Shown: piece by piece, positions 1 to 64,000 of the stretch
Position numbering within the stretch: position 1 is the stretch's first letter
How the letters are laid out: the number at the start of each line of letters is the position of its first letter
Virus record (IMG/VR): IMGVR_UViG_3300030294_000005
Coordinates: 172,185 to 236,184 of that record
Strand: one strand, 5' to 3'
Length of the DNA stretch: 64,000 bases
The notes under the pieces: generated by a model
Told to the model about the DNA's origin: nothing
What the model saw: only the letters and a program-made list of their open reading frames with translations
Database searches by the model: none
Position numbers and translations under genes: made by a program

Positions 1-887
1 TACCACAAGGCGACTTTAAAATCATAATAACAAATAATAATTATTTAAAGAAGATATCGCCCAATGATTCTATTGGTAATTTAAAAGGTGATTCAGTAAG
101 ATCAATAATAAAAGTTAAAAATACTGAAAATATTTTACTGTTTGATGAACAAGGAAAAGTATTTAAATTGCCTGTTTGCAAAATACCATTATCTGAGATG
201 CACGGTAATGGGGTAGATATAAGGATGATTATAAAGAATCTAACCTCTAATATTTCTACAGTAATGTATGAACCTATATTGAAAGATATTACAAATAAGA
301 CTAGAAAACATTTCATTGTAATACTTACAAATGAAGGAAATATAAAGAGATTAGATATAGAAGATTTCCTATCTGTACCACCAAGCGGAATTCTATATGT
401 TAAATTAGATAAAAGTGATTTTGTTAGAGATATATCTATAGTTCCAGACAAGCATGATATTATAGTATATTCTAAATCAAAGGCATTAAGATTTAATATA
501 GAAGATGTTCCTCATCAGAAAAGAAATACAAAAGGTTCAAGAGCAATGGCTGCAGATGTTGTTGATGGATTATCATTAATAAAATCAAATACATCAGATG
601 TAGTAGTTATAACTAAATTAGGTAGAATAAATAAATTTAGTATAGCAGCTTTACCAATATTGGAAAGAGGAAAAGCTGGTTCTAAAGTTATTAAATTATC
701 AAAAGAAGATGAGATACACAATATATTTAATGTGAATAATAATGATATAGTTAGAATAGTTACCGAGACTGGTATTCATGATATAACTGTATCTGAATTA
801 CAAGATGGTAGTAGTATAAGTGCTGGTAATAAAATGATACCTAGTAGAGAGACAATATTTAAATCTTATATAAAGAAGAAAGAATAG
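1..887 (+). CDS. gyrA: DNA gyrase/topoisomerase II subunit A, C-terminal beta-pinwheel (5'-truncated by window edge)
   Basis: Frame is open from position 3. Repeated pinwheel blades (LLFDEQGKVFK, LTNEGNIKR, ITKLGRINKF) and GyrA-box-like QKRNTKGS and LERGKAGS. Confidence 0.85.
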   Translation, partial: PQGDFKIIITNNNYLKKISPNDSIGNLKGDSVRSIIKVKNTENILLFDEQGKVFKLPVCKIPLSEMHGNGVDIRMIIKNLTSNISTVMYEPILKDITNKTRKHFIVILTNEGNIKRLDIEDFLSVPPSGILYVKLDKSDFVRDISIVPDKHDIIVYSKSKALRFNIEDVPHQKRNTKGSRAMAADVVDGLSLIKSNTSDVVVITKLGRINKFSIAALPILERGKAGSKVIKLSKEDEIHNIFNVNNNDIVRIVTETGIHDITVSELQDGSSISAGNKMIPSRETIFKSYIKKKE

Positions 888-906
888 AGCAATTGCTCTA
901 TTCTTT
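879..906 (+). terminator. Intrinsic terminator (palindrome aaagaatagagcaattgctctattcttt followed by T tract)
   Basis: Perfect inverted repeat over the gyrA stop, followed by a T-rich run. Confidence 0.7.
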
Positions 907-923
907 TTATTTGATGGGGGTCA

Positions 924-1202
924 ATGATGAAAAGTAATATTATAGTTAATAAGATTATGGATGTTATTAAAAAATATATAGATAAACCAAATGTTGGGCA
1001 ATTATATTATGGAGAGAGTACAAATGTAGTACGTATATCATTAGAAAATACATCAGTAGCATTTATAATAACAAGTCCTAAGCATATAATAACCCATGTG
1101 GATCTTTGCTACCAGAATTGTTTGATTAAGAAATATATAAAAAGAGATTCAATTAATGATTTAATTAAAGAATTATCTGCTTTTGTAGGACAAGATATAT
1201 AA
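924..1202 (+). CDS. hypothetical protein
   Basis: ORF with GGGGG RBS, followed by a bidirectional hairpin. Confidence 0.6.
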   Translation: MMKSNIIVNKIMDVIKKYIDKPNVGQLYYGESTNVVRISLENTSVAFIITSPKHIITHVDLCYQNCLIKKYIKRDSINDLIKELSAFVGQDI

Positions 1203-1207
1203 AAAAG

Positions 1208-1233
1208 AAAGAATAGGATCTCTCCTATTCTTT
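1208..1233. terminator. Bidirectional terminator between convergent genes
   Basis: aaagaatagga-tctc-tcctattcttt with A/T tracts on both sides. Confidence 0.7.
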
Positions 1234-2556
1234 TTTATATTTTTTAGCAGCATCTTCATATTGTTGATGATTATCTATAGTATCTACTAGATCTCTTACA
1301 TCTCCACCAACTAATCTATATACTGTTGCACAATATATTCTAGATACAAGGTATGGATCTTTTATACTATTTTTTATTTTATTTTGAGCTGGACTAAGCA
1401 TATTATCTTCTAACCCTTTTTGTAAATCTTCAATATCTGATAATATACATTCTTTCACATGTGGATCTAAATCATTTTTTTCTACTTCTTTTTGTAGATA
1501 TTTTATTTGTTGATCTATTCTACTAGGGGTATTTGGATGACAATCAAATCCAGTAAGAATAACTTCCATTGGTAAAATCATTAATTTATAAAAATTAGAT
1601 ATTAATGGCATCTTTTCTATAACTCCATTAGTTATACTACCACCTGATGAGAATGTCATCTTAGTTAATGCTGAACCTAACTCAGATCCATATCCATATA
1701 TTGTTGCAAAATTATCAGATACCTTTTCCCCATTATATCCTAAATATGTAGATAATATTTTTAATGGAGTCATCTCTTTTAGTTGGCCGACTAAAATTAA
1801 TGGTAAAATGCTAATCATTGATATGCTATTAAATACAAATAAAAAAAATACTTTAAGATTACCAGTTTCAGTAATCATAACATCTATACCATTAACAACA
1901 CCTAATAAAAAATCAAATATTTTTGGAGCATCCTTATTCTTTTTTTTAAAGTGGGTGCTAAATCCTATAAATATTTGATTCAATATTGGGATTGATAATA
2001 TTCCTTCACCCAATGATTTAATAAATATCATAGGTGCAAGAATAAATAAAATAACTTGTTCAATTAAATGAGCTATATAAACAATTTGTTGTAATACATA
2101 AAAAACTGTGCTACGTCTGTCTATATTATAAGAAAAACTATGACCAATTTCATGTAATAATATAGCTAATACTTCTTCATCAGAAAATTTTTTATTTAAT
2201 AATAATCCAGTACTTATACATACTAGGGTAGTATACCCATTTTCAGATTTAAATTTAAACCCACTATTAGTAGCATCCATACTTTTTCCAGGAGTAAGTC
2301 CTATTGGTAATGTATATGCTTGATCATATATATCGTTTACTACATACAGGGTAAATGATTTAAATCCAAATTCCTTTTCTATCATCCTATTAAAATTTAA
2401 TAATTCTGGATCTATATTTATTTTAGTACTAAATGTAATATTATTATTTATAAATTGATTTCTAAATTTTGAAAATTGAGTCTGTATTTTTAATATATTT
2501 TTTGTCTTTCCAAAATACACCTCCTCTATAATTTTAGGAATTTTATATATACCCAT
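1225..2556 (-). CDS. Zinc metallopeptidase (M48-like HExxH), probably virion/membrane associated
   Basis: LLHEIGH motif, downstream ExxSDxFAxxYGYG and HPxxxxRI motifs, hydrophobic segments; upstream AACA-N6-TA promoter. Confidence 0.7.
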   Translation of the reverse strand: MGIYKIPKIIEEVYFGKTKNILKIQTQFSKFRNQFINNNITFSTKINIDPELLNFNRMIEKEFGFKSFTLYVVNDIYDQAYTLPIGLTPGKSMDATNSGFKFKSENGYTTLVCISTGLLLNKKFSDEEVLAILLHEIGHSFSYNIDRRSTVFYVLQQIVYIAHLIEQVILFILAPMIFIKSLGEGILSIPILNQIFIGFSTHFKKKNKDAPKIFDFLLGVVNGIDVMITETGNLKVFFLFVFNSISMISILPLILVGQLKEMTPLKILSTYLGYNGEKVSDNFATIYGYGSELGSALTKMTFSSGGSITNGVIEKMPLISNFYKLMILPMEVILTGFDCHPNTPSRIDQQIKYLQKEVEKNDLDPHVKECILSDIEDLQKGLEDNMLSPAQNKIKNSIKDPYLVSRIYCATVYRLVGGDVRDLVDTIDNHQQYEDAAKKYKKE

Positions 2557-2584
2557 TATAATGCCTCCTTTTAATTATAATTCT

Positions 2585-2596
2585 TATTTATATGTT
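2585..2596 (-). promoter_or_regulatory. AACA-N6-TA (AR9-type non-virion RNAP) promoter
   Basis: Minus strand AACAtataaaTA about 30 nt upstream of the ATG at 2556. Confidence 0.65.
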
Positions 2597-2627
2597 TAAG
2601 AATAAATTTGTTATATTCAAATTATTC

Positions 2628-2640
2628 AATTATATACTAT
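2628..2640 (+). promoter_or_regulatory. Putative early (virion RNAP) promoter AATTATATA(C)TAT
   Basis: One-mismatch copy of the recurrent AATTATATATTAT motif, upstream of the small ORF at 2689. Confidence 0.6.
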
Positions 2641-2688
2641 AGATATGAATAAAAAAATAATAAAAATTTTAAGGAGTTGTATTAAAAA

Positions 2689-2928
2689 ATGTTAAGCACT
2701 TTGACAGCAATAAGCAATTTAAATATATATCATGAGATTAGTCATAAAGGATCTTATGTAGACGTAGTTGTAGGAGAATGTAAAAACATAAAGATAAAAG
2801 TATTCCAAAAATTCTATAATGTATCTGTAAAAGGTAATGAAAAATGTGTAAGTAGAAATTATGCACATGATCATAATTTTGTAGAAGCAATAATAGAAAT
2901 GGAAAAACTTGCATCTATATGTTTATAA
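2689..2928 (+). CDS. small hypothetical (putative early) protein
   Basis: AAGGAG RBS; own promoter and terminator (about 2930-2956). Confidence 0.65.
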   Translation: MLSTLTAISNLNIYHEISHKGSYVDVVVGECKNIKIKVFQKFYNVSVKGNEKCVSRNYAHDHNFVEAIIEMEKLASICL

Positions 2929-2979
2929 TTAAATCAGTATGAAAAATACTGATTTATTTTTTTACATTTTTTATTTACA

Positions 2980-2991
2980 AACATATGAATA
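2980..2991 (+). promoter_or_regulatory. AACA-N6-TA promoter
   Basis: AACAtatgaaTA just upstream of the AGGAGG RBS of 3009. Confidence 0.65.
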
Positions 2992-3008
2992 AGTAAAAGG
3001 AGGTCATA

Positions 3009-4187
3009 ATGATGGAAGAAGATAAAGCAATATTAAAAGGTGTATATCCTATAATATCATCTAGTCTAGTAAAAAATACTACAAAATTTAAAAACTTAAT
3101 AGCTGGGTTCATAGAAAATCGTTCTAAAGATTTATTTGATACTGCTCCATGTAATAGACTACAATTTTTAAAAGATGATGTAGATAATTTTTATAAGGTA
3201 ATGAATATAACTGAAACTGATATAGAAGATGAGGTAAAGAAAACTTATTATTGGAAGATTGCTGATTTTAATCCAAGAGCTGCTAAAGATCCATTAACAG
3301 TAGCATTACTAAGTTGTGTAAGATATTTCTTTATAAAGAAAGATCAAAAGAATCTTGAATTAGCAATGATATATTTAGCTTTCTCTGGAAAGTTCTATCC
3401 AAGTATACATTCTGGATCATATCCAGTAGCTGCTCCTGAAGAAAACAGATATGTAATGGATTATGTTGTAAATGAAAAACTAACTAATAAATTTGATATA
3501 AAACGAGAGGGTAGTGTATTTGGAGCTATAAAAAGTATATGTTTAACATGGGTAGCTACTTATGATGATAGACTAAAATCATTTGATGATGAAGATATTG
3601 TATATTTAATACAACAACTTCATGGACGAATAAAATCATTTATGATAAATATTGCAGAAATATACTATGAGGTGTATAAGAATAAAGATAGTTATTTTGT
3701 ATATAATTCAGATAGTTTATCAGATGATAATTATCATATAGCAGATAATGATTCTTTAAAAATAGAAAGGCATGTTGAAAATACAATGTCTTATATATCA
3801 GGAACTGGTGTTGATTATAAGATATGTAAAATGTCATCTAATAGTAATGTAAAGACAGATGAGGTAAAAGAGATAATAGAAGCTGTCACCTCTAATAATA
3901 TAAATGTTGGAGAAGTAAAAGAATTAATTAGATTAATAATAACTCAATACTTCCTAATATCTAAAACTAAAGATGTAAGAGATGTTGATTTTATAACTAC
4001 GTCTATTGCAGCTAAACCAAATACTAAAGATAAGAATATACTAAGACAAAAACAAATAATAGAAAATTGGTTAGATAACAATTCTATAGCATATAGAAGA
4101 AGAAAATCTAGATTAGCGACTAAGAATAATTACTTTAAATCTATTCTCACTTACTTCACTATTCTTATTCACAATTCTAATAAATAG
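3009..4187 (+). CDS. hypothetical protein (same operon as virion RNAP beta fragment)
   Basis: 392-aa ORF with AGGAGG RBS; no recognised motif. Confidence 0.75.
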   Translation: MMEEDKAILKGVYPIISSSLVKNTTKFKNLIAGFIENRSKDLFDTAPCNRLQFLKDDVDNFYKVMNITETDIEDEVKKTYYWKIADFNPRAAKDPLTVALLSCVRYFFIKKDQKNLELAMIYLAFSGKFYPSIHSGSYPVAAPEENRYVMDYVVNEKLTNKFDIKREGSVFGAIKSICLTWVATYDDRLKSFDDEDIVYLIQQLHGRIKSFMINIAEIYYEVYKNKDSYFVYNSDSLSDDNYHIADNDSLKIERHVENTMSYISGTGVDYKICKMSSNSNVKTDEVKEIIEAVTSNNINVGEVKELIRLIITQYFLISKTKDVRDVDFITTSIAAKPNTKDKNILRQKQIIENWLDNNSIAYRRRKSRLATKNNYFKSILTYFTILIHNSNK

Positions 4188-4199
4188 GGGTTGGTATAA

Positions 4200-4496
4200 A
4201 TGCATTCAAATAAAATATTTACTATAAAAGAATTATCATTTAATTTACCAGACGATTTTAATGGAACAGTAACAGATGCATTAGAATTAATAGTTAAATA
4301 CAGAAAAAGTAAACTGGCTATTAATAATAGGATTGTTGGTCCTATATTAAAAACTGAGAAAGAACAACTAGAGGGTAAACCTACAATTGATCAATTATTA
4401 GAAAATAATACTAATAGATTATCATTTCAAATTGGTATTAGATTCTTTGAAAATGGCATATGGGTAGATAAAGTTGAAGATGAAAGGATGTTATAA
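4200..4496 (+). CDS. hypothetical protein
   Basis: ORF in operon context. Confidence 0.6.
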   Translation: MHSNKIFTIKELSFNLPDDFNGTVTDALELIVKYRKSKLAINNRIVGPILKTEKEQLEGKPTIDQLLENNTNRLSFQIGIRFFENGIWVDKVEDERML

Positions 4497-4498
4497 AA

Positions 4499-5230
4499 AT
4501 GGAATTAACTAATAAAAAAAGACAAGATGTTGAAAGTTTGATTTATAAAGTTTTTGATGCAGTCGATACTACTAAAACAAATAGTGAGCATTATAAAGGA
4601 ATCTTTTCTAAAATGAGTAATGATGAATTTATGAAATTTTGCAAATTAAGATTCCCATTTAAGTTTCATGTAAAACCTTTTGATATACAACCAACTATGA
4701 ATGAATGTAAAAATGCTTTAGATATATTAAAAGTACCTTTATTAGAAAAGGTGAGTCTTCCATACTTATATATAAATAAAGATGGTAAAGCAGTAAGTTC
4801 ACAAGAGTGCTTAGTTGGATATATTCATCTTAAAAAAGTTAAACAATTTATAACAAAGAAGAATTCTATGTCAACAGATATAGCTCAAAGAGATATGAAA
4901 ACTGGATTATTGACTGGAAAAGATAAAAATGGAAAAACATCAGATAGAGAAATGGAATCATTAGCTGTTATGGGATTAGAGAAATCTATTGATGAATTTT
5001 CAAGATCAAGAGCAGATTCTATGAAATCTAAAAACGTAATGTATAATACTATAAATACAGTAGGGCAGGTTAGTTTAGAAGATGTTCCTGTCGATAAAGA
5101 TGATTCACTTTCTAAAAATTTATTGAATGCATATTTGATAGGTAGTCATTTAAAAAGTAATTTAATTCTTCAAGACTACTATTTAATGTATACTTTAAAA
5201 AATAAAAAGGGATCATTAGAGCGTAAATAA
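4499..5230 (+). CDS. RNA polymerase beta subunit C-terminal fragment (probably virion RNAP)
   Basis: GYIHLKKVKQ...RDMKTG...NGKTSDREMESL aligns with RpoB C-terminal GY.Y..KL.H...GGQRFGEME. A second beta C-terminus exists at 12487, so this one belongs to a second RNAP. Confidence 0.75.
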   Translation: MELTNKKRQDVESLIYKVFDAVDTTKTNSEHYKGIFSKMSNDEFMKFCKLRFPFKFHVKPFDIQPTMNECKNALDILKVPLLEKVSLPYLYINKDGKAVSSQECLVGYIHLKKVKQFITKKNSMSTDIAQRDMKTGLLTGKDKNGKTSDREMESLAVMGLEKSIDEFSRSRADSMKSKNVMYNTINTVGQVSLEDVPVDKDDSLSKNLLNAYLIGSHLKSNLILQDYYLMYTLKNKKGSLERK

Positions 5231-5240
5231 AGATATTTAT

Positions 5241-5253
5241 AATTATATATTAT
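5241..5253 (+). promoter_or_regulatory. Putative early promoter AATTATATATTAT
   Basis: Exact motif; an AACA-N6-TA motif follows at 5306-5317. Confidence 0.6.
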
Positions 5254-5345
5254 ATAAATGATTATATATATTATATAAGCAATTATATAAATATACTATA
5301 TATATAACAATGAAATAAATAGTTTAATGAGGAGGTTGATACGAA

Positions 5346-5486
5346 ATGAACAAAACCGATGACAAACTTGGTTTTATTACTGAGGTTGGTGACCTAGGGC
5401 TTGGGTTCGATGAACTATCAAGCGAGGATAAAGACAAACTAAAAAAGATTAATACCGACAAAGAAGATAGTAAAGAGGATAAATAA
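5346..5486 (+). CDS. small acidic protein (46 aa; not in ORF track)
   Basis: GAGGAGG RBS; MNKTDDKLGFITEVGDLGLGFDELSSEDK...; AACA-N6-TA promoter at 5306-5317. Confidence 0.6.
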   Translation: MNKTDDKLGFITEVGDLGLGFDELSSEDKDKLKKINTDKEDSKEDK

Positions 5487-5522
5487 TATCCTCTTTTCTA
5501 TAATAATTAGGGGGAATTCATT

Positions 5523-6281
5523 ATGAGAAAATTTGTAAAAATATATTTATTAACATTGGTAGTGTTCATTACTGTTATAAGCATAGTAGTATTACATTAC
5601 GAAACTAAGGTAACAGCAATAAACACGAGCAACAAAATTTATGTAGAAAAATTAAATTCTACTCATAAAGAAGAAATTTTAAAATACGAAACATATGAAT
5701 ATTTATATAATGATAACATGACACAACTAGCTCAAGAGCAAGTAAAATATAAAGAGCTTAAAGCAGATTATGATTCTTTTAAAAGTAATGTAGCATTTAC
5801 TAAACTTAGCCAGACATATTCGAGAGGCGGAGCAGATGATGATTTAACTAAATTTAGTCCAATAACAACAGATGAACTCAATGCGTGGATAAAAGCTAAA
5901 GCTCCAGCAAATTCACCATTTATAGGAAAAGGAGATTCATTTATATTGGCTTCAAAAGATACAGGATTAGATCCTAAATATATAGTAGCCCATGCAGCAT
6001 TAGAATCAGGATGGGGGACTTCTAGTTTAGCAAAAAGTAAAAATAACTTCTATGGAATAGGAGCGTTTAATTCGTCTCCAAATTCAGCATATAACTTTGA
6101 TACAGTACGAGATGGAATAGTATCTGGTGCTAAATGGATTTATGATAACTACATCAGTGAAGGGCAAAATACATTAGAGAAAATGATTTATGGACATAAA
6201 GCCTATTGTGTGACAAACGCAGGCGTTCCAGATTCGGAATGGATTACTAAAGTGGGAAGTATCATGGTACGAGATTATTAA
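5523..6281 (+). CDS. Secreted/membrane-anchored peptidoglycan hydrolase (GH73 glucosaminidase)
   Basis: N-terminal hydrophobic signal/anchor, coiled coil, SRGG linker, AALESGWGTS and NNFYGIGA GH73 motifs. Confidence 0.85.
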   Translation: MRKFVKIYLLTLVVFITVISIVVLHYETKVTAINTSNKIYVEKLNSTHKEEILKYETYEYLYNDNMTQLAQEQVKYKELKADYDSFKSNVAFTKLSQTYSRGGADDDLTKFSPITTDELNAWIKAKAPANSPFIGKGDSFILASKDTGLDPKYIVAHAALESGWGTSSLAKSKNNFYGIGAFNSSPNSAYNFDTVRDGIVSGAKWIYDNYISEGQNTLEKMIYGHKAYCVTNAGVPDSEWITKVGSIMVRDY

Positions 6282-6369
6282 TTATATAATAATAAACTAA
6301 AATATGCATTAAAAACAAATAATACACAACAATTATTAAAATATAATATATTAAAGGGAGAGGATTAAT

Positions 6370-7572
6370 TTGCGTACACGTATAATAGGATTAGGTGCTG
6401 CTGGAAATAAAGCTGCAATAGCAGTTATAGAAAAAAGCATACTCAGTAAAGAGGAAGTATTATTATTCAATAGTACCATCAAGGATGTACCCGACGCTTG
6501 GAGAAGTATAGCAATACAATTTACAAATGTTAGTAGAGGCGGATGTGGTAAAGAACGACAAGCTGGAAAAGATTTATGTTTAGAATTTCTAGGTTCCGAA
6601 AGGGTCAAGCAATTGGATTCGTTTATTCAAGATGGTGAAGATAATCTAATAATAATAGTATCCTCTTCTGAGGGCGGCACTGGTTCTGGTTCTTCTGCAA
6701 TTATGGCTCAATATATCAAAGATGTTCTAGGTGCAAATGTTATGCCATTTGTATTTGATGGATTTGAGGAAGATAGCAGAGGATTACAAAATACAATAGA
6801 ATACTTTAAAGATATGCAGGATAAATATATTATTCAGGCAATATCCAATAAGAAATTCTTAGATGGTCCAAATAAATTTAAAGCTGAGAAAGCAGCTAAT
6901 GATGAATTTGCAAGACGTGTTTCAATAATAAATGGTAGTATGCTAATTGATTCAGATCAGAATATTGATGAAACTGATTTGTATAAAGTAGTAACAACTG
7001 CTGGATTTATGACTGTAGGATATACTGAGTTAAATAAAATAAAGAATATAGCTCAGTTTAATACAGTATTAACAGAATGTATTGATAATGATAAATCATT
7101 AGACATATCAACTAAATCTGCAAAAAGAATTGCAGTAATAATCAATGCAAAAGAAGAAACAAAAGATTCAATAGATTTTTCATTTAGTGTATTAAAAGAA
7201 AAATTTGGTAGCCCATATGAAATATTTACTCATGCTCAGTTTGATGAAAGTCAACCAGAATATGTAGCATTCATAGTTTCTGGATTGGAACTACCGATTG
7301 ATGATGTACAAGAAGTTTATGAAAAATATAAAAAAGAATCTGAAAAAGTTTCAAAAAGAAAAGATGGTTTCTTTGAAGCTGCATCTAAATTAAAAGGAAA
7401 TGAAATTGATGCAATGTTTAATTTAGAAGTTCCATCAAAAGAAGTTACTACAGATAGATCTAAATTTCTAAATACATTCAAGAAAAATATAAAAACTGAA
7501 ACTGTTCCTAACAAGGAAATTGATGCTAGTATAACTGATGTAAAAAATAATCAGTTTATTACTAAATACTAA
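6370..7572 (+). CDS. Tubulin/FtsZ-family GTPase (PhuZ/TubZ-like)
   Basis: IGLGAAGNK glycine loop, GGCGK, GGTGSG tubulin signature, NIDETD T7-like loop, flexible C-terminal tail; TTG start with GGAGAGG RBS. Confidence 0.9.
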   Translation: MRTRIIGLGAAGNKAAIAVIEKSILSKEEVLLFNSTIKDVPDAWRSIAIQFTNVSRGGCGKERQAGKDLCLEFLGSERVKQLDSFIQDGEDNLIIIVSSSEGGTGSGSSAIMAQYIKDVLGANVMPFVFDGFEEDSRGLQNTIEYFKDMQDKYIIQAISNKKFLDGPNKFKAEKAANDEFARRVSIINGSMLIDSDQNIDETDLYKVVTTAGFMTVGYTELNKIKNIAQFNTVLTECIDNDKSLDISTKSAKRIAVIINAKEETKDSIDFSFSVLKEKFGSPYEIFTHAQFDESQPEYVAFIVSGLELPIDDVQEVYEKYKKESEKVSKRKDGFFEAASKLKGNEIDAMFNLEVPSKEVTTDRSKFLNTFKKNIKTETVPNKEIDASITDVKNNQFITKY

Positions 7573-7589
7573 AAATTGGAGGTGTTATC

Positions 7590-8483
7590 TTGTTAGATAG
7601 TTTTATGAATGATTTAGAAAATAAGAAAACAGAAACTACATTAGTAGATATAAATATAATGGATACACCGATATTTAATATACAAGTACTATATGATAAG
7701 TTATCTAATATAGATAAAGTGTCAGATAAAGAATTGTATTCTTTATTAAAGATAGGATATAAAGATTTACTAAAAGATATCTTTAATAAAGATACACCAT
7801 TATATTTAACATTGTTAACAAATTCAAAATTTATTACAATATTTATACAGGTCTTGAGTTCAGAAATTCTTGACTATGATTGTAAAGTATATTGTAATAA
7901 GATAGCATATGATTATCTTACATTGTCAGAAAATAAAGATAAGTACATTCAACAGTTGTACTACACTTTATCTAAAGTTGTTAATCGAGGAATAATTCCT
8001 GGGCTATTGGGCCTTGGGATACAAGAAGATTTAGCATCTTATATAGCATTGGCAAGGTACTCATCATTAAAAGAAATGATAAATGTAGAAAGAGTTAATT
8101 TCATAATCATCTCTTCTTCCAAAGAACATGTTATGGCAGAACAGATGATAGTATGGATATATGAAAAATTATTTGATAGAGTTACTCCTTTATTTGAAGG
8201 AGTTATGTTCGATATTCTTACGGAGGATGATGAAGATAATTATACTGATAACATGCTAGAGACGTATTCTACGATCTCTCTAGCTGTATTAGATATAATG
8301 AATAATCTTCCATCCCAGGATATCAGGAAAGTCCTGATATCCTATGTAGGAGACTACGAACTAGTTTATAGAAAGCCAAATCAAAAAACAACAAGATTTT
8401 CTATGGACTCTTTATCAACTGATTATTCAAGAATAAATCAAGCAATAGAAGATTTAAAACTAGAAACAATCTATGTTCCTTAG
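7590..8483 (+). CDS. hypothetical helical protein co-transcribed with tubulin
   Basis: GGAGGTG RBS with TTG start, 17 nt after the tubulin stop; terminator at about 8496-8519. Confidence 0.7.
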   Translation: MLDSFMNDLENKKTETTLVDINIMDTPIFNIQVLYDKLSNIDKVSDKELYSLLKIGYKDLLKDIFNKDTPLYLTLLTNSKFITIFIQVLSSEILDYDCKVYCNKIAYDYLTLSENKDKYIQQLYYTLSKVVNRGIIPGLLGLGIQEDLASYIALARYSSLKEMINVERVNFIIISSSKEHVMAEQMIVWIYEKLFDRVTPLFEGVMFDILTEDDEDNYTDNMLETYSTISLAVLDIMNNLPSQDIRKVLISYVGDYELVYRKPNQKTTRFSMDSLSTDYSRINQAIEDLKLETIYVP

Positions 8484-8495
8484 GGATGAATTTAG

Positions 8496-8519
8496 TATAA
8501 GAGGCTGCAGCCTCTTATA
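8496..8519 (+). terminator. Intrinsic terminator closing the tubulin operon
   Basis: tataagaggctgcagcctcttata followed by a T tract. Confidence 0.75.
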
Positions 8520-8558
8520 TTTTTTTATATTAAAATTATAAATAGGAGATGTATTAAT

Positions 8559-8948
8559 ATGATTGAAAAGAAAATAATAAGAGTAGGAAAACCAACAAAA
8601 CTATCAGAACCTAATTTAAATGGAATATTATATGAACCAATATCTTTAAAGAATGCAATAAATACTTTTTTAAAAAATGAAGATCATATACCTAATGTTG
8701 TAGTTTTAGATTCTAGCTATGATTCTTTTAAAGATAATGAATATTATACTATAGACTTAAATAAAACATTAGGATATTGTATTGATATTGCTGATGATTA
8801 TATAGAAATACTAATAGATGATTACTATTCTTTTATTAGTAAATTTAAAAATCCAATAGCAATGCTTAGATTAGTAGGCGAGAGAGGTAATAATGTCGGC
8901 GAATTTAATGTTAAAAAAATAATAGCTATAGATATAAGGGAGAAATAA
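8559..8948 (+). CDS. hypothetical protein
   Basis: AGGAG RBS; 129-aa ORF. Confidence 0.65.
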   Translation: MIEKKIIRVGKPTKLSEPNLNGILYEPISLKNAINTFLKNEDHIPNVVVLDSSYDSFKDNEYYTIDLNKTLGYCIDIADDYIEILIDDYYSFISKFKNPIAMLRLVGERGNNVGEFNVKKIIAIDIREK

Positions 8949-8950
8949 AT

Positions 8951-9214
8951 ATGAAAATGAAAAATATATTTAAAACATTAAGTGGCAGACCTAAAAATGG
9001 AAATATAACAGAAACTATTAGACCTCTTATATTTTATCCACAATTACTATTCTGTATAATAACAATGTTCTTAGGATTCAGTAGCACATATCCAATAGAA
9101 AAACTTATGTTTTCTGTTGGTTCAATTGCTTTAGCTTGGCAATTAGGCTGGGGTATGAGTATAGAAAGATTTATAAAATCTGAAAAAAATAAAGATGACC
9201 TAACATCTAAATAG
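8951..9214 (+). CDS. small membrane protein (2 predicted TM segments)
   Basis: Hydrophobic stretches PLIFYPQLLFCIITMFLGF and LMFSVGSIALAWQLGWGM. Confidence 0.6.
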   Translation: MKMKNIFKTLSGRPKNGNITETIRPLIFYPQLLFCIITMFLGFSSTYPIEKLMFSVGSIALAWQLGWGMSIERFIKSEKNKDDLTSK

Positions 9215-9216
9215 AG

Positions 9217-9471
9217 GTGATAAATATGATGTTATGGGAAGAAGAAATTATTAAAAAAATAAGAGATAATGTATATTCAAAAGCTATAATACAATCTAGA
9301 ATTGGTACTGTAGTTAATATAACATCAATGCTTATATATAATCGTTATGTGTTTGAAAAAAAAGCAACAATATCTAAAATATTTTATCATATATTATCAG
9401 ATATAATGCATGATAAAAAATATAGGGGGAGTTTGAGTTTAAATGAAACTATTATACAACGGAATACATAG
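9217..9471 (+). CDS. hypothetical protein
   Basis: GAGGTG RBS (probable ATG at 9226). Confidence 0.55.
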   Translation: MINMMLWEEEIIKKIRDNVYSKAIIQSRIGTVVNITSMLIYNRYVFEKKATISKIFYHILSDIMHDKKYRGSLSLNETIIQRNT

Positions 9472-9772
9472 AAGAGTTGGATTTATAGTCCAACATTCTG
9501 GTGGATATAATCGTGAATATCATATAACTAAAATGTCTGAAAGATTAGATATAGATAGAGATACATTAGCTATGCTTTTTAAAGAAGCTTCAAAAAGTAA
9601 CATATTACAATATATTGATTTATTAGAAACAGGAGTTCCTATAGAGAAAGTATTTAGTATGGTAGATAATGATAATAGAATAGCACATGAAAGAATGATA
9701 AGATTTATGGCTTATACTTCAAAATATTTTACAGCATTTAATTATCTAGATAAAGGTAGGGGATATCTATGA
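9443..9772 (+). CDS. hypothetical protein
   Basis: GGGGAG RBS; overlaps its neighbours. Confidence 0.6.
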   Translation: MKLLYNGIHRRVGFIVQHSGGYNREYHITKMSERLDIDRDTLAMLFKEASKSNILQYIDLLETGVPIEKVFSMVDNDNRIAHERMIRFMAYTSKYFTAFNYLDKGRGYL

Positions 9773-9879
9773 TTATAGGATTGATGATAACTGGAGTTTT
9801 CTTATTTTTAATATTAGATGCTTCAGAAAAGTCAGGTAAAGCATATTTAGAATATCTTAAAAATAATCCAGATGAGTAA
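9769..9879 (+). CDS. small membrane peptide (36 aa; not in ORF track)
   Basis: ATGA coupling with the upstream stop; MIIGLMITGVFLFLILD... hydrophobic N-terminus. Confidence 0.5.
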   Translation: MIIGLMITGVFLFLILDASEKSGKAYLEYLKNNPDE

Positions 9880-9891
9880 GGAGAATTAATT

Positions 9892-10158
9892 ATGAAAGAG
9901 GATATTAAAGAATTATTAATAGAGAATGAAGAATTACGTAAATTATATAATATTGATGTTATTTTCAAAAAATGTATTGATGTTGCAGATAAAACTAATA
10001 TGAATATTAAAGAAGCTTTAATCTTTACTTTAATTAAAGTATTTGAAGTTAAGAAAATATTATATGATAATATGATTAAGATTACTTTAGAATCTAATTT
10101 AAAATTTAAATTAGATAAGGATGCTAAATTTGTAAAATTAGAAGAGGAGAGTAAATAG
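9892..10158 (+). CDS. hypothetical protein
   Basis: AAGGAG RBS. Confidence 0.6.
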   Translation: MKEDIKELLIENEELRKLYNIDVIFKKCIDVADKTNMNIKEALIFTLIKVFEVKKILYDNMIKITLESNLKFKLDKDAKFVKLEEESK

Positions 10159-10746
10159 ATGAAGATAGATTATGCTACTATAATGATTATATTAACCATT
10201 ATTCTAGTTCCTATAATAGTTCCTACATTAATTTTATGGTTAACCCATATAACTATGACCAAAGATTATTCTGAGAAATGGGCTTGGGGTAGTTTTAAGT
10301 CATTTAAAATTCAATTTGAAAAAAGTAATATGAAAAAAAATGAGTATCCTTTAGGAGGATACTCTAGCGGATTTGATTGTAAATGTGAATTTAATTTAGG
10401 TATTATAAAATTTAATTATATAGGAATGTTACTCAATCCTATAGATTATATTAGAGCTGCATTGTATATCAAATCATTACCTAAAACTATACCTGATACT
10501 TTTGATTGGGAAGAATTTAAAAAGGTATATTATATTATACTTATTAAAGATCATGAGCATCCTAAATATATACAGGTTTTAGATAATGGATATTTAATAA
10601 CACCAGAGATTTGTGATTCTACAAGATATACTTATAAGTATGATGCCGAAAAAGAATTAGATATAGTATCAGAAATATTTAAAAATAGAACATTTGAAAT
10701 AATGGATATAGATGGATATCTTAGTAGAGTGGATAGTTCGATATAA
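10159..10746 (+). CDS. hypothetical membrane-anchored protein
   Basis: N-terminal TM segment; terminator at about 10745-10768. Confidence 0.6.
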   Translation: MKIDYATIMIILTIILVPIIVPTLILWLTHITMTKDYSEKWAWGSFKSFKIQFEKSNMKKNEYPLGGYSSGFDCKCEFNLGIIKFNYIGMLLNPIDYIRAALYIKSLPKTIPDTFDWEEFKKVYYIILIKDHEHPKYIQVLDNGYLITPEICDSTRYTYKYDAEKELDIVSEIFKNRTFEIMDIDGYLSRVDSSI

Positions 10747-10787
10747 AATGGGTTATTCAACCCATTTTTATTTTTTATTATAATGAT

Positions 10788-10799
10788 AACTATTAAATA
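10788..10799 (+). promoter_or_regulatory. AACT-N6-TA promoter variant upstream of the RecA operon
   Basis: AACTattaaaTA between terminator and RBS. Confidence 0.5.
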
Positions 10800-10825
10800 A
10801 CCAATATATTTAGGAGGGATATAAT

Positions 10826-11131
10826 ATGAGTAATAATTCAGATCTTGAAACAGTTACTATGGAATTAATAGAATCTGACAAACTTACAAAAAATAGTAAT
10901 GTCTATCCAGCTTCAATTTTAGATAATAATAAAGAACTTCATTCTATAATAACACCTGTTATTACAAAACATAATATAGAAAAGTTATTTATACTAAATA
11001 AAGATTCTGTTAAAGATATTGAAGATATTAAAAATATCTTAGACTTTATTATTAAAACATTAAATATACGATCAGGTGATGGAACTACATTATATGGTTT
11101 AAGTGAAATAATACAATATTTAAAACAATAA
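10826..11131 (+). CDS. hypothetical protein
   Basis: AGGAGG RBS. Confidence 0.6.
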   Translation: MSNNSDLETVTMELIESDKLTKNSNVYPASILDNNKELHSIITPVITKHNIEKLFILNKDSVKDIEDIKNILDFIIKTLNIRSGDGTTLYGLSEIIQYLKQ

Positions 11132-11145
11132 AGGAGGAAATATAT

Positions 11146-12396
11146 ATGCCATCATTATTAGCAGAGAATTTTAGAACGGCAGTTTCTAAACTCAAAGATT
11201 ATCGTATGAAAGTTGAAACAGAACATTCTGTAGGATATTCTACAGGATTTTTAAGTTTTGATTTTACTAATGGTACAGTTGTTCATGTAAACTCAAAGGA
11301 AAAGAAATTCGATTATTATTCTATAGGAATTACAGATGGGTCTATGGTAATGGTAATAGGAAGAGCTGGTTGCGGTAAAACTACATGGGTAGTACAAGCG
11401 GCTGCAAATATTATAAGAGCTTTCAAAACATCATGCATATTTCATGATGATATTGAAGGTGGTATAAATGATTCAAGAACTGAATTACTTACAAAATTTC
11501 ATGGAGATGAATTAAAAGATAAATATATTCATAGGAATACTGGTATAACAGCAGAAAACTTCTATGAAAGAATAAAGATAGTTCATGATATGAAAATTAA
11601 TAATAGATCTGATTATGAATATGATACAGGTCTTTATGATAGTTCAGGAAATAGAATATTTAAACTAGATCCTACAGTATATATATTAGATTCTTTAGCA
11701 TTATTAATGCCAGAGCAGTATACAACTGAGGACGAATTATCTGGACAGATGTCTGCTACATCAACAGCTAGAGCCAATGCTAGTATCTTTAAGAGAATAG
11801 TTCCAATGCTAAAATCTGCAAATATAATTTTATTTGTAATTAATCATATAAATCAAAAGATTGAGATAAGTGCATTCTCTAGAACTAAATCTCAAGTTAG
11901 TTATTTAAAACAGGGTGAAACACTTCCAGGAGGAAATGCTCCAATCTATTTAGCTAATAATATGATAAGAGTAGATGATCATAGTAAGTTAAAAGAATCA
12001 GAAGGTTTTGGTATTGCTGGAACATTAGTAGACTTTACTTTAGTTAAATCAAGAACTAATAGAGCTGGTAGTGTTGCTACCTTAGTATTTGATCAAGAAA
12101 ATGGTTACGATGAAGAGTTATCATTATTCTTCCTATTAAAAGAAGCAGGTAAGATTAATGGTGCAGGAGTTGGTTTATACTTAGGAGATAGAAATGATGT
12201 TAAGTTCTCACAGAAGAGCTTTAAAGATAAGATAGCCAAACATGATGATATAAAACAATTATTTATGGAAGAAGTAATAGTAGTATTAAAAGGAATATTA
12301 GAAAGTCAAGGATCTAATAATAGTGAAACAGAAACCCGTTCTGATTTAGAATTGACCGATACTATTCTAAATATGATAAATGAAGAAGCAGCTTAA
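11146..12396 (+). CDS. RecA/UvsX-like recombinase
   Basis: STGFLSFD N-terminal motif, Walker A GRAGCGKTT, DIEGG, Walker B ILDSLALL, FVINHI, LPGGNA, VKSR. Confidence 0.9.
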   Translation: MPSLLAENFRTAVSKLKDYRMKVETEHSVGYSTGFLSFDFTNGTVVHVNSKEKKFDYYSIGITDGSMVMVIGRAGCGKTTWVVQAAANIIRAFKTSCIFHDDIEGGINDSRTELLTKFHGDELKDKYIHRNTGITAENFYERIKIVHDMKINNRSDYEYDTGLYDSSGNRIFKLDPTVYILDSLALLMPEQYTTEDELSGQMSATSTARANASIFKRIVPMLKSANIILFVINHINQKIEISAFSRTKSQVSYLKQGETLPGGNAPIYLANNMIRVDDHSKLKESEGFGIAGTLVDFTLVKSRTNRAGSVATLVFDQENGYDEELSLFFLLKEAGKINGAGVGLYLGDRNDVKFSQKSFKDKIAKHDDIKQLFMEEVIVVLKGILESQGSNNSETETRSDLELTDTILNMINEEAA

Positions 12397-12406
12397 AAAA
12401 ATAGAT

Positions 12407-12419
12407 AATCATATATTAT
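12407..12419 (+). promoter_or_regulatory. Putative early promoter AATCATATATTAT upstream of nvRNAP beta-C
   Basis: One-mismatch motif followed by a hairpin at about 12420-12452. Confidence 0.6.
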
Positions 12420-12486
12420 ATATCTGATAGAAGTTATGAATCTATCAGATATTTACATATTCTTAGTGTGAAGGGATGATTATGAT

Positions 12487-14670
12487 ATGGCAGATCCAAG
12501 TTTAATTAATAACGTTTTAGAAGCAGGAAAAAGATTAACATCAAAAGAACAAATGTTAGGTAAAGGATTGAATATGCCTTTTAACGCTCTAAATTCAGGA
12601 GCAAGAAAAATAATGTTTTCTACACAGATGGATCATCGTGTAGATTTGTTTAACCCAGAAGCCCCATTAATAAGCACGGGGTATGAAAATAGATTTGGTG
12701 AATATACATCTTCTTTTATCAAATCTGATAGTAGATATATGGTAATTGCTAAGATAGAAAAATTCTCTCATCTTCCAGGGCATCATTATTATTTAGTGTT
12801 AAAGAAGTTTGATAGTGATGAATATGAAATTATTGAGAGAGTAATGTATGAGCATGTTACTGAAGCTTACGGATATCTATATAATACAAAATATATGGAT
12901 CATCTAAAGATTGGAAGTATAGTAGAAACTAATGATGTTATACGAAAAAGCACATCATATGATGAATATGATAATAGAATGGATGGGGTTAATTTAATAA
13001 CAACATATCTATCTAATGAAGATACAAAAGAAGATGGAATTGTAGTAGCAAGGTCTGTAACTGAAAAGTTAGCATGTCCATTAATTAAGACTATCCAAAT
13101 AATAATCAATGATAATGATATACCACTTAATATGTATGGCGATGATAATATATATAAAATAATGCCAGATATAGGAGAGAGCATAAAGAAGGGTATATTG
13201 TGTGCTATGAGAAGAGAGAAAAAAGAAGAATCATTATTTAATCAATCTCTTCAACATCTTCAATCATTAATGATGTCAGATGATAAGTTTATAGCAAAAG
13301 GACAAATTATAGATATAGATGTATACTGTAATAATCCTGAGATATTAAAAGAATCATACTATGCTACACAAATAAAATATTATAGTGATAATAGTTTTAG
13401 ATTTATGAATGATATTGTAAATGTTATTAAACCTATAATAGAAGATAATGTTAATAAGTGTAGTTATGAATTACAGAAAATATATTATGATTGTAAGAAG
13501 ATAGTAGTAGATGGGAAGAAGTATATAAAAGATAAACCATTCTCTAATACTATAATAAATATAACTATATTAGAGAAGAGTGTATTAGCAGTAGGAGATA
13601 AGATATCTAATAGATATGGTGGTAAAGGAGTAGTTTCTAAGATAAGAGAAGATGATCTAATGCCATTATTAAAAGATACAGGTGAGAGGGTTGAAGTAAT
13701 ATTTAATTCAGCAACATGTATAAATAGAGAAAATATAGGTCAATTATTTGAGACATCGCTAAACGATATATCTAATAAATTACTTCATTATATGGAGAAT
13801 GTATTAGATACAGATGAATGTAATGAGATGTATAGAGATTTGGTTTATTTAACTAATAGGGAACAAGGCGAGAAGGTAGATGAATTATTATCTAGATTAT
13901 CTCCTGAAGAACAGCATTATTTCTTTGACTCTGTAATATCAGATAGTGGCATAATGCTTAGTATGAAACCTATAAGTGATCCAATGAATATTGATATGCT
14001 GTCTGCAATATATGATAAATTTCCTTATATAAAACAGCATAAGGTAACAGTGCCACAAAGGGATTCTAATGGTAATGTAAGATATCTAGAAACTAGAAGA
14101 AGATTGACTTGTGGAAAACAATATATCTATAGATTAAAACAATATGCTGAAGAAAAGTTTAGTGCGACTTCACTTTCTTCAACAAATATAAGAAATGAAA
14201 ATAGTAGAAGCTCTGCTAAAAAATCTTATAAAACAATATTTACAAAAACTCCAATAAGATTTGGAGAAATGGAATCTGGAAACTTATTACATCTTGGTGC
14301 AGAAAATGTAGTTATTAACTTATTACTATATTCCGCATCTCCTAAAGGAAGAAGACTTGCTGAAGAATTATTAATTGGTAATCCGTTTGATATAAATGTT
14401 AAATTGGACGACCAATCTACAAATAGAGGTGTTGAAATTCTTAATGCATATTTATTAACAATGGGATTAAGAATAGAATTTGTAAAAACACAAAAAACTA
14501 AAAAAGCACCTATTAAGTTTACACCTATTATAGTTCCAGCAAATAGAACTCCAATACGATTTGTTAATCCAGATGATAAGATGATTAAAGAGTATCTAGA
14601 TAATTTTGGTAAGAAATCAAAATCACCTATTAAATTTGTTCCAATATCATTTGTAGGAAGGACTGATTAA
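12487..14670 (+). CDS. Non-virion RNA polymerase beta subunit, C-terminal half
   Basis: NSGARKIMFSTQ, EDGIVV, GDKISNRYGGKGVVS, RENIGQLFE, YIYRLKQ, PIRFGEME. Confidence 0.92.
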   Translation: MADPSLINNVLEAGKRLTSKEQMLGKGLNMPFNALNSGARKIMFSTQMDHRVDLFNPEAPLISTGYENRFGEYTSSFIKSDSRYMVIAKIEKFSHLPGHHYYLVLKKFDSDEYEIIERVMYEHVTEAYGYLYNTKYMDHLKIGSIVETNDVIRKSTSYDEYDNRMDGVNLITTYLSNEDTKEDGIVVARSVTEKLACPLIKTIQIIINDNDIPLNMYGDDNIYKIMPDIGESIKKGILCAMRREKKEESLFNQSLQHLQSLMMSDDKFIAKGQIIDIDVYCNNPEILKESYYATQIKYYSDNSFRFMNDIVNVIKPIIEDNVNKCSYELQKIYYDCKKIVVDGKKYIKDKPFSNTIINITILEKSVLAVGDKISNRYGGKGVVSKIREDDLMPLLKDTGERVEVIFNSATCINRENIGQLFETSLNDISNKLLHYMENVLDTDECNEMYRDLVYLTNREQGEKVDELLSRLSPEEQHYFFDSVISDSGIMLSMKPISDPMNIDMLSAIYDKFPYIKQHKVTVPQRDSNGNVRYLETRRRLTCGKQYIYRLKQYAEEKFSATSLSSTNIRNENSRSSAKKSYKTIFTKTPIRFGEMESGNLLHLGAENVVINLLLYSASPKGRRLAEELLIGNPFDINVKLDDQSTNRGVEILNAYLLTMGLRIEFVKTQKTKKAPIKFTPIIVPANRTPIRFVNPDDKMIKEYLDNFGKKSKSPIKFVPISFVGRTD

Positions 14671-14671
14671 A

Positions 14672-16960
14672 ATGAATGACATAATAAGGAAAGTTTTAGA
14701 TGAAGTAAGACAAGGGAATAAAACTTTTCTTACTGATTTAGAAACTATGAGTAAGATAAACTCATATGTAGAAATGGTAATAAAATCAAATACACATTCC
14801 AATGATGATATAGAAAATATGAAAGGTATGTTAGAGATTTCTAACATACTTTTTAATAACACAGATAGAGATTTTATATTATTAGAGGATGGGGTATATG
14901 ATTTATTAATTGAAAAATGTAAAAAATATGATCCAAATTATTTAGTAGGAGCAAAACCTGTTTATTTTGCTCCTACAAATAATGACTCATTGACTAAACT
15001 AAAATCAAAAGTTATAAGATTTGTTGATCAAGATAAGATAGATGATATGTTATATGGAAATGATATATTCAAATATGAAGAAATAAAAAGAACTGATATA
15101 TTGAAGAGTCCAATAACATTTAAGAATACTGATGTGATAGCTAAGAGAGTAGTAAATACAAAACATAACTATCCAAAATTAGTAGGGACTTTAGATAAGG
15201 GTAAATTTGTATTAAGTTCTCAAGCAAAAGAAAAAGGTGTATATGATGATAATAATGTAAAAATATTAGAAAGGGATTTCTTTAAGAAACATATAGATGA
15301 TGGAATCTTAGATCCAAATAGAAAGTTCTATATAGTTGCAGAATTAAAATATGATGGAATTTCTGTTGAAGGAGATGTTACAAATCAGATAGAAGGAGGA
15401 AGAACTAGAGGAGATACAAATGAAGATATTGCAGCTGACCTAACTCCTATATTAAGAGGTTATAGATTTAGATATGCTCCAATGATAGATGAAGCTTTTG
15501 GGATGAAATTTGAAGCTATAATGACTCATAATAATTTAGCAAAATATAATGTAATCAAACAGAAAGATTATAAGAATTGTAGAACTGCTATCTCTGGATT
15601 ATTTGCATCGTCTGATGCTCCACAGTTTAGAGACTTTATAACATTAGTACCTTTAGCAACTTCTATAGAAGACATTGATAGACTTTCTGAAATAGAATTT
15701 ATGAATAAGTATTACAATTCTGGAGAAAGATTAAGATATTCAGTATTGTATGGTAACTATGTAGATATACTATTTCAGATAAAGAAATTTGTAGAAGAGG
15801 CAGAATATCTTAGACCATATATGCCTTTCATGTATGATGGAGTAGTGATATCTTATATAGAACCAGATCTCATAGATAAACTTGGAAGAGTAAATTCTGT
15901 TAATAAATATTCAATGGCAGTAAAATTTAATCCACTTAAGAAACAAGCAATATTTATAGAATACAGATATACCGTAGGCCAAGATGGTGTAATAACTCCT
16001 ATGATTTATTATACTGCAGTAGAGTTTTATGGCACAACACACAATCATTCTTCTGGTCATTCATATGAAAGATTTAGAACTTTGGCTTTAAGAAAAGGTG
16101 ATATAATAGATGTAGAATATGTGAATGATGTTATGCCATATGTATCAAAACCAGATAATTCACATAATCTAGAAAATACAAATCCAGTTGAAGTATTTCC
16201 TACAAAATGTCCTTCATGCGGAATAGTGCTAGAAATATCTGAATCAGGTAAATCTGCATTATGTTCTAATATGGCATGTAAGCAAAGAAATATAGCTAGA
16301 ATAGTGAGTATGTTAAAGAAATTAAATGTTAAAGATTTCTCAGATGCTTATTTGTTACAGATAGGTAAATATACATTATCGGATATGATGAATCTATCTG
16401 TAGATGAAATACAATTCTTAGGAGAGATTACTTCACAAAAGTTTATAGAAAGAATGAATCAATTAAAATTACAACCTATATATGATTATAAGATTATAGG
16501 AAGTCTTGGATTTACAGATATAGGTGTTAGAAAATGGAAGTTAATATTAAATAAATATACATTAGATGAGATACTATCTTTTACAGAAGAGCAACTAAGA
16601 GATGCTTTATTAAATATAAAAGGTATAGGTCCAGCTACTGTAGATACTATAGTATCAGAATTTAAATTCTTTAAGGCAGATATAGATACTATACTTAAGA
16701 TGCCTAATATACTAAAGTCTAAAGGAGTTAAGTCGGGTAAGTCTATAAGATTTACTGGATTTAGAAATGAAGAATTAGTAAATACTTTAAATGATATGGG
16801 ATATGATGCAAATGGAGATAGTGGTGTTACAAAATCAACAGATATATTATTAGTTCCATTTGAAGGTTACACTAGTCCTAAGACAGTTAAAGCATCAGCT
16901 AATAATATTATGATAATTCCTATAAATGATTTTACTAATAATATGGATAAGTATTTATAA
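14672..16960 (+). CDS. ligA: NAD-dependent DNA ligase
   Basis: ELKYDG adenylation motif, TRGD, DGVV, AVKF, VGQDGVITP, Cys4 Zn finger, HhH KGIGPA, BRCT-like IRFTG. Confidence 0.93.
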   Translation: MNDIIRKVLDEVRQGNKTFLTDLETMSKINSYVEMVIKSNTHSNDDIENMKGMLEISNILFNNTDRDFILLEDGVYDLLIEKCKKYDPNYLVGAKPVYFAPTNNDSLTKLKSKVIRFVDQDKIDDMLYGNDIFKYEEIKRTDILKSPITFKNTDVIAKRVVNTKHNYPKLVGTLDKGKFVLSSQAKEKGVYDDNNVKILERDFFKKHIDDGILDPNRKFYIVAELKYDGISVEGDVTNQIEGGRTRGDTNEDIAADLTPILRGYRFRYAPMIDEAFGMKFEAIMTHNNLAKYNVIKQKDYKNCRTAISGLFASSDAPQFRDFITLVPLATSIEDIDRLSEIEFMNKYYNSGERLRYSVLYGNYVDILFQIKKFVEEAEYLRPYMPFMYDGVVISYIEPDLIDKLGRVNSVNKYSMAVKFNPLKKQAIFIEYRYTVGQDGVITPMIYYTAVEFYGTTHNHSSGHSYERFRTLALRKGDIIDVEYVNDVMPYVSKPDNSHNLENTNPVEVFPTKCPSCGIVLEISESGKSALCSNMACKQRNIARIVSMLKKLNVKDFSDAYLLQIGKYTLSDMMNLSVDEIQFLGEITSQKFIERMNQLKLQPIYDYKIIGSLGFTDIGVRKWKLILNKYTLDEILSFTEEQLRDALLNIKGIGPATVDTIVSEFKFFKADIDTILKMPNILKSKGVKSGKSIRFTGFRNEELVNTLNDMGYDANGDSGVTKSTDILLVPFEGYTSPKTVKASANNIMIIPINDFTNNMDKYL

Positions 16961-16976
16961 AAAAGGAGGTGTATTA

Positions 16977-17303
16977 ATGGATTATAAAAAGGCAAGTGAA
17001 ATATTAACACAAGCTATTAATTATGACGAAGAAGGCAGAGTAGGAAAAGATAATTGGATATTAGGAACAGAAGATATTGAGGTTATTAAAATAGCAATTG
17101 AAGCACTTAAAAAATCAAAAGAGATATCAATATCAGATGCAATGAATATAATTAAAAATGCTTTAAAAGAAGATAAAACAGAAGGTAGTTATTATTATTC
17201 ATGGCAAAGTAATATTGCTTGTTCAATCATGGATAATTCAAATTTAGAGCATGATAAAGCTAATGAAATATCTATCAAATTTTTAGAATCGTTGATAAGA
17301 TAG
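16977..17303 (+). CDS. hypothetical protein
   Basis: AGGAGGT RBS places the start at MDYKK (16977) rather than 16926. Confidence 0.6.
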   Translation: MDYKKASEILTQAINYDEEGRVGKDNWILGTEDIEVIKIAIEALKKSKEISISDAMNIIKNALKEDKTEGSYYYSWQSNIACSIMDNSNLEHDKANEISIKFLESLIR

Positions 17304-17352
17304 TATATATTTTATGGTAAATATCTATAAAAAAGTGGAGGAAAGATATTAA

Positions 17353-17493
17353 ATGGGTGGTAGATATGAGGTCAGATTTGAAGACAAAAAACAGTTAGAT
17401 GGTTATATGTCAACATATACAAATAGTTGGTTTGAGTTTATGAAATTAAGGCTTATTAAAAAAGTAATTTATTATAAGGTTTTTATTTCATAA
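17353..17493 (+). CDS. small hypothetical protein (46 aa; not in ORF track)
   Basis: GGAGG RBS; MGGRYEVRFEDKK...KKVIYYKVFIS. Confidence 0.55.
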   Translation: MGGRYEVRFEDKKQLDGYMSTYTNSWFEFMKLRLIKKVIYYKVFIS

Positions 17494-17566
17494 TTCGAAT
17501 ATATTATAAAGTATAATAAACTTATTGATTGGGAATAAGTACTATTTATAAATTTACAAACTATTA

Positions 17567-17590
17567 AACATAATTATAATTATATATTAT
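17567..17590 (+). promoter_or_regulatory. Overlapping AACA-N6-TA and AATTATATATTAT promoters
   Basis: AACAtaattaTA at 17567-17578 and AATTATATATTAT at 17578-17590. Confidence 0.6.
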
Positions 17591-17631
17591 TATTATGTAT
17601 AAAAATAATATTATAAATTTCAAGGAGGAAT

Positions 17632-18228
17632 TTGATTATGAATTTTAACGAATCTACAATACCAATGATTTATGCACAGAAGATGGGTGAAGCAGACCTC
17701 GATTGGGATGCTAATTGGACAAGAAAAATTTATGAAGTTGTAGTAACAGGAATATCTGACTTTTTGGCTTTAGCTAAAAGTAAAAATAATAAGGTTGCAG
17801 TTGCAGTAAGGGATCTAAAAGGTAATTTCTTAATGGGTGCTATCGTAGAATATCATAGTAATGAGAATGAAGATATGCCAGGAAATTGGTCATATGAGTT
17901 TTCATTTGATGAGAAAGATTTGGAAGGGGCTACAGTATACTTAACTACTGATACACAGTTCCAGAAACAGTTATCGGCAACAGCTTATAACCTTCATAGG
18001 ATTCAGTTTGAGATGGAAATACACATAGAAACCATTATTGAATTATGCGTTTCTATATTAAAGCAATGGCTTGATATGAATGCTAAAGAAGCTGAAGAAG
18101 TAAACATAGAGCTTATTGGTTATTTTGTAGCATCTGTTGCAATTGAAAATGGAGAAAAAGTAATAGCTATTATACCTGATGGAGCAATGAAACGTCTTAT
18201 TAAAGATGATGCAGCTCTAGAGGAGTAA
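17632..18228 (+). CDS. hypothetical acidic protein
   Basis: AAGGAGG RBS; first gene of the nvRNAP beta-N operon. Confidence 0.75.
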   Translation: MIMNFNESTIPMIYAQKMGEADLDWDANWTRKIYEVVVTGISDFLALAKSKNNKVAVAVRDLKGNFLMGAIVEYHSNENEDMPGNWSYEFSFDEKDLEGATVYLTTDTQFQKQLSATAYNLHRIQFEMEIHIETIIELCVSILKQWLDMNAKEAEEVNIELIGYFVASVAIENGEKVIAIIPDGAMKRLIKDDAALEE

Positions 18229-18241
18229 TAATTAAACTCGT

Positions 18242-18916
18242 ATGTTTTTGCATACGAGTTTATTTTTAATAAAAAGGTGGATGATTATATATATGGACAA
18301 AGCGAGAATAAATAATAAAATATATGATATCATTACTGATGACGAATATAAGAATAATAAGAATTTGTATGATCCTTCATTCACTGCAATAAAGAAAGAA
18401 GGAACAATATATCCGTTAAGAAAAAAGAAAGATACAAGTCCAGGGTACTATGATTTAGGAGTAATAGGATTTTATGTTTCTCCATCAGATGATGAAAAAG
18501 ATTTATATAATAGTATAAATAGTATAAACTTTTCTGACTCTAAATCTATTAAAGATATAATAGAGAAGAGTGATAACTTAAAAGAAATTGAAAAAGATAT
18601 ATTAACTACAGCAGATAATATATTTATTCCTAAGATAAAAGAAAACGATGAACCTGAAATGATTGCACTTAAGGAGTCAGTCATTTCTAAGAATATAGAC
18701 ATTGGTAATTACGAACATAGGTTTGGAGGAAAATATAATAATGATATCAGAATTTTTCAAGACAATAGTATAACTTTATTTAAGTTAAAGAAATTTGCTG
18801 ATGCATTAGACTTGAAGTGTACATTAACAATAGAAGATAAAAATCCAGATGTTGCAAATCCTATGAATAGAGCTGTGACAGTTGTATTAAACGATGGAGA
18901 TGATATTGATGAATGA
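18242..18916 (+). CDS. hypothetical protein (possible C-terminal HTH-like segment)
   Basis: Real start probably MDKAR (about 18293); ITLFKLKKFADALDL resembles the end of an Xre-type HTH. Confidence 0.6.
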   Translation: MFLHTSLFLIKRWMIIYMDKARINNKIYDIITDDEYKNNKNLYDPSFTAIKKEGTIYPLRKKKDTSPGYYDLGVIGFYVSPSDDEKDLYNSINSINFSDSKSIKDIIEKSDNLKEIEKDILTTADNIFIPKIKENDEPEMIALKESVISKNIDIGNYEHRFGGKYNNDIRIFQDNSITLFKLKKFADALDLKCTLTIEDKNPDVANPMNRAVTVVLNDGDDIDE

Positions 18917-20642
18917 TGACATAACTCAAAGAAATTTCATCAAATATTTTACTGATGAAAATAGAGAACATTTTAATGAACAATTATTTTATAGAAATGA
19001 AGATGATATAATAGAAGATATTAAGAAGGTTATATTATCATGTCAGAGAAGCAGATACTTTGTTTTAAGAGTTCATCAATTTAAAGTAGTAGATGATTAT
19101 AATGAGATTATGCAAATCTTATATAATTATGAAGAAAATCTAAATAGGAACAAGACTAAGAAGAGAGATAATCAATATGATTTTGTAGACTTAAAAGTTA
19201 CAGATATGAAATTATTGATAGTGACTTATTATATAGAAGCTAAAGAAAAATTTGAATATGTTGATGTCATTATAGCAGTTCCTAGAATAGTTAATAAGTA
19301 TTACTTTAGAATATCTGGAAATATATATTCAGCATTGTTTCAGTTAGTAGAGAGTACTTATAATAGTTCAACTTCAGCAGCTTCAAGAAAAGATAATATT
19401 ACATTAAAAACAATATTTATGCCTATTAGAATATATAGAAATAATGTATCCTTATTGACAACTTCTAATGAGGATGTAAAATGTGTATTCTATACAATAA
19501 GAGTATTTAATAAATCTTTCAATTCAGTAAAGCCATTCTTAGCAAGAGGTGGATTTTATAATGGTATGGCATATTTAGGATTGAAGTATATTTCAATAAC
19601 AGAAACAGATCCTAATGATAAAGATTTATATACTTTTGAAAAACATGGCCTATTTGTAAGTGTACCGAGATATATATTTGATAGTGATGCATATACACAA
19701 TCGTTTGTATATGGATTAATTGCCGCAATAAATAAAGAATGCACATATTCAAATATATTCTCTAAATACTATTGGCTTAAAATGTTAGGTGAAGATTTTA
19801 ATAATTCTAGTGTGGATAAAGGAGTATCAATATTAGATTCTTTAGAGTCAGTATATGATATATTGACAAAAGAAAGTCTTCATCTTCCAGAATATCAGAA
19901 ACAAAATATTTATGATATTCTAAAATGGTTATTAAGAGAATTTTCAAATCTAAAATCTAAAGATAATTTAGATGTTACTGTAAAAAGAATAAGGTTCTCA
20001 GAATATATTGCATCGCTGTATGCAATGAAACTATCTACTGGTATCTATAGAATATCGGATAATAGAAGGAAGAATATAAACATAGATAGTATAAAGAGAA
20101 TAATAAGAATACCACCTATGTATCTTATAAGTGCAATAACTAAATGTAATTTAGTAAACTATAGAAATTTGGTTAATGATTTAGATTCTACTTTAGCTTT
20201 AAAATATTCTAGAAAAGGTATTTCTGGAATGGGAGATCAGAGTAGTAAATCAGTACCTAAAATATACAGATATATAGATTCGTCTAGTATAGGTATATTT
20301 GATTTAGATGATTCACCTAAATCCGACCCAGGAATATCTGGTACAATAAGTCCATTAGTTAAATTAAGTAATTGGTCTTTTTCAGATTATAGTGAACCAA
20401 ATGAATGGGAAGCTGGATTTAAAGATTTGACAAAGAACTATAAAGCATTAGTTGGTAAGAAAGAAGTAATAACTCTTCAAAAAGAATTATTAGATATAGA
20501 AAATGAAGAGTTAGAAAATATAGTAGATGACTCTATATATGCTGTAAAAGAATTAATGTCAGCTATAAGATTTATAGAAGATGATGTTATTGAAGATACA
20601 GACATAGATCCTAATATGGTTGAAGAGGAGGATTTATTATAA
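18894..20642 (+). CDS. Non-virion RNA polymerase beta subunit, N-terminal half
   Basis: AVPRIVNKYYFRISG (cf. RpoB IP....GTFIING), KYSRKGISG, YRYIDSS..G..DLDDSPKSDPGISG (cf. RDVHP.HYGR.CP.ETPEGPNIGL). Confidence 0.82.
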   Translation: MEMILMNDDITQRNFIKYFTDENREHFNEQLFYRNEDDIIEDIKKVILSCQRSRYFVLRVHQFKVVDDYNEIMQILYNYEENLNRNKTKKRDNQYDFVDLKVTDMKLLIVTYYIEAKEKFEYVDVIIAVPRIVNKYYFRISGNIYSALFQLVESTYNSSTSAASRKDNITLKTIFMPIRIYRNNVSLLTTSNEDVKCVFYTIRVFNKSFNSVKPFLARGGFYNGMAYLGLKYISITETDPNDKDLYTFEKHGLFVSVPRYIFDSDAYTQSFVYGLIAAINKECTYSNIFSKYYWLKMLGEDFNNSSVDKGVSILDSLESVYDILTKESLHLPEYQKQNIYDILKWLLREFSNLKSKDNLDVTVKRIRFSEYIASLYAMKLSTGIYRISDNRRKNINIDSIKRIIRIPPMYLISAITKCNLVNYRNLVNDLDSTLALKYSRKGISGMGDQSSKSVPKIYRYIDSSSIGIFDLDDSPKSDPGISGTISPLVKLSNWSFSDYSEPNEWEAGFKDLTKNYKALVGKKEVITLQKELLDIENEELENIVDDSIYAVKELMSAIRFIEDDVIEDTDIDPNMVEEEDLL

Positions 20643-20643
20643 A

Positions 20644-20868
20644 ATGATAAAATATTTTATATTTTCAAGAGAACAATTAAACATGAAAAGAAACGTCGCT
20701 AAAAAGATAAGCCAGGAATATACACCTGGCTCTGTATTTATGGGAAATAAACCAAAAGAATTTACTGATATGATAGATGACCCGAAGTTAGCAAAGTTCT
20801 CCGATTCTATTGTAATTATCAGTGGTGATCCAACTACTATTAAATATAAAGCAGGAAGTGATTTCTAA
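20644..20868 (+). CDS. hypothetical protein
   Basis: GGAGG RBS, start at MIKYF. Confidence 0.6.
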   Translation: MIKYFIFSREQLNMKRNVAKKISQEYTPGSVFMGNKPKEFTDMIDDPKLAKFSDSIVIISGDPTTIKYKAGSDF

Positions 20869-21173
20869 TGTGTAAGAAAGTTATATCAATACTTGGTCCT
20901 ACTGAATGCCCACATTGTCACTCTGCTTTAGTGCTATATAGGGAACAAACAACATCAGTTGGTTTAGATAAAAATGGAAATGGTATACCAACTGATAATA
21001 ATATGTTTGAATATGAGGAAGTATTAAAATGTGAAAATTGTTTTAGTAAATTTCCATGTATACAATTATCTAATGGTAGATATACAATCTATACTGATTT
21101 ACAGATGAGACTAGATATATATAGAACTGTAGCAAGTATAAATAGAGTAAGAAGTCCATTTATAAGGAGTTGA
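20868..21173 (+). CDS. Zn-ribbon protein
   Basis: CPHC ... CENC. Confidence 0.65.
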   Translation: MCKKVISILGPTECPHCHSALVLYREQTTSVGLDKNGNGIPTDNNMFEYEEVLKCENCFSKFPCIQLSNGRYTIYTDLQMRLDIYRTVASINRVRSPFIRS

Positions 21174-21177
21174 TTAA

Positions 21178-21780
21178 ATGAATATAGAATTTAAAACTAT
21201 GTTTAATGTAATATATGGTAGATTGTTTGGAGACTTTCAAGCTTTAACAACTGAGATTCATCCAGATATATTAAAAATAATAAAAGTTACTCATGGTAAA
21301 ACATTGGATGGAAAAATGTTTTCATTAAAACTTGAGAATGGTGTAGATATTTATATAATAAAAGAATTAAATTCTTTTATATATATGAATAGTCTGTTCG
21401 TAGATAATAAAAGATCTGTGGTATGTAGTATACCATATGACTTATATAATTACGATCAAAAAGAAATAGTAAAAATAATTAAATCGCTATACACATATAT
21501 TTGTAATCAATTGATTACAAAACCAGGAGATACATTATATAATAAAATTACAAGTATAGCTCCCACAATATTAACATTTCATACATTAAGACATGTATGT
21601 GAAGATTTAGAAATAGTTGATTTTATAGATAATGATGATAACTTTAAAGAAATAACGGTAGAAGTTTTATATGATTCATTAGACTATTCTATAAATGAAC
21701 TATTAGATTACTGTGGAATATTTGCAATCTGTACTGAGAAAATAGAAAAAGAAGTTAATGATGAAGATAAAGACGATTAG
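21178..21780 (+). CDS. hypothetical protein
   Basis: AAGGAG RBS; operonic. Confidence 0.65.
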   Translation: MNIEFKTMFNVIYGRLFGDFQALTTEIHPDILKIIKVTHGKTLDGKMFSLKLENGVDIYIIKELNSFIYMNSLFVDNKRSVVCSIPYDLYNYDQKEIVKIIKSLYTYICNQLITKPGDTLYNKITSIAPTILTFHTLRHVCEDLEIVDFIDNDDNFKEITVEVLYDSLDYSINELLDYCGIFAICTEKIEKEVNDEDKDD

Positions 21781-22051
21781 TTTTAAGCGTCAAGATCATT
21801 GTGTAAAATGTAATGCAGATAGATCCATAGAGCTATATGATATATATGATAAACCAATAAATTATTCATATTTTCTAGATAGATTAAATAGCGTAAGTTT
21901 AGATAGTTTTAATCGACGAGAGTTATCTTATATGCAATGCAAAAAATGTGGTGTTGTATATGATATAACTTGGGAGAATAAAATACCAGAACCATTGATT
22001 AATAAGAATACACTATTCATATTTTTGAATAGTGTATTTAAAAAAATATAA
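21758..22051 (+). CDS. Zn-finger protein
   Basis: CVKC ... CKKC; N-terminal KTISF. Confidence 0.65.
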   Translation: MMKIKTISFKRQDHCVKCNADRSIELYDIYDKPINYSYFLDRLNSVSLDSFNRRELSYMQCKKCGVVYDITWENKIPEPLINKNTLFIFLNSVFKKI

Positions 22052-22067
22052 ATACTAGGAGGATAAT

Positions 22068-22376
22068 ATGATTAATTGTTTAACAAATAGTCAACTATTA
22101 AAGATGGCAGAAATTAATGAAAAAAATAAAGTAATTGATAAAAAGATAAATGATAATATAAATAAAAAAGTAAATTTTCTTAAGAAAAAACGTCCACATC
22201 TAACTGAATTTGAATTAAGTGAATATAGATTAGAATTGATAAGTGAGTCAAAACCTATAAAGATACTTAAAGAAGAGCTTGAATTTAACACTCATATCAT
22301 AGAATGTTTTAAATGTAGAAATAAATTAATTAGTATGATTGGAGAAGATGAAGTAAAACTTATTTTATTAAAATAA
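22068..22376 (+). CDS. hypothetical protein
   Basis: AGGAGG RBS; terminator at about 22378-22405. Confidence 0.6.
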   Translation: MINCLTNSQLLKMAEINEKNKVIDKKINDNINKKVNFLKKKRPHLTEFELSEYRLELISESKPIKILKEELEFNTHIIECFKCRNKLISMIGEDEVKLILLK

Positions 22377-22422
22377 TAAATAGGAGAGATTACTCTCCTA
22401 TTTTATTTTTTATTCTTATTAT

Positions 22423-22434
22423 AACTTTATAGTA
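22423..22434 (+). promoter_or_regulatory. AACT-N6-TA promoter variant upstream of SbcC
   Basis: AACTttatagTA just before the GGGAGG RBS. Confidence 0.5.
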
Positions 22435-22450
22435 AGGGAGGTGATTACTT

Positions 22451-25156
22451 ATGAAAATATTATATATTAAATTAATCAATTATATTGGAATATATAATGG
22501 ATTAGGATTAAATGAAATAGAGATAGATTTATCACCAAGTATGTATAAGACTGTAATAATACGAGGAAAGAATGGAAGTGGAAAATCTACATTATTTAAT
22601 GCATTAAATCCTATGTATGATTCAAATGATAATTTTATACCAAAATTAGAAGCTCATAAATATATAACTATATTAAATGATAATATTATTTATAAGATTC
22701 ACTTTATTCATCCAGTTAAACAGAATGGAGAAAGAGATACAACTAAAGCATATATTAAAAAATATTATAATAATGAAATTGAAGATTTAAATGATAATGG
22801 AAACGTATCTAGTTTTAAAGAAATATTATATAATGAACTTTCATTAGATAATAACTTCTTAGCTTTAAGTAGTTTAGGATCTGAGAATAAAGGTTTAGCT
22901 GATAAGAAACCTATGGAAAGAAAGAAGTCTGTCATTTCTATAATAAGTTCATTAGTAGTATATAATGATATATATAAAACATTAACAAAAAGAACATCAA
23001 TATTTAAAGCAATGATAAACAATCTGACTAGTAAGATAGATAATATAGGTGATGAAGATAAGATTAAAGCATCATTAATATCTATAGAAACTAGATTAAA
23101 TAATCTTATGAGTGAAAAGGATAATATCATAGAAGGATTGTCATCTTGTAAATCTACTGTAAAATTAATAGATCCAAACAATACTATACAAAATACTTAT
23201 AATCAAATATATAGTGGAATCAATAACTATAATACTATGTATACAAGTATAACAAATTCAGTAAATAAATATTATAATATATTAAAATTAGAAGAGTCGA
23301 TTAGTTATAACGATGTGATAAATCGTTATAATATAACTAAAGAAAATTTAGACAAGCTATCTACTAATGTGCAAATAATGGAATCAAATATATCCATTCT
23401 ATTAAATGAACGTGAAAATATATTATCAGATATGCAAACTAAAAAACAAAAATTAAACTCATTAGAATCTGTTGGTGCTATAGAAGATATCAAATCTAGT
23501 ATTTCTATATATGAAGATGATATTAGAAAGTATAAAGATATAATATATAAGATAGGATTAACTGATATGAACATTTCTAGAGATGAATATATATTAGCCC
23601 TAAATACATTAATGGATATTAAGAATACAATAAGTATATTCAAATCTAATTTAAATTTAAGTACAATAGAGAGATCTATTAATTATATAAGAAATAATGA
23701 CTTTCCTAATATAGACAAATTGGATAATGATATAATTAATATTAATGCTCTTATAAGAGAACAAGAAATATTATATCAGAAGTTTTCTACAATTAAAGAG
23801 ATATCAGAGAAGATACAATTACGTCCATTAGGATGTAAAATAAATGATTGTCTATTTATTAAAGATTCATTAGAAGCATTGGAACAGAAGCCTGATCAAA
23901 ATCTTATTATAATAAATAAATTACTATTAAAATATAATAAGTTATTAAAATCTAAAACAGAAGAAAAAGTATCAACAAGAGATATCATAGAGTGTATAAA
24001 CTATTTGAATACAGTATTAAGATCTATAGATATAAATAGTAAAATATTTAGAAAGCTTAAGATAGGACAAGAGTTTTGTGATAAAGATAAAGTACTAACT
24101 ATGATTTTAAATGGTTATAATTTTGATATAATTGATGAGTTATATAAATATATAGACTATGCTAATGTAATAGATGAGTATAGGTCTAAGACTAATTTAC
24201 TTATTCAATTAAAAAGTGATCTTAATATTTATAATAGTAAGCATGATATAATACAAGATCTATCTGATGACATAAATAAAATGAGAATAAAAGTAAATGA
24301 TATGACTGATAATATATCAAATATAAAAAGTAATATAGATGATTATAAAACCAAATATTCTATTTTGAATATAGCTATAGATAATTATAATGTCTTGATA
24401 AAAAATCTTAATGATAAATTAAATATAGAATCTAAAAAGATTGAATTGATATCACAATTTAATGCAATAAAATCTAGTATGATATCAATAAAGCAATCAC
24501 TAGATAATATTCAGGAATACAACTCTAAACTTGAAAAGACTAATAATGAAATAACCCCACTAATAGAGGACAGAGATAAATTAAAATATGGATTAACTAT
24601 GCTAGTCGAATATAAGAAAGAGTTAATTATATATAATGCAAAATATGAAAAGATTGAATATATTAAAAAACAATCATCTCCTAATAAAGGAATACAGACT
24701 TTATTTATGGAGTTATATATGAATAAAATACTAAGTATGTCTAATGAGTTACTATCATTATTATTTGATGGAGAATATATATTATGTCCATTTATAATTA
24801 ATGAAAATGAATTTAGAATACCATGTAGGGGTACTGGATTACAAAATGATGATATAAGTTCTACATCATGTTCTCAAAAAGCTATGATGGGGTTAGTAAT
24901 AAATGCATCTCTATTATGCCAAGCATCTACTAAATATAATATATTAAAATTAGATGAGTTAGATGCAGGATTGGATACTAGTAATAGATTACAGTTTCTA
25001 TATACATTAGATAGGATATCTGACATATTAAATATAGAACAGACTTTTATGATAACTCATAATACTGAGGTAGACTTGAGTACTTGTGATATTATACAAC
25101 TTAAGAAAGTTGATGGAGAATCTATTTCTGATAATAATATTTTATATGAATACTAA
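22451..25156 (+). CDS. sbcC: SbcC/Rad50-like SMC-family ATPase
   Basis: Walker A GKNGSGKS, long coiled coil with central CKINDC hook, degenerate signature SSTSCSQ, Walker B/D-loop LDELDAGLD, ITH. Confidence 0.88.
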   Translation: MKILYIKLINYIGIYNGLGLNEIEIDLSPSMYKTVIIRGKNGSGKSTLFNALNPMYDSNDNFIPKLEAHKYITILNDNIIYKIHFIHPVKQNGERDTTKAYIKKYYNNEIEDLNDNGNVSSFKEILYNELSLDNNFLALSSLGSENKGLADKKPMERKKSVISIISSLVVYNDIYKTLTKRTSIFKAMINNLTSKIDNIGDEDKIKASLISIETRLNNLMSEKDNIIEGLSSCKSTVKLIDPNNTIQNTYNQIYSGINNYNTMYTSITNSVNKYYNILKLEESISYNDVINRYNITKENLDKLSTNVQIMESNISILLNERENILSDMQTKKQKLNSLESVGAIEDIKSSISIYEDDIRKYKDIIYKIGLTDMNISRDEYILALNTLMDIKNTISIFKSNLNLSTIERSINYIRNNDFPNIDKLDNDIININALIREQEILYQKFSTIKEISEKIQLRPLGCKINDCLFIKDSLEALEQKPDQNLIIINKLLLKYNKLLKSKTEEKVSTRDIIECINYLNTVLRSIDINSKIFRKLKIGQEFCDKDKVLTMILNGYNFDIIDELYKYIDYANVIDEYRSKTNLLIQLKSDLNIYNSKHDIIQDLSDDINKMRIKVNDMTDNISNIKSNIDDYKTKYSILNIAIDNYNVLIKNLNDKLNIESKKIELISQFNAIKSSMISIKQSLDNIQEYNSKLEKTNNEITPLIEDRDKLKYGLTMLVEYKKELIIYNAKYEKIEYIKKQSSPNKGIQTLFMELYMNKILSMSNELLSLLFDGEYILCPFIINENEFRIPCRGTGLQNDDISSTSCSQKAMMGLVINASLLCQASTKYNILKLDELDAGLDTSNRLQFLYTLDRISDILNIEQTFMITHNTEVDLSTCDIIQLKKVDGESISDNNILYEY

Positions 25157-25243
25157 CTAGTATGTAAATAATACCCTCTTAATTGTCGAAAGGCATTAAT
25201 ATATATATACCGTATGGGTTCCATACGGTATATTTAATGTTGT

Positions 25244-25274
25244 TTTTAATTATATATTATAATAATGAATAAAA
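25244..25274 (+). promoter_or_regulatory. Putative early promoter, 31-bp copy 1
   Basis: ttttaattatatattataataatgaataaaa, identical to 25927-25957. Confidence 0.65.
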
Positions 25275-25299
25275 TAATAATTTAGGAGATGTTAAAATA

Positions 25300-25692
25300 A
25301 TGGAAATATCAAATAAAAAAATATTAGATTTAGTATTTCATTGCGATACTGAGATACGTGATTTAATAAAATCATTCAAATATAACTTATATTTAGGTAA
25401 TAGCCAACGTAGTATTATTGGTGATGATGGTACTATTATTAAAGATAATAATATATTTAATATAGAAAGGATAATACCTCTTAAAATAGTTAATGCTAAT
25501 TCTATAAATTTTACTGCTATTCAATTAGAATCGGATGAAATACATATTCCAAGAATTGATGTAGATTTTGAATATTTTGATGAATTTATAATTGAAATTA
25601 TAAATAATGAAGCAGCAATATATATTAGATTTTTCAATGCTAAAGAATTAATAAGAGATGATAAACAATATTTATTTAAATTTACATTATAA
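25300..25692 (+). CDS. hypothetical (putative early) protein
   Basis: AGGAG RBS. Confidence 0.65.
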   Translation: MEISNKKILDLVFHCDTEIRDLIKSFKYNLYLGNSQRSIIGDDGTIIKDNNIFNIERIIPLKIVNANSINFTAIQLESDEIHIPRIDVDFEYFDEFIIEIINNEAAIYIRFFNAKELIRDDKQYLFKFTL

Positions 25693-25734
25693 AAATAATA
25701 ATTTAAAAGATACTAAAATATAGGAGATGATTTT

Positions 25735-25899
25735 ATGACCTATATTGCTTATTCTGATAAACTCATATTTATATTAAACGATAATAATACACTATTCGGT
25801 GTAAGTAGTAACAAGATAAAATCTATTCCTTTAGCTAAAGTTATAACTATTAGCGAGATGGATAAGATATGGAAATATAAAAATAGATTGACAAAGTAA
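25735..25899 (+). CDS. small hypothetical protein (54 aa; not in ORF track)
   Basis: AGGAG RBS; MTYIAYSDKLIFIL... Confidence 0.5.
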   Translation: MTYIAYSDKLIFILNDNNTLFGVSSNKIKSIPLAKVITISEMDKIWKYKNRLTK

Positions 25900-25926
25900 C
25901 TACGGTTACTTTGTTTAATTTAATCA

Positions 25927-25957
25927 TTTTAATTATATATTATAATAATGAATAAAA
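25927..25957 (+). promoter_or_regulatory. Putative early promoter, 31-bp copy 2
   Basis: Identical to 25244-25274. Confidence 0.65.
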
Positions 25958-26017
25958 GTTAGTAGTAAATCTATATTCAATAAAATTATAAACTACTAAA
26001 GAAAGGATGATAGAAAA

Positions 26018-26476
26018 ATGGTTAAACAAATATCAATATTAAAAGTAGTAAAGAATTATATCAAATATAAGAAGGATACTATAATGTGTGATGGGTTTGA
26101 GATAATAAAAATATCTCAAGTTATGCATAATTCCCATGATACCAATAGAATAAGTTTTAATGATAGAGAATTTGATTTATATACATCACTTACTAATCCA
26201 GTTATAAAAGTAGTTATAAAAGAAATTGAAACAAATAAAATTATTACTATACTTATAGATTTGGTTGCTGATTGGATTAACTTAACTCCTTATATTGAAG
26301 CTGGATTTAAATTAGATTTTGTTGATAGATTATGTCAACTAGTATCTGATCTAAAAGGAAGAGAACAATGCTTGTTTGAAGATACCCAATTAGTAAAGAG
26401 TTTTAAGTATGATAAAAATGATATCTCTAAGCATATTTTATTAAATGATAAAGTATTTAATGAAATAATAAAATAA
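26018..26476 (+). CDS. hypothetical (putative early) protein
   Basis: AAGGA RBS. Confidence 0.65.
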   Translation: MVKQISILKVVKNYIKYKKDTIMCDGFEIIKISQVMHNSHDTNRISFNDREFDLYTSLTNPVIKVVIKEIETNKIITILIDLVADWINLTPYIEAGFKLDFVDRLCQLVSDLKGREQCLFEDTQLVKSFKYDKNDISKHILLNDKVFNEIIK

Positions 26477-26502
26477 ATATTATAATTTGGAGGTAATTCA
26501 GA

Positions 26503-26721
26503 ATGGAAAGAGATACCCTAATATACGATAAAGGAAAATTAATGTGTGTAGCAAAAATAGATACTACCCCAGTTGGAAATGAAGTAACTAAATTAATTAA
26601 AGTTAATATTAATGATTAACTCTATTATGTTTTATATATGCTTGATATGGATTATGGAATAATAGTTTCTGAAAAGACTGCTATGGAATGTAGGGGAATA
26701 GTAGAGGTGATTAAATTATGA
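26503..26721 (+). pseudogene. small gene with in-frame TAA at 26617-26619
   Basis: GGAGGT RBS; frame continues past the TAA to a TGA overlapping the next ATG (ATGA). Confidence 0.45.
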
Positions 26722-27047
26722 AGAAAATAATATCATTTATAAATAATGGAGGAAAAGAAATTATGACAAAAGGTCATCCAAGGTGGGATGAATTTTGTAA
26801 GAGATTAAAAGGAAGTGAAGGTTGTAATTTTAGATATGATGAAAATGGTAAACTTATATGGAATTGTGGTGGTGGAGAAGATAAATCATTTGCAATAAAA
26901 ATTCTTGAAACCATGCCAGAAATAGATATTCAAAGGAGTATTGAATATTTTGAGACTAGTGGTGGATGGTGTGATTGTGAAATAATTTTAAATGTTATGG
27001 GATTAATAAAGTTTTTATATACTGACCCAAGTAAATTTATTATATAA
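26718..27047 (+). CDS. DUF2695-like protein
   Basis: GGWCDCEIILN motif. Confidence 0.65.
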   Translation: MKKIISFINNGGKEIMTKGHPRWDEFCKRLKGSEGCNFRYDENGKLIWNCGGGEDKSFAIKILETMPEIDIQRSIEYFETSGGWCDCEIILNVMGLIKFLYTDPSKFII

Positions 27048-27090
27048 AACATAAAATAAAGTAGAGATTTCTCTCTACTTTATTATTTTT

Positions 27091-28026
27091 TTAATATTGT
27101 GATACGTCTGGATTATCAATAACAACTAACTTATAAGTTTGATCTAGATTAGTATTTCTAGCAATACCATTCCTTACATCAATAGATGTATCGTTTAAGA
27201 ACATAGGATCTGGTCTATCAGCCCCAGGAATTGATTCTCCTGTTTGTGTATTTATAACATCAAACTTTCTTTCACCAGTAGTAGAATTGTATAATACTAC
27301 AGTTTTTATATTAGGATTTTCCATCATTAACATTTTATTTACAGATGGATTCATAGTATAACCTTGATTATTTTGGTACATATCTGTACCCATTACTCCA
27401 CTATTCAACAACGTAAGTTCATTTTGTGAAGGTGGATTATATGCATTAGGAGTATTATAAGTACCAACTGGTGTAGAGATGTATGCATTGTACATATCCA
27501 TTATTCTCTTATCATCATCTTGATCTGCATCACCCATTTTAAGATCTTTTATTCTCTTAATTTCTAAGTTATGGCAATCAGTTATCGTTTTATTTATTTC
27601 TCTTATTGCTGTAACTTTAGTAGTTATTAGTGATGACATTGTATTAGTAAGTAAAGTCATATAATCATATTTTCTTTTTAGTGTTTTAGATTGTCTTATC
27701 AGATCTAATTCACCTTTCATTTCTGATTGTAGTGTATCAATCTGAACTATAGAATTTTTTAACAATCCTTCTGTTTCATCATAACTATCTCTATATGGTT
27801 CAGCTGTTTGATACATAGGTAAATCTTTACCACTATCTCCTGTTAATAATTCTTGACCATCTACAAGTTTCTTCCTAGGTCTACCCCTTTTCTTTTTTTC
27901 ATCATCTGGTATATAATCTATTGGCAATGAAGATTGTTTACTTGTAAAAAAATCTACGTTAATTATACTTGGAACATTATGATCTAGTCCTGAATCATCA
28001 AAACTTATTATTTTTTGCATATTCAT
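27091..28026 (-). CDS. hypothetical protein with AT-hook and coiled coil
   Basis: KKRGRPRKK AT-hook; N-terminal KIISF; AACA-N6-TA promoter at 28048-28059 (-). Confidence 0.7.
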   Translation of the reverse strand: MNMQKIISFDDSGLDHNVPSIINVDFFTSKQSSLPIDYIPDDEKKKRGRPRKKLVDGQELLTGDSGKDLPMYQTAEPYRDSYDETEGLLKNSIVQIDTLQSEMKGELDLIRQSKTLKRKYDYMTLLTNTMSSLITTKVTAIREINKTITDCHNLEIKRIKDLKMGDADQDDDKRIMDMYNAYISTPVGTYNTPNAYNPPSQNELTLLNSGVMGTDMYQNNQGYTMNPSVNKMLMMENPNIKTVVLYNSTTGERKFDVINTQTGESIPGADRPDPMFLNDTSIDVRNGIARNTNLDQTYKLVVIDNPDVSQY

Positions 28027-28116
28027 TAACCTCCCTATTTAGTCTATTATACCTTTGTTAATATTTTAAATATATATACCATATCTTGATAGTATATTAT
28101 TTTTTATTTATAGAAT

Positions 28117-28128
28117 AACATATAAATA
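28117..28128 (+). promoter_or_regulatory. AACA-N6-TA promoter upstream of DNA polymerase part 1
   Basis: AACAtataaaTA. Confidence 0.6.
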
Positions 28129-28162
28129 ATACATAATTGTACCTGAGTAGGTACTTATAGGA

Positions 28163-30091
28163 GTGATTGATATGATTAAAAATTATCCAGCTGGGAGCAA
28201 TTTAACAATATTAAATACAATATATTTATATCCTACAAAAGACGAAAATGATAAATGGTCAAAAGATAAATTACTTATAATATTTAAAGATAATGTTACA
28301 GGAGAAAAACATTATGAAGAAATAGAAACTCCTGATTATGAATTTTATATGGCAAAATCAGATGAGTTTATAGATCATAATTTATTATTTATTGAAAAGG
28401 ATAAAGTTGATAAAATATCCACTCCATATAATTCTTTAGCTAAGAAGGTTGCTGAATTAACAGGTAATACAGAATTTTATTATGATAATATAAGAAATGG
28501 GAATAGATATGCAAATAATAAATTGTATACCCATCCTAAAATATTTATGGCAGATCAAAATATAGAAGATCATTATAGATTTAGATTTTCTAATACTTAT
28601 CAAAATCCTATAATACAAGTATCTAAAGCATTCTTTGATATAGAAGTGGATACTATTAAAATGAGAGGAGATTTTCCAGATATGGGAGAATGCCCAATCA
28701 ATGCTATAAGTGTAATTAGTGAAGTTACAAATAAAGTATATATATTTTTATTAAGAAATAAAGAAAATCCATTAATACAAGAATTCGAAGATTCAATTGA
28801 TGATGAATTATTTAAAGAATTAAAAGAATTTGTTAAAGCTAATGTTGGTGGATGGAAGAATGAAAAAAGAGCAGGCTTAGATGAGTTAGATTATGAATTT
28901 ATGTTTTATGATGAAGAAATAAAATTAATTCAAGATTTATTTATATTATTTAATACAACTAAACCAGATTTTATATTAGTTTGGAATATGGCATTTGATA
29001 TGACATATATTATAGAAAGAATAAAGATGCTAGGATATAACCCAGAAGATATAATATGTCATCCAGATTTTAAAACTAGAACTGCACAATATTATAAAGA
29101 TACTAGAAATGAGAATGATTTTAGTAAAAGAGGAGATAGTGCAATAATTAGTTCTTATTCGGTATATATGGATCAACTAATTAGTTTTGCATCTAGAAGA
29201 AGGGGACAACATGCTTATCCAGATTATAAACTTGATACAATAGGTAATATAATTGCTGATGTTGGTAAATTAGATTATTCTGATATAACAACAAGTATAT
29301 CAAAATTACCATATTTAAATTATAAAGTATTTGTATTCTATAATATTATGGATACAATTGTTCAGAAATGTATAGAGAATAAAACTGCAGATGTAGAATA
29401 TGCATTCAATAAATGTTTAATAAATAATACTAGATATAGTAAATGTCATAGACAAACTATATATCTTGTAAATAGAGGTGTAAAAGAATTTTATAAAGAT
29501 GATTTCATTATGGGATGTAATAATAATAAATATAATGAAAAATCAGAGAAGTTTCCTGGAGCATTTGTTGCAGATCCTAGTAAAGTAGATGCGTATGGTA
29601 AAATAAAAATAGCAGGTAATCCTATTAATGTAATGAATAATCTTGATGATTTTGATTATAAAGCTCTATATCCAAGTCTAATGAGAGAATTTAATATGGC
29701 ACCTAATACTCAGATTGGTATTATCAATATACCAAATCAAATATATAATAATGAGAATAGATTTAATAGAGAAATATATAGTAGAGGTTCTGCTTTTATA
29801 GAAGATTTACAGTCTCAAGTTTATCTAGAATTCTGTACAAGATGGTTACATTTTGCAGATTATGGATCATTATATAAAGATGTTATAGAATACTTTACAA
29901 CTGAAGCTAACCCAGGAAGAGCATTGAAATGGTATAATGATAAAAATCAGCAAGTAGTATTAAGATTTATTAACAATAATGCTAAACAAAAAGTTATATC
30001 ATTTAATACAAATGATAAACAAAGAATAATAGATTTTAATTATATTCATGATTTTACTACTGTTAATGATCATTTTCAAAGGAGATGCTAA
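28163..30091 (+). CDS. Split family-B DNA polymerase, part 1 (3'-5' exonuclease + palm motif A)
   Basis: ExoI FDIEVD, ExoII WNMAFD, YKLDTIG, ExoIII YNIMD, FPGAFV, motif A DFDYKALYPSLM; motifs B and C are absent. Confidence 0.9.
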   Translation: MIDMIKNYPAGSNLTILNTIYLYPTKDENDKWSKDKLLIIFKDNVTGEKHYEEIETPDYEFYMAKSDEFIDHNLLFIEKDKVDKISTPYNSLAKKVAELTGNTEFYYDNIRNGNRYANNKLYTHPKIFMADQNIEDHYRFRFSNTYQNPIIQVSKAFFDIEVDTIKMRGDFPDMGECPINAISVISEVTNKVYIFLLRNKENPLIQEFEDSIDDELFKELKEFVKANVGGWKNEKRAGLDELDYEFMFYDEEIKLIQDLFILFNTTKPDFILVWNMAFDMTYIIERIKMLGYNPEDIICHPDFKTRTAQYYKDTRNENDFSKRGDSAIISSYSVYMDQLISFASRRRGQHAYPDYKLDTIGNIIADVGKLDYSDITTSISKLPYLNYKVFVFYNIMDTIVQKCIENKTADVEYAFNKCLINNTRYSKCHRQTIYLVNRGVKEFYKDDFIMGCNNNKYNEKSEKFPGAFVADPSKVDAYGKIKIAGNPINVMNNLDDFDYKALYPSLMREFNMAPNTQIGIINIPNQIYNNENRFNREIYSRGSAFIEDLQSQVYLEFCTRWLHFADYGSLYKDVIEYFTTEANPGRALKWYNDKNQQVVLRFINNNAKQKVISFNTNDKQRIIDFNYIHDFTTVNDHFQRRC

Positions 30092-30094
30092 ATA

Positions 30095-30646
30095 ATGACT
30101 AATGATGAAGTATTAGAATTGGTTGATATATGCAAGTTAATGAAAAGTGATTATGTAGTAATGCATGATAATATTGTAATGGGAAGTGATAGTAGTTTTG
30201 CATACTTTAAAAAATTAGAATTAGATCATCAACTTCCTAATATTGCAGTAAATATGCTAGATTTAAAAAATGAATTAATATTACTAACAGATACTCCTTC
30301 TGATGTACATTTATTTGATATAAATATATATAATAAATTATTAGATATGCATGATACTGTATTGAATATGAAATATATAAAAAATATATCATATGATAGT
30401 TTAGAAAAAGATACTGATTTTGAAGAAGCTTTGAGTTTAAAAACAGCACAGGGAATAAGATATATTGTAAAAGATAAGAAATATTTTATACCTATATATA
30501 ATGGATTACTTCCTGTTGTTAAAGCAGATAAGATTGATTTAGTTATATATGATTTAAATACTTATAGCTTTCTATGTAAGTTTATAATTCATAAAAAGAA
30601 AAAAATGAGTATAGAACTGTATTTATTATGTATGCATATGTGTTGA
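30095..30646 (+). CDS. hypothetical protein co-transcribed with DNA polymerase (candidate clamp/processivity-like)
   Basis: Directly downstream of pol part 1; IVMGSDSSFAYFKKLEL weakly recalls PCNA QAMDSSHV; function speculative. Confidence 0.6.
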   Translation: MTNDEVLELVDICKLMKSDYVVMHDNIVMGSDSSFAYFKKLELDHQLPNIAVNMLDLKNELILLTDTPSDVHLFDINIYNKLLDMHDTVLNMKYIKNISYDSLEKDTDFEEALSLKTAQGIRYIVKDKKYFIPIYNGLLPVVKADKIDLVIYDLNTYSFLCKFIIHKKKKMSIELYLLCMHMC

Positions 30647-30700
30647 GAGATATATACAGTATGGCTTAGCCATACTGTATATGTTTGTTTTTATAACTAG

Positions 30701-30712
30701 AACATAATATTA
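30701..30712 (+). promoter_or_regulatory. AACA-N6-TA promoter of portal gene
   Basis: AACAtaatatTA after the terminator at about 30652-30682. Confidence 0.7.
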
Positions 30713-30736
30713 ATTTAAAAATAGGAGGAATGTTCT

Positions 30737-32995
30737 ATGGAAAATAATAGAAGAAAGCAGCAACAACCAAAAAAGAAAAAGTCAAGTATAAATAGATTGG
30801 CAACATCAGTTCAGAATAACATACAGAAATTATATAAAAACACGTATTTTACTGAACCAGAAAATTATAACGATTTAAATAATATAAAAACCAGTATAGA
30901 TACGAATATAGATAATATAATATCTAACAATATGGATTCTGTAGGTATACCCAATATATCAAAATTATATTCTAGAATACAAATGAAAGACGGTAAAGAT
31001 ACTTCTAAAGATGGTACAATGAGAGAGATAGAGACTCTATTTAACGATCCTACTGTAACAGATGGTATCCTTTCAAGTTATGCACAAAATAAGTATATTA
31101 AAGAATTAGATGAGGAGATAGATCTTATATGTAAGTATATGCCACAGTTAGAAGATGCATTAGATGCAAAAAAGGATAATGTATTAGCAGCAGATCATTT
31201 TTCTAAAGATTTTATTAATGTAGAAAATAAAACAAACATAGATCAAGATGTAACATTTTTAGAAAGAATTGATGAGTTGAAAGCAACATATAATCTATTA
31301 GAGCTGTTTGAAACTATATATGATAAGACTGCTCACTATGGTGAACAATTTATATATATTGTTCCATATAAAAAAGTATTAGGAAAGTTAATGGATGCAA
31401 AAGCTGGGCATAGTAATGGAGCAATTATTACAAATGAAACAGCAAGATTAGCTAATAATGGAATAATAAGATCATGTATAGATGGTGTTAATAGAACCAT
31501 AGTTACTGAAGGCGTAAAAGGTGCAGAACCCATAACTCCTACTGAAATAGGCGGAGGTACTGAAGGAAAATTAAATGTTGAATTAAATATTAGTGGAGTA
31601 TTAGAATCTGCAATAAATGAATATAAATCAGTATCTAATATATATAGAAATAAGAATACTAGTAATAGTAAATTATCAAAAACAATAAATGGTGATGATT
31701 TATCATTTGAAGGTTCAGAAGCTTCTGATGGCATAACTACTAGTACTGTTGATGGTGTCGATACTAATAAAGAACGTTCTAAAATAGATGTTCCAGGTTG
31801 TATCATTAAAAAATTAAAAAGAGAAAATGTTGTTCCTCTTTATGTAGATGAGTTATGTCTAGGTTATTATTATTTTGAATATGACCAAGGAGATATATTT
31901 TCTAATAGTGGAACAATGAGTGATCCAATGATGTCTTTAAAATCAGGTAAGTTTGCTGTAAGTCAAGAAGATTCTAAGAAAGATGAAATGATAAAATTTG
32001 TATCATCTAAATTATCTAGTTTTATAGATAGCAAATTTATAAATACAAATCAAGATTTAAGAAAAGAAATATATATGATCTTAAAACATAATGATTTGTT
32101 TAATGTAGATATACAGAATCAATTGAAAGTAACATTCGTTCCTCCAGAAGATATGGTTCATATGTATTTTCAAAAAGAAGAACAAACGCATAGAGGATTA
32201 TCTGATTTAGACAGATCATTACTTCCTGCAAAATTATATACTTCGTTATATGTAACAAATACAATAGGTGTTCTGACTCGTGGGCAAGATAAAAGAGTTT
32301 ACTATGTAAAACAGAATATAGATTCTAATATATCTCAAACACTTCTAAACACTATTAATCAGATAAAGAAATCTAACTTTGGTGCAAGAGAATTATCTAG
32401 TGTAAAGAATATTCTAAATATAACTGGTAGATATAATGATTATGTTATACCAATGGGTCCTACTGGAGACGCACCTATACAATTTGAAGTAATGCAAGGA
32501 CAGAATATAGATACTAAACCAGAACTGATGAATACATTAGAGCAGATGGCTATTAATGGCACTGATGTTCCATATGAATTTATTCAAGCAAGACAGACTG
32601 TTGATTATGCTGTAAGATTGACCATGTCTAATGGTAAATTCTTACGTAAAGTATTTAAAAGACAAGCTGTAGTACAAAAATTCTATAGTAGAATACTTAC
32701 TACAATTTATAATGCAGAATATATGGCTGATGAAGAAATATCTGTTTCATTACCACCACCAGCATTCTTAAATATAACAAATACAAATCAAATGATGCAG
32801 AATACTACTGAGTATGTTGAGAGTATAGTTGAGATGGAAGCTGGAGATGAAGAAGATGATGTAAAAGCAGAATTTAGACAGAAGTTAAAGAGATACTACT
32901 TATCTACTTATTTAGATCTAAAGATTATAGGCGAGATAAAAGAAAAAGCAGTATTAAAAGTAGAAACAAAAAGAAAAAAAGAAGCAACGGCATAA
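30737..32995 (+). CDS. Portal protein (T4 gp20-like)
   Basis: HYGEQFIYI, GLSDLDRSLLPAKLY, TRGQDKRVYYV (cf. R.P.RRVFYID), DYVIP; adjacent to tail genes. Confidence 0.8.
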   Translation: MENNRRKQQQPKKKKSSINRLATSVQNNIQKLYKNTYFTEPENYNDLNNIKTSIDTNIDNIISNNMDSVGIPNISKLYSRIQMKDGKDTSKDGTMREIETLFNDPTVTDGILSSYAQNKYIKELDEEIDLICKYMPQLEDALDAKKDNVLAADHFSKDFINVENKTNIDQDVTFLERIDELKATYNLLELFETIYDKTAHYGEQFIYIVPYKKVLGKLMDAKAGHSNGAIITNETARLANNGIIRSCIDGVNRTIVTEGVKGAEPITPTEIGGGTEGKLNVELNISGVLESAINEYKSVSNIYRNKNTSNSKLSKTINGDDLSFEGSEASDGITTSTVDGVDTNKERSKIDVPGCIIKKLKRENVVPLYVDELCLGYYYFEYDQGDIFSNSGTMSDPMMSLKSGKFAVSQEDSKKDEMIKFVSSKLSSFIDSKFINTNQDLRKEIYMILKHNDLFNVDIQNQLKVTFVPPEDMVHMYFQKEEQTHRGLSDLDRSLLPAKLYTSLYVTNTIGVLTRGQDKRVYYVKQNIDSNISQTLLNTINQIKKSNFGARELSSVKNILNITGRYNDYVIPMGPTGDAPIQFEVMQGQNIDTKPELMNTLEQMAINGTDVPYEFIQARQTVDYAVRLTMSNGKFLRKVFKRQAVVQKFYSRILTTIYNAEYMADEEISVSLPPPAFLNITNTNQMMQNTTEYVESIVEMEAGDEEDDVKAEFRQKLKRYYLSTYLDLKIIGEIKEKAVLKVETKRKKEATA

Positions 32996-33006
32996 ATGAC
33001 AAAATT

Positions 33007-33034
33007 TAGACTATACTCATATGAGTATAGTCTA
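33007..33034. terminator. Bidirectional terminator (perfect palindrome)
   Basis: tagactatactcatatgagtatagtcta between convergent portal and tail tube genes. Confidence 0.75.
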
Positions 33035-33043
33035 TTTATTTGT

Positions 33044-33841
33044 TTAAAAATTCTTAGGTAAATTAGCAGTATTCTTTGGCATTGTATATCCAAAGTCAAC
33101 TGATTGTTTAACCAATCTCTTAGACAATGGAGTAGTATCAGTGTTGTTCATATAATCCAAATAAGCTTTTGCTTTTGCATTAACGTCATCACTAACTACT
33201 GGGAAGCAATTGAATTCTGCTGTTACTTCTTTAACTTCAATTGTTCCTTTTTCAGATTCAAATATACTTGTCTCTGCTTTAGTAGGTTGGCAATTAAGTA
33301 ATAGATAAGCTCTTTCTATCTTTGTTACTGAGTTATCAGTAACGAAATATAACATTGTAAATACTTCGTTCTCATAACCAGGCTCTAATGTGCCATCATC
33401 TATTAAACCATGATAAGTTTTTATCTGAGTCCTTGGATCTTTTAATCCTTTTAAATACAATTCATGTAATCTAGTGATTGGAGTAGCTGCTTTTTCAAAG
33501 AATCTCATAGATACTGTGGATGCAGATTGTTCAGTTACTTTTGATATAATATTAAGATTTGATATACCATTAGTTAGTTCAATCGTATCAACAGTTATAT
33601 CCTCTAAGCCATTCAATCCTCTAAATTCATTTTCTAATATATGAACATAATTATTTAATAATGTATTATACCCACTATTAACTACTGCTAGTTTTTCAAG
33701 AAAAACTGGGGTAGCTGCTACTACTAAGAATGAATAGCCAGATTCAAATAAATTATATTCTTTTAAATTACCAAAATCAGTAACTCCTCTCATCAGAGTG
33801 GATGTAGTATAGTCTTTAATAACCGAAAGATCTTGAAACAT
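33044..33841 (-). CDS. Putative tail tube protein
   Basis: Immediately downstream of the sheath gene; size and beta-rich composition fit. Confidence 0.65.
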   Translation of the reverse strand: MFQDLSVIKDYTTSTLMRGVTDFGNLKEYNLFESGYSFLVVAATPVFLEKLAVVNSGYNTLLNNYVHILENEFRGLNGLEDITVDTIELTNGISNLNIISKVTEQSASTVSMRFFEKAATPITRLHELYLKGLKDPRTQIKTYHGLIDDGTLEPGYENEVFTMLYFVTDNSVTKIERAYLLLNCQPTKAETSIFESEKGTIEVKEVTAEFNCFPVVSDDVNAKAKAYLDYMNNTDTTPLSKRLVKQSVDFGYTMPKNTANLPKNF

Positions 33842-33868
33842 AAATTTTACCTCCTTTTGTTAATTTTT

Positions 33869-35701
33869 TTATTGTATTGCAAATAACTTAAAGTATTCTG
33901 TTTGTACAAAATCTTTAAATGAAACTTCAATTACTGCATAGTATATCTTATTCATTAGCATATCTGGATCTGCAGTATAAGTCATCTTTAAAGTTTTAAA
34001 GTTAGCAGTATATTTATCTAAAACTGTTTGTACATCTCTTCGATAAGTTTCAAGATCATCACCATCTATAAAGCTATATCTAATCTTTGGACATTTTGTT
34101 CTAACAGCTTTTACAACTTCTTGTATAGCTAAGATATTATTAAGAAATGATAATTGAGTAAAGTCATCTTGAGACGTATATAAAGTCTCTATGGTCAATA
34201 TATCATCATAATAAGAAACATAGTTAACTCTATTATCACCTAAAATTTGTTTCTGATTTTCAGCAGGAGTAACTTTAGGGATATAATTTACAGTACCAGC
34301 TATAGCTTCAGGAATTACTGCATTATACAGTTGGCCGGCAAATGGTCTATTTCTACCTAACTTAAAGTGATTTATTAATAATCTTGCAATACTATATCCT
34401 ATTGTAACTGGAATTTGCTTTTTAGTATATGGATCTATGATATCATATGAAACACCATAGGTATGGCAATACTTATTCTTAAATAGATCTTTACTAGTTG
34501 CTAATATATCTTCCATTGTAGTAAGTCCTAATCCTAAATCTCTGAAATAAGATTCATCCTCTCTAAATGCAGTTAAATTTTCAATTGCATGTTTTACATT
34601 TGTAGGATAGTTAGCATCTACAATAGCATCTATTTTATATTTATCAACATCATAAATATCATCAGTATAAGTACCATCGAATACTTCAATTACTTTTGCT
34701 TCCCATTCAGGCTTACCGAAAGGAGCTGTAGCAAATGCACCATTAACACCATTGTCTAATGATATACCATATATATATGATAAATTGAATCCAGTAATAT
34801 CTGTAGGATCTGTATCTATATTAATTAAGTCAGAGAGATCTCTTTCTTTACAAAATATTAAATCAGATGCAGCACAGTAGTCTACAGTATTTCCACTTAT
34901 CAAAGCTACTTTATTAATAAGTAGATTATAATTATCATCAAATGAAATAGCATTGATTTGATTTGAAGTATTAACCATGTTTTGAAGTGATTTATTTACA
35001 CCAAGTTCTATAATATCTGGATTTAATGTAAAAACAATTGACTCCAATACAACATCGTTTTCTAAAACTTCTAATGAATATTTTATATACTTTAGATATT
35101 TGCTATCATCATATAATGGTGAAATTCTAAACTTTTTATTACTAATACCTCTACCATTATCAGCTATAACACCTAAAGGATAAATACCTCCATCAACTAA
35201 TGTATCATCTAATGAACTATTTATAACTGCTGCTGCTGATTGTATAGTCTTAACCCCAGTTACCGATTTGCACTCAAATTTAATATTACATACATCTATC
35301 ATCAATGGTGTATTACCATCGACTAAAGTTGTTTCTACACCAGCAGGTGTTTTATAAAGTAAGTCACCAGCACTGTTTTTCTTTTGAACTGTAACTTTTG
35401 ATAAGTTAGCTACAACAGCAATATTAGCTAATGTTGAATCATCTGCTACTACTCTTTTTACTAATAGTTTTCCACCACCATCTATTATTGAAGCTGCTTG
35501 TAGTAATGGTTGACCATGCCTTGCATAAGATATATTTTCGCCATATAGACTGTAGAAAGCAGGCCCTTCTACTGATCTTAAATCCTCAGGTCCCTTGTCT
35601 GAACTTATTACTGTTAAAAACAATGGTTTTACTGTAGTCTGTGGAGTTATTTCCACTGCCTTTGAATTATCAATTATTTCAAATATAGTTGTAGGAATCA
35701 T
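33869..35701 (-). CDS. Contractile tail sheath protein
   Basis: FYSLYGENISYARHGQ...LLVKRVV N-terminus; sheath-like C-terminus (RVNY, QLSFLNN, YYAVIEVSF); AACA-N6-TA promoter at 35752-35763 (-). Confidence 0.8.
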   Translation of the reverse strand: MIPTTIFEIIDNSKAVEITPQTTVKPLFLTVISSDKGPEDLRSVEGPAFYSLYGENISYARHGQPLLQAASIIDGGGKLLVKRVVADDSTLANIAVVANLSKVTVQKKNSAGDLLYKTPAGVETTLVDGNTPLMIDVCNIKFECKSVTGVKTIQSAAAVINSSLDDTLVDGGIYPLGVIADNGRGISNKKFRISPLYDDSKYLKYIKYSLEVLENDVVLESIVFTLNPDIIELGVNKSLQNMVNTSNQINAISFDDNYNLLINKVALISGNTVDYCAASDLIFCKERDLSDLINIDTDPTDITGFNLSYIYGISLDNGVNGAFATAPFGKPEWEAKVIEVFDGTYTDDIYDVDKYKIDAIVDANYPTNVKHAIENLTAFREDESYFRDLGLGLTTMEDILATSKDLFKNKYCHTYGVSYDIIDPYTKKQIPVTIGYSIARLLINHFKLGRNRPFAGQLYNAVIPEAIAGTVNYIPKVTPAENQKQILGDNRVNYVSYYDDILTIETLYTSQDDFTQLSFLNNILAIQEVVKAVRTKCPKIRYSFIDGDDLETYRRDVQTVLDKYTANFKTLKMTYTADPDMLMNKIYYAVIEVSFKDFVQTEYFKLFAIQ

Positions 35702-35770
35702 AAAAATTTACCTCCTTTTTCTAACATTATTTTTTTAATTATGATATGCTTTACTCATATGTTATTTTTC

Positions 35771-36493
35771 TTACTTAGTGAATAACACTTCCAATGGAGA
35801 ATACGTATCGTTTTTGTTTATTATAGCATTGACAACTGCCTCATCCCAATTTTCACTAGTTATAGATGTAAACGGGCTAACCATCTGAGGTACTTGTTTT
35901 ATATTTATTGTAGTATAATTTGTCATATCAGTTATATTTGTATGTCGAAATAATACTTGTTTATTTTTAGGATCTCTACATACTTCTGATACAATCATAC
36001 CAAATTCTTGCATAGTTATTCCATAATTTTCTCCATTCAATGTTATATTTTCTATAAAATATTTATGAAGTTTATCATATGGGATTGTTGTAGGTAATTG
36101 ACCAGTTTTAAATAATCTAAGAAACTGTTCTGCATTTTCTATAGACTGCGGTACTTTTACAGATACTACAACCTTATTATCTTTTTTAAATTTTAATAAT
36201 CTATAATCTTGAACTTCAGAGTATTTCGTTAATTGAAGTTGTTTACCTTTTTCTATAACATATGGACTACATAAAAACATGGTTGGAAAGTTAAATGGTT
36301 TTAATCCAGATGATTTTCCATTCTCATCTAATATAGTATAATCGAATACTCCTAATAAACTTACATATTCTCCTATAACCTCTGCTATATCTTTTTCAAA
36401 ATATATCTCAGGAACATAAAAAACTATTTCTCCAGAATTATTAAATAGTAACGATTCGCCATCTCTTTTTAAAAATTTAGGTATATCATACAT
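35771..36493 (-). CDS. RNA polymerase beta' extreme C-terminal fragment (probably virion RNAP)
   Basis: FGMIVSEVCRD and SPFTSITSENWDEAVVNAII parallel RpoC HIEVIVRQM and [20 protein letters not shown]; AACA-N6-TA promoter at 36511-36522 (-). Confidence 0.6.
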   Translation of the reverse strand: MYDIPKFLKRDGESLLFNNSGEIVFYVPEIYFEKDIAEVIGEYVSLLGVFDYTILDENGKSSGLKPFNFPTMFLCSPYVIEKGKQLQLTKYSEVQDYRLLKFKKDNKVVVSVKVPQSIENAEQFLRLFKTGQLPTTIPYDKLHKYFIENITLNGENYGITMQEFGMIVSEVCRDPKNKQVLFRHTNITDMTNYTTINIKQVPQMVSPFTSITSENWDEAVVNAIINKNDTYSPLEVLFTK

Positions 36494-36569
36494 ATCAATC
36501 TCTCCTTTCTTATTAAATTGTTATAATATAAAAAATATAAGAGTTCAACATACGTTGAACTCTTTTTTA

Positions 36570-36836
36570 TTATAATTTATTAGTTTCTTTTTTTATAAGT
36601 GATGTTGCAAAAATTGTTATAGCACCTATGATTAATGCTGATTGAATAGAATTAATATATAACGATGCTACACAAATTACAGAAAATACAGCTACTTTTA
36701 ATAAACTAATACATGCATGTGCATGATTATTATATACTAATCCAATAAAAGCTATTGCTAAGAATATGATTGAAATAAATAAAGAATATACAAATAGATA
36801 TACCTTTAAAATTGTAAGTATAGCAGTTCCAATCAT
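36570..36836 (-). CDS. small membrane protein (3 TM)
   Basis: Almost entirely hydrophobic. Confidence 0.55.
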   Translation of the reverse strand: MIGTAILTILKVYLFVYSLFISIIFLAIAFIGLVYNNHAHACISLLKVAVFSVICVASLYINSIQSALIIGAITIFATSLIKKETNKL

Positions 36837-36840
36837 TATA

Positions 36841-37140
36841 TTATACTATAGGAGTTGTATCTACTATTTTAGATATAGCTCTTATTTTATCTATTTGAAT
36901 TTTTATCACTTTACTACTATATTTATCAGAATTATCTAATACTAATGAGCATCCATCCATATCAATATTTACAATTTTGCATTGTATAGATATTAAAACA
37001 CTATCTTCAACATATGATACATTAATTAAATCTCCTTCTTGAATTGATACTATAGTGCCAGTACCATCTTCATAAGTTATATCTATTTCATCTATTATTT
37101 TAAAATTATTTGTTATGGATAGAATGTTCATATTCATCAA
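36841..37140 (-). CDS. hypothetical protein
   Basis: Operonic ORF. Confidence 0.6.
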   Translation of the reverse strand: MMNMNILSITNNFKIIDEIDITYEDGTGTIVSIQEGDLINVSYVEDSVLISIQCKIVNIDMDGCSLVLDNSDKYSSKVIKIQIDKIRAISKIVDTTPIV

Positions 37141-38284
37141 CCTCTTTCATTAATTTTATTGTACTTAATAGATTGTTAAGAATTTCTGCTCCAAAAACAG
37201 ATATATCTAAATCAAGATATTTTAATAATAATATATTTTGTATTGTATAATACATGAATGTATGTTCTCCAACATCATTTGGAGACATGGGCTGACATAC
37301 TTTACAGATAATGATTATGAATTTCTTTATATCATCATCTGATATATTATAATTTTTCACTACTTCAGGAATAGTTTTTTCTATTAGTCTTATATCTTTA
37401 ATCTTAAATTTAGAATCTTCGTATTTAAGATTAAACTCGTTAACAATTCTTTTATATCTAGATAAATCTTTACTAATCTTTCTTCTAATTAATTCATTAT
37501 TATTTAAAGCATCTTTAATAGTTATAAAACTATATGAATCTATGAATGCAGCTGATACTTTTCTAAGAAGATTTGCTTTATCTGGAAATCCACTCTCTTC
37601 TAATTTATCAGCTTTCTTAGGAAGTTCTATTTCCATATTTGATTTTAAATTATCATTATACATTTCAGAAAAGCTAGGTATTTGGAGTTCCTTCTGAAGA
37701 GCTTTCTGTAAATCAACAAATTCTTTATCAACATACATATCTCTTATAAAATGATCTAGTACATTTTTTGCAGTGCTATTAATAGTTGACATATTTGGAC
37801 CATTTAATTCTTTTACTATTAATTGAATCATATTTGGTAATTCATGATAAATATTAAATTTTTCTCCAGCTCTGAATCTTGTAACTATAGTAAATAATTT
37901 ACTAGCATCTTCATCAGATAAACCATATGATTTTAAACTATCAGTACTGTTACCTATATTAGCAGTTTTTTCATCAAATATTGTTTCCGTTAAAGATCTA
38001 CTATATACATCATCTGGTGCAGCAACTCCAGATGCTTTACCTGTTCTAGGATCTATTTCTACATATCTTTCAGATTCAATAACTTTCTTATCTACTACAT
38101 TATAAGGATAAGGCTTGTCCTCTGTATTTTCAGGAATTCCAACATATGACTTTTCAGGAATAGCATCTTCTTTAGATGTAGTGATGATACCATCCAATAT
38201 ATCTGACATGTAACTTCTATTTTCTGCTAAAACCTCCGCTAACTGTTCTAGTTGTTCATCATTTAATATTTCTTTATTATCCAT
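37106..38284 (-). CDS. hypothetical protein
   Basis: 392-aa ORF, GGGAG RBS. Confidence 0.7.
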   Translation of the reverse strand: MDNKEILNDEQLEQLAEVLAENRSYMSDILDGIITTSKEDAIPEKSYVGIPENTEDKPYPYNVVDKKVIESERYVEIDPRTGKASGVAAPDDVYSRSLTETIFDEKTANIGNSTDSLKSYGLSDEDASKLFTIVTRFRAGEKFNIYHELPNMIQLIVKELNGPNMSTINSTAKNVLDHFIRDMYVDKEFVDLQKALQKELQIPSFSEMYNDNLKSNMEIELPKKADKLEESGFPDKANLLRKVSAAFIDSYSFITIKDALNNNELIRRKISKDLSRYKRIVNEFNLKYEDSKFKIKDIRLIEKTIPEVVKNYNISDDDIKKFIIIICKVCQPMSPNDVGEHTFMYYTIQNILLLKYLDLDISVFGAEILNNLLSTIKLMKEVDEYEHSIHNK

Positions 38285-38297
38285 TTTAATCGCTCCC

Positions 38298-39083
38298 TTA
38301 TTTTACGTTTGATATATCTATATCTTCATCTATAGATAAACTTTGAATTTGTAATCTGATATTAGTTAATAATGTTGGTCTTAATTGTCCTTGAATCAAT
38401 GGACCATAAGTATATCTAAAGAAATCATTTATTGGAACACATATATCATTTAAATACTTTATAATATTCTTATCTTGATATATCATAGATAATATATTAT
38501 AGAATGGAATATCGAATACACAAATATTAGCAATTACATAATCTATATTAGCGTTTATAATAGCTAATTTAGAATTCTTATATAATTTTTTAGAATAGAT
38601 TGTACTGCTATCTTTATTCTTTTTATAATCAGCAAGATGTAATGATTCATATAAACTATTTTTTTCTTTTACTATATAATTAGAAAAGAATGTTACAAGA
38701 TTATTAGAAAAATTAGATACTAGAAAATCATATAAATAATATGCAGCAGAATATGGATCTGTTATATTATTACCATTTATTGATACTCCACAATCATTTG
38801 CTAATATTGATAATATTTGGTTATATGTTTCTAGTCTTACAGCTTCTATCTGTACACTATTTTCAGGAAAGGTAGCTTTTGCTTGTTTAAATCTAGCTTC
38901 AAATGATGCTGGTATATTTACCATAGTAGTTGTAAAAAATCCACATCTACTGTTAATATTATCTTTTATTATATCGAATATAAAATCAGAATTAAAATGA
39001 GATAATATATCTGATACTTCACCCTCAAGTCCTATATTATATGAATTTAGATTTGCTGTCATTATTCCCATAATTAAAATCAC
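38298..39083 (-). CDS. hypothetical (probably late) protein
   Basis: AACA-N6-TA at 39171-39182 (-). Confidence 0.7.
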   Translation of the reverse strand: MILIMGIMTANLNSYNIGLEGEVSDILSHFNSDFIFDIIKDNINSRCGFFTTTMVNIPASFEARFKQAKATFPENSVQIEAVRLETYNQILSILANDCGVSINGNNITDPYSAAYYLYDFLVSNFSNNLVTFFSNYIVKEKNSLYESLHLADYKKNKDSSTIYSKKLYKNSKLAIINANIDYVIANICVFDIPFYNILSMIYQDKNIIKYLNDICVPINDFFRYTYGPLIQGQLRPTLLTNIRLQIQSLSIDEDIDISNVK

Positions 39084-39231
39084 CCCTTATAATTTTTTAT
39101 TAAAATCTTATATTATATATAAGATATTATATTTTTAAAATATTAATGAATTAATACCCTCCCTTTATATTATTCTTGTGTTATGTATGATATAAAAAAC
39201 TATTATAGGGGTTACCCTATAATAGTATTGA

Positions 39232-39924
39232 TTATTTAGTTTTATATCTTTTTATTTGAAAATTACTATACAGTTTATCTATTGGTTTAAATGTTTCAGT
39301 TCCTATAGTAACTGATGTAATCAAATCTGTAACATTTGTAAATCCATACAATTCTATATCAGCTTTATTAGGTACAGTTCCACCAGATAGTACCAATGGG
39401 ATATATACTTTATTAGTCGCATCATAATAAGTTGATTTAATAGAATAGTAGCTATTAGATTGTTTTATTAAAAAGTATCCATTATTATATGGTTTTAAAG
39501 TTCCATTACTATATATATCAATACAATCAAAAAATAAAAATCCAGCACTTGTACCAGCATGTTTAATACTTACATTATGTTGACCAGATGTTAATACTGG
39601 ACTTTCATAATAACAAACATGTCCGCCTATATAGGCATTAGGTGCTGATGCATTATATAATATACTGTCAATAGTTATATTTAAATTCTGATTTCTACCA
39701 TCTATATAACATTGATTTAGAAGTCTGAATTGGCTTCCTATAAAATTAAATTTTACATATGAATCTAAAGTGGATGTAACTGTACTTATATAATTTCCAT
39801 TTAAAAAATTTGTAGTATCTCCATTTGATCCAGCTACCATATTAATATATGAGATATTAGCATCAGTATTATCATATCTTAACCAACTAGTTGGTACACT
39901 TGCATAATTAGTTCCTACTGGCAT
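39232..39924 (-). CDS. Putative carbohydrate-binding/adhesin protein with C-terminal module shared with the RCC1 protein
   Basis: W.RYDNTD.NISY...FNFIGSQFRL...D.IDI jelly-roll-like N-terminus; C-terminal ~80 aa paralogous to 39942..41288. Confidence 0.65.
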   Translation of the reverse strand: MPVGTNYASVPTSWLRYDNTDANISYINMVAGSNGDTTNFLNGNYISTVTSTLDSYVKFNFIGSQFRLLNQCYIDGRNQNLNITIDSILYNASAPNAYIGGHVCYYESPVLTSGQHNVSIKHAGTSAGFLFFDCIDIYSNGTLKPYNNGYFLIKQSNSYYSIKSTYYDATNKVYIPLVLSGGTVPNKADIELYGFTNVTDLITSVTIGTETFKPIDKLYSNFQIKRYKTK

Positions 39925-39941
39925 TTATATCACCCACCATA

Positions 39942-41288
39942 TTATTTAGATTTATACATTTTTATTTGAAAATTATTATTAATTTTATCTATTGGTTTAA
40001 ATGTTTCAGTTCCTATAGTTGTTGATGTAATTAAATCACTAATACTATTAAATCCATATAACTCTATATCAGCTTTATTAGGAAGTGATCCTCCTGATAA
40101 TGTTAATGGAAAGTAATTATTATTACTATAATATGCTGATTTAATACTATAGTAATTATTATATTGATATATTAAATATTTTATAATAATATTATTTAAT
40201 ATATCCCATGCAGAGGTTACATTGCTTAAACTAGGTATTATAAATAAAGTTAATTGATTTCCTCCAACAGTTACACTATTACCACATTGCCCATAACTAT
40301 TATCTCCTACTGTTTTTACTGTACCATCATTTAATAAGAATACTGTATATCCACTTCCACATGTTATCTGTTTTACATTACTAAGACTTGGTATTACATA
40401 TAAAGTTAATTGATTAGTAGGAGTTATAGATCCAGTACCACATTGTCCAGTACCATTATTTCCTACTGTTCTTACTGTACCATCATTTAATAAAAACACT
40501 GAATGATTAGTACCACATGCTATTGATTTTACATTAGTTAGACTTGGTATTGTAAATAAAGTTAATTGTGAAGAGGTAATAGTTCCAGTACCACATTGTC
40601 CACTACTATTCAGTCCTATTGTTTTTACAGTACCGTCATTTAATAAAAATACTGTATGACTATCTCCACATATTACTTGTTTTACATTACTTAATCCAGG
40701 TATAGTATATAAAGTTAATTGTGGAGAGGTAGTATTACCAGTTCCACATTGTCCATAATCATTCCTTCCTACTGCTTTTACAGTACCATCATTTAATAAA
40801 AATACTGTATGACTATTACCACATGCTACTTGCTTAATATTAGTTAAACTAGGTATAGTATATAGAGTTAATTGTGGTGTGGTTTTAGTACCAGTACCAC
40901 ATTGCCCATTATCATTAGATCCTATTGTTTTTACAGTACCATCATTTAATAAAAATACTGTATGCATATATCCACATATTACTTGTTTTACATTACTTAA
41001 TCCAGGTATAGTATATAGGGTTAATTGTGGAGAGGTAATATTACCAGTTCCACATTGACCATTACGATTATCACCTACTGCTTTTACTGTACCATCATTT
41101 AATAAAAATACTGTATGTACAGCACCACATGATATTTGTTTTACGTTAGTTAAATTTAGTATATTATATAAAGTTAATTGATTACTAGGAGTTATAGATC
41201 CAGTACCACATTGCCCATAACTATTAAACCCTATAGTTCTTACTGTATTATCATTTAATAAAAATGCTGAATGAATATTTAAACCCAT
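39942..41288 (-). CDS. RCC1/BLIP-II repeat beta-propeller protein
   Basis: Seven ~52-aa repeats HTVFLLNDGTVK.VG.N..GQCGTG...QLTLY.IP.L.NVKQ..CG. Confidence 0.9.
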   Translation of the reverse strand: MGLNIHSAFLLNDNTVRTIGFNSYGQCGTGSITPSNQLTLYNILNLTNVKQISCGAVHTVFLLNDGTVKAVGDNRNGQCGTGNITSPQLTLYTIPGLSNVKQVICGYMHTVFLLNDGTVKTIGSNDNGQCGTGTKTTPQLTLYTIPSLTNIKQVACGNSHTVFLLNDGTVKAVGRNDYGQCGTGNTTSPQLTLYTIPGLSNVKQVICGDSHTVFLLNDGTVKTIGLNSSGQCGTGTITSSQLTLFTIPSLTNVKSIACGTNHSVFLLNDGTVRTVGNNGTGQCGTGSITPTNQLTLYVIPSLSNVKQITCGSGYTVFLLNDGTVKTVGDNSYGQCGNSVTVGGNQLTLFIIPSLSNVTSAWDILNNIIIKYLIYQYNNYYSIKSAYYSNNNYFPLTLSGGSLPNKADIELYGFNSISDLITSTTIGTETFKPIDKINNNFQIKMYKSK

Positions 41289-41304
41289 AATTAATCATCT
41301 CCAA

Positions 41305-43437
41305 TTATTTATAAAAATCATCAAATATACTATTTGGTATTTTATATTGTACTGTTGCTGACACATTTGGATCATTAAATTTTTTCTTATATGTTTCCCT
41401 TCCTAATCTAGTAGATAATAAAGCTTCCATAGCTTTTTCATCATCTTCATATTCACGTTTCATCCAATCTTCATACATCATAGATTTATCTGATTTTAGA
41501 AATTCTAACTGTTCTTTTACTTCAGCTGGAGATTCATCATCCATTACTGATATATCTTCCATTATATTACTATATTGATCTTCTAATGATTCATAACTTT
41601 CATCTATATCTTCATCTGTTTTTATTGAGGCTTTTTGAAGTCCCCAACGTTCCATAACTTCTTTACCTTCATACCAAATATATAGTGCCATTAAATATGC
41701 AAATATTTGATCATCATGTCCAGTAGACACATGCTCTATTCTACCATTTCTTTTTACTTCTAAAGTTTCTAATTCTTGAAATATTATTGGAGATATAAAT
41801 TTATCTTTATGATATTCCATTCTTTCTCTTAGAATCTGCATAAGTAAATCTCTTACGCCCTTAGTAGAATCTAGTCCGTATATTTTTGTCTTTTGAGTTT
41901 TTCTTATAGTGTTGGCTCCTACTGTTCTTTCTTCTATAACTTTATCTTTTATTTCAAAAAATAAATTTTTCTTAATTGATGTAGTTATTAGTTTAGATAA
42001 AACAGATGAACCAAACCCACCATTACGTTCTATATTTACTATAGCATTTTGTAGATGGTTGGTTACTAATTGATATATAACTTTAGCTAAATCAACCGTA
42101 CTTATAAAATTACAATTAAGATCTGCAACAACTGCAGTAGTTCTAGAATCTAATACTGATATAGCTGATGAATCTCGGTTAAACCCTCCAGATACATCGA
42201 CACCTATTAATGGTGGATATCTTTTTATATCTCTTATCTCTTCATAAATATTAAATACATATTTATTTAAGAACATAATTTGACTTATAGGTTCTTTAAT
42301 TAATGCTTTTACAACATCTAAATCTTCTTTTCTGAATGGAGAATTGTTAGCAGTTTTAGCCCATTCAAGAAGTACCTCTCTTCTAATCTCTGGCCATTTT
42401 CTCTGCATATCTATAACCATTGATTTAAACCAATCTTCACCTAATCCTAATTGTTGATATGAATATTTTATATATACAAATGAAGAATTTGTATTTGCCG
42501 CAATTAATTCTTGTAATTTATCATATTCTAAGTCATACCATAATTCAGAAAATTGAGAAGCATCTTCCTTCATTTGATATGCAAATGTACCTTCATCTGT
42601 TGTTAAATCACCTGGAGTTGTAGTAATAAGAATACCATATGGTGCTCCATTTCGTTTAGCATTCATAGATGCTGTCTTAAATGCAGGAACAGCTGCTAGA
42701 TATAATGTTTCATTGAATGGTACAAATGCCCACTCTTCTAAATGTACTCTTGCTATAGACATACCTCTACCTAGTCCATTAGCAGATACTTTATTTCTTG
42801 CTGCTGGTAACGTTTTAATTCTGTTACCATTTAATGAATGTTGTAAAGACTCTACAGTATTAGTAGCTCTTACTTTTTTACCATCTCTACCATAAGTTTC
42901 TGCCATTTGTAAATAAGTAGGTAGAGCATCTCTATAATCTTTCAATCTTTGTAGATTTAGTTTTGAGTCATCATGTTTCTTATTAATCATTATACTTTCG
43001 CTATTTACACTACCGAAATTATATTCCCATAATAAACGTGCAATAACAGCAACAGTTTTACCCTGCTGCCTTGGTATCTCATAGAATATATTCATATTCA
43101 TAGCTACACAGAAATTAAATGCTAAGTTACCACGATGCATTTTATATTGAACGCCTGATCCTTTTATTCCACCTTGATCTGGTATTCTTATAACTTCTCT
43201 TAGAAAGTACCAATAATTATTTATAACTTCTCTCATTATCTTTGATTTCATAAATTCATTTAATCTAGGATCTCTAGGATCTACTCCTGCTAAATCTGGA
43301 TCTATTAATACTAAAAAGAATCTATTATTCTTTACTTTTTTAGCTTTAAGAAAATTATGCATATCTAGAAATGAGCTATTTGAAGTACTCATTTGATAGT
43401 ATATCTTTTTTGGATAGACCATACTATTATCTATCAT
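41305..43437 (-). CDS. Terminase large subunit
   Basis: Walker A PRQQGKT, Walker B HLEEWAF, ITTTP motif III, nuclease IGVDVSGG and HDDQIFA; AACA-N6-TA at 43458-43469 (-). Confidence 0.9.
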   Translation of the reverse strand: MIDNSMVYPKKIYYQMSTSNSSFLDMHNFLKAKKVKNNRFFLVLIDPDLAGVDPRDPRLNEFMKSKIMREVINNYWYFLREVIRIPDQGGIKGSGVQYKMHRGNLAFNFCVAMNMNIFYEIPRQQGKTVAVIARLLWEYNFGSVNSESIMINKKHDDSKLNLQRLKDYRDALPTYLQMAETYGRDGKKVRATNTVESLQHSLNGNRIKTLPAARNKVSANGLGRGMSIARVHLEEWAFVPFNETLYLAAVPAFKTASMNAKRNGAPYGILITTTPGDLTTDEGTFAYQMKEDASQFSELWYDLEYDKLQELIAANTNSSFVYIKYSYQQLGLGEDWFKSMVIDMQRKWPEIRREVLLEWAKTANNSPFRKEDLDVVKALIKEPISQIMFLNKYVFNIYEEIRDIKRYPPLIGVDVSGGFNRDSSAISVLDSRTTAVVADLNCNFISTVDLAKVIYQLVTNHLQNAIVNIERNGGFGSSVLSKLITTSIKKNLFFEIKDKVIEERTVGANTIRKTQKTKIYGLDSTKGVRDLLMQILRERMEYHKDKFISPIIFQELETLEVKRNGRIEHVSTGHDDQIFAYLMALYIWYEGKEVMERWGLQKASIKTDEDIDESYESLEDQYSNIMEDISVMDDESPAEVKEQLEFLKSDKSMMYEDWMKREYEDDEKAMEALLSTRLGRETYKKKFNDPNVSATVQYKIPNSIFDDFYK

Positions 43438-43528
43438 ATTAAACTCACCTCCTATATTATTTATATGTTTAAGCTAATAAAAGAGATGAATACAATTAAA
43501 TAATATATATTTATAATTTTAACAAAAT

Positions 43529-43560
43529 ATAGACTATATAGCAATTGCTATATAGTCTAT
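43529..43560. repeat. 32-bp perfect palindrome (probable minus-strand terminator)
   Basis: atagactatatagcaattgctatatagtctat. Confidence 0.85.
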
Positions 43561-43705
43561 GATAATAATATAATATCGTAAAAATCTACCCCCTGAGTTT
43601 TTTAATAACATTCAAATTTCTAATTTATTAAATATATAATTTATAATAAATAATTTAAATTAATTTTATGTTATGTGGACAATCTATTTTAAATATAAAA
43701 AATAA

Positions 43706-43728
43706 AGACACCTAGAAAACTAGGTGTC
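43706..43728 (-). terminator. Intrinsic terminator of the 43738 operon
   Basis: gacacctag-aaaa-ctaggtgtc with a T tract on the minus strand. Confidence 0.75.
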
Positions 43729-43737
43729 AAAATTCTA

Positions 43738-45351
43738 TTATAATATAAATACATATCCAGTAGTAGTTGCCTTAGGAGCAATATCTATTTCTCCTGAGAA
43801 TGCTATAATAGCAGAATCGCTATTGTTAAGATTAATTTCACCATCAATTGTTTTATATGTCAGTACTGCTGGTTCTATTTCTCCAATACCAATAGTCATA
43901 CTATTTGATATAGTTTTTATATCAGTTTCACTACTAAATTCAGACTTACTATTTTGAGTTATGATATTAGTATTGCCATTGAATGTTAATGATTTATTAT
44001 ATTGTACTAATATTTCACCACTAAATTCAGACTTACTATTTTGAGTTATGATATTAATATTGCCATTGAATGTTAATGATTTATTATATTGTACTAATAT
44101 TTCACCAGCATATGGAACCTCTCTACTTTCAGGAGGAATATTAATTTCTCCATTATAATTTAATGAACTATTATATTCTACTAGTATTTCTCCACTAAAT
44201 TCAGATTGATTATTTTGGTTGATTATATTAATTTTTCCATTATAATCTAATGAATCATTAAGTTGTACTAATATTTCTCCACTAAATTCAGATTTACTAT
44301 TTTGGGTTATAATATTAATTTCATCATGATGCCCTAATGAACTAGTTCTCTGTACTATTATATCTGCATTATATTCTATTTGTCTATTTTCATTAATTAC
44401 ATTTATCTCACCAGCATATTTTGTATTACTACGTACACTTGGTAAAATATCATTAAGTACTGAACTTATTAAACCATCATGAACAGGAACGTATATTTCT
44501 CCATTATAATTAATATTCTGACTACATTGTATATTTATTTCTCCACCGTATGAAATTTGTCTATTTTGATTAATTATATTAATCTCACCAGGAGAGTACA
44601 AGTTTCTAGTGCCACTTTCTACAAATATTTCTCCATTAAATTCTTTATTTCTTATACAGATAGGATATATTTCACCATATACTTCATTAATTCCTACATT
44701 CTGATTATCTATATAATAATTTACTTCAATATATGGAGCATCAATTCCTTCTTTACTAGTAAAAATTACAGGTTCAGAATTAACAGAAGATATTGTATAA
44801 GCTCTATCAACTAATTTAGAATTGGTATACCAGTCTATAACACCACTACTTACATCTTTAGTTGAATATCCAGAGACGTTATCTAATTGCTGCGTAAATA
44901 ACTTTTCACCAATACTAGGTGCATTTAGATATGTCAATCCTATTTCAAAATAATCATCAGTTGTTCTATATAAATCAATACTATTTTGATTGGTATAATT
45001 CTGTTTAAATATATTAAAGTTAGCTGATTCTATAACAGAATTTGCTGGAAGATCTTTTAATGAGAATGACATATATGCTGCATACCTATTACTATTTACT
45101 ATTAAAGGTTGTGCCTTACCAAAATTTAATACTGGATTATTAGAATCCGTATATGAATCTTTAGTTGGATATATTTTTTTTGTATATATAGTTGGAAGAG
45201 CTATACTAATTCTTGCCGTACCTACATTAGATGGTCTAATATATACATCTCCAGAGTAACTTTCATTTGAATAAATACTTGGTAATATTTCTCCATTCAT
45301 TGCTTCAATCATAGCTCTAATGTCTATTCTTATTAATGCTGAATTACTCAA
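43738..45351 (-). CDS. Structural protein with DNRLRE-like domain and GEI repeats
   Basis: PTKDSY...NFG...YMSFSL..LP...SANF DNRLRE-like domain, then many 14-15-aa GE-I repeats. Confidence 0.7.
   Translation of the reverse strand: MSNSALIRIDIRAMIEAMNGEILPSIYSNESYSGDVYIRPSNVGTARISIALPTIYTKKIYPTKDSYTDSNNPVLNFGKAQPLIVNSNRYAAYMSFSLKDLPANSVIESANFNIFKQNYTNQNSIDLYRTTDDYFEIGLTYLNAPSIGEKLFTQQLDNVSGYSTKDVSSGVIDWYTNSKLVDRAYTISSVNSEPVIFTSKEGIDAPYIEVNYYIDNQNVGINEVYGEIYPICIRNKEFNGEIFVESGTRNLYSPGEINIINQNRQISYGGEINIQCSQNINYNGEIYVPVHDGLISSVLNDILPSVRSNTKYAGEINVINENRQIEYNADIIVQRTSSLGHHDEINIITQNSKSEFSGEILVQLNDSLDYNGKINIINQNNQSEFSGEILVEYNSSLNYNGEINIPPESREVPYAGEILVQYNKSLTFNGNINIITQNSKSEFSGEILVQYNKSLTFNGNTNIITQNSKSEFSSETDIKTISNSMTIGIGEIEPAVLTYKTIDGEINLNNSDSAIIAFSGEIDIAPKATTTGYVFIL
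43932..44310 (-). repeat. ~87-bp tandem coding repeats
   Basis: ctaaattcagacttactattttgagttatgatatta...tgtactaatatttcacc repeated nearly exactly, with degenerate copies beyond. Confidence 0.75.
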
Positions 45352-45391
45352 TTTATTTCACCTCTCCATTGTATTGGAATTTTTATTAGCA

Positions 45392-47215
45392 TTATTCCAC
45401 TGTTATTTTTAATAGGGTTTCACCTGTTTTTTGAACATGCCTATCCAGATCTATTCTTATATAGAAATTGTATTGATCTTTATTATTTAACGTATATGGA
45501 ATTACTATTTGTTTAGCTTTATTAAATGGTGTTAATGATGGACTTATGTTCATATCAATACCATCATAAACAGTATCTTCTGAAACTTTTAATGTTACAT
45601 TACCAATTGCATCACCAGTATGATTCTCTAATACAACAAGTTTTGGAGTTGTTATACTACCAGCTATATATTTACCTAATTCAATATATTTTAGCAAATT
45701 CCCTGTATCTGTAGTATAATAATTACCATTTTCATCTTTAAATAATAATCCTTTATAAGTACCAAGTACAGTAGAAGTTATAACTAATTTGCCTTGATAT
45801 TGATCCACAACTTCCAGTTTTATCTCATTGTTGAGGCCATATTTTAAATCAGAACTGTTCCAAGAGAAATATATTACTCTAGGGCAGGCTTGATAATCTG
45901 TATATCCAGTTGCTGGATATTTTTGAATACCATTTATAAATATTCTGTATGCTAATGCATCATTATTAGAATCATTTATTACTGCTTGTAATGAAAAATC
46001 TCCACATACATAACTTGTTTGAATAGGAGCAGAGTTTACAAATTGTAAATTTACAACATTACTATCTCTTAAAGCTCCTCTTTGATCTCGTGTTTGAATC
46101 TTTATAGCATTATTCCCTAATTTAAAATTACTATTAGTATAAGAATGAGATATATTTGTTTTATTACTTACAGTAATCCAACCTGTAGCAGGAGTATTCT
46201 GTATATAATCTGTATCACTATCAGCTTTAATCATAACCTTATAATCTATTGTATCTCCCTCATTATCATGCAAATATGCAGTTAATGTTGTTCCTTCACT
46301 ATGAATTTGTGATAACGATAATGCTAAAGTATCAATGATTGCTGCTTCATTCGCTGCAAAGACACCTGTTATTTTTGATATTAATATACCATCAATAGTA
46401 TTATTACTATCTAGATATACTTTAATAAATAATCTTTCTTCAAAAGCACTTGTATGAAATTTTACATATTCATTAACAGTCAAAGCCTCTACTTGAGCTT
46501 CAGTCATCTTAAAATCAGATGACCAACTTGTACCATTATATCCTACAAACGTTATTCCATCTTTTGAAATTTGAACTGTTTTAGTAGAATGAACATTTGC
46601 ATTTATAGTTAAAGTATTAGCTACATCATCAATTGTAAATGAGTTTATTAAATCATACTTAGTTTTATCCACAGCAAATGAATATTCTAAATAATCAGTT
46701 AAATCAACAGGAGTAAGAGTTGCTACAACTATACTTTTTGCAACAGTACCATCAGTACTACCATCAATTGTAATAGTTGATAATTTAGCTTTTCCTAAAG
46801 TAGGTAATTCAGTTAATACTTCTGCTGTACTTGATCCTGGAGCTAAATTAATTCCTACTCCAGTTGTTATTACAGCATTGTTTACTATAGTAGATGTATC
46901 GTATTCCATTCTTCTAATTATAGTAAATAGATCTCTATCCTCATAATACATAGGATATGTCCAATTTACTACACCAGCTGCAGAATCAGTTAATACTATT
47001 TTTATAGTTCCACCAGCTGATAAAACTATATCTTGACTTACTGAATATGGTGTAGCAGTTAAACTATTTTCATTTAATAATACACTATCTAAATATATTT
47101 GGTATTTTGTAGTTAAACTTGTAGAACTATTGACATTAAACATAAATCTTATTGTTGATCCACCAACTCCAACATACGTTTTAGATAAGAATATATTTGA
47201 TAAACTTGCTGCCAT
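45392..47215 (-). CDS. Putative virion structural protein (Ig-like, beta-rich)
   Basis: Beta-rich; D.EGD...Y and TRDQRG Ig-like motifs; lies in the tail cluster. Confidence 0.6.
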   Translation of the reverse strand: MAASLSNIFLSKTYVGVGGSTIRFMFNVNSSTSLTTKYQIYLDSVLLNENSLTATPYSVSQDIVLSAGGTIKIVLTDSAAGVVNWTYPMYYEDRDLFTIIRRMEYDTSTIVNNAVITTGVGINLAPGSSTAEVLTELPTLGKAKLSTITIDGSTDGTVAKSIVVATLTPVDLTDYLEYSFAVDKTKYDLINSFTIDDVANTLTINANVHSTKTVQISKDGITFVGYNGTSWSSDFKMTEAQVEALTVNEYVKFHTSAFEERLFIKVYLDSNNTIDGILISKITGVFAANEAAIIDTLALSLSQIHSEGTTLTAYLHDNEGDTIDYKVMIKADSDTDYIQNTPATGWITVSNKTNISHSYTNSNFKLGNNAIKIQTRDQRGALRDSNVVNLQFVNSAPIQTSYVCGDFSLQAVINDSNNDALAYRIFINGIQKYPATGYTDYQACPRVIYFSWNSSDLKYGLNNEIKLEVVDQYQGKLVITSTVLGTYKGLLFKDENGNYYTTDTGNLLKYIELGKYIAGSITTPKLVVLENHTGDAIGNVTLKVSEDTVYDGIDMNISPSLTPFNKAKQIVIPYTLNNKDQYNFYIRIDLDRHVQKTGETLLKITVE

Positions 47216-47242
47216 ATTATATCACTCCTTTGTTTACATATT

Positions 47243-47815
47243 TTATACAACTATCCAATTTATAGTAGAAGTTTGTTTATTAGTAAGACTTAGAAATTGT
47301 TTGGTATAAAGTTCATCATTTCTAATAATAAATAAATTACCAGAAGTATCGTTGTCTGAACTTATGCTAATATCTATATTTATTTTTCCATCTAATGGAA
47401 TATGGATTATAATTTTTAAATTAAAGTTATTTAATTTAATTTTATATCCAAAATTATAACTTTTAATAGATGATTGCCCTTGCTCTCTTCCTATTAAAAC
47501 AGTCTCAGCTGATTTATAACTAATGCAATCGTTATAGATATTTCCTGTATCTGTTAATTTAATTTCATTATTATTTTCATCTTTAAACATAAATGATAAC
47601 TTTCTACCACATATATCAAATATACCAGTAGCTACATCATATGTCATTATCATATCCATGCCTATCATACCAAAGCATTTTAATATATCTTTTTTAATAT
47701 CATTAAATTCATTAAATTTATTATCATACTCATAAAAATACTCATCATTATTATATTGTGCAACCCATACGAATAATCTTGAGTCTATTGGTGATTTAGT
47801 TAAAATGTTATCCAT
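47243..47815 (-). CDS. hypothetical protein
   Basis: GGAGAGG RBS. Confidence 0.65.
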   Translation of the reverse strand: MDNILTKSPIDSRLFVWVAQYNNDEYFYEYDNKFNEFNDIKKDILKCFGMIGMDMIMTYDVATGIFDICGRKLSFMFKDENNNEIKLTDTGNIYNDCISYKSAETVLIGREQGQSSIKSYNFGYKIKLNNFNLKIIIHIPLDGKINIDISISSDNDTSGNLFIIRNDELYTKQFLSLTNKQTSTINWIVV

Positions 47816-47895
47816 GTTATCCCTCTCCTAATATCTTAGTATAAAACAAAAACATCTCATATAAATGAGATGCTTTGTTTTTTTAATTATAAATT

Positions 47896-48918
47896 TTAGG
47901 TAAAATTATAAGTTATAACTAATTTCCACTGTCTTAAACCTTGAGCAACGCCAGTTGCTGGTGGTCTCATGTAAAAATTCAACTTATCAAAGTTACTATC
48001 ATCAGTTAATAAAGCAGTATTAACTCCACCAAGGATTTCTCCAATAGCAGCTGCACTGTTTATAGCTTTTAATGGTAAATTATATTCAGTTGTAAGATGA
48101 GTAGTTGCATTAGTATCAACACCTAAGTTTGTAAAAGTAGCATCTGATTCATTCTTTATGAATGCCCATTTGTCAGTTACAACATCAGAGGTAATACCAC
48201 CAGTTTCATCTCTTAGATAAATCTTTGCATCTGTAATTTTACTTACAATATCAGTTGCTGGATTACCTACTAGCATTTCAGTCATAATAGCACTGACACC
48301 TGTAGTATTTGGAGTAAACTTAAATATACCTTTTACTAGAAGATCTTTTGATTTAAAAGATAATATAGTATTTCTTACAGTTACACCATCAAATTTTACA
48401 GCTGGTATTACTGTAGCTACCCAACCTGCTGAGAACCCACTATCTAAAGTTAAGGTATCTTTAATAGCAGCAGCTACAAGATCAGTATCAGTATTAACTG
48501 CAAGTGTTACAACATAGTTAACCCCATCTAACTCTATAGAAGTGTCTCCTGCAATAGCACATCCTGATGCAATTTCAAGATCAATAACAGCATTAGTTTT
48601 TCTGTTATTCCATACCATAAATTTAAGTATATCACTTGATTCACCAGATTTTACATTATATCTTACAATCATTTGGACAACAGTACCAGTACCTAGTCCT
48701 GCACCACTTGCTGTAAAAATCGTTCCTGCTGTACTATTCGCTGCACCTACTAAAGTAAAATCAGTAGTTCCAGGTGTAACTATTTTATACTTAGTACCAG
48801 CCACTAAACCTGTAGCTACGATTGAAAGTCCAAATTCAACTGTTTCAGTTGCTCTCCATTTTCTCAATGGTTCTACATTATTTGCATCCATTAATATAAT
48901 TTTTGGTTCTGCACTCAT
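47896..48918 (-). CDS. Putative structural/tail appendage protein
   Basis: Thr/Ala/Gly-rich; own AACA-N6-TA at 48947-48958 (-) and terminator at about 47851-47872. Confidence 0.65.
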   Translation of the reverse strand: MSAEPKIILMDANNVEPLRKWRATETVEFGLSIVATGLVAGTKYKIVTPGTTDFTLVGAANSTAGTIFTASGAGLGTGTVVQMIVRYNVKSGESSDILKFMVWNNRKTNAVIDLEIASGCAIAGDTSIELDGVNYVVTLAVNTDTDLVAAAIKDTLTLDSGFSAGWVATVIPAVKFDGVTVRNTILSFKSKDLLVKGIFKFTPNTTGVSAIMTEMLVGNPATDIVSKITDAKIYLRDETGGITSDVVTDKWAFIKNESDATFTNLGVDTNATTHLTTEYNLPLKAINSAAAIGEILGGVNTALLTDDSNFDKLNFYMRPPATGVAQGLRQWKLVITYNFT

Positions 48919-48937
48919 ATTATTATTCCTCCTTTTA

Positions 48938-49411
48938 TTATATCATTATTTCAATGTTAAGAGTTAAAGAAGATATATTCACATTATTATTTAGAATATT
49001 TATTCTAAATATATCTTTTATATCTACAATATCATTTGATAACGTATAGGTTTGTTTACTTGGATCATTATTTAAAGTTAATTTTTCAGATAATATGCTA
49101 GTCCAAGTATTTAACAGTCTATCTGATTCACTCGCCTTCTCTACATCAATAATTATATCATCAGTTGTAGCAGCTTTATATATAGCATATATAGATTTTA
49201 TTTTTCCACCATATATAAATTGGCATTCATAATCTTGTACCCCTTGTCCTACATCTTTAAGAACAAAGTATATAACTTTAGATGCTACAGTATCTATTTT
49301 ATCTTTTATGCTTATAATTTCTGTGCCATCATATGATACATTTTTAGCATCCATTAATTTAAATTTACCATTATTCTTTTGAATTATTTTTGAAATTACT
49401 GGTATAGCCAA
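48938..49411 (-). CDS. tail fibre-associated protein (paralog of 50945..51163 N-terminus)
   Basis: MAIPVISKI.QKNN..FKLMDAKNVSYDGTE shared. Confidence 0.65.
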   Translation of the reverse strand: MAIPVISKIIQKNNGKFKLMDAKNVSYDGTEIISIKDKIDTVASKVIYFVLKDVGQGVQDYECQFIYGGKIKSIYAIYKAATTDDIIIDVEKASESDRLLNTWTSILSEKLTLNNDPSKQTYTLSNDIVDIKDIFRINILNNNVNISSLTLNIEIMI

Positions 49412-49430
49412 TTAAATACACCTCCTATTA

Positions 49431-50159
49431 TTACTGAATTTCTACACTTGTATCCCCTAGAGCAATGTTATCAGATCTATATACATCATAGTCTTCAGTA
49501 TATCCATTTATATTAGTAAATGAAATAGTGCTGACTTGTGCAAAACCTCCATCAAATCCTCCAACTTTAAAAGCCACAGTACCTAATCGAGAAGGAATAC
49601 AATAATAAATATATTGATCTGATAAAGCATCAACTGTTATAGTTCTTGATTTTGTATTACTTAATTCTTTCACCAAAGAACTTATAAGAGCATTATTATA
49701 AGTTGTCGATGATGAAGTACCATAATAAATTCCATTTAAGAATTGAACAAGCATACTATGTGTCTTTGTATCTCCACCTTCATATGGGACCGCTGATAAT
49801 GTAAATGTTTTATCACTACTTATTGCTGTAGTATAATTGTAAGCTCTAAGATCTACATTAAGAGGAATGTTCTCAAATTTTTGTGAGAATGGAGTTTTAT
49901 TATATGCCCATGAAAAATTAATAGAATCTATTGTTATTCCAAGTTCTATTGTGGATGCATCAGAAGATAAACTCATAGTAAATGGATTTGACATATTATT
50001 TACTATGAGTGTTAATTCATTTAATTGTGTAAGTAATGCAGTAAATTTTTCTTCAGTTGTTTTTCCTTGTTCATCATATACATCTGAAGTTGTTGTTACA
50101 GGATGTATTTCTATCCAAGCTGTACCGTCCCAATACTTTTGTAATATAGTTTTTGCCAT
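49431..50159 (-). CDS. tail fibre-related protein (C-terminal domain paralogous to 51180..52613)
   Basis: Shared NGIYYG...YIYYCIPSRLG...VGGF.GG...YRSDN. Confidence 0.65.
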   Translation of the reverse strand: MAKTILQKYWDGTAWIEIHPVTTTSDVYDEQGKTTEEKFTALLTQLNELTLIVNNMSNPFTMSLSSDASTIELGITIDSINFSWAYNKTPFSQKFENIPLNVDLRAYNYTTAISSDKTFTLSAVPYEGGDTKTHSMLVQFLNGIYYGTSSSTTYNNALISSLVKELSNTKSRTITVDALSDQYIYYCIPSRLGTVAFKVGGFDGGFAQVSTISFTNINGYTEDYDVYRSDNIALGDTSVEIQ

Positions 50160-50187
50160 ACGGAAATCACCTCGATAAAATTATTTT

Positions 50188-50901
50188 TTATACAATCTCT
50201 TCAAACCAAACATCACCAATTTGTTGAGTAGTTGGTTCAACTGTTCCAATAGTGATATTAGTTTTTGAAGACCAACTAGCTTTTTGAATTACAGTAACAA
50301 ATTGTTTAACATCAGATTCTACAATATCTATAGCAGCATGTGTATGATCAGTTGGATCAAATTTTAATGGTTTATCAATAATATTTGCCCATTCTAATTT
50401 AACATTTGCCCAATCTGCATCGGCCATAATAACCCAAGCAGCACCATCATAAATATAAGTATCTCCAGTAACAGTTTCAAAACATCTATCAGCTTCTAAT
50501 GTTCCAGTAAGTGCTAATCTTGCAACACTATCTGCAACTACAAATACTCTAGCTTTATTACCATCTGGATATTGTGCTATTAATAATTTTCCATTAACGT
50601 CCAAAGAAGCATAGCCATTAGCAGCTCCTTTATTTGCAACATTCTCAGGAGTAAATCCAATAGCAGCAACTACAGCAGCATTAGTTATCTCAGCTTTAAT
50701 AGAATCAGTAATACCAGCTAATTTAGCTTTTTCTTCATTAGTATAATCATTAACTGAAAGACCCTTTCCAGTTACTTTATCAACTTTAGTAAGTAATAAA
50801 TCCGTAAGTCCTATTACGTTTTCTGGTTTAGTCTCTGGGAAAATAACATCATACCCACCTACACCATTTTTAATTTTTAAACGAATATTCTTATCTGACA
50901 T
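50188..50901 (-). CDS. tail fibre protein
   Basis: KVDKVTGKGLSVNDYT, GFTPENVANKGAANGYASLDVNGKL, W.NI.DKP and HTH motifs typical of Firmicute phage fibres. Confidence 0.7.
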   Translation of the reverse strand: MSDKNIRLKIKNGVGGYDVIFPETKPENVIGLTDLLLTKVDKVTGKGLSVNDYTNEEKAKLAGITDSIKAEITNAAVVAAIGFTPENVANKGAANGYASLDVNGKLLIAQYPDGNKARVFVVADSVARLALTGTLEADRCFETVTGDTYIYDGAAWVIMADADWANVKLEWANIIDKPLKFDPTDHTHAAIDIVESDVKQFVTVIQKASWSSKTNITIGTVEPTTQQIGDVWFEEIV

Positions 50902-50944
50902 AATACATTACTTCCTTTTTTTAAATTTTTTATTATAAAAATCT

Positions 50945-51163
50945 TTATAAACTTTCTATCCAGATATCACCAACATTTTGAGTAGTAGGTTCTGAATCAC
51001 TTACTATAACATTTGCACTTAGTTCTATTTTGTTACTTATTTCGTCTACTTTATCTTTTACACTTAATCCTTCTGTGCCATCATATGATACATTTTTAGC
51101 ATCCATTAATTTAAATGTCATATTATTTTTTTGAGTTATTTTTGAAATTACTGGTATAGCCAT
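50945..51163 (-). CDS. small tail fibre-associated protein
   Basis: Chimera of the 48938 N-terminus and the 50188 C-terminus (EPTTQ..GD.W). Confidence 0.65.
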   Translation of the reverse strand: MAIPVISKITQKNNMTFKLMDAKNVSYDGTEGLSVKDKVDEISNKIELSANVIVSDSEPTTQNVGDIWIESL

Positions 51164-51179
51164 TTAAACTGATACCTCC

Positions 51180-52613
51180 TTAAGCAATATTTATAGTTGT
51201 TGAACCTAATCCAGCATTATCAGATCTGTATATATCATAGCTTTCAGTAAATCCATTTGCATTTGTAAATTGAATAGTACTTACTAATCCTAATCCACCT
51301 TCAAAGCCACCAACAGTAAATGTAATAGCTCCCAATCTAGATGGAATACAATAATAGATATAATCTGTTTCACCAGCAGCGTTAACATTTATTGTTCTTC
51401 CTTTTGTATCACTTAATACTTTTGTTAAAGATTTTACAAGAGTATTATCATAACTTACTGATGAAGAAACTCCATAATAAATTCCATTAAAGAATTTAAT
51501 ACTTGCTGTTGATGTTTTAACACTACTATCTGGTGCAACAGCCGATAATGTAAATGTTTTATTAGTTGATACAGGGGTAGTATAAGTTTTAGTTCTCAAA
51601 GCATTATCTAATGTTGTTCCTTCAAATTGTTGTGATGTTGGTACACCACCAGCATAACTCCATGTAAAGATAATAGAATTAATAATAGTTCCAGCTTCAG
51701 CTATAGATACGTTTGCAACTAAACTAGCTGTAAATGGAGTAGAAGGAATACCACCTATTATTATTAATATAGATGCTATTTGAGTTCTTATATAATTCAA
51801 TTGTGAATTAAGATCAGTTATAGCTGATCCATCAGCTTTGTTACCTATAGTTGCTACCGCATTTTTATCATCTATAGTATAATCATTAGCTGAAAGACCT
51901 TTCCCAGCTACTTTATCAACCTTGTTACCTATAGTTGCTACTGCATTTTTATCTTGGGTTGCATAATCATTAGTTGAAAGACCTTTTCCAGCTACTTTAT
52001 CAACCTTATTTTCAATATTAACATCAACAGTAATACCATCTATAAGTTCTTGTAATGCTGCAATATCGGCTTGATTTGGAATAGCTATTACTCCAGTAGC
52101 TCCACCAACATATAAACGTTTTTCATCATTAACTACTGCAGGCTCACCTACTGCTAATGTAGGAAGATCAGCTTTTGCCCCTCTTCTAAATTTAATAGTA
52201 GCACCTGTTTTATCAGTAAATACTTTACCATCAACTAATGTTACTGTACCTCCACCACCACCACCATTATTAGCAATGTATGTTTTGATAGCATTACCAG
52301 TTACAAGACCTGGAGAATCCTTAGCATCCAATATACCTGATATAAATGGAAAAGAATCTGGTTTACCATTATATGGATCTGGAATAGGATCTTCTCCTGT
52401 AGTATTATCTTTTTTATAATTAGATAGAGTTAATTTTAGTCTTTTATCAGCACTTAATATTTCTAATACCGTAGCCTTTTCTAATATACAAGAAAGTATA
52501 TCTTCTAGAGATAGTCTTATTGAAAATACAGAACTATATATAGGCTTTGATAAATTTCTTAACTGCTTATCAGTTATTACATCTACATTTTTATAAATAA
52601 TAACAGCACTCAT
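51180..52613 (-). CDS. tail fibre protein (Mtd/hyaluronidase-like N-terminal motif, KVDK repeats)
   Basis: IKFRRGAKADLPTLAVGEPA, two KVDKVAGKGLS.NDY repeats; AACA-N6-TA at 52639-52650 (-). Confidence 0.7.
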   Translation of the reverse strand: MSAVIIYKNVDVITDKQLRNLSKPIYSSVFSIRLSLEDILSCILEKATVLEILSADKRLKLTLSNYKKDNTTGEDPIPDPYNGKPDSFPFISGILDAKDSPGLVTGNAIKTYIANNGGGGGGTVTLVDGKVFTDKTGATIKFRRGAKADLPTLAVGEPAVVNDEKRLYVGGATGVIAIPNQADIAALQELIDGITVDVNIENKVDKVAGKGLSTNDYATQDKNAVATIGNKVDKVAGKGLSANDYTIDDKNAVATIGNKADGSAITDLNSQLNYIRTQIASILIIIGGIPSTPFTASLVANVSIAEAGTIINSIIFTWSYAGGVPTSQQFEGTTLDNALRTKTYTTPVSTNKTFTLSAVAPDSSVKTSTASIKFFNGIYYGVSSSVSYDNTLVKSLTKVLSDTKGRTINVNAAGETDYIYYCIPSRLGAITFTVGGFEGGLGLVSTIQFTNANGFTESYDIYRSDNAGLGSTTINIA

Positions 52614-52711
52614 TAATATTACACCTCCTATTTGTTTTTATATATTTGTTAAAACATATTTGACAAAAAGGCAAAATAACTGTAGAGTTAACTACAGTTA
52701 TTTATTTTAAA

Positions 52712-55042
52712 TTAGCATTTATTCCATCCACAATTATAGCATTGAATACATCCAGATACATGGTCTAGTTTTGTTCCACATTCAGGACATATATTTTTTT
52801 GTAAAGCTTCAGTCATAGATAACTTCTTTTCTTTTATTTTATTTTTTTCTTCATCTGTTTTTTTATGCTTTATTATAATATCAGAATCAGAACCTTTATT
52901 TTTCATTTCCATTTCTAATATTCTAGCCATAGCATCTGGACATGAAAGTCCATCTAATTCTTTTCCATTATGTTGACAAGCAGCACATGTTATTCCTTTC
53001 AATTGATCTACAGCATCTTCTACAGAAACTCCTCTTCTAAAAGCTAATGAAGTCATTCTACTTAATGCCTCAACATTAGCTTTACATAATCCATTTTTTA
53101 TATTTACAAATGTTTCAACTACTTGATTATTATCTGGATTTTTATTTAAAGTCATATAGAATGTACCACATCCTGATCTAGCAGAATAAGTATTACCTGA
53201 TAATCTTCTTCCAAAATCTTTTCTAGATTTTTTAATAAACTTTTCTTTTTCAACTTTAGGTTCTTCCAATGAAGTAGTTAATGTTTGACCTTCTCTACAT
53301 CCATCTCTATATACAGTTAATCCTTTACATCCTGTTTTCCAACCTAGTTCTATTATAGAAGATATCTCTTTTACAGTTGCAGAATTAGCAAAGTTTATAG
53401 TTTTGCTTATTGATAAATCAACATATTTTTGAAATTCAGCAACTACATACACATGATCTTCTGGAGATATATCATGTGCTGTAACAAATAGATCCTGCAT
53501 ATCTAACGGTATCTCATCAATACCAACACATGAACCATGATTATCTGCAACTTTCTTTAATATTTGATCATTGAATAATCCTCTATTTCTTAATTCACGT
53601 TCAAATATTGAATTTGTATAGAAGTATATATTTCCATTATTAGTTTTTCTATAATATGCTAAAGCAAATTCAGGTTCTATCCCACCAGATACTCCAGCTA
53701 AAGCTGATAATGTACCATTTGGGGCTATAGATATTAGATTAGAGTTTCTTATTTTTATGCCTTTCTTAGCCCAGACACTACCTTCCCATTTAGGATATAC
53801 ACCTCTAGTTATAGCAAGTTCAACAGATGATTCAACACTATTAGATTCTATTCCTTTCATTAATTGATCTATGAAAGCAATACATTCTGGATTATTTCCA
53901 TATCTTATACCCAAATTATATAATGCAGATCCAAATCCCATAACCCCTAATCCTATAGGTCTCAAATCTTCTGTCATTTGTTGTATTTCTGCTAATGGTA
54001 ATTTATTTGTAGCTACCATATCATCAAGCCATCTTATAGCATTTTTTGTATATTTAAAGAATTCTTCAAATTTAAACATATGATTATCATCAATAAATTC
54101 AACCATATTTATACTTGCTAAATTACAACTTGTCCAAGGAATATTAGAAAATTCATTACATGGATTAGTAAATACCCTTCTTCCTATATGAGGGTTTTTA
54201 TTAGCTCTATCCATAGTATCTTGATAATTAAATCCTGGATCACCTATCTTCCAAGCAGCCTCATCTATAAATTTCTTTAAATCTCTAGCTCTAACTGTTT
54301 CATATACTTTTATAGGATATCCTTTGCCTTTCCAAGCGTCTAAATCTCCATCCCATTCAGCATCATATATTACTTTATCCATATGCTCATAATCAGGAAA
54401 TACTAAATCCCATGGTTCATCATTCTCTACTTTTTTCATAAATTCATCAGACAATGATACTGATATATTCATTAATGTAAATTCAGTAGGTAAAGCGTTA
54501 ACCTTTAAATTTATAAAATCTTTTATATTTGGATGCCACATATCCATATTTATTTTTATAGCACCACGTTTTGAATAGTTTGCAATAGTCATTGCAGATG
54601 CTGCTTCATTATATACTCTCATAAAGTATGTTGGTCCACAACTATATCCATTACTCTTCTCAACTCTTGCACTCTTTGGTCTTAATACTGATATATTAGC
54701 AACGCCGACTCCACCACTTTTTTGAAATATCTTTGCCATTTTTGCTACAGCTCCAAATACACTCTCTATATTATCTCTAATATCAATTATAAAACATGAA
54801 CTATATTGACCTGGATCTTCTGGATTTGCATTTATTAAACAAGGTGAACTAAATATAAATTTCATATTTATCATTGCATCATAAATTTCTTTTTGAGCAA
54901 TTATAGCATCTTCTTTAGTTAATTCTCCTTGTGATATCGTTTTAGAAACTCTATCTGCAATATCTTCCCACGTTGTTTCCCCATCTCTAAAATATCTTTT
55001 CTCTTCTAATATTTTTAGTCCATTTTCAGTTATCTGTCCCAT
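52712..55042 (-). CDS. nrdJ: Class II (adenosylcobalamin-dependent) ribonucleotide reductase
   Basis: FSSPCL, SSCF, SGGVG, TNPCNEF, CNLASIN, RPIGLG, IAPNGT, YRDG; C-terminal SCPD domain and Zn ribbon; no beta subunit gene nearby. Confidence 0.9.
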   Translation of the reverse strand: MGQITENGLKILEEKRYFRDGETTWEDIADRVSKTISQGELTKEDAIIAQKEIYDAMINMKFIFSSPCLINANPEDPGQYSSCFIIDIRDNIESVFGAVAKMAKIFQKSGGVGVANISVLRPKSARVEKSNGYSCGPTYFMRVYNEAASAMTIANYSKRGAIKINMDMWHPNIKDFINLKVNALPTEFTLMNISVSLSDEFMKKVENDEPWDLVFPDYEHMDKVIYDAEWDGDLDAWKGKGYPIKVYETVRARDLKKFIDEAAWKIGDPGFNYQDTMDRANKNPHIGRRVFTNPCNEFSNIPWTSCNLASINMVEFIDDNHMFKFEEFFKYTKNAIRWLDDMVATNKLPLAEIQQMTEDLRPIGLGVMGFGSALYNLGIRYGNNPECIAFIDQLMKGIESNSVESSVELAITRGVYPKWEGSVWAKKGIKIRNSNLISIAPNGTLSALAGVSGGIEPEFALAYYRKTNNGNIYFYTNSIFERELRNRGLFNDQILKKVADNHGSCVGIDEIPLDMQDLFVTAHDISPEDHVYVVAEFQKYVDLSISKTINFANSATVKEISSIIELGWKTGCKGLTVYRDGCREGQTLTTSLEEPKVEKEKFIKKSRKDFGRRLSGNTYSARSGCGTFYMTLNKNPDNNQVVETFVNIKNGLCKANVEALSRMTSLAFRRGVSVEDAVDQLKGITCAACQHNGKELDGLSCPDAMARILEMEMKNKGSDSDIIIKHKKTDEEKNKIKEKKLSMTEALQKNICPECGTKLDHVSGCIQCYNCGWNKC

Positions 55043-55074
55043 ATATAAATCTCCTTTGTTGGTAAATTTTTCTT

Positions 55075-55086
55075 TATCTATAAGTT
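55075..55086 (-). promoter_or_regulatory. AACT-N6-TA promoter variant upstream of nrdJ
   Basis: Minus strand AACTtatagaTA. Confidence 0.5.
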
Positions 55087-55136
55087 ATAATATTTTTATT
55101 TAACTAGCATATTTATAAAAAATAAAACTAGTGCAG

Positions 55137-55340
55137 TTATACACTAGTTTCTTTTGATAATAGGAGCAGGAGTTCATCTTGCTTCTTTTCTAATATAATT
55201 TCTGCTTCTTTACAAGACTTTACTATATTATCAACTGTATCATTTTGTTTTAAATCTCGCTTATATATCTCACTTGATAATCTTGATTGTGCCATTAATT
55301 CTATAGTTTTATCCATTATATCATTACTTTGTTTACTCAT
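55137..55340 (-). CDS. small hypothetical (putative early) protein
   Basis: GGGGG RBS; AATTATATATTAT at 55368-55380 (-). Confidence 0.6.
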   Translation of the reverse strand: MSKQSNDIMDKTIELMAQSRLSSEIYKRDLKQNDTVDNIVKSCKEAEIILEKKQDELLLLLSKETSV

Positions 55341-55394
55341 TTTAATACCCCCTAATTATATATATCTATAATATATAATTATTAAAATATCAAA

Positions 55395-55955
55395 TTACAA
55401 AATAATTTGATCATTAAAATATTTATTAGATAAGACTTCTACAGGAATAAATATTATTCTAAATGGAATATCTATACCTAATATGTAATCAGTTCTATCT
55501 TGTAATGAATTGAAAATTTTAATGTATATATCTTCTTTAAGATTAAAATCTTTTATAAAAGATTCTTTCTGTATTTTTTCTTTATTTAAATTATAATAAA
55601 GAGTTTTTGTAGATATTATTAGTGCACTTTTTAGTTCAAAATCCTCTAGCTTTTTTATAGTTTCTAATCTTACTTTTTTGCCATACTCTTCATCAACATA
55701 TTTTATACAAGCCATTTTATAATAATCTTCTTCAGCAATTGATACCATATCATCAATCAAACCTTCTAACAGCAATTTATAAAATACTATAGGAGTATGG
55801 ACATAAATCTCTGCAACATTAACGCCATTAAAAGATATAACCTTATACTCTTTTTCAATTTCTTCATTAATACCATAACTATGATTTATTTCTTTAATCC
55901 GCTGTCCTAACCCTTCTATTTTTACATACTGTTCAATTTCCATCATATTAATCAA
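55395..55955 (-). CDS. hypothetical (putative early) protein
   Basis: AAGGAG RBS; GATTATATATTAT at 55991-56003 (-). Confidence 0.65.
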   Translation of the reverse strand: MINMMEIEQYVKIEGLGQRIKEINHSYGINEEIEKEYKVISFNGVNVAEIYVHTPIVFYKLLLEGLIDDMVSIAEEDYYKMACIKYVDEEYGKKVRLETIKKLEDFELKSALIISTKTLYYNLNKEKIQKESFIKDFNLKEDIYIKIFNSLQDRTDYILGIDIPFRIIFIPVEVLSNKYFNDQIIL

Positions 55956-56074
55956 TCTCCTTTATAATAATATATTTTATTTACATTATTATAATATATA
56001 ATCATTATATTTATTAATTATAAAAAATAAAAAATCAGAGTAATAGCAATTAGCTATTACTCTATTAATTTGTT

Positions 56075-56488
56075 TTACTTTCTAAAGAAAGCTACAGGTA
56101 GTTTTTGTTTTAAATAAGCCTTCTGGCCTAACTTAGCAGCTTGAGTTGCTTTCATACTATACTTAGCAGTTATCTTTTCTAATAGTTCTCTTTCTTTAAT
56201 TCTATTCTTAGTTAATTGAGTGAATAGAATATCATCACTATCTTTAGCTAACTGTAATGCAGCCATTTTCAATCTTCTTGATAAATCATCCTCTTTGGAT
56301 AATCTTACAAGAGTCTTTCTAGAAATGATTCCACCCTCTTCTAAAGCTACAGCTTCTTGAGATTCTAAGAATTCTTTCTTTCTTTCATCTGGAAGTCTTG
56401 AAAGTTCATCATATATATAGCTTTCTGTTAATTCATTTGGATTCTTTAAATCATTCGTCATTGATCCAGTAGCACCGAAAATATTCAT
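56075..56488 (-). CDS. hypothetical late protein (possibly virion-internal)
   Basis: Strong RBS, own AACA-N6-TA (56519-56530) and terminator (about 56037-56063). Confidence 0.7.
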   Translation of the reverse strand: MNIFGATGSMTNDLKNPNELTESYIYDELSRLPDERKKEFLESQEAVALEEGGIISRKTLVRLSKEDDLSRRLKMAALQLAKDSDDILFTQLTKNRIKERELLEKITAKYSMKATQAAKLGQKAYLKQKLPVAFFRK

Positions 56489-56558
56489 ATTAATATTCCT
56501 CCTTAAATTTTAGTATATTAATATGATGTTATTTTATATAAAGAAAAATACATTTATA

Positions 56559-56954
56559 TTATTCTTTTTTATCAAACGATATTACTTTAAGCTTCATTTC
56601 CTCAATACCTTTTTCTATCATAGTATCAAAATTAATAAATTTTACATCTTTATTTGATATTAGAAATGCACTAGCATCTAAAGAGTTTAATTTTTCACTA
56701 CCTATTTCTTTTACTACTAAGATTTCATCATCTAATAAAAGTTTTTGAATACTAGTTATAACTTTAAGATCATCATCATCAGATTGTAAATCTATTATTC
56801 CATCACAAGAAAACATAGCTTTTGAACTATCATCAATATCTCTTCCAAATATAATAATATTACTAGACGGTATAGATTCTACAAGTTCTATATATGCATC
56901 TATATCTTTAACACCTACAGAATTTGATAAAGTTTTTCCATAATAATCAGCCAT
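56559..56954 (-). CDS. hypothetical protein
   Basis: AAGGAG RBS; C-terminal KVISF. Confidence 0.65.
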   Translation of the reverse strand: MADYYGKTLSNSVGVKDIDAYIELVESIPSSNIIIFGRDIDDSSKAMFSCDGIIDLQSDDDDLKVITSIQKLLLDDEILVVKEIGSEKLNSLDASAFLISNKDVKFINFDTMIEKGIEEMKLKVISFDKKE

Positions 56955-56978
56955 TTAAATCACTACTCCTTAAAATTT

Positions 56979-57731
56979 TTATTTAAATTTAATTGTTCCA
57001 TCTTCATATTGTACACAATAATCAGCAGTTAATACTTGTTTCCATTTCTCTTTGCTATTCTTTAATTTATTAAATTCAAATACATATACATTATCTGCTG
57101 CCCATTCACATAAATCATCTAAAGTTAAAAATACTGAAGATATAGGCTGCTCTAATTCCCATAATTGATAACCATCTCCTATTGGCGGATCATATTGTTT
57201 ACATTCATCATATAATTTTCTAATTTCATCAGAATACCACGCTTCACCTTCTCCATCACAATAAGAGCATATTCCAAATACTCCAAGTCTCATTGCCCTA
57301 GTTTTTACACAAATTATTCTATTAGTCGTGTCATGTCCAAATCCTATTTTTGCCCAAACATTAACTTCATTTGCAGTTGGTATATAACCATTATTAAAAG
57401 GTAACCAAGAATTTCCACCTTCTTTAATTTTTTGTTTTATAATTTCTTTTTGTTCATTATTTATTGCAACTCTAGTAAAATCCCATAATCTATTTGCATT
57501 TAATAATGCTTGAACTTCGTCTTGTTCTAAATTATATTGCCATCCTTCTATAATCTTACCATTATCAGAATAGGTATACCACTCTTTATTTAATTTCATA
57601 GTTGCTTCATTAAATCCTGATCCATTACACGCTTTACATTCTATACTTTTATATGGATTTATATAACCTTTCCAAGTTTGGTTTAATGGATATTTAAAAT
57701 CCATTGGAACTCTTTTTAATGATTTTCCCAT
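56979..57731 (-). CDS. hypothetical protein with split DnaJ-type Zn finger
   Basis: CKACNGSG ... CSYCDGEG; AATTATATATTAT at 57769-57781 (-). Confidence 0.65.
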   Translation of the reverse strand: MGKSLKRVPMDFKYPLNQTWKGYINPYKSIECKACNGSGFNEATMKLNKEWYTYSDNGKIIEGWQYNLEQDEVQALLNANRLWDFTRVAINNEQKEIIKQKIKEGGNSWLPFNNGYIPTANEVNVWAKIGFGHDTTNRIICVKTRAMRLGVFGICSYCDGEGEAWYSDEIRKLYDECKQYDPPIGDGYQLWELEQPISSVFLTLDDLCEWAADNVYVFEFNKLKNSKEKWKQVLTADYCVQYEDGTIKFK

Positions 57732-57845
57732 TTATATTTCCTCCTTTATTTTTATTTTATTCATTTCTATAATATATAATTAAAATAGATATTAGTAAAA
57801 AAATATATAATTCACAACATTAAAATAAAGAAAAGTATTAGGAGT

Positions 57846-58274
57846 GTGTTATATATGAAGAATATGGAAGATTTAGAGATTGTTAAAAGGTATAAAGATA
57901 CTGCTACTAGAATGATACATTTATCTTTTCCAACATTATCTAGTGTAGAATTGAATGATGCTATCAACTATTCTATTTTAAAAAGATGTAAAAACTCAGA
58001 AGCTATTATAGAGAATAATTATCAAAATAAAAATATAAATACTACAGTATTAGAAATGGCAGAATACATACTTACTAGAGAACCAATAATTACAGCATTT
58101 GGAGTTTTATTTAAGAAGCATGGAACAGTGCCTAACCCTCTAGCAAAGATGATTCAATCATTTATGGATGGTAGAGGAATTCATAAAAATGAGATGTTTA
58201 AATATCCAAAAGGATCAGAAGAGTTTGAAAAATATAATTTATTACAATTACTAGATAAATTAGATGCTAACGCT
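57846..58274 (+). CDS. Split family-B DNA polymerase part 2, exon 1
   Basis: Ends [10 protein letters not shown], the first half of motif B (K...N..YG); AACA-N6-TA at 57816-57827. Confidence 0.85.
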
Positions 58275-59567
58275 TAAATATGAGGTGCGTTATACAGTAA
58301 TGTATAATTGAAAACTCTGTGAACTGCTGGGAGTCCCTAAGAGCTTAATATACTACAACGTGATCTGTAAAGATGAGCGTGAATGTGGTCGAAAGACAGA
58401 AAGAAATATTAAGATAAGGTATGGTGAGAATCCTAACTCTTATAAACAATGGGTAATCATAGCAGCCAAGCTGCCAATTATAATAAAAGATGATATATCA
58501 CTAACTTTATATTTATTAAGAGGTGATATTAATGAAAATTATTAGTTTTTTAAATAAAGAAGACGAAATGCCTATATATTGGTATAAATTAAACTGTGAT
58601 AATATTAAGGATAATTTATATGAAATATCAGAAACATCTGAAATTAGATCTGCTAAAACAAAGAAAATATTAAAACAAAGAAATCATAAATCTAGAAGTA
58701 GTAGTTATAAAGACATAGCATTAAGTACAAATATTATTAAAGGTAAAAGTTTTTTAGTTCATAGATTAGTAGCTAAAACTTTCATTCCTAATCCATACAA
58801 TAAACCTGAAGTAAATCATAAAAATTATGATACAAAGAAAAACTATTGTGATAATTTAGAATGGATGACACATAAAGAAAATGTAGAATATTCTAAAAAT
58901 AATATAAAAAGAGGAGAAGATAATATAAATTCATCTTTAACAAATGATCAGGTTTATAAAATATGTAATATGCTACAAGAAAATAAATCTTATAGTGAAA
59001 TATTATTTAATATAGGAATGGAAGATAGTGATAATAATAGAGATACTGTAGGTAATATTAAACGAGGTATAACTTATAAAAATATATCTAAACAATTTAA
59101 CTTATCTAATGCTAATGCAAAATCTTCTAAATATGATATAAATACAATTAGAGATATATGTAGATATATATTTAATGGATATGACTATATAAAAATAGCA
59201 GAATTAATAAATGAGGATATTTCAGATATAAATAAAAAGAAATCATTTTATGAATTTATTCGTCTTATTAAAAATAGAAAAAATTATAAAGATATATCAT
59301 CTGAATATAATTGGTAGAAGGTTCAACGACTATCGAAAGCTATAAATCCATAAGAACTATTAATTTAGCAGGGTTGAAAATAAGGTATAGTAATGTATAC
59401 ACGAAGTGAGTAGAGTACACTAGAAGTCTAGTGGAAGTGCAGAGCGTCCTAGTAAAATAGGATGAAGATATAGTCTCTTCTTCGTATGAAAGTACGAGCA
59501 TTCTAAATAAATGATATATAGTGAGAGTATAATATTCATTATACAACGACTATATAGTAAGATTAAG
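58275..59567 (+). mobile_element. Group I self-splicing intron in DNA polymerase motif B
   Basis: 5' exon ends in U and pairs aacgcu/ggugcguu (P1); core elements gaactgctggga, gttcaacgacta (59321) and gaagatatagtct (59464); terminal G at 59567; splicing restores KLDANA|LYGSIG in frame. Confidence 0.9.
58532..59317 (+). CDS. Intron-encoded HNH homing endonuclease (NUMOD4/HNH type)
   Basis: YEISETSEIRS, VHRLVAKTFIPNP, VNHKN..KKN...NLEWMT..EN; GAGGTG RBS. Confidence 0.9.
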   Translation: MKIISFLNKEDEMPIYWYKLNCDNIKDNLYEISETSEIRSAKTKKILKQRNHKSRSSSYKDIALSTNIIKGKSFLVHRLVAKTFIPNPYNKPEVNHKNYDTKKNYCDNLEWMTHKENVEYSKNNIKRGEDNINSSLTNDQVYKICNMLQENKSYSEILFNIGMEDSDNNRDTVGNIKRGITYKNISKQFNLSNANAKSSKYDINTIRDICRYIFNGYDYIKIAELINEDISDINKKKSFYEFIRLIKNRKNYKDISSEYNW

Positions 59568-61241
59568 TTATATGGATCAATTGGTCAAGTATCTTGCTTA
59601 TATTATAATGTTAATATTGCATCATCTGTTACAGTTCAAGGTAGATCATGTATATCAACAGCAATGCTTCAATTTGAAATGTTTCTAGCAAATAATTCTA
59701 ATTTTGGATCTCTTAATGAAGTAATTACATTTATAGATAATATAGTTACTGAAAAAAGAGAATATTCTGATAGATTAATATTAGATAATGATATAACTAT
59801 GACTGAAAGTTTTAATAAGGTAATGATGACTTGTGGATTTGATTATATACCATCAGAGGAAGATCTATTAATAGTATGGGAAATATTTGGTAGATTAAAA
59901 CAAGAAGACTGGAATAGATTATATTATAAGAATAATCTATATGATTTTGTAAATAATAGATCTATGACAAATGCATTAATTTATATATTAACAGAATTAC
60001 ATGAACCATTCTTAGATCCAAATGATGTACCATCAGAAATAAAAGTAGAGTTAGATGAATTTTTATCATTTCTAAAAGAATACGTTTATTATTCATATCA
60101 GATAATAGATAGATTAGATAAAGCAGAAAATATGATAAGAAAAGTAGTAGCTCTAGGAGATACTGATTCAAATATAGTTTCATTAGATGCATGGTATAGA
60201 TTTACATTAGATAAAGTAGTGGACATACCAATGGCTATTAAAAAGAAAAAATTAAAAGCAATTTCTTTTTTAGAAACTGATGAATTCGGAGATTCTGATA
60301 AATTAAAAGTAATAGATTTTGTTGAAGATGATAGAGATTATGATTTTAAGAATGATGAGATTATAAGTATTCATAAAAGTATGAATGTATTAAGTATTAT
60401 CCCTCAAGAAGGAGTAAGATATTCTATAATAAATATTATGGCATATTGTCTATATAAATTAATTAATGACTACATGTGTAAATATACACAGAATTCTAAT
60501 TCATATGATCCAAAGAAAAAATGTTTACTTATTATGAAAAACGAATATTTATTTAAACGTGTATTATTAACCCTTGCTAAGAAGAATTATGCAACAATTC
60601 AAGAATTACAAGAAGGTAAATTCTTAAATGGATTATTAGATATAAAAGGATTGCCTATAGCTAAAACTACATTAAATATTAAGACTCAAGAAAAGCTACA
60701 AGAGATTTTATTTGAAGATGTATTAAATTCAGATGAGATAGATCAATTAAGAGTTTTAAAAGATTTAGCTAAAGTAGAGAAAGAAATATTTGATTCTTTA
60801 TTAAGTAAGAATAAAGAATATTATAAACCATTAACTATAAAGTCTATGAATAGTTATGATGATCCATTTAGATTAAGTGGAATAAAAGCAAGTTATGTTT
60901 GGAATGTATTAAGATATGATAATATAGCAGCTATTGATTTAGAAGTTAGAAATAATATAGATGTTATAAAAGTTGATATAACTCAAAAGAATGTAGAAAA
61001 GATAAAAGAATTATATCCAGATGTTTATGATAAAATAATACCATTACTTAAAGAAAAACCTTTTATAAAAGGAATAACAGCAATGGCAGTCCCAAAGAAT
61101 AGCGAGTTACCAGATTGGACATTAGAGTTTATAGATTATCCAACAATAATAAATGATAATCTTAAGAACTTTCCATTAGAGTCTATTGGATTATGTAAAA
61201 TGAATGATACAAATAATTATAGTAATATATTAAAACTATAA
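59568..61241 (+). CDS. Split family-B DNA polymerase part 2, exon 2
   Basis: LYGSIG, VTVQGR, motif C GDTDS, MKNEY, KKNYA, IKGL. Confidence 0.9.
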   Translation, partial: LYGSIGQVSCLYYNVNIASSVTVQGRSCISTAMLQFEMFLANNSNFGSLNEVITFIDNIVTEKREYSDRLILDNDITMTESFNKVMMTCGFDYIPSEEDLLIVWEIFGRLKQEDWNRLYYKNNLYDFVNNRSMTNALIYILTELHEPFLDPNDVPSEIKVELDEFLSFLKEYVYYSYQIIDRLDKAENMIRKVVALGDTDSNIVSLDAWYRFTLDKVVDIPMAIKKKKLKAISFLETDEFGDSDKLKVIDFVEDDRDYDFKNDEIISIHKSMNVLSIIPQEGVRYSIINIMAYCLYKLINDYMCKYTQNSNSYDPKKKCLLIMKNEYLFKRVLLTLAKKNYATIQELQEGKFLNGLLDIKGLPIAKTTLNIKTQEKLQEILFEDVLNSDEIDQLRVLKDLAKVEKEIFDSLLSKNKEYYKPLTIKSMNSYDDPFRLSGIKASYVWNVLRYDNIAAIDLEVRNNIDVIKVDITQKNVEKIKELYPDVYDKIIPLLKEKPFIKGITAMAVPKNSELPDWTLEFIDYPTIINDNLKNFPLESIGLCKMNDTNNYSNILKL

Positions 61242-61246
61242 AAAAT

Positions 61247-61272
61247 AAAGCTGAGATTAATTTCTCAGCTTT
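61247..61272 (+). terminator. Terminator after DNA polymerase part 2
   Basis: aaagctgaga-ttaatt-tctcagcttt. Confidence 0.65.
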
Positions 61273-61374
61273 AATTATGCTATTATAAAAAGTTTTTTAT
61301 AAATATAAACAATCCTTCTAGGAACATAGAAAAAGTATTTCTATTTTAACATTATAATAGGGGGGTGATATTTT

Positions 61375-61536
61375 ATGAAAGATAAAATAGATGATACTGA
61401 ATGTCCAAAATGCAAATCTACCAATACTGAAACTATAGATATATTATATAATGAAGAACTTAGACATTGTAAAGAATGCGGCTCTAAATACCAAGTACGC
61501 TATATACGTGTTGCCTATTGTACTAAGTTACTATAG
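61375..61536 (+). CDS. small Zn-ribbon protein (53 aa; not in ORF track)
   Basis: CPKC...CKEC; GGGGGTG RBS; AACA-N6-TA at 61348-61359. Confidence 0.65.
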   Translation: MKDKIDDTECPKCKSTNTETIDILYNEELRHCKECGSKYQVRYIRVAYCTKLL

Positions 61537-61561
61537 TACAGTAACTACTAATATTATTTCT

Positions 61562-61574
61562 AATTATATATTAT
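61562..61574 (+). promoter_or_regulatory. Putative early promoter upstream of nvRNAP beta' operon
   Basis: AATTATATATTAT exact. Confidence 0.6.
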
Positions 61575-61617
61575 TATATTGTAAGAATTAATGTATAATT
61601 AATGAAAGGAGATAAAT

Positions 61618-61887
61618 ATGATAATAGGAATCAGCGGTGCTGGTAGAACAGGTATGCTAATAAATAAATTATTAAAAGAATCCTATATAGATCCTAATGT
61701 ACAAAAACAATTAATAGATGGAGCTGAGGAATCAGTATGTTTAGCGGATGAGGCTGAAGAAGAATATTCACTTATTATGAAAGATGAATTTTTATTTAAA
61801 CGTGTAGTATCGACTGATACTAAGAAGAATCATGTAATAACTAAAGAAGATAAAGTTTTATATAATAATGATATTAATATAAAATAG
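61618..61887 (+). CDS. small protein containing a copy of a DNA polymerase segment
   Basis: LIMKDEFLFKRVVSTDTKKNH matches pol LIMKNEYLFKRVLLTLAKKNY. Confidence 0.55.
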   Translation: MIIGISGAGRTGMLINKLLKESYIDPNVQKQLIDGAEESVCLADEAEEEYSLIMKDEFLFKRVVSTDTKKNHVITKEDKVLYNNDINIK

Positions 61888-61908
61888 ACTAAAAGAGGAG
61901 CGTTTTAA

Positions 61909-63975
61909 ATGTTAGAAAATCTTAATAACTATGGTCCTTATGCAGAATTGGTAAAGAATAAAAAGATGAAAGTTTATACAAAGGATTTTAATAAAGATAA
62001 TATAGATAATCACTTCTTTTGGATATTAAATATATTTAGAGATGGGATTGAAACTGATGAAGTTCAAAAAGCTTTTGTAAATGTTGAATTTAATAATGCT
62101 GTAAATATAGATTTAACTTTACAAGATTTACTCTTTAATGTACTTATGTGGGATATAATAGTTAAATCAGATATGATAATAGAACCAAAGCATTTATTCT
62201 TTGGAAAATCTATAACACAAAATAGTATTAAGAAATATGTTGATGTATATTTCTTAGAAGAGAAAAGAAAATCTACATCTAATATAAAACTAAATAACAT
62301 GATAGATGATATGATGTTTAAATGGTGTTATATAGATGAGTTTAACGGCTATCTATCAAATACAATAAATTTAGAAGACTTCATTAAACTAATGAAAGAG
62401 AATAGTGAATTCAATAGATTAATACATGCAGATTTAACTGGTACTCCAGTTGAAGAAGTAAAAGCAGTAGGAATGGAATATGCTAATAAGATGATAGATA
62501 TAATACAAAAATCAGATCATTGTTTAGCAGATTTCTTTAATGCTGGCGAAGGTGTAAATCCAAAACAATTTAAAGAAGTAGCAATCAATATAGGAACTAA
62601 ACCAGATGGTAGAGGTGGGGTATATCCTACATTGATAAATACGAACTTTTTAACTGGTGGAGTAAATGATACATTATCATTCTTTATAGAAGAGTCTGGT
62701 GGTAGAGTTGCACAGATTATAGTAGAAGGTAATGTAGGTATTTCAGGATACTTTGCAAGATTGTTAGGACTTAATAATATAGATACTATAATGTATCCAG
62801 ATCATAATTATGTGTGCGATACTAAGAATTTTGAAGAAATATTTATAACTAATGCAATAGTGCAGTCTAAATTTGAAAATAGATATTATAGACTTAGTCC
62901 TAATGGACAAGAATATCTATTGAAAAATACTACCAAAGATCTAGTTGGAAAGAAAATATATCTACGTTCCCCAATGACTTGTGCTTCACATGCTTCAGGT
63001 CATGGGATATGTTATAGATGTTATGGAGATTTAGCATATACAAATAATGATATCAATATAGGAAAAATAGCAGCAGAAGAAGTATCTTCTACACTTACTG
63101 GAAGAATGCTTCAAGCTAAACATCTATTAGAATCTGCAGTAAAAGTATTTAAGTGGCCAGCTGAATTTAATAGATTCTTTGATTTAGATTATGATATTAT
63201 AAAAGTAACTTCAGACGATTCTGTAAACTTAAATAATTATAAATTATTAATAGATAATATTAGTTTGCAAAGTGAATATGAAGATGTAGAATATAATGAA
63301 TACGTTACTAAATTTGAAGTATTATCACCTACTGGTGAAATATTTAATATCCATACTCAAGATGCTGATGAACTTTATATAACATCTGAGTTGAATACAA
63401 TAATAAGAGATAAAGCTACTGAGATAGATGGAAAGGTAGCAGTAGATTTTAAAGATTTATATGAAGCTCCATTGTTTATATTAGAGATTCAGAATTATGA
63501 TCTATCAGCTACATTAAAAGCAATAAAAGATATTATTGATAAAACCGATATAACAAACAACTTAAACAGAAATGATATCCTACAACGATTAGTAGAGACG
63601 TTTATAGAGGGTGGAATCAATGTAATGTCCATTCATGGTGAAGTAATATTAAGTAATCAATTAAGAAATGTAGATAATATATTAGAAAAGCCAGAATGGA
63701 AATATCCAAATGAACCATACAATCTATTGACATTAAAACAATCACTATCAAATAATCCATCTATTATAGTATCATTATCATATGAAGGATTATCGAAAAT
63801 GTTATATAATCCTTTGACTTATAGAAAGAACAAACCTTCCTTTATGGATTTATTCTTCATGAAACGCCCCTCAGCCTATCTATCTGGTAAGGATGCGGTT
63901 AAAAAATATAAAGATGATGGATATATAGAAAAAGATAATAAGAAAGTTATAAGATTTGTAGAAGATCCTAAATAA
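61909..63975 (+). CDS. Non-virion RNA polymerase beta' subunit, C-terminal half
   Basis: Bridge helix GGR...SGYFARLL, Zn site RSPMTC...GICYRCYG, trigger loop IGKIAAEEVSSTLTGRMLQAKH, HGEVILSNQLR. Confidence 0.9.
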   Translation: MLENLNNYGPYAELVKNKKMKVYTKDFNKDNIDNHFFWILNIFRDGIETDEVQKAFVNVEFNNAVNIDLTLQDLLFNVLMWDIIVKSDMIIEPKHLFFGKSITQNSIKKYVDVYFLEEKRKSTSNIKLNNMIDDMMFKWCYIDEFNGYLSNTINLEDFIKLMKENSEFNRLIHADLTGTPVEEVKAVGMEYANKMIDIIQKSDHCLADFFNAGEGVNPKQFKEVAINIGTKPDGRGGVYPTLINTNFLTGGVNDTLSFFIEESGGRVAQIIVEGNVGISGYFARLLGLNNIDTIMYPDHNYVCDTKNFEEIFITNAIVQSKFENRYYRLSPNGQEYLLKNTTKDLVGKKIYLRSPMTCASHASGHGICYRCYGDLAYTNNDINIGKIAAEEVSSTLTGRMLQAKHLLESAVKVFKWPAEFNRFFDLDYDIIKVTSDDSVNLNNYKLLIDNISLQSEYEDVEYNEYVTKFEVLSPTGEIFNIHTQDADELYITSELNTIIRDKATEIDGKVAVDFKDLYEAPLFILEIQNYDLSATLKAIKDIIDKTDITNNLNRNDILQRLVETFIEGGINVMSIHGEVILSNQLRNVDNILEKPEWKYPNEPYNLLTLKQSLSNNPSIIVSLSYEGLSKMLYNPLTYRKNKPSFMDLFFMKRPSAYLSGKDAVKKYKDDGYIEKDNKKVIRFVEDPK

Positions 63976-64000
63976 CAATGAAGGTGAATTAATTGGATAA

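What the first reader, a model, noticed from the sequence alone, without database searches (positions are those of the whole stretch)
2585..61359. AR9-type AACA-N6-TA promoters throughout: hint of a uracil-substituted genome
Exact AACA-N6-TA occurs in intergenic positions at 2585(-), 2980, 5306, 17567, 28048(-), 28117, 30701, 35752(-), 36511(-), 39171(-), 43458(-), 43661(-), 52639(-), 56519(-), 57816 and 61348, plus one just inside a gene end at 48947(-). Most lie upstream of portal, sheath, terminase, fibre and polymerase genes. This matches the consensus known for the Bacillus phage AR9 non-virion RNAP, which reads the template strand and depends on deoxyuridines there. Inference: this phage uses the same promoter logic and may carry dU instead of dT.
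Basis: partly seen in the sequence, partly recalled or inferred. Interest (0 to 1): 0.7.

Follow-up and report, generated by a model that had tools for sequence, protein, structure and literature searches.

The report
AR9-type promoters, but thymine DNA
This uncultivated 236-kb peat phage uses the same two promoter types and the same phage-encoded RNA polymerases as Bacillus phage AR9, but its genes point to ordinary thymine DNA, so this promoter system does not by itself signal a uracil genome.

Summary
All 17 AACA-N6-TA sites exist. The window total is below chance (65 vs 93). The signal is intergenic: 20 hits in 4.8 kb against 7.5±2.7. Genome-wide, gaps upstream of genes hold 71 correctly oriented hits against 14.9±3.6. 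Only the N6 spacing is enriched, and most sites end 20-29 nt before a start codon. AR9 run through the same script gives 73.

A second motif, ATTATATATTAT-N6-G, matches AR9's early promoter. It precedes the non-virion RNA polymerase genes. The late motif precedes the virion RNA polymerase, capsid, portal, sheath, terminase and endolysin genes.

A true gp226 homologue exists. Its family profile hits only PDB 7S01 chain A (E 1.7e-55). The gene is interrupted by a 589-nt intron-like insert.

The uracil inference fails.
- The genome encodes ThyX, dCTP deaminase and a dTMP kinase-like protein.
- It has no dCMP deaminase and no convincing Ugi.
- AR9, S6, LPJP1 and phiR1-37 show the opposite pattern.
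- 13 of 14 near-complete relatives carry ThyX or ThyA, never both.
- The uracil-discriminating valine, gp226 V206, is proline here and varies freely across the clade.

Verdict: promoter logic supported, dU not. This is a new variant of a known system. No transcript or base-composition data exist.

The parts
2585..2596 (-). late-type promoter candidate AACATATAAATA, 28 nt before gene 1225-2556(-), an AR9 g051-like protease
2980..2991 (+). late-type promoter candidate, 17 nt before gene 3009-4187 (AR9 g052-like)
5306..5317 (+). late-type promoter candidate, 28 nt before small ORF 5346-5486
17567..17578 (+). late-type motif abutting an early core at 17579 (tandem late and early), heading the unit 17638-20642 that contains nvRNAP beta-N
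28048..28059 (-). late-type promoter candidate, 21 nt before gene 27091-28026(-)
28117..28128 (+). late-type promoter candidate, 43 nt before DNA polymerase part 28172-30091 (AR9 g132-like)
30701..30712 (+). late-type promoter candidate, 24 nt before the portal homologue 30737-32995 (AR9 g128-like)
35752..35763 (-). late-type promoter candidate, 50 nt before tail sheath 33869-35701(-)
36511..36522 (-). late-type promoter candidate, 17 nt before virion protein 35771-36493(-) (AR9 g125-like)
39171..39182 (-). late-type motif, 99 nt before gene 38298-39071(-); weaker placement
43458..43469 (-). late-type promoter candidate, 20 nt before terminase large subunit 41305-43437(-)
43661..43672 (-). late-type motif 223 nt before the terminase start; weak placement
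48947..48958 (-). late-type motif inside the 3' end of gene 48938-49411(-), 28 nt before gene 47896-48918(-)
52639..52650 (-). late-type promoter candidate, 25 nt before gene 51180-52613(-), which has weak minor-head and tail-fibre family matches
56519..56530 (-). late-type promoter candidate, 30 nt before gene 56075-56488(-)
57816..57827 (+). late-type promoter candidate, 27 nt before exon 1 (57855-58277) of the DNA polymerase catalytic subunit (AR9 g152-like)
61348..61359 (+). late-type motif with no gene within 258 nt, followed by GG; unassigned and possibly non-functional
2629..2647 (+). early-type (vRNAP) promoter candidate: core with 1 mismatch, then N6, then G
5242..5260 (+). early-type promoter candidate ATTATATATTAT-N6-G
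12408..12426 (+). early-type promoter candidate (1 mismatch) upstream of nvRNAP beta-C
17579..17597 (+). early-type promoter candidate heading the unit that holds nvRNAP beta-N
25249..25267 (+). early-type promoter candidate before gene 25300-25692
25932..25950 (+). early-type promoter candidate before gene 26018-26476
55984..56002 (-). early-type promoter candidate (core 55991-56002) before gene 55395-55946(-)
57762..57780 (-). early-type promoter candidate (core 57769-57780) before gene 56979-57731(-)
61563..61581 (+). early-type promoter candidate heading the unit 61618-63975 that holds nvRNAP beta'-C
12613..14670 (+). nvRNAP beta C-terminal subunit (AR9 g089 homologue, 34% identity; the ORF could start at 12487)
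18909..20642 (+). nvRNAP beta N-terminal subunit (AR9 g105 homologue). R363 equivalent conserved; K375 equivalent is S in a pairwise alignment
61909..63975 (+). nvRNAP beta' C-terminal subunit (AR9 g154 homologue)

Best explanation
The window belongs to a near-complete, 236-kb, 26% G+C jumbo phage assembled from peat metagenomes. It is a distant relative of the AR9/PBS1, S6, LPJP1 and phiR1-37 lineage.

The motif (T)AACA-N6-TAA marks promoters for the phage's own non-virion RNA polymerase (nvRNAP). That enzyme has four split beta/beta' subunits and a gp226-type specificity subunit. By homology with AR9, transcription should start at the A of TA, giving leaders of about 20-30 nt.

A second motif, tAATTATATATTAT-N6-G, marks early promoters for the injected virion RNA polymerase (vRNAP). 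Early promoters drive the nvRNAP genes. Late promoters drive the vRNAP, structural, lysis and several replication genes. This is the AR9 cascade.

Unlike AR9, the DNA most likely contains thymine. The phage carries a dCTP deaminase, ThyX and dTMP kinase-like route to dTTP. Its gp226 homologue lacks the valine that excludes 5-methyl at position -10. The polymerase therefore probably reads 3'-TTGT-5' where AR9 reads 3'-UUGU-5'.

Shown: motif statistics, gene content, homology, residue variation. Inferred: start sites, which strand is read, and the base composition of the DNA.
For: Motif:
- Oriented upstream gaps hold 71 hits against 14.9±3.6. Enrichment is specific to N6, and distances peak at 20-29 nt.
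- It is the top non-Shine-Dalgarno dyad in an unbiased scan.
- AR9 gives 73 with the same script.
- No -35 conservation is seen. AR9 late promoters also lack it (PMC9209446).
- AR9 late consensus AACA-(6N)-TA/G with the last base as start site, and early consensus AAATATATATTAT-(6N)-G, are published (PMC5312081).

Early motif: 28 of 29 exact ATTATATATTAT copies in the genome lie in oriented upstream gaps, with G six bases downstream.

Machinery:
- Homologues of AR9 g089, g105, g154 and g270 (nvRNAP) and of g145, g189 and g264 (vRNAP) are present.
- The gp226-family profile hits only 7S01_A, E 1.7e-55, over residues 10-462.
- Synteny GroEL, g227, g226 is kept.

Logic: nvRNAP genes and the gp226-like gene lie behind early motifs. 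vRNAP genes, major capsid protein, portal, sheath, terminase and endolysin lie behind late motifs.

Thymine:
- ThyX scores 101 against a cut-off of 87.9 and keeps the GHxS-LEH, RHR...SQRY and HA-EIR motifs.
- dCTP deaminase scores 94.6 against 92.8; a dTMP kinase-like protein is present.
- No dCMP deaminase, dUTPase or ThyA.
- The dU phages show the reverse pattern.
- Of 14 near-complete relatives, 10 have ThyX and 3 have ThyA, never both. Two unrelated enzymes with the same activity replacing one another argues that dTMP synthesis is the selected function.
- The dU phages have SD-x-V-I-W. Here the segment is KNP-IW, and the position is hypervariable in the clade.
- The relatives' loci also show N6-specific enrichment, 104 against 27-39.
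Against: - No transcript data exist for this phage, so no start site is mapped.
- No chemical data on the DNA exist; thymine is inferred from genes only.
- dCTP deaminase is also the enzyme activity reported for PBS2 dUTP supply (from my own knowledge, not checked here). A Tmk-like kinase could in principle phosphorylate dUMP.
- No phage dUTPase was found to turn dUTP into the dUMP that ThyX needs.
- The ThyX carries a ~130-aa insertion and an N-terminal extension, so an altered activity is not excluded.
- The genome has homologues of all six proteins proposed as exclusive to uracil-DNA phages (PMC10303552).
- Proline keeps a C-beta, so V206P alone does not prove thymine tolerance. One ThyX-positive relative has valine there.
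- Y210, which stacks on -9G in AR9, is K here. The beta-N K375 equivalent is S in a pairwise alignment. The recognition chemistry may therefore differ from AR9 in ways not predictable from sequence.
Confidence: 0.7

Rival explanations
1. One reading: AR9-type late promoters in a genome that carries deoxyuridine instead of thymidine, with uracil-dependent template-strand recognition.
For: - The promoter consensus and gp226-type polymerase are the same as in AR9.
- The G+C content is 26%, low like the known uracil-DNA phages (PMC8460666).
- A dCTP deaminase is present and no dUTPase.
- Homologues of the six proteins listed as exclusive to uracil-DNA phages are present.
- I207, W208 and beta-N R363, which flank the -10 base pocket in AR9, are conserved.
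Against: - An apparently functional ThyX and a dTMP kinase-like protein are present.
- There is no dCMP deaminase, which all four dU phages tested carry.
- 13 of 14 relatives keep ThyX or ThyA.
- The V206 equivalent is not conserved.
- There is no convincing Ugi: best match 9 bits, lacking the E-S-I motif.
- The genome was assembled from many ordinary metagenome libraries, whereas LPJP1 uracil DNA failed standard library preparation (PMC8460666). This last point is weak, because the library chemistry is unknown.
Confidence: 0.12
2. The DNA carries neither plain T nor U. It carries a thymidine derivative, such as 5-hydroxymethyl-dU or a hypermodified T, made through the unusually long ThyX-like enzyme. 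The promoter system reads that base.
For: - The ThyX is 408 aa, with an insertion of about 130 aa. Relatives have reading frames of 386-488 aa.
- One relative lacks both ThyX and ThyA.
Against: - The ThyX catalytic motifs are canonical and the protein passes the equivalog cut-off.
- ThyA replaces ThyX in three relatives.
- No modification genes were seen next to ThyX or Tmk in the ten neighbouring proteins scanned.
Confidence: 0.08
3. The motif is real but is not read by the gp226-type polymerase. It could be a host sigma-factor promoter element, a vRNAP element or a post-transcriptional signal in the leader.
For: No start site or binding data exist. The 2.1bis helix differs from AR9 at V206 and Y210.
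Against: - The letters, spacing and distance to genes are identical to the mapped AR9 nvRNAP promoters (PMC5312081).
- There is no -35-like conservation.
- A separate long AT-rich motif already fits the vRNAP.
- The motif precedes vRNAP and structural genes, while nvRNAP genes carry the other motif.
Confidence: 0.07
4. Chance matches in AT-rich intergenic DNA.
For: The window total is below the shuffle expectation. The motif is short and AT-rich.
Against: - The enrichment is about 15 standard deviations in oriented gaps (71 against 14.9±3.6).
- Spacing, orientation and position are all specific.
- The motif was recovered de novo.
- The enrichment is shared by relatives.
Confidence: 0.02

Closest known systems
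Bacillus phage AR9/PBS1 late promoters read by the five-subunit non-virion RNA polymerase (gp105, gp089, gp270, gp154, gp226)
   Same: - Consensus AACA-N6-TA, with similar counts (71 here, 73 in AR9) and similar leader lengths.
- No -35 element.
- All five subunit genes are present.
- GroEL, g227, g226 synteny is kept.
- Early promoters drive the nvRNAP genes; late promoters drive the vRNAP and structural genes.
   Different: - The TG start variant is almost absent: 1 here against 15 in AR9.
- The base after TA is A in 82% of sites; AR9 prefers T.
- gp226 V206 is P with a one-residue shorter loop, and Y210 is K.
- The genome encodes ThyX, a Tmk-like protein and DCD, and lacks dCMP deaminase and Ugi.
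- Protein identities to AR9 are only 25-35%.
AR9 early promoters for the virion RNA polymerase, AAATATATATTAT-(6N)-G
   Same: The core ATATATTAT and a G exactly six bases downstream are shared. The motif occurs almost only in oriented upstream gaps, before small early genes and the nvRNAP genes (PMC5312081).
   Different: The upstream part reads tAATT rather than AAAT. The initial transcribed region is conserved as aTGaAtAAA.
Uracil-DNA jumbo phages S6, LPJP1 and phiR1-37 (gp226 orthologues with conserved V206)
   Same: Same lineage: split RNA polymerases, a gp226 family member and homologues of AR9 g212, g218, g227, g242/g261 and g260.
   Different: Those phages have dCMP deaminase and none of ThyX, ThyA, Tmk or DCD. 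Their gp226 carries the invariant D-x-V-I-W segment.
phiKZ non-virion RNA polymerase with gp68
   Same: It is a phage multisubunit polymerase with a sigma-like fifth subunit that works on thymine DNA (PMC9209446).
   Different: Its late promoter is TATG, and it is not read through an AACA element. gp68 has no detectable sequence similarity to this protein. Here the only PDB match is AR9 gp226.

Membership tests
AR9-type nvRNAP late promoter | Consensus AACA-N6-TA/G upstream of non-early genes, with fixed six-base spacing | tested here: met
   71 sense hits against 14.9±3.6. Only N6 is enriched. It is the top non-Shine-Dalgarno dyad. AR9 control.
AR9-type nvRNAP late promoter | The last base of the motif is the transcription start site | not testable with these tools
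   No RNA run holds this phage. Only the 20-29 nt distance to start codons is consistent.
AR9-type nvRNAP late promoter | Recognition by a five-subunit polymerase that includes a gp226 homologue | tested here: met
   The genes for all five subunits are present. Binding itself was not tested.
AR9-type nvRNAP late promoter | Uracil required at template positions -11 and -10 | tested here: not met
   Tested only through proxies. The V206 equivalent is Pro and hypervariable in the clade. A thymidylate synthesis route is encoded. The biochemistry is untested.
gp226 promoter-specificity subunit family | Full-length sequence homology to AR9 gp226 | tested here: met
   The family profile hits 7S01_A only, E 1.7e-55, residues 10-462. 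The spliced 495-aa product is collinear with unsplit homologues.
gp226 promoter-specificity subunit family | Conserved 2.1bis helix with an invariant valine (V206), as in the close orthologues | tested here: not met
   KNP-IW here against SD-x-V-I-W in the dU phages. I207 and W208 are kept; Y210 is K.
Uracil-DNA phages (PBS1/AR9, S6, LPJP1, phiR1-37) | dU replaces dT in virion DNA | not testable with these tools
   This is a metagenomic assembly, and sequence reads do not distinguish U from T.
Uracil-DNA phages (PBS1/AR9, S6, LPJP1, phiR1-37) | No thymidylate synthase or dTMP kinase; dCMP deaminase present (the pattern seen in all four tested) | tested here: not met
   ThyX and a Tmk-like protein are present, and dCMP deaminase is absent. 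The four dU phages show the reverse.
Uracil-DNA phages (PBS1/AR9, S6, LPJP1, phiR1-37) | Ugi-type uracil-DNA glycosylase inhibitor (Bacillus members only) | tested here: not met
   The best match is 9 bits, E 0.02 within the proteome, and lacks the E-S-I motif. This is not decisive, because most dU phages lack a recognisable Ugi (PMC10303552).
Uracil-DNA phages (PBS1/AR9, S6, LPJP1, phiR1-37) | Homologues of the six proteins reported as exclusive to uracil-DNA phages | tested here: met
   All six were found, E 1e-7 to 1e-48. Given the ThyX content, they look like lineage markers rather than uracil markers.
AR9-type vRNAP early promoter | Long AT-rich core ATATATTAT with a G start six bases downstream, before early genes | tested here: met
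   Start sites are not mapped.

The most novel reading that the evidence does not exclude
A large, uncultivated clade of AR9-like jumbo phages runs the gp226-type AACA-N6-TA promoter system on ordinary thymine DNA. The clade comprises 289 clusters of gp226 homologues at 50% identity and at least 14 near-complete genomes of 208-264 kb. On this reading, uracil dependence is a specialisation of the AR9, S6 and phiR1-37 branch, or was lost here, and is not intrinsic to the mechanism. The natural variation at the V206 position (P, T, A, G, R, K, E, M, L, V) would be a ready-made series of U/T-specificity variants.
Probability: 0.6. Interest if true: 0.65.

Novelty: new variant of a known kind. Interest (0 to 1): 0.55.

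Why it matters
AR9's non-virion polymerase is the only RNA polymerase known to read a promoter in the template strand. Its promoter recognition has so far been discussed together with uracil DNA, including in a 2026 review (PMC13282480). In the papers searched I found no description of gp226-type phages with thymidylate synthases.

If this clade uses the same consensus and a homologous specificity subunit on thymine DNA, three things follow.
- The promoter motif cannot be used to predict uracil genomes.
- The question of how the -10/-11 pocket excludes or admits the 5-methyl group becomes testable with natural variants.
- The origin of uracil dependence, ancestral or derived, becomes addressable.

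For annotation, the two motifs give a promoter map and temporal classes for this phage. They should help with its relatives, whose sampled loci carry the late motif.

Tried and rejected
- Megablast of 8 kb against the phage collection found nothing. The phage has no close cultured relative.
- tblastn and the genome search with AR9 gp226 missed the homologue. Only phmmer at full sensitivity found it, and the family profile then confirmed it.
- The search for related loci failed with the single protein and with the 36-sequence alignment. A 9-sequence alignment worked.
- Two run searches found only peat DNA metagenomes and no RNA run holding the phage. Start sites could not be mapped, and read laying was not used.
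- Rfam on the spacer in the gp226-like gene gave nothing at E ≤ 1 in the 3.5-kb search, and only a weak RF00028 match (14 bits, E 0.52) in the narrow search. The class of this intervening sequence remains unproven.
- Searches for Ugi, AR9 dCMP deaminase, the 5'(3')-deoxyribonucleotidase, UDG, dUTPase and ThyA in the genome were all negative or insignificant.
- A six-taxon tree of nvRNAP beta-C did not resolve whether this phage branches outside or inside the uracil-DNA group. No direction of change, gain or loss of uracil, is claimed.
- The six 'uracil-DNA-exclusive' proteins were considered as a discriminator and rejected, because all are present here beside ThyX.
- Structure prediction, fold search and complex prediction were not run. 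The profile-to-PDB match already settled homology, and the tools return no pocket geometry that could decide U against T.

Full report
**What the window is**

The window is the last 64 kb of a single 236,184-bp contig.
- The contig has 26% G+C, and its start is repeated about 125 bp before its end.
- IMG/VR-type metadata give it 95% estimated completeness.
- Sampled words from a 6-kb stretch of it occur in contigs of 19 listed peat metagenome runs, ten of them holding more than half the words. No RNA run holds it.
- It has no near relative among sequenced phages at the DNA level.
- Its polymerase beta-C and terminase proteins are closest to Bacillus phages AR9/PBS1, the Staphylococcus S6 group, Listeria LPJP1 and Yersinia phiR1-37. 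Identities are 25-37%.

**The observation**

The window as a whole holds fewer matches than dinucleotide shuffles do: 65 against 92.7±9.7. The claim therefore rests entirely on where the matches lie. I called 284 genes on the whole genome with a simple ORF and ribosome-binding-site procedure, giving 91.6% coding.
- The intergenic 8.4% of the genome holds 85 matches against 32.5±5.4 in shuffles. That is five times the density in coding DNA.
- In the window, 20 of the 65 matches are fully intergenic against 7.5±2.7 expected.
- In 177 upstream gaps read in the direction of the downstream gene (19,057 nt), there are 71 matches against 14.9±3.6. The antisense count is 27.
- Spacings N2 to N10 other than N6 give 8-30.
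- 71 of the 121 AACA tetramers in these gaps are followed by N6-TA.
- The motif ends 20-29 nt before the start codon in 30 of 68 in-gap cases.
- The base after TA is A in 70 of 85 sites, and nothing is conserved around -35.
- With the second motif masked, a blind scan of every 4-mer/gap/2-mer pattern ranks AACA-N6-TA first after the Shine-Dalgarno patterns: 68 against 13.5.
- As a positive control, AR9, whose late promoters were mapped by dRNA-seq (PMC5312081), gives 73 at N6 against 7-30 at other spacings in the same script. Its distances peak at 20-39 nt.

**A second motif and the division of labour**

K-mer counting in the same gaps revealed a second motif, tAATTATATATTAT, followed after six bases by G.
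- 28 of the 29 exact ATTATATATTAT copies in the genome lie in oriented upstream gaps.
- AR9's early, virion-polymerase promoter is AAATATATATTAT-(6N)-G with G as the start (PMC5312081), so core and geometry are shared.
- By this scan, 58 genes carry only the late motif, 33 only the early motif and 13 both.
- Early-only genes are mostly small. They include the gp226-like gene and nvRNAP beta-C.
- The units holding nvRNAP beta-N, beta'-N and beta'-C start with an early motif. The first two of these also carry a late motif upstream.
- Late-motif genes include the vRNAP subunits (AR9 g145, g189 and g264 homologues). They also include the major capsid protein, portal, sheath, terminase, several virion proteins, the endolysin, two helicases and both parts of the DNA polymerase.

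This is the AR9 cascade.

**The specificity subunit**

AR9 gp226 finds two adjacent ORFs only with phmmer at full sensitivity.
- Genome 23681-24616 aligns to gp226 residues 29-292.
- Genome 25239-25757 aligns to residues 325-460.
- A search of 1.84 billion representative proteins with the N-terminal piece found 289 clusters, most about 500 aa long and unsplit.
- A profile of 36 of these hits one PDB sequence only: AR9 gp226 (7S01 chain A), E 1.7e-55, over residues 10-462.
- Removing 589 nt (genome 24608-25196) restores a 495-aa frame that aligns without a gap to the unsplit homologues. The 5' exon ends in U and the insert ends in G.
- Rfam support for a group I intron there is weak: 14 bits, E 0.52.
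- The order GroEL, g227-like, gp226-like matches AR9 g228, g227, g226.

**Uracil or thymine**

In AR9, thymine at template positions -11 or -10 inactivates the promoter.
- The C-beta of gp226 V206 lies 3.9 Å from C5 of the -10 uracil.
- The V206G mutant accepts T.
- The valine is absolutely conserved in close gp226 homologues of uracil-DNA phages (PMC9209446).

My alignment reproduces this. AR9, LPJP1, S6 and phiR1-37 read SDVVIW, KDKVIW, NDRVIW and SDQVIW.
- This phage reads KNP-IW: proline in place of V206, with a loop one residue shorter. I207 and W208 are kept.
- Y210, which stacks on -9G in AR9, is K here.
- Across the metagenomic family the position takes V, G, T, K, P, I, L, M, A and others.
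- In 31 IMG/VR relatives it is P, T, L, E, A, V, R, K, M or G.

Nucleotide-metabolism genes point the same way.
- ThyX is present (PF02511 at 106 bits; TIGR02170 at 101 against a cut-off of 87.9). Its GHxS-LEH, RHR...SQRY and HA-EIR motifs align to M. tuberculosis ThyX.
- A dCTP deaminase is present (TIGR02274 at 94.6 against 92.8), and a dTMP kinase-like protein lies close to ThyX.
- No ThyA, dUTPase, dCMP deaminase or UDG was found.
- AR9, S6, LPJP1 and phiR1-37 each have a dCMP deaminase and none of ThyX, ThyA, Tmk or DCD.
- Among 14 relatives of 208-264 kb, 10 have ThyX, 3 have ThyA (never both) and 1 has neither. Two have a dCMP deaminase.
- The same relatives' loci show N6-specific enrichment of the late motif: 104 against 27-39.

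Replacement of ThyX by the unrelated ThyA argues that dTMP synthesis is the function being kept.

**Caveats**

- dCTP deaminase could also supply dUTP.
- No dUTPase is encoded.
- The ThyX carries an insertion of about 130 aa.
- All six proteins proposed as exclusive to uracil-DNA phages (PMC10303552) have homologues here. I read these as markers of the wider lineage.
- No transcript ends and no base analysis exist for this phage.
- The beta-C tree does not resolve whether this phage lies outside the uracil group.

**Conclusion**

The motif sites are best read as late promoters of an AR9-type two-polymerase cascade. The step from these promoters to a uracil genome is not supported, and gene content argues against it.
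- My probability that the motif marks promoters of the gp226-type polymerase is about 0.85.
- My probability that the DNA carries T, or at least not U, is about 0.8.
- The joint probability is about 0.7.

This is a new variant of a known system, found in a large uncultivated clade.

Noticed in passing
window 57855-61241: The DNA polymerase catalytic subunit (AR9 g152-like) is in two pieces, 57855-58277 and 59511-61241. Between them lie an HNH/NUMOD4 endonuclease ORF (58532-59317) and a group I intron match at 59357-59498 (RF00028, 33 bits, E 2.3e-6). This is probably a group I intron carrying a homing endonuclease.
   Followed up: partly
genome 24608-25196 (L008:1909-2497), outside the window: A 589-nt intervening sequence splits the gp226-like gene. 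Virtual removal restores a 495-aa frame collinear with unsplit homologues. Two other relatives (L029, L045/L046) appear to carry insertions at other positions in the same gene.
   Followed up: partly
L014 (Listeria phage LPJP1, MZ422438.1 about 216553-217827): The LPJP1 gp226 homologue has an in-frame TAA near the equivalent of residue 322, at the boundary between the N- and C-terminal domains. It reads as two ORFs of 382 and 157 codons.
   Followed up: no
window 17567-17597; also genome 166478-166508: A late motif directly abuts an early core (AACA-N6-TA followed at once by ATTATATATTAT). These composite tandem promoters resemble AR9's continuously expressed genes, which have both promoter types.
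   Followed up: partly
window 61242-61617: A 376-nt gap holds a late motif (61348, +), a reverse-oriented match (61501, -) and an early motif (61563, +), but has no called gene, tRNA or Rfam family behind the late motif.
   Followed up: partly
genome 106760-107986(-): The ThyX is 408 aa, with an N-terminal extension and an insertion of about 130 aa between profile positions ~63 and ~53-187. Relatives have reading frames of 386-488 aa. The function of the extra sequence is unknown.
   Followed up: partly
genome 53519-57097(+): A 1,192-aa protein behind a late motif combines acetyltransferase-like and enoyl-CoA hydratase-like regions. It lies directly upstream of the dCTP deaminase gene.
   Followed up: no
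genome 26398-26700(+): A 100-aa acidic protein (pI 4.7) shows a faint resemblance to the first 33 residues of Ugi (9 bits, E 0.02 within the proteome) but lacks the E-S-I motif. It is not accepted as a Ugi.
   Followed up: yes
window 1-64000: GC and AT skew follow gene orientation: positive over the plus-strand blocks 1-33 kb and 58-64 kb, negative over the minus-strand block 33-57.7 kb. AACA-N6-TA is depleted in coding DNA relative to shuffles.
   Followed up: no
window 52712-55042(-): The ribonucleotide reductase large subunit carries a C-terminal TSCPD domain. To my knowledge this fits a B12-dependent class II enzyme, whereas AR9 has class Ib NrdEF plus NrdI.
   Followed up: no

What the first reader, a model, noticed from the sequence alone, without database searches (positions are those of the whole stretch)
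6370..8519. Tubulin/FtsZ-like protein plus a dedicated partner gene in an AR9-like Firmicute jumbo phage
A two-gene unit (tubulin plus a 297-aa helical unknown, both with TTG starts, closed by a terminator). Phage tubulins act as spindles for the phage nucleus (PhuZ) or as partition motors (TubZ of Clostridium phage c-st). Finding one together with AR9-type transcription and a shared docking motif suggests organised intracellular replication; the partner could be an adaptor (inference).
Basis: partly seen in the sequence, partly recalled or inferred. Interest (0 to 1): 0.6.

Follow-up and report, generated by a model that had tools for sequence, protein, structure and literature searches.

The report
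Orphan tubulin of nucleus-less jumbo phages
A 236-kb virus of bacteria from peat carries a filament-protein gene of the tubulin/FtsZ kind from a branch not described before; it occurs only in uncultured distant relatives of Bacillus phage AR9, which lack the known 'phage nucleus' shell protein, and the neighbouring gene is a frequent but not obligatory companion with no recognisable fold.

Summary
ORFs 6370-7572 (400 aa) and 7590-8483 (297 aa) both start at TTG behind good ribosome-binding sites. A strong hairpin with a T-run at 8494-8526 closes the pair.

The first protein is a real tubulin/FtsZ-superfamily GTPase, with the GGTGSG signature, an NxDxxD T7 loop and a confident model. It belongs to no named family. 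By sequence profile it lies nearest FtsZ and CetZ; by fold it lies nearest Clostridium phage c-st TubZ. It is far from PhuZ. It is absent from GenBank phages and plasmids, and among species-representative genomes it turns up only on nine MAG contigs.

The phage is a distant AR9/PBS1 relative, with 33% identity in the nvRNAP beta subunit and AR9-type early and late promoter motifs. It has no chimallin, so a nucleus-spindle role is not supported. No TubR or centromere repeats are present, so it is not a TubZRC partition cassette.

The 297-aa protein is acidic and all-helical, and matches no known fold. It follows the tubulin gene in most relatives. However, each gene has been lost at least three times while the other was kept, so they are not an obligate pair.

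The unit probably starts at an early promoter at 5244/5265 and also includes a 46-aa micro-ORF and a membrane-anchored glucosaminidase. The function remains inferred.

The parts
5244..5285 (+). Tandem pair of AR9-type early (virion RNAP) promoter motifs, TATATATTAT-N6-G. The predicted transcription starts are near 5260 and 5281.
   Evidence: The core motif occurs 49 times in the genome. About 33 copies lie between genes and point toward the downstream ORF. It has the same architecture as the AR9 early consensus AAATATATATTAT-(6N)-G (PMC5312081). In at least 20 relatives the motif sits about 1050-1250 nt upstream of the tubulin gene. Promoter function is inferred, not shown.
5306..5317 (+). Match to the AR9-type late promoter motif AACA-N6-TA.
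   Evidence: The motif is enriched genome-wide in upstream regions, 79 observed against 27.7 expected, and only at 6-nt spacing. This single site is weak evidence, because about 10% of upstream regions match by chance. Sequence read.
5346..5486 (+). 46-aa acidic micro-ORF with a GDLGLGF motif, the first gene after the promoter.
   Evidence: AGGAGG lies upstream. Micro-ORFs of 45-48 aa with the same motif occupy the same position in distant relatives L003, L005 and L007.
5523..6281 (+). Membrane-anchored peptidoglycan hydrolase (glucosaminidase domain, N-terminal transmembrane segment at residues 7-25).
   Evidence: Pfam PF01832 at E 1.2e-16 and phrog_10341 (endolysin) at 4e-48. Hydropathy over a 19-residue window reaches 2.65. 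Relatives carry a peptidoglycan hydrolase of varying type at this position.
6370..7572 (+). Tubulin/FtsZ-superfamily GTPase, 400 aa. It comprises a core with an H11-like helix (residues 1-330), then a tail with the conserved motifs DxFF (332-335), DxMF (347-350) and KxxFFxxF (362-370), and a variable end.
   Evidence: PF00091 at E 2e-6, 28.5 bits, below the gathering cut-off of 33. AlphaFold2 mean pLDDT 85, with nearly all of residues 1-320 above 90. VIA Z 34.4 to c-st TubZ, 32.0 to Bt TubZ, 31.1 to CetZ2 and at most 29.3 to FtsZ. G102, G103 and G105 (T4 signature) and N198 and D200 (T7 loop) are invariant; T104, G107 and D203 are kept in at least 90% of members.
7590..8483 (+). 297-aa acidic (pI 4.6) all-alpha protein of unknown fold, the usual downstream neighbour of the tubulin gene.
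   Evidence: AlphaFold2 pLDDT 90, 16 helices. No Pfam, PHROG, NCBIfam or PDB sequence match. No convincing PDB fold match: Foldseek TM about 0.2 and VIA Z at most 5.8. Only weak resemblance to HEAT/ARM solenoids, TM at most 0.51. It lies directly downstream of the tubulin gene in about 50 of 64 IMG/VR loci.
8494..8526 (+). Intrinsic terminator that closes the unit.
   Evidence: 12-bp stem (4 G-C pairs), 4-nt loop and a T-run. z = -3.9 against shuffles.

Best explanation
ORF 6370-7572 encodes a catalytically intact filament-forming GTPase of the tubulin/FtsZ superfamily. It belongs to a separate, phage-specific clade that occurs only in uncultured, chimallin-less jumbo phages encoding multisubunit RNA polymerases and distantly related to AR9/PBS1. 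Their hosts are probably Bacillota.

The gene is transcribed from AR9-type early promoter(s) at 5244/5265, possibly with a late one at 5306. The same unit carries a 46-aa micro-ORF, a membrane-anchored glucosaminidase and the 297-aa helical protein, and it ends at the terminator at 8494-8526.

The most likely mechanism is inferred. Early in infection the protein polymerises with GTP into cytoplasmic filaments. Its conserved aromatic motifs on a flexible C-terminal tail dock cargo, neighbouring subunits or host factors. The filaments thereby organise phage DNA or the replication and assembly zone without a proteinaceous nucleus.

The 297-aa protein is a co-transcribed accessory, possibly a modulator or adaptor, but it is not an obligate partner.

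Shown here: gene reality, fold, motif conservation, synteny, absence of chimallin, TubR and iterons, and the pattern of independent losses. Inferred: polymerisation, timing of expression, cargo, and any tubulin-partner contact.
For: Fold and motifs: pLDDT 85; VIA Z 34.4 over 290 residues at rmsd 2.2 to c-st TubZ. The GGTGSG signature glycines and N198/D200 of the NxDxxD T7 loop are invariant across 73 members, and D203 is kept in at least 90%. The T7 loop aligns to the FtsZ T7 loop.

Separate clade: the FtsZ equivalog scores 37 bits against a cut-off of 295. The family profile against PDB sequences gives FtsZ 49.9 bits, CetZ1 39 and c-st TubZ 35, and finds no PhuZ, Bt TubZ or eukaryotic tubulin. 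The family is monophyletic against four reference proteins.

Phage-specific: no tblastn hit in 50,697 GenBank phages or 72,556 plasmids. Among the species genomes scanned, only 9 MAG contigs carry it. There are 64 IMG/VR loci on contigs of up to 342 kb.

AR9-like and without a nucleus: and the literature (PMC10299810, PMC7598289, PMC13282480).

Operon: no internal + strand terminator. The gaps between tubulin and partner are mostly 4-30 nt, and in some relatives the genes overlap.
Against: There is no experimental or transcript evidence; none of the public runs holding the stretch is on record as RNA. The Pfam score is below the gathering threshold. Related phages at 90-99% estimated completeness have lost the tubulin, so its role is dispensable. 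The complex prediction gave no answer. Early timing rests only on analogy with AR9 promoter motifs. The cargo is unknown.
Confidence: 0.6

Rival explanations
1. The 297-aa protein is not functionally tied to the tubulin. It is a conserved early protein of this phage clade, perhaps working with the adjacent peptidoglycan hydrolase or on its own, and the tubulin gene merely sits between the two.
For: Ten of 24 partner loci have no tubulin nearby. Five whole records, three of them at least 90% complete, have no match to the family profile or to PF00091. In those phages the partner directly follows a peptidoglycan hydrolase of the LysM+3D, SLT or glucosaminidase type. The tubulin-less state appears in at least 3 places on the partner tree. 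Five tubulin-bearing records scored 99-100% complete lack the partner. Complex prediction scored 0.00, which is no verdict.
Against: In about 50 of 64 tubulin loci the partner lies immediately downstream on the same strand, with gaps of 4-30 nt or overlapping. That arrangement is typical of co-translated, interacting products. Independent loss does not exclude a modulatory interaction.
Confidence: 0.4
2. The protein manipulates the host divisome or cell envelope. It has a core, a flexible linker and a short conserved C-terminal peptide, an architecture like FtsZ. Through this peptide it would engage host proteins that bind the FtsZ tail (FtsA/SepF type) or disturb the Z-ring. Together with the membrane-anchored glucosaminidase it would block division or remodel the wall early in infection.
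For: The nearest sequence profiles are FtsZ. The tail has a disordered stretch at 342-359 followed by a conserved helix at 363-375 of the form K/D-x-F-F/L-x-x-F followed by basic residues. The gene is co-transcribed with a peptidoglycan hydrolase, and a hydrolase of varying type is kept at that position.
Against: Identity to FtsZ is only 17-21% and there is no canonical P-x-F-L-R motif. An H11 helix (310-326) is present, as in TubZ and CetZ but unlike FtsZ. The glucosaminidase may simply be the endolysin; AR9 has its putative holin and a membrane protein at the corresponding place. This is pure inference.
Confidence: 0.15
3. It is a TubZ-type (type III) segregation motor that partitions the phage genome during a carrier or pseudolysogenic state, with the 297-aa protein as the adaptor.
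For: The closest fold is c-st TubZ (Z 34.4). The family profile finds c-st TubZ at 36 bits. PBS1/AR9-type phages are known for pseudolysogeny (general knowledge; PMC7824862 discusses tubulins in pseudolysogeny).
Against: No TubR-like winged-helix gene is adjacent. The only repeat near the unit is the duplicated promoter; there are no iterons. The partner is acidic, pI 4.6 with a family median of 4.95, and shows no similarity to TubY. The motifs suggest early lytic-cycle expression.
Confidence: 0.1
4. It is a PhuZ-like spindle that centres a phage nucleus.
For: It is a jumbo phage with multisubunit RNA polymerases, a group in which tubulin and a nucleus often occur together (PMC7824862).
Against: phrog_4795 (chimallin) gives no match at E<=1 in this genome, scored 95% complete, or in 4 relatives. 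The phiKZ control scores 769 bits. The PhuZ profile scores only 20.6 bits against 395 for phiKZ PhuZ. PhuZ is not among the top 50 structural matches. The literature states that AR9-, PBS1- and PALS_2-type phages lack chimallin (PMC10299810).
Confidence: 0.03

Closest known systems
TubZ of Clostridium botulinum phage c-st (PDB 3V3T/4XCQ; TubZRC plus TubY system)
   Same: It is the best structural match: Z 34.4, rmsd 2.2 over 290 residues, including the H11 helix. It is the only phage tubulin the family profile detects, at 35-36 bits. Both are phage-encoded, both come from low-GC Firmicute settings, and both have a gene immediately downstream.
   Different: Identity is only 17-18%. There is no upstream TubR and no tubC repeats. 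The downstream gene is unrelated to TubY (hhalign probability 0.1%). The context is a lytic-type early operon in a 236-kb phage with multisubunit RNA polymerases, not a plasmid-prophage partition locus.
Bacterial and archaeal FtsZ, and archaeal CetZ
   Same: These are the best sequence-profile matches: T. maritima FtsZ 49.9 bits, M. jannaschii FtsZ 42, CetZ1 39. The T1, T4 and T7 loops are conserved. The protein has a core, a linker and a short conserved C-terminal peptide. CetZ is the top Foldseek hit.
   Different: The FtsZ equivalog scores 37 bits against a cut-off of 295. Identity is 17-21%. An H11 helix is present, which FtsZ lacks. The gene is phage-borne and absent from isolate genomes.
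PhuZ of chimalliviruses (phiKZ gp39, 201phi2-1 gp59)
   Same: Both are tubulin-superfamily proteins of jumbo phages that encode virion and non-virion multisubunit RNA polymerases, and both are expected to be expressed early.
   Different: There is no meaningful sequence relation: the family HMM scores phiKZ PhuZ at 7 bits, and phrog_4733 scores 20.6 bits here. There is no chimallin. The tail motifs are different.
Bacillus phage AR9 / PBS1 (Takahashivirus)
   Same: It is the nearest cultured relative by nvRNAP beta subunit, at 33% identity. The early and late promoter architectures are the same. The UvsX-like, nvRNAP beta C-terminal and NAD-ligase genes are in the same order.
   Different: AR9 has neither the tubulin nor the partner; both profiles are null at E<=1 over the whole record.

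Membership tests
Tubulin/FtsZ superfamily | N-terminal nucleotide-binding domain with the T1 glycine loop and the T4 signature GGGTG(S/T)G | tested here: met
   GLGAAGNK at residues 7-14 and GGTGSG at 102-107. G9, G12, G102, G103 and G105 are invariant in 73 sequences. PF00091 scores E 2e-6 but only 28.5 bits against the gathering cut-off of 33.
Tubulin/FtsZ superfamily | Two-domain fold joined by helix H7, with a T7 synergy loop (NxDxxD/E) that completes the neighbouring subunit's GTPase site | tested here: met
   The model has pLDDT 85. All 718 aligned tubulin, FtsZ and TubZ chains score Z>=8, and the top score is 34.4. N198 and D200 are invariant and D203 is kept in at least 90% of members. 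The loop aligns to the FtsZ T7 loop.
Tubulin/FtsZ superfamily | GTP-dependent polymerisation into protofilaments | not testable with these tools
   This needs a biochemical or imaging assay.
FtsZ (cell-division orthologue, TIGR00065) | Score above the equivalog cut-off | tested here: not met
   37 bits against a cut-off of 295.2.
FtsZ (cell-division orthologue, TIGR00065) | Chromosomal gene of a cellular genome | tested here: not met
   The gene lies on a 236-kb virus record. In the genome collection (one genome for each of 185,579 species) only 9 MAG contigs carry it, and no isolate genome does.
FtsZ (cell-division orthologue, TIGR00065) | Conserved C-terminal peptide (D-I/L-P-x-F-L-R/K) after a disordered linker | tested here: inconclusive
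   A linker (342-359) and a conserved K/D-x-F-F/L-x-x-F helix (363-375) are present, but without the Pro and with different spacing.
TubZRC type III partition system | TubZ-like fold with the C-terminal H11 helix | tested here: met
   Z 34.4 to c-st TubZ and 32.0 to Bt TubZ. The alignments run through residues 327-334.
TubZRC type III partition system | Adjacent TubR winged-helix centromere-binding protein | tested here: not met
   The upstream neighbour is a glucosaminidase. The downstream neighbour is a 297-aa acidic helical protein with no DNA-binding domain match.
TubZRC type III partition system | tubC centromere made of tandem iterons next to the operon | tested here: not met
   The only nearby direct repeat is the 21-nt promoter duplication at 5244/5265.
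PhuZ (chimallivirus spindle tubulin, phrog_4733) | Sequence membership in the PhuZ family | tested here: not met
   No PHROG hit at E<=0.01 by hmmscan. The family scores 20.6 bits in the genome search, against 395 bits for phiKZ PhuZ.
PhuZ (chimallivirus spindle tubulin, phrog_4733) | Co-occurrence with chimallin (the nuclear shell protein) | tested here: not met
   phrog_4795 is absent at E<=1 from this genome and 4 relatives. The positive control in phiKZ scores 769 bits. A non-homologous shell cannot be excluded.
AR9/PBS1-like jumbo phages with multisubunit RNA polymerases | Split multisubunit RNA polymerase genes closest to those of AR9/PBS1 | tested here: met
   The 727-aa Rpb2_6 protein is 33% identical to AR9 g089 over 93% of its length. 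ORF 4499-5230 matches phrog_3233, an RNAP beta subunit piece.
AR9/PBS1-like jumbo phages with multisubunit RNA polymerases | AR9-type early (A/T-rich 13-mer, N6, G) and late (AACA-N6-TA/G) promoter motifs | tested here: met
   These are motif statistics only; no transcript data exist.
AR9/PBS1-like jumbo phages with multisubunit RNA polymerases | Uracil-containing DNA | not tested
   I did not look for Ugi or dUTP-pathway genes, and base composition cannot reveal it.

The most novel reading that the evidence does not exclude
A phage cytoskeleton that works without a nucleus. An FtsZ/TubZ-intermediate filament is made early by AR9-like jumbo phages. Its FtsZ-style C-terminal peptide would recruit host divisome adaptors, or the acidic alpha-solenoid neighbour. 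Together with the co-transcribed membrane-anchored peptidoglycan hydrolase it would reshape the host envelope or position replication and assembly sites. This would be a third, mechanistically distinct use of tubulin by phages, beside PhuZ spindles and TubZ partition.
Probability: 0.1. Interest if true: 0.8.

Novelty: new variant of a known kind. Interest (0 to 1): 0.55.

Why it matters
Two uses of tubulin by phages are known: PhuZ, which centres the chimallin nucleus, and TubZ, which partitions plasmid-like prophages. Reviews state that the AR9/PBS1-type phages, which have multisubunit RNA polymerases, form no nucleus, and the cultured ones have no tubulin.

This finding shows a large, conserved tubulin clade of its own: about a thousand 90%-identity clusters, on contigs of 150-340 kb from peat, gut and other habitats. 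It sits in exactly that nucleus-less lineage and probably belongs to the early genes. This separates 'jumbo phage tubulin' from 'phage nucleus'. It also offers an intermediate between FtsZ, CetZ and TubZ for studying how tubulin-family filaments diversified.

The repeated independent loss of either gene is a useful caution against reading adjacency as partnership.

Tried and rejected
- Complex prediction of tubulin plus partner (full length, own alignments) scored 0.00 in both runs, and the controls were not run. This is no verdict and is not evidence either way.
- The partner has no sequence match in Pfam, PHROGs, NCBIfam or PDB, as a single sequence or as a profile.
- Fold searches for the partner gave only noise-level helical-repeat matches: Foldseek PDB TM about 0.2, VIA-wide Z at most 5.8, below the helical noise level, and ESM Atlas TM at most 0.51. 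TOG-domain rows at Z 4.7-5.2 were rejected as chance.
- BFVD returned three uncharacterised 'Myoviridae sp.' proteins, at 24% identity and TM 0.76-0.79.
- The atlas feature search stayed below 0.9.
- The profile search of 1.84 billion representatives found 512 stand-alone homologues and no informative domain fusion.
- The idea that the tail motif DxMF(D/N) is the partner's docking site was rejected as untestable here. The motif is missing in the 9-member partner-less clade but persists in the other partner-less lineages, L005 and L049.
- tblastn of both proteins against GenBank phages, and of the tubulin against plasmids, found nothing.
- No public run holding the stretch is on record as RNA.
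- The tree against named families used only four references, on very long branches. It shows that the family is monophyletic but not which family is its sister. More named FtsZ, CetZ and TubZ sequences could not be fetched economically.
Full report
OBSERVATION. The window is the last 64 kb of a 236,184-bp IMG/VR virus record that CheckV scores as 95% complete. It has 26% G+C. The stretch is held by metagenomes from more than fifteen peat samples.

Both ORFs are as described. The first, 6370-7572, encodes 400 aa and starts at TTG, 8 nt after GGGAGAGG. The second, 7590-8483, encodes 297 aa and starts at TTG, 7 nt after GGAGGTG. The TTG starts are credible for two reasons. Only five codons are open upstream of the first. 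Both N-termini align with position 1 of their homologues.

A 12-bp hairpin followed by a T-run at 8494-8526 closes the pair. Its z-score is -3.9, and none of 200 shuffles folds as well.

THE FIRST PROTEIN IS A TUBULIN/FtsZ-SUPERFAMILY GTPase FROM A CLADE OF ITS OWN. Pfam Tubulin (PF00091) matches at E 2e-6 but below its gathering score, 28.5 bits against 33. The FtsZ equivalog TIGR00065 scores 37 bits against a cut-off of 295. PHROGs gives nothing at E<=0.01.

The AlphaFold2 model, built on 73 homologues, is confident, with mean pLDDT 85 and above 90 across nearly all of residues 1-320. Every tubulin, FtsZ or TubZ chain compared scores Z>=8. The ranking is:
- Clostridium phage c-st TubZ: 34.4 (rmsd 2.2 over 290 residues)
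- B. thuringiensis TubZ: 32.0
- CetZ2: 31.1
- FtsZ: at most 29.3
- PhuZ: not among the top 50

Foldseek alone puts CetZ first. A profile of the family against PDB sequences gives the opposite order: FtsZ 49.9 bits, archaeal FtsZ 42, CetZ1 39 and c-st TubZ 35. It finds no PhuZ, Bt TubZ or eukaryotic tubulin at E<=10.

The alignments to TubZ and CetZ run through the H11 helix (residues 310-326). Those to FtsZ stop at about residue 307. The protein therefore combines FtsZ-like sequence signatures with a TubZ/CetZ-like C-terminal helix.

The catalytic apparatus is conserved. In GGTGSG (102-107), G102, G103 and G105 are invariant, and T104 and G107 are kept in at least 90% of 73 members. In the T7 loop, N198 and D200 are invariant and D203 is kept in at least 90%. 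The loop aligns to the T7 loop of FtsZ.

After the core comes a tail with conserved aromatic motifs: DxFF at 332-335, DxMF at 347-350 and K/D-x-F-F-x-x-F at 362-370. The last motif is modelled as a helix with pLDDT about 83 after a disordered stretch. The end of the tail is variable.

DISTRIBUTION. The word search returned 994 homologues at 45-71% identity, all about 400 aa long, on contigs of up to 309 kb. IMG/VR holds 64 loci on contigs of 146-342 kb. There is no tblastn hit at E<=1e-3 in 50,697 GenBank phage records or in 72,556 plasmids. In the genome collection (one genome for each of 185,579 species) only nine MAG contigs carry it. They are binned as Solobacterium, Phascolarctobacterium, Acidaminococcales, Bacilli, Tenericutes and Spirochaetaceae. 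This is weak evidence for Bacillota hosts. On a tree with E. coli FtsZ, phiKZ PhuZ, c-st TubZ and pBtoxis TubZ the family is monophyletic. The references sit on very long branches, so no sister group can be named.

THE PHAGE IS A DISTANT AR9/PBS1 RELATIVE WITHOUT A NUCLEUS SHELL. The 727-aa RNAP beta C-terminal subunit (12487-14670) is closest to AR9/PBS1, at 33% identity, and then to Staphylococcus jumbo phages at 32%. The gene order of UvsX-like ATPase, nvRNAP beta and NAD ligase matches AR9 g086-g089-g095.

The motif AATTATATATTAT-N6-G-AATAAA occurs about 33 times between genes, oriented toward the gene downstream. It has the architecture of the AR9 early virion-RNAP promoter (PMC5312081). 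The AR9 late motif AACA-N6-T[AG] is found in 79 upstream regions against 28 expected, and only at a spacing of 6.

Chimallin (phrog_4795) is not detected at E<=1 in this genome or in four relatives, all scored 93-100% complete, while phiKZ scores 769 bits as the positive control. This agrees with published statements that PBS1-, PALS_2- and phiR1-37-type phages lack chimallin (PMC10299810, PMC7598289, PMC13282480). AR9 itself has neither the tubulin nor the partner.

TRANSCRIPTION UNIT. A tandem pair of early motifs lies at 5244 and 5265, and a late-type match at 5306-5317. Downstream follow:
- a conserved 46-aa micro-ORF at 5346-5486
- a weak hairpin
- a glucosaminidase with an N-terminal transmembrane segment at 5523-6281
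- the tubulin gene
- the 297-aa gene
- the only + strand terminator in the region

In at least twenty relatives the early motif sits about 1050-1250 nt upstream of the tubulin gene, in front of the hydrolase gene. Several relatives have an extra copy 28-69 nt upstream of the tubulin gene itself. Early expression is therefore likely, but it is inferred from motifs alone.

THE 297-aa PROTEIN. The model is confident (pLDDT 90) and consists of 16 helices. The protein is acidic, with pI 4.6 and a family median of 4.95, and has no transmembrane segment. No family, PDB sequence or convincing fold match was found. There is only a weak resemblance to HEAT/ARM solenoids, at TM at most 0.51. BFVD returned three uncharacterised 'Myoviridae sp.' proteins. 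The family has 512 clusters at 50% identity. The 150 best hits listed are all stand-alone proteins of 167-364 aa. It is unrelated to c-st TubY.

ARE THEY PARTNERS? In favour: the gene lies directly downstream of the tubulin gene, on the same strand, in about 50 of 64 IMG/VR loci. The gaps are mostly 4-30 nt, and in some cases the genes overlap.

Against:
- A nine-member clade has tubulins of 429-439 aa with a basic C-terminal extension and lacks the partner, as do L049 and L005. Five of these records, scored 99-100% complete, have no partner match anywhere. On the tubulin tree the partner-less state is nested and needs at least 3 changes. L068 keeps a very remote homologue.
- Conversely, 10 of 24 partner loci have no tubulin nearby. 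Five whole records, three of them at least 90% complete, have no match to the family profile or to PF00091. On the partner tree this state also needs at least 3 changes.
- In the tubulin-less phages the partner directly follows a peptidoglycan hydrolase of varying type: LysM+3D, SLT or glucosaminidase.

Each gene therefore persists without the other. They are not an obligate two-component system, although a modulatory interaction is not excluded. The complex prediction gave no verdict.

MECHANISM. The following are shown: a conserved, catalytically intact tubulin-family GTPase; a phage-specific clade; the AR9-like genomic setting; co-transcription signals; and the absence of chimallin, TubR and iterons. 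The rest is inferred. GTP-dependent filaments form early in infection and organise phage DNA or the replication and assembly zone without a protein shell, and the conserved tail motifs serve as docking sites.

There are four rivals:
- The neighbour is functionally independent of the tubulin.
- The protein is an FtsZ-style decoy or anchor that uses its C-terminal peptide on host divisome proteins, perhaps together with the hydrolase.
- It is a TubZ-type partition motor for a carrier state.
- It is a PhuZ-like spindle for a phage nucleus. The chimallin result makes this unlikely.

NOVELTY. I found no paper describing this clade. The kind, a phage tubulin, is known. This branch, its occurrence in the nucleus-less AR9-like lineage and its gene neighbourhood are new. 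I rate it a new variant of a known kind, with interest 0.55.

Noticed in passing
whole genome G000; in the window e.g. 5244, 5265, 17581, 25251, 25934, 61565 (+) and 43509, 55377, 56000, 57778 (-): The intergenic motif AATTATATATTAT-N6-G-AATAAA is strongly over-represented. The core occurs 49 times, about 33 of them between genes, 36-112 nt upstream of ORF starts and in the sense orientation. It has the same architecture as the AR9 virion-RNAP early promoter.
   Followed up: partly
whole genome G000, the 100 nt upstream of ORFs: The AR9 late-promoter motif AACA-N6-T[AG] occurs in 79 of 278 upstream regions against 27.7 expected from shuffles. At spacings of 5 or 7 it occurs no more often than expected (24 and 11). 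This suggests the non-virion RNAP has AR9-like specificity.
   Followed up: partly
window 5346-5486 (+); L003:3100-3240, L005:3483-3629, L007:3965-4102: A conserved 45-48-aa acidic micro-ORF with the core motif GDLG(L/I)(G/N)(F/Y) is the first gene after the early promoter. It lies between the RNAP-beta-piece gene and the hydrolase gene in distant relatives. Its function is unknown.
   Followed up: partly
L095:1836-2723, L101:2802-3776, L104:2271-3089, L106:1239-2417, L110:3228-3956, L114:2676-3566; window 5523-6281: The position in front of the tubulin and partner genes is always held by a peptidoglycan hydrolase or binder, but the catalytic type varies: glucosaminidase, LysM+3D or SLT. This looks like non-orthologous displacement at a fixed slot. 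In this window the enzyme has an N-terminal membrane anchor and appears to be in an early unit.
   Followed up: partly
L060-L071 (tubulin ORFs, e.g. L064:7980-9275): The partner-less nine-member clade, from complete 212-225-kb genomes with direct terminal repeats, has a longer tubulin of 429-439 aa. Its tail lacks the DxMF(D/N) motif and ends in a basic extension, RRSKRRR...GGYEKKKGFTAKK, reminiscent of the basic tails of TubZ.
   Followed up: no
window 11146-12396, 12487-14670, 14672-16960 (+): A block of a RecA/UvsX-like P-loop protein (416 aa), the nvRNAP beta C-terminal subunit (727 aa) and a likely NAD-dependent DNA ligase (762 aa) follows. It has the same order as AR9 g086-g089-g095 and is conserved in all relatives inspected. 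The ligase identity is inferred from relatives' Pfam tags, not tested on the window ORF.
   Followed up: partly
window 8559-11131 (+): Seven small ORFs of 84-195 aa lie between the partner gene and the UvsX-like gene. Only the first (8559-8948) was scanned, and it has no family match. Most relatives have fewer genes here, so this stretch is a variable insert.
   Followed up: no
L002 / L092 (IMGVR_UViG_3300029923_000022, 58 kb): A second IMG/VR contig is 100% identical over the partner gene and the 3' half of the tubulin gene, and it begins in the middle of the tubulin gene. The same phage was assembled from another sample. The stretch is held by more than 15 peat metagenome runs.
   Followed up: no
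window 3009-4187 and 4499-5230 (+): The 392-aa protein matches phrog_2921 (unknown function). The 243-aa protein matches phrog_3233 (RNA polymerase beta subunit piece). Both keep their position upstream of the unit in relatives.
   Followed up: no

What the first reader, a model, noticed from the sequence alone, without database searches (positions are those of the whole stretch)
14500..63960. A shared short linear motif (K/P-[VIAP]-I-x-F) tags the phage's DNA-acting machinery: candidate docking/targeting system
Seen in sequence: unrelated proteins carry the same hydrophobic-I-x-F peptide, usually after K/P and followed by a hydrophobic or acidic residue, at termini or in insertions and often repeated. 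nvRNAP beta-C tail (~14500-14670): APIKF, TPIRF, SPIKF, VPISF. Ligase insertion (~14950-15125): KPVYF, KVIRF, SPITF. nvRNAP beta-N tail (~20560): SAIRF. DNA pol part 1 tail (~29950-30040): VVLRF, KVISF, RIIDF. DNA pol part 2 insertion after motif C (~60250-60325): KAISF, KVIDF. nvRNAP beta'-C end (~63940): KVIRF. Intron HNH N-terminus: MKIISF. Small proteins: 21758 (KTISF), 26718 (KIISF), 27091 (KIISF), 55395 (KVISF), 56559 (KVISF at C-terminus). Established knowledge: these segments lie outside the conserved cores of RpoB/RpoC, LigA and PolB, and multivalent terminal peptides of this kind mediate clamp binding (PIP/beta-clamp motifs, T4 gp55/gp33) or RVxF-type docking. Inference: one phage hub protein (sliding clamp, replication/transcription compartment scaffold, or import gate of a phage-nucleus-like structure) recruits all of these clients. 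Even the selfish intron endonuclease carries the tag. Terminal copies are not evident on the sheath, tube, fibres or the two virion-RNAP fragments.
Basis: partly seen in the sequence, partly recalled or inferred. Interest (0 to 1): 0.92.

Follow-up and report, generated by a model that had tools for sequence, protein, structure and literature searches.

The report
Shared docking tag on phage replication/transcription enzymes
An uncultured giant phage puts the same short peptide on the exposed ends or loops of its DNA polymerase halves, DNA ligase, RNA polymerase subunits and several small proteins; related phages use a different peptide at the same places, which points to one shared, fast-evolving binding partner, probably a sliding-clamp-like protein encoded next to the polymerase.

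Summary
All listed peptides are at the stated coordinates. Tags sit in terminal tails or clade-specific insertions that AR9 lacks. They are absent from the virion gene block, and synonymous codons vary between copies. About 30 related uncultured jumbo phages carry tags at the same positions (nvRNAP beta-C tail, ligase insertion, beta-N end, pol part 1 tail, pol part 2 insertion, beta'-C end, small-protein termini), but the peptide differs by lineage (PIxF, PFIH, GMxY, VMC, AF[ST], FMxR, K[IV]W). It is the same across unrelated proteins of one genome (permutation P 0.0001-0.002 in three of four client pairs). That argues for one co-evolving partner. The ORF after pol part 1 (30095-30646) folds confidently into a sliding-clamp-like structure and accompanies pol1 in 37 of 41 relatives. 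The client layout matches the T4 gp45 network and the chimallivirus Rhc clamp domain. Binding of tag to clamp is inferred, not shown. I rate it a new variant of a known kind, of high interest.

The parts
14506..14667 (+). C-terminal tail of nvRNAP beta-C (residues 674-727) with four tags: APIKF 14506-14520, TPIRF 14548-14562, SPIKF 14623-14637, VPISF 14638-14652
   Evidence: AR9 g089 homology ends at residue 673 and AR9 has no tail; relatives carry 2-5 lineage-specific repeats in this tail.
14954..15139 (+). Insertion in the N-terminal part of the NAD-dependent DNA ligase (about residues 95-156) with three tags: KPVYF 14954-14968, KVIRF 15008-15022, SPITF 15107-15121
   Evidence: the adenylation domain starts at residue 204; the 57-residue insertion is absent from AR9 ligase; the insertion carries the lineage's own tag in relatives.
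20559..20573 (+). Tag SAIRF(IEDD) in the C-terminal extension of nvRNAP beta-N (residue 556 of 582)
   Evidence: homology to other phages ends by about residue 513; own-lineage tag at this end in 9/14 lineages.
20877..20891 (+). Possible weak N-terminal tag (MCKKVISI) on small ORF 20868-21173
   Evidence: 9.9 bits, lacks the Phe. Candidate only.
21770..21784 (+). N-terminal tag KTISF on small protein 21758-22051
   Evidence: orthologues carry the own-lineage tag near the N-terminus in 5/10 lineages.
26724..26738 (+). N-terminal tag KIISF on small protein 26718-27047 (DUF2695-like)
28000..28014 (-). N-terminal tag KIISF(DD) on the 311-aa protein 27091-28026, followed by a variable linker and an AT-hook-like KKKRGRPRK
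   Evidence: N-terminal tags co-vary in orthologues (RVISFD, QKAFSYD, RAMTYEP, KPFTRE).
29951..30088 (+). C-terminal tail of family-B DNA polymerase part 1 (residues 597-642) with three tags: VVLRF 29954-29968, KVISF 29990-30004, RIIDF 30023-30037
   Evidence: AR9 pol part 1 is 554 aa and has no tail; tail pLDDT 33-40 while the core is above 90.
30095..30646 (+). Candidate hub: 183-aa protein with a sliding-clamp-like fold, encoded immediately after pol part 1
   Evidence: AF2 pLDDT 89, pTM 0.86; top PDB matches are T4 gp45 (prob 0.99), E. coli beta clamps and 9-1-1. T4-type clamps, beta clamps, PCNA and jumbo-phage Rhc-type proteins; present after pol1 in 37/41 relatives.
55830..55844 (-). 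Tag KVISF at residue 38 of the 186-aa protein 55395-55955
   Evidence: 17.5 bits.
56574..56588 (-). C-terminal tag KVISF(DKKE) on the 131-aa protein 56559-56954
   Evidence: the L003 orthologue ends with a YVDFNE-containing tail.
58535..58549 (+). N-terminal tag KIISF on the HNH endonuclease (58523-59317) that lies in the sequence interrupting pol part 2
   Evidence: (HNH_3, NUMOD4).
60246..60335 (+). Insertion after the DTDS motif of DNA polymerase part 2 with two tags separated by a turn-like DEFGDSD: KAISF 60255-60269, KVIDF 60306-60320
   Evidence: divDNApol; conserved in L003. In the 'PIxI' genome L005 the same positions read QPIYK and PIKVIKV.
63937..63972 (+). C-terminal tag KVIRFVEDPK on nvRNAP beta'-C (tag 63943-63957)
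   Evidence: relatives have TVVKFIEDEED, EPVKFLEDAN and CPIVISEE; orthologue of AR9 g154, the non-virion beta' C-terminal subunit.

Best explanation
The peptides are short docking tags. Each is an exposed, extended hydrophobic peptide (here K-[VIP]-I-x-F-hydrophobic-acidic) appended to termini or surface insertions of the phage's replication and late-transcription proteins. The tagged proteins are both halves of the split family-B DNA polymerase, the NAD-dependent ligase, three non-virion RNA polymerase subunits, an HNH endonuclease, an AT-hook protein and several small proteins. All copies in one genome bind the same pocket on one phage-encoded partner, and tag and partner co-evolve, which is why related phages use quite different peptides at the same positions. 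The most likely partner is the sliding-clamp-like protein encoded directly after polymerase part 1 (30095-30646). It would act as a DNA-bound tool-belt that tethers polymerase, ligase and nucleases, and also the phage RNA polymerase, so coupling late transcription to replicating DNA as T4 gp45 does through gp33 and gp55. Shown: the tags, their placement, their peptide-level constraint, their co-variation, and the clamp-like predicted fold and synteny. Inferred: that the tags bind that protein, and the functional consequence. My confidence is about 0.85 that a shared docking tag binds some common partner, and about 0.5 that the partner is the clamp-like protein.
For: Enrichment and unbiased recovery of the motif. 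Terminal or insertion placement, and absence from the virion block. Tag segments absent from AR9 orthologues and lying beyond the homology limits of beta-N and beta'-C. Codon variation between copies. Co-variation of lineage-specific tags between unrelated proteins of one genome: beta-C tail vs pol1 tail, 3.78 vs 1.33 shared 3-mers, P 0.0005, 9 genomes; beta-C tail vs ligase insertion P 0.0001 and ligase vs beta-N P 0.0017, 30 genomes. Tags derived only from beta-C repeats recur at 5.8-6.1 per 1000 aa in own-genome client segments vs 0.4-0.85 for other genomes' tags. The pol1 tail is a low-confidence appendage. ORF 30095-30646 has a confident clamp-like model, lies next to pol1 in 37/41 relatives and evolves fast (median identity 27.6%). 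Selectivity of clients: UvsX-like 0/13, SbcC-like 1/14, tubulin 0/8. Precedents: the T4 gp45-binding motif sits on the gp43 C-terminus, a disordered internal ligase loop, gp33 and gp55 (PMC6212786, PMC7892883). The chimallivirus Rhc clamp domain binds DNAP-C and co-purifies with DNAP-N, DNAP-C and nvRNAP subunits (PMC13648698).
Against: No binding was tested or modelled, because no multimer prediction was available. The clamp assignment rests on fold only: Foldseek E about 4e-3 and TMq about 0.4 to solved clamps, and no sequence-profile similarity to T4 gp45 or to any PDB or Pfam family. No clamp loader was seen in the 64-kb window, and the other 172 kb of the genome was not examined. Tandem tags 10-12 residues apart cannot reach separate pockets of one ring, so the reason for multiple copies is unexplained. 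Each tag class is one lineage, so tag-to-clamp co-variation could not be separated from phylogeny. The beta-C vs beta-N co-variation test alone was not significant (P 0.18).
Confidence: 0.5

Rival explanations
1. The tags are a localisation or import signal, or dock to a different hub (a scaffold of a replication/transcription compartment or condensate), not to the clamp-like protein.
For: Every separately translated piece of the split enzymes has its own tag (beta-N, beta-C, beta'-C, pol1, pol2), which a per-polypeptide targeting signal would need. The phage encodes a tubulin. Diverse small proteins, an HNH endonuclease, an AT-hook protein and, in relatives, a PARG-like protein carry tags. 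Several conserved proteins of unknown function (o7590, o17632, o18242) remain uncharacterised.
Against: DNA-acting proteins that a compartment would also need lack the tag: UvsX-like 0/13, SbcC-like 1/14, and GyrA-like only a weak internal hit. No shell protein was recognised in the window. Known phage-nucleus import is stated not to use terminal signals (PMC12908238), and AR9-like phages are described as lacking chimallin (PMC13282480).
Confidence: 0.2
2. There is no dedicated hub. Tags pair with each other as short antiparallel beta-strands (basic N-flank against acidic C-flank), so that tagged proteins zip together into a replication-transcription assembly, and identical tags are favoured because they are self-complementary.
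For: Flanks are basic before and acidic after the hydrophobic core. The two pol2 tags are separated by a turn-like segment, and the three pol1 tags by N/D-rich turns. All clients of a genome change together.
Against: AlphaFold does not fold the three-tag pol1 tail into a confident sheet (pLDDT 33-40). Many clients have only one tag at an extreme terminus. Lineage tags such as VMCK, KVWH and FMxR lack the charge symmetry.
Confidence: 0.12
3. The tags bind a host factor (host beta clamp, chaperone, protease adaptor), and the lineage differences reflect different hosts.
For: Hosts of these uncultured phages are unknown. Hydrophobic terminal peptides are typical ligands of host clamps and proteases.
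Against: The tag sequences diverge widely among phages that share 45-55% identity in core proteins. From established knowledge, the bacterial beta-clamp pocket and its QL[SD]LF-type ligands are highly conserved. A phage-encoded clamp-fold gene is available and syntenic.
Confidence: 0.08
4. The motif is a by-product of an Ile/Lys/Phe-rich, AT-biased proteome or of generic beta-strand propensity.
For: The genome is 26% GC, and I, K and F are abundant. Plain IxF is not enriched (91 vs 85.5).
Against: The specific words are enriched 5-fold to 40-fold. Tags are positionally restricted and conserved in position, yet they co-vary in sequence across about 30 genomes with cross-genome controls.
Confidence: 0.02

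Closest known systems
Bacteriophage T4/RB69 gp45 sliding clamp and its clamp-interaction peptides (gp43 C-terminus, DNA ligase loop 222-247, gp33, gp55, RNase H)
   Same: One short hydrophobic peptide shared by the polymerase C-terminus, an internal flexible ligase loop and the transcription machinery. A phage-encoded two-domain clamp-fold protein encoded near the polymerase. The implied coupling of late transcription to replication.
   Different: Here the tag sits directly on subunits of a phage-encoded multisubunit RNA polymerase, not on adaptor proteins bound to host RNAP. Tags are often present in 2-5 copies. The sequence (K-V-I-x-F-V-E-D) differs from LDFLF. The tag sequence is replaced wholesale between related phages. 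The clamp-like protein is 183 aa and has no detectable sequence similarity to gp45. No clamp loader has been identified yet.
PCNA PIP-box and bacterial beta-clamp binding motifs (QxxLxxFF; QL[SD]LF)
   Same: A short linear motif on termini or loops of many DNA-transaction enzymes (polymerases, ligase, nucleases, PARG) docking into one hydrophobic pocket of a clamp (the tool-belt idea).
   Different: Those motifs are conserved over very large evolutionary distances. Here the motif changes between phages that share about 50% identity. No Gln anchor.
Chimallivirus Rhc (RNase H fused to a clamp-derived domain; PMC13648698)
   Same: A jumbo phage with a split family-B polymerase (DNAP-N/DNAP-C) and a split nvRNAP. 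A clamp-fold module binds the polymerase and co-purifies with nvRNAP subunits, and is needed for late transcription. Rhc-type 'ribonuclease H' proteins appear among the structural neighbours of 30095-30646.
   Different: Rhc is a fusion with RNase H, reportedly works as a polymerase subunit through a folded interface, and no linear motif is described. Here the clamp-fold protein stands alone, and the clients share an explicit linear tag.
Herpesvirus processivity factors (UL42/UL44) binding the polymerase C-terminal peptide
   Same: A clamp-fold protein that binds the extreme C-terminal tail of a family-B polymerase, possibly without forming a loader-dependent ring.
   Different: There is a single client in herpesviruses. 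Here there are a dozen clients, including RNA polymerase. This comparison rests on my own knowledge and was not tested.

Membership tests
Sliding-clamp fold proteins (gp45 / PCNA / beta clamp) - for ORF 30095-30646 | Two (or three) tandem domains of the beta-alpha-beta-beta-beta clamp topology | tested here: met
   AF2 model with pLDDT 89 and pTM 0.86. Most of the top 50 PDB matches are clamps: T4 gp45 prob 0.99/0.96, E. coli beta and 9-1-1. Annotated viral clamps and PCNA in BFVD. TMq is only about 0.4 and E about 4e-3, so support is moderate.
Sliding-clamp fold proteins (gp45 / PCNA / beta clamp) - for ORF 30095-30646 | Sequence-profile similarity to a known clamp family | tested here: not met
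   No Pfam or PHROG hit. hhalign of the family profile against T4 gp45 gives probability 0.3%. tblastn finds no match in 50,697 phage records.
Sliding-clamp fold proteins (gp45 / PCNA / beta clamp) - for ORF 30095-30646 | Ring-forming oligomer that encircles DNA and is loaded by an AAA+ clamp loader | not testable with these tools
   No multimer prediction was available. No RFC or gp44-like gene was seen among the annotated window ORFs, but 172 kb of the genome lie outside the window.
Sliding-clamp fold proteins (gp45 / PCNA / beta clamp) - for ORF 30095-30646 | Genomic association with the replicative polymerase | tested here: met
   It starts 4 nt after the pol part 1 stop codon in the window. 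A profile hit lies directly after pol1 in 37/41 relatives' loci, with one more weak hit.
Clamp-interaction short linear motifs (T4 gp45-binding peptide, PIP-box, CBM) - for the tags | Short hydrophobic or aromatic peptide in a disordered terminus or loop, outside the catalytic core | tested here: met
   Tails and insertions absent from AR9. The pol1 tail has pLDDT 33-40. 10/12 tagged proteins carry a tag within 45 residues of a terminus.
Clamp-interaction short linear motifs (T4 gp45-binding peptide, PIP-box, CBM) - for the tags | The same motif shared by several unrelated DNA-transaction proteins of one organism, typically polymerase and ligase | tested here: met
Clamp-interaction short linear motifs (T4 gp45-binding peptide, PIP-box, CBM) - for the tags | Match to a known consensus (LDFLF, QxxLxxFF, QL[SD]LF) | tested here: not met
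   The window consensus is K-[VIP]-I-[SRKD]-F-[VILN]-[ED]. Lineage variants such as GMxY, VMC, FMxR and KVW match none of the published consensus motifs (PMC6212786).
Clamp-interaction short linear motifs (T4 gp45-binding peptide, PIP-box, CBM) - for the tags | Direct binding to the hydrophobic pocket of the cognate clamp | not testable with these tools
   This needs multimer modelling or biochemistry.
Phage-nucleus import cargo (Chimalliviridae PicA/Imp pathway) | Chimallin shell and PicA/Imp factors; cargo recognised through folded surface patches, not terminal signals | tested here: inconclusive
   No such protein was recognised among the window ORFs, but the whole genome was not seen. The literature states there is no terminal signal (PMC12908238). 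Here the signal is linear and terminal, and UvsX-like and SbcC-like proteins lack it.

The most novel reading that the evidence does not exclude
A clade of uncultured AR9-like jumbo phages has evolved a private, rapidly changing 'address code'. A lineage-specific linear peptide licenses the phage's own multisubunit RNA polymerase, split DNA polymerase, ligase and accessory or selfish nucleases to dock on one phage hub, so that transcription by a phage-encoded RNAP is physically wired to the replisome. The code's rapid turnover would isolate co-infecting relatives from each other's machinery, or help escape host decoys. If the hub is not the clamp-like protein but a compartment gate or scaffold, this would be the first linear targeting signal for a phage replication compartment.
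Probability: 0.3. Interest if true: 0.9.

Novelty: new variant of a known kind. Interest (0 to 1): 0.8.

Why it matters
If confirmed, three things follow. First, clamp-type (or hub-type) docking networks would extend to phage-encoded multisubunit RNA polymerases, giving a direct mechanism for coupling late transcription to replication without the T4 adaptors. Second, the system is a natural experiment in co-evolution of a short linear motif and its pocket: dozens of related genomes each rewrote the same dozen client tags, which makes specificity determinants directly testable by swapping tags. Third, it offers a simple sequence rule for predicting the replisome and transcription interactome of uncultured jumbo phages, including which small proteins of unknown function and which homing endonucleases plug into it. 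It also complements the 2026 finding that chimalliviruses use a clamp-derived domain (Rhc) for both replication and transcription.

Tried and rejected
1. Megablast of the beta-C to beta-N region against cultured phages gave no match, so relatives had to be found at protein level.
2. PHROGs gave nothing useful on ten unannotated proteins, including the hub candidates.
3. Profile searches of conserved unknowns o18242, o17632 and o7590 against PDB sequences gave no significant hit. o4499 turned out to be an RNAP beta C-terminal fragment, not a hub.
4. AR9 g131, the gene in the clamp's position, is a DnaQ-type exonuclease unrelated to the o30095 family.
5. I planned a mirror-tree or partial-Mantel test of clamp divergence against tag class and dropped it, because each tag class is a single lineage and there are no independent contrasts.
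6. hhalign of the clamp-like family against T4 gp45 found no sequence signal.
7. An Rfam search of the sequence interrupting pol part 2 found no intron family.
8. The DNA-repeat explanation is rejected because codons differ between copies.
9. The compositional explanation is rejected by the cross-genome controls.
10. One alignment call failed on a wrong reading frame and was redone in a script.
11. I considered walking the remaining 172 kb of the contig to look for a clamp loader, beta'-N and further clients, but did not do it for budget reasons.

Full report
CONTEXT. The window is 26% GC. It has no nucleotide-level match among 50,697 cultured phage records. At protein level its RNA polymerase beta fragment is 33% identical to AR9/PBS1 g089, the non-virion RNAP beta C-terminal subunit. 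The window is the last 64 kb of a 236-kb IMG/VR contig.

Pfam, structure-profile and tblastn searches identify the following:
- nvRNAP beta-C (12487-14670)
- an NAD-dependent ligase (14672-16960)
- nvRNAP beta-N (18894-20642; this one assigned from distant tblastn hits and from AR9 gene order, where g105 follows the ligase, not from a family model)
- an SbcC-like ATPase
- family-B DNA polymerase part 1 (28163-30091) and part 2 (57846-58277 plus 59511-61241)
- nvRNAP beta'-C (61909-63975, orthologue of AR9 g154)
- an HNH endonuclease
- a tubulin, a UvsX-like ATPase, ribonucleotide reductase, an endolysin and a block of virion genes

Because the pattern was chosen after looking at the data, I scanned all gapped 3-5-letter words without prior. 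Once internal repeats are set aside, the most over-represented words shared by different proteins are KVIxFV, KxISF, KVIxF and IRFxE. The best word is matched or beaten in 8 of 612 shuffled proteomes.

A leave-one-out weight matrix gives 11 of 20 instances at 12 bits or more, where a shuffled proteome yields 0.37. The matrix shows a longer motif: basic residue, V/I/P, Ile, S/R/K/D, Phe, V/I/L/N, then acidic residues.

Ten of the twelve tagged proteins carry a tag within 45 residues of an end (P 0.0002). No protein of the virion block is tagged, 0/20 against 12/48 elsewhere (P 0.013). Copies use different synonymous codons, including both serine codon families, so the constraint is on the peptide and not on a repeated DNA element.

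ARE THE TAGGED SEGMENTS OUTSIDE THE CONSERVED CORES? Yes.
- AR9 beta-C homology stops at residue 673, and the four-tag tail starts at 674.
- The AR9 ligase lacks the 57-residue insertion that holds the ligase tags.
- AR9 polymerase part 1 is 554 residues against 642 here and has no tail.
- Homology of beta-N and beta'-C to other phages ends before their tags.
- An AlphaFold model of polymerase part 1, built on 20 orthologues, has a confident core (pLDDT above 90 for most of the first 450 residues). The tail from 597 to 642, holding all three tags, has pLDDT 33-40.

THE KEY NEW RESULT: CO-VARIATION. IMG/VR holds dozens of related jumbo-phage contigs with 40-76% identity in these proteins. Their beta-C tails also carry two to five copies of a short hydrophobic peptide, but the peptide differs by lineage: PIxF, PFIH, PMxF, GMxY, VMC, AF[ST], FMxR, K[IV]W, PPFK, PIxI.

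Within one genome the same peptide recurs at the same places as in the window. These are the polymerase part 1 tail, the ligase insertion, the beta-N end, the beta'-C end, the polymerase part 2 insertion, the N-terminus of the 27091 and 21758 orthologues, and the termini of other small proteins.

Formal tests:
- Beta-C tails share 3.78 tripeptides with the polymerase tail of their own genome against 1.33 with other genomes (permutation P 0.0005, 9 non-redundant genomes).
- Beta-C tail against ligase insertion gives P 0.0001, and ligase against beta-N gives P 0.0017 (30 genomes). Beta-C against beta-N alone was not significant (P 0.18).
- I derived each genome's tag automatically, only from repeats within its beta-C tail. 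That tag occurs at 5.8 per 1000 residues in the ligase insertion and 6.1 in the beta-N end, against 0.85 and 0.38 for other genomes' tags. In termini of all other ORFs it occurs at 1.45 against 0.41, and in protein interiors at 0.60 against 0.37.

These proteins are unrelated to each other, so shared ancestry cannot explain the match. The simplest explanation is one common binding partner that co-evolves with its ligands.

WHICH PROTEINS ARE CLIENTS? Across 14 lineages, beta-C and ligase are tagged in 14/14, beta-N in 9/14 and the 21758 family in 5/10. The UvsX-like recombinase (0/13), SbcC-like ATPase (1/14), tubulin (0/8), endolysin (0/5) and several conserved unknowns are not tagged.

In relatives, a PARG-like protein, an LPD28-domain protein and zinc-finger-like small proteins also carry terminal tags. 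The 27091 family combines an N-terminal tag with an AT-hook-like RGRP stretch. So the tag does not mark everything that touches DNA. This weakens the reading of it as a general compartment-import signal.

WHAT IS THE PARTNER? The ORF that starts four bases after polymerase part 1 (30095-30646, 183 aa) has no Pfam, PHROG or PDB sequence relative. Its family is small and fast evolving.

An AlphaFold model on 19 sequences is confident, with pLDDT 89 and pTM 0.86. Its best matches among solved structures are the T4 gp45 sliding clamp (probability 0.99 and 0.96), gp45 bound to the T4 ligase peptide, many E. coli beta clamps and the 9-1-1 clamp. Among predicted viral structures it matches uncharacterised proteins of uncultured myoviruses at TM 0.76-0.79. 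Next come annotated T4-type clamps, beta clamps and PCNA, and the 'ribonuclease H' proteins of phiKZ-like phages, which I read as Rhc-type RNase H-clamp fusions by analogy with PMC13648698.

E-values and TM-scores to solved clamps are modest (4e-3; about 0.4), and there is no sequence-profile similarity to gp45. I therefore call it clamp-like by fold only.

A profile of the family finds a member directly after polymerase part 1 in 37 of 41 relatives' loci, plus one weak hit and two unassigned ORFs of similar size in the remaining four. AR9, which lacks the tags, has an unrelated DnaQ-type exonuclease at that position.

HOW IT PROBABLY WORKS. The layout mirrors phage T4. There, one gp45-binding peptide is found at the polymerase C-terminus, in a disordered internal loop of the ligase, and on gp33 and gp55, which tether RNA polymerase to the clamp for late transcription (PMC6212786, PMC7892883).

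In chimalliviruses, a 2026 preprint shows that the clamp-derived domain of Rhc binds DNAP-C, co-purifies with DNAP-N, DNAP-C and three nvRNAP subunits, and is needed for late transcription. No linear motif is reported there (PMC13648698).

I therefore propose that the tags dock their carriers onto the clamp-like protein on DNA. The phage RNA polymerase would be wired in directly through tags on three of its subunits.

Shown: the tags, their placement, peptide-level constraint and co-variation, and the predicted fold and synteny of the candidate. Inferred: the binding itself, the oligomeric state, and the functional coupling.

Unexplained: why many clients have several closely spaced copies. 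Options are avidity, rebinding, or hairpin formation. The two pol2 copies flank a turn-like segment.

RIVALS. In order of my preference, these are: a different hub or a localisation signal; tag-tag beta-zippering without a hub; a host target; and a compositional artefact. The last is excluded by the cross-genome controls. The others are not excluded, and only binding data or multimer modelling can separate them.

NOVELTY. Two recent reviews and the import literature state that chimallivirus cargo has no terminal signal, and they report nothing comparable for AR9-like phages. A targeted search for clamp-binding motifs on jumbo-phage RNAPs returned only the Rhc preprint.

The kind of system, a clamp or hub with a shared linear ligand, is well known. 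Three features are new here: direct tagging of a phage multisubunit RNAP, multiple copies per client, and wholesale lineage-specific replacement of the tag across a dozen clients. I rate it a new variant of a known kind, with high interest because it is immediately testable.

Noticed in passing
window 39942-41288 (-): A 448-aa protein made of seven RCC1-type beta-propeller repeats (NGQCGTG / VFLLNDGTV) inside the virion gene block. It dominated the unbiased word scan. Only one relative locus has a homologue (60% identity).
   Followed up: partly
window 57846-61241 (+): DNA polymerase part 2 is interrupted. 57846-58274 is 77% identical to the uninterrupted N-terminus of the L003 orthologue, then comes a roughly 1.2-kb insert with an HNH/NUMOD4 ORF (58523-59317), then the rest (59511-61241). 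No Rfam intron family matches, so the type of intervening sequence is open. L007 has a different interruption in the same gene.
   Followed up: partly
window 28163-30091 and 57846-61241: The family-B DNA polymerase is split into an exonuclease-containing part and a catalytic part encoded about 28 kb apart, as in AR9 (g132/g152) and in chimalliviruses (DNAP-N/DNAP-C). The model of part 1 has a low-confidence stretch at 459-520.
   Followed up: partly
window 6370-8483 (+): A tubulin/FtsZ-family protein (below the Pfam threshold, 28.5 bits) followed by a conserved, apparently helical 297-aa protein of unknown function (o7590, in 39/46 relatives' loci). Neither carries tags.
   Followed up: partly
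window 4499-5230 (+): A 243-aa, highly conserved protein whose family profile aligns weakly (best E 0.021) to the C-terminal part of bacterial RNAP beta. It is probably a virion-RNAP fragment. It is untagged apart from chance matches to a conserved PFRF.
   Followed up: partly
window 48938-50901 (-): Three virion-block proteins have moderate internal matrix hits (KVIYF at 45/157, STISF at 210/242, KPLKF at 177/237; 11-12 bits), about 3 against 0.5 expected by chance. I did not check them in relatives. They could be chance or weak real sites.
   Followed up: no
L043 7400-8272 (+); L043 3892-4239 (+): In the 'AF' lineage, a microbial-type PARG (poly-ADP-ribose glycohydrolase) protein carries the lineage tag at its C-terminus, and an LPD28-domain protein carries it at its N-terminus. 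So the client set varies between phages and includes ADP-ribose metabolism.
   Followed up: no
beta-C tails of L021, L025, L028, L029, L046, L049, L053: Many lineages share a tail architecture of tag(s), then a conserved helix-like segment (TNIRD..G..DEL...YN.A), then tag(s). This suggests the tail is more than a string of independent peptides.
   Followed up: no
window 52712-55042 (-): A ribonucleotide reductase large subunit with a C-terminal TSCPD domain. It is untagged, as expected for a metabolic enzyme.
   Followed up: no
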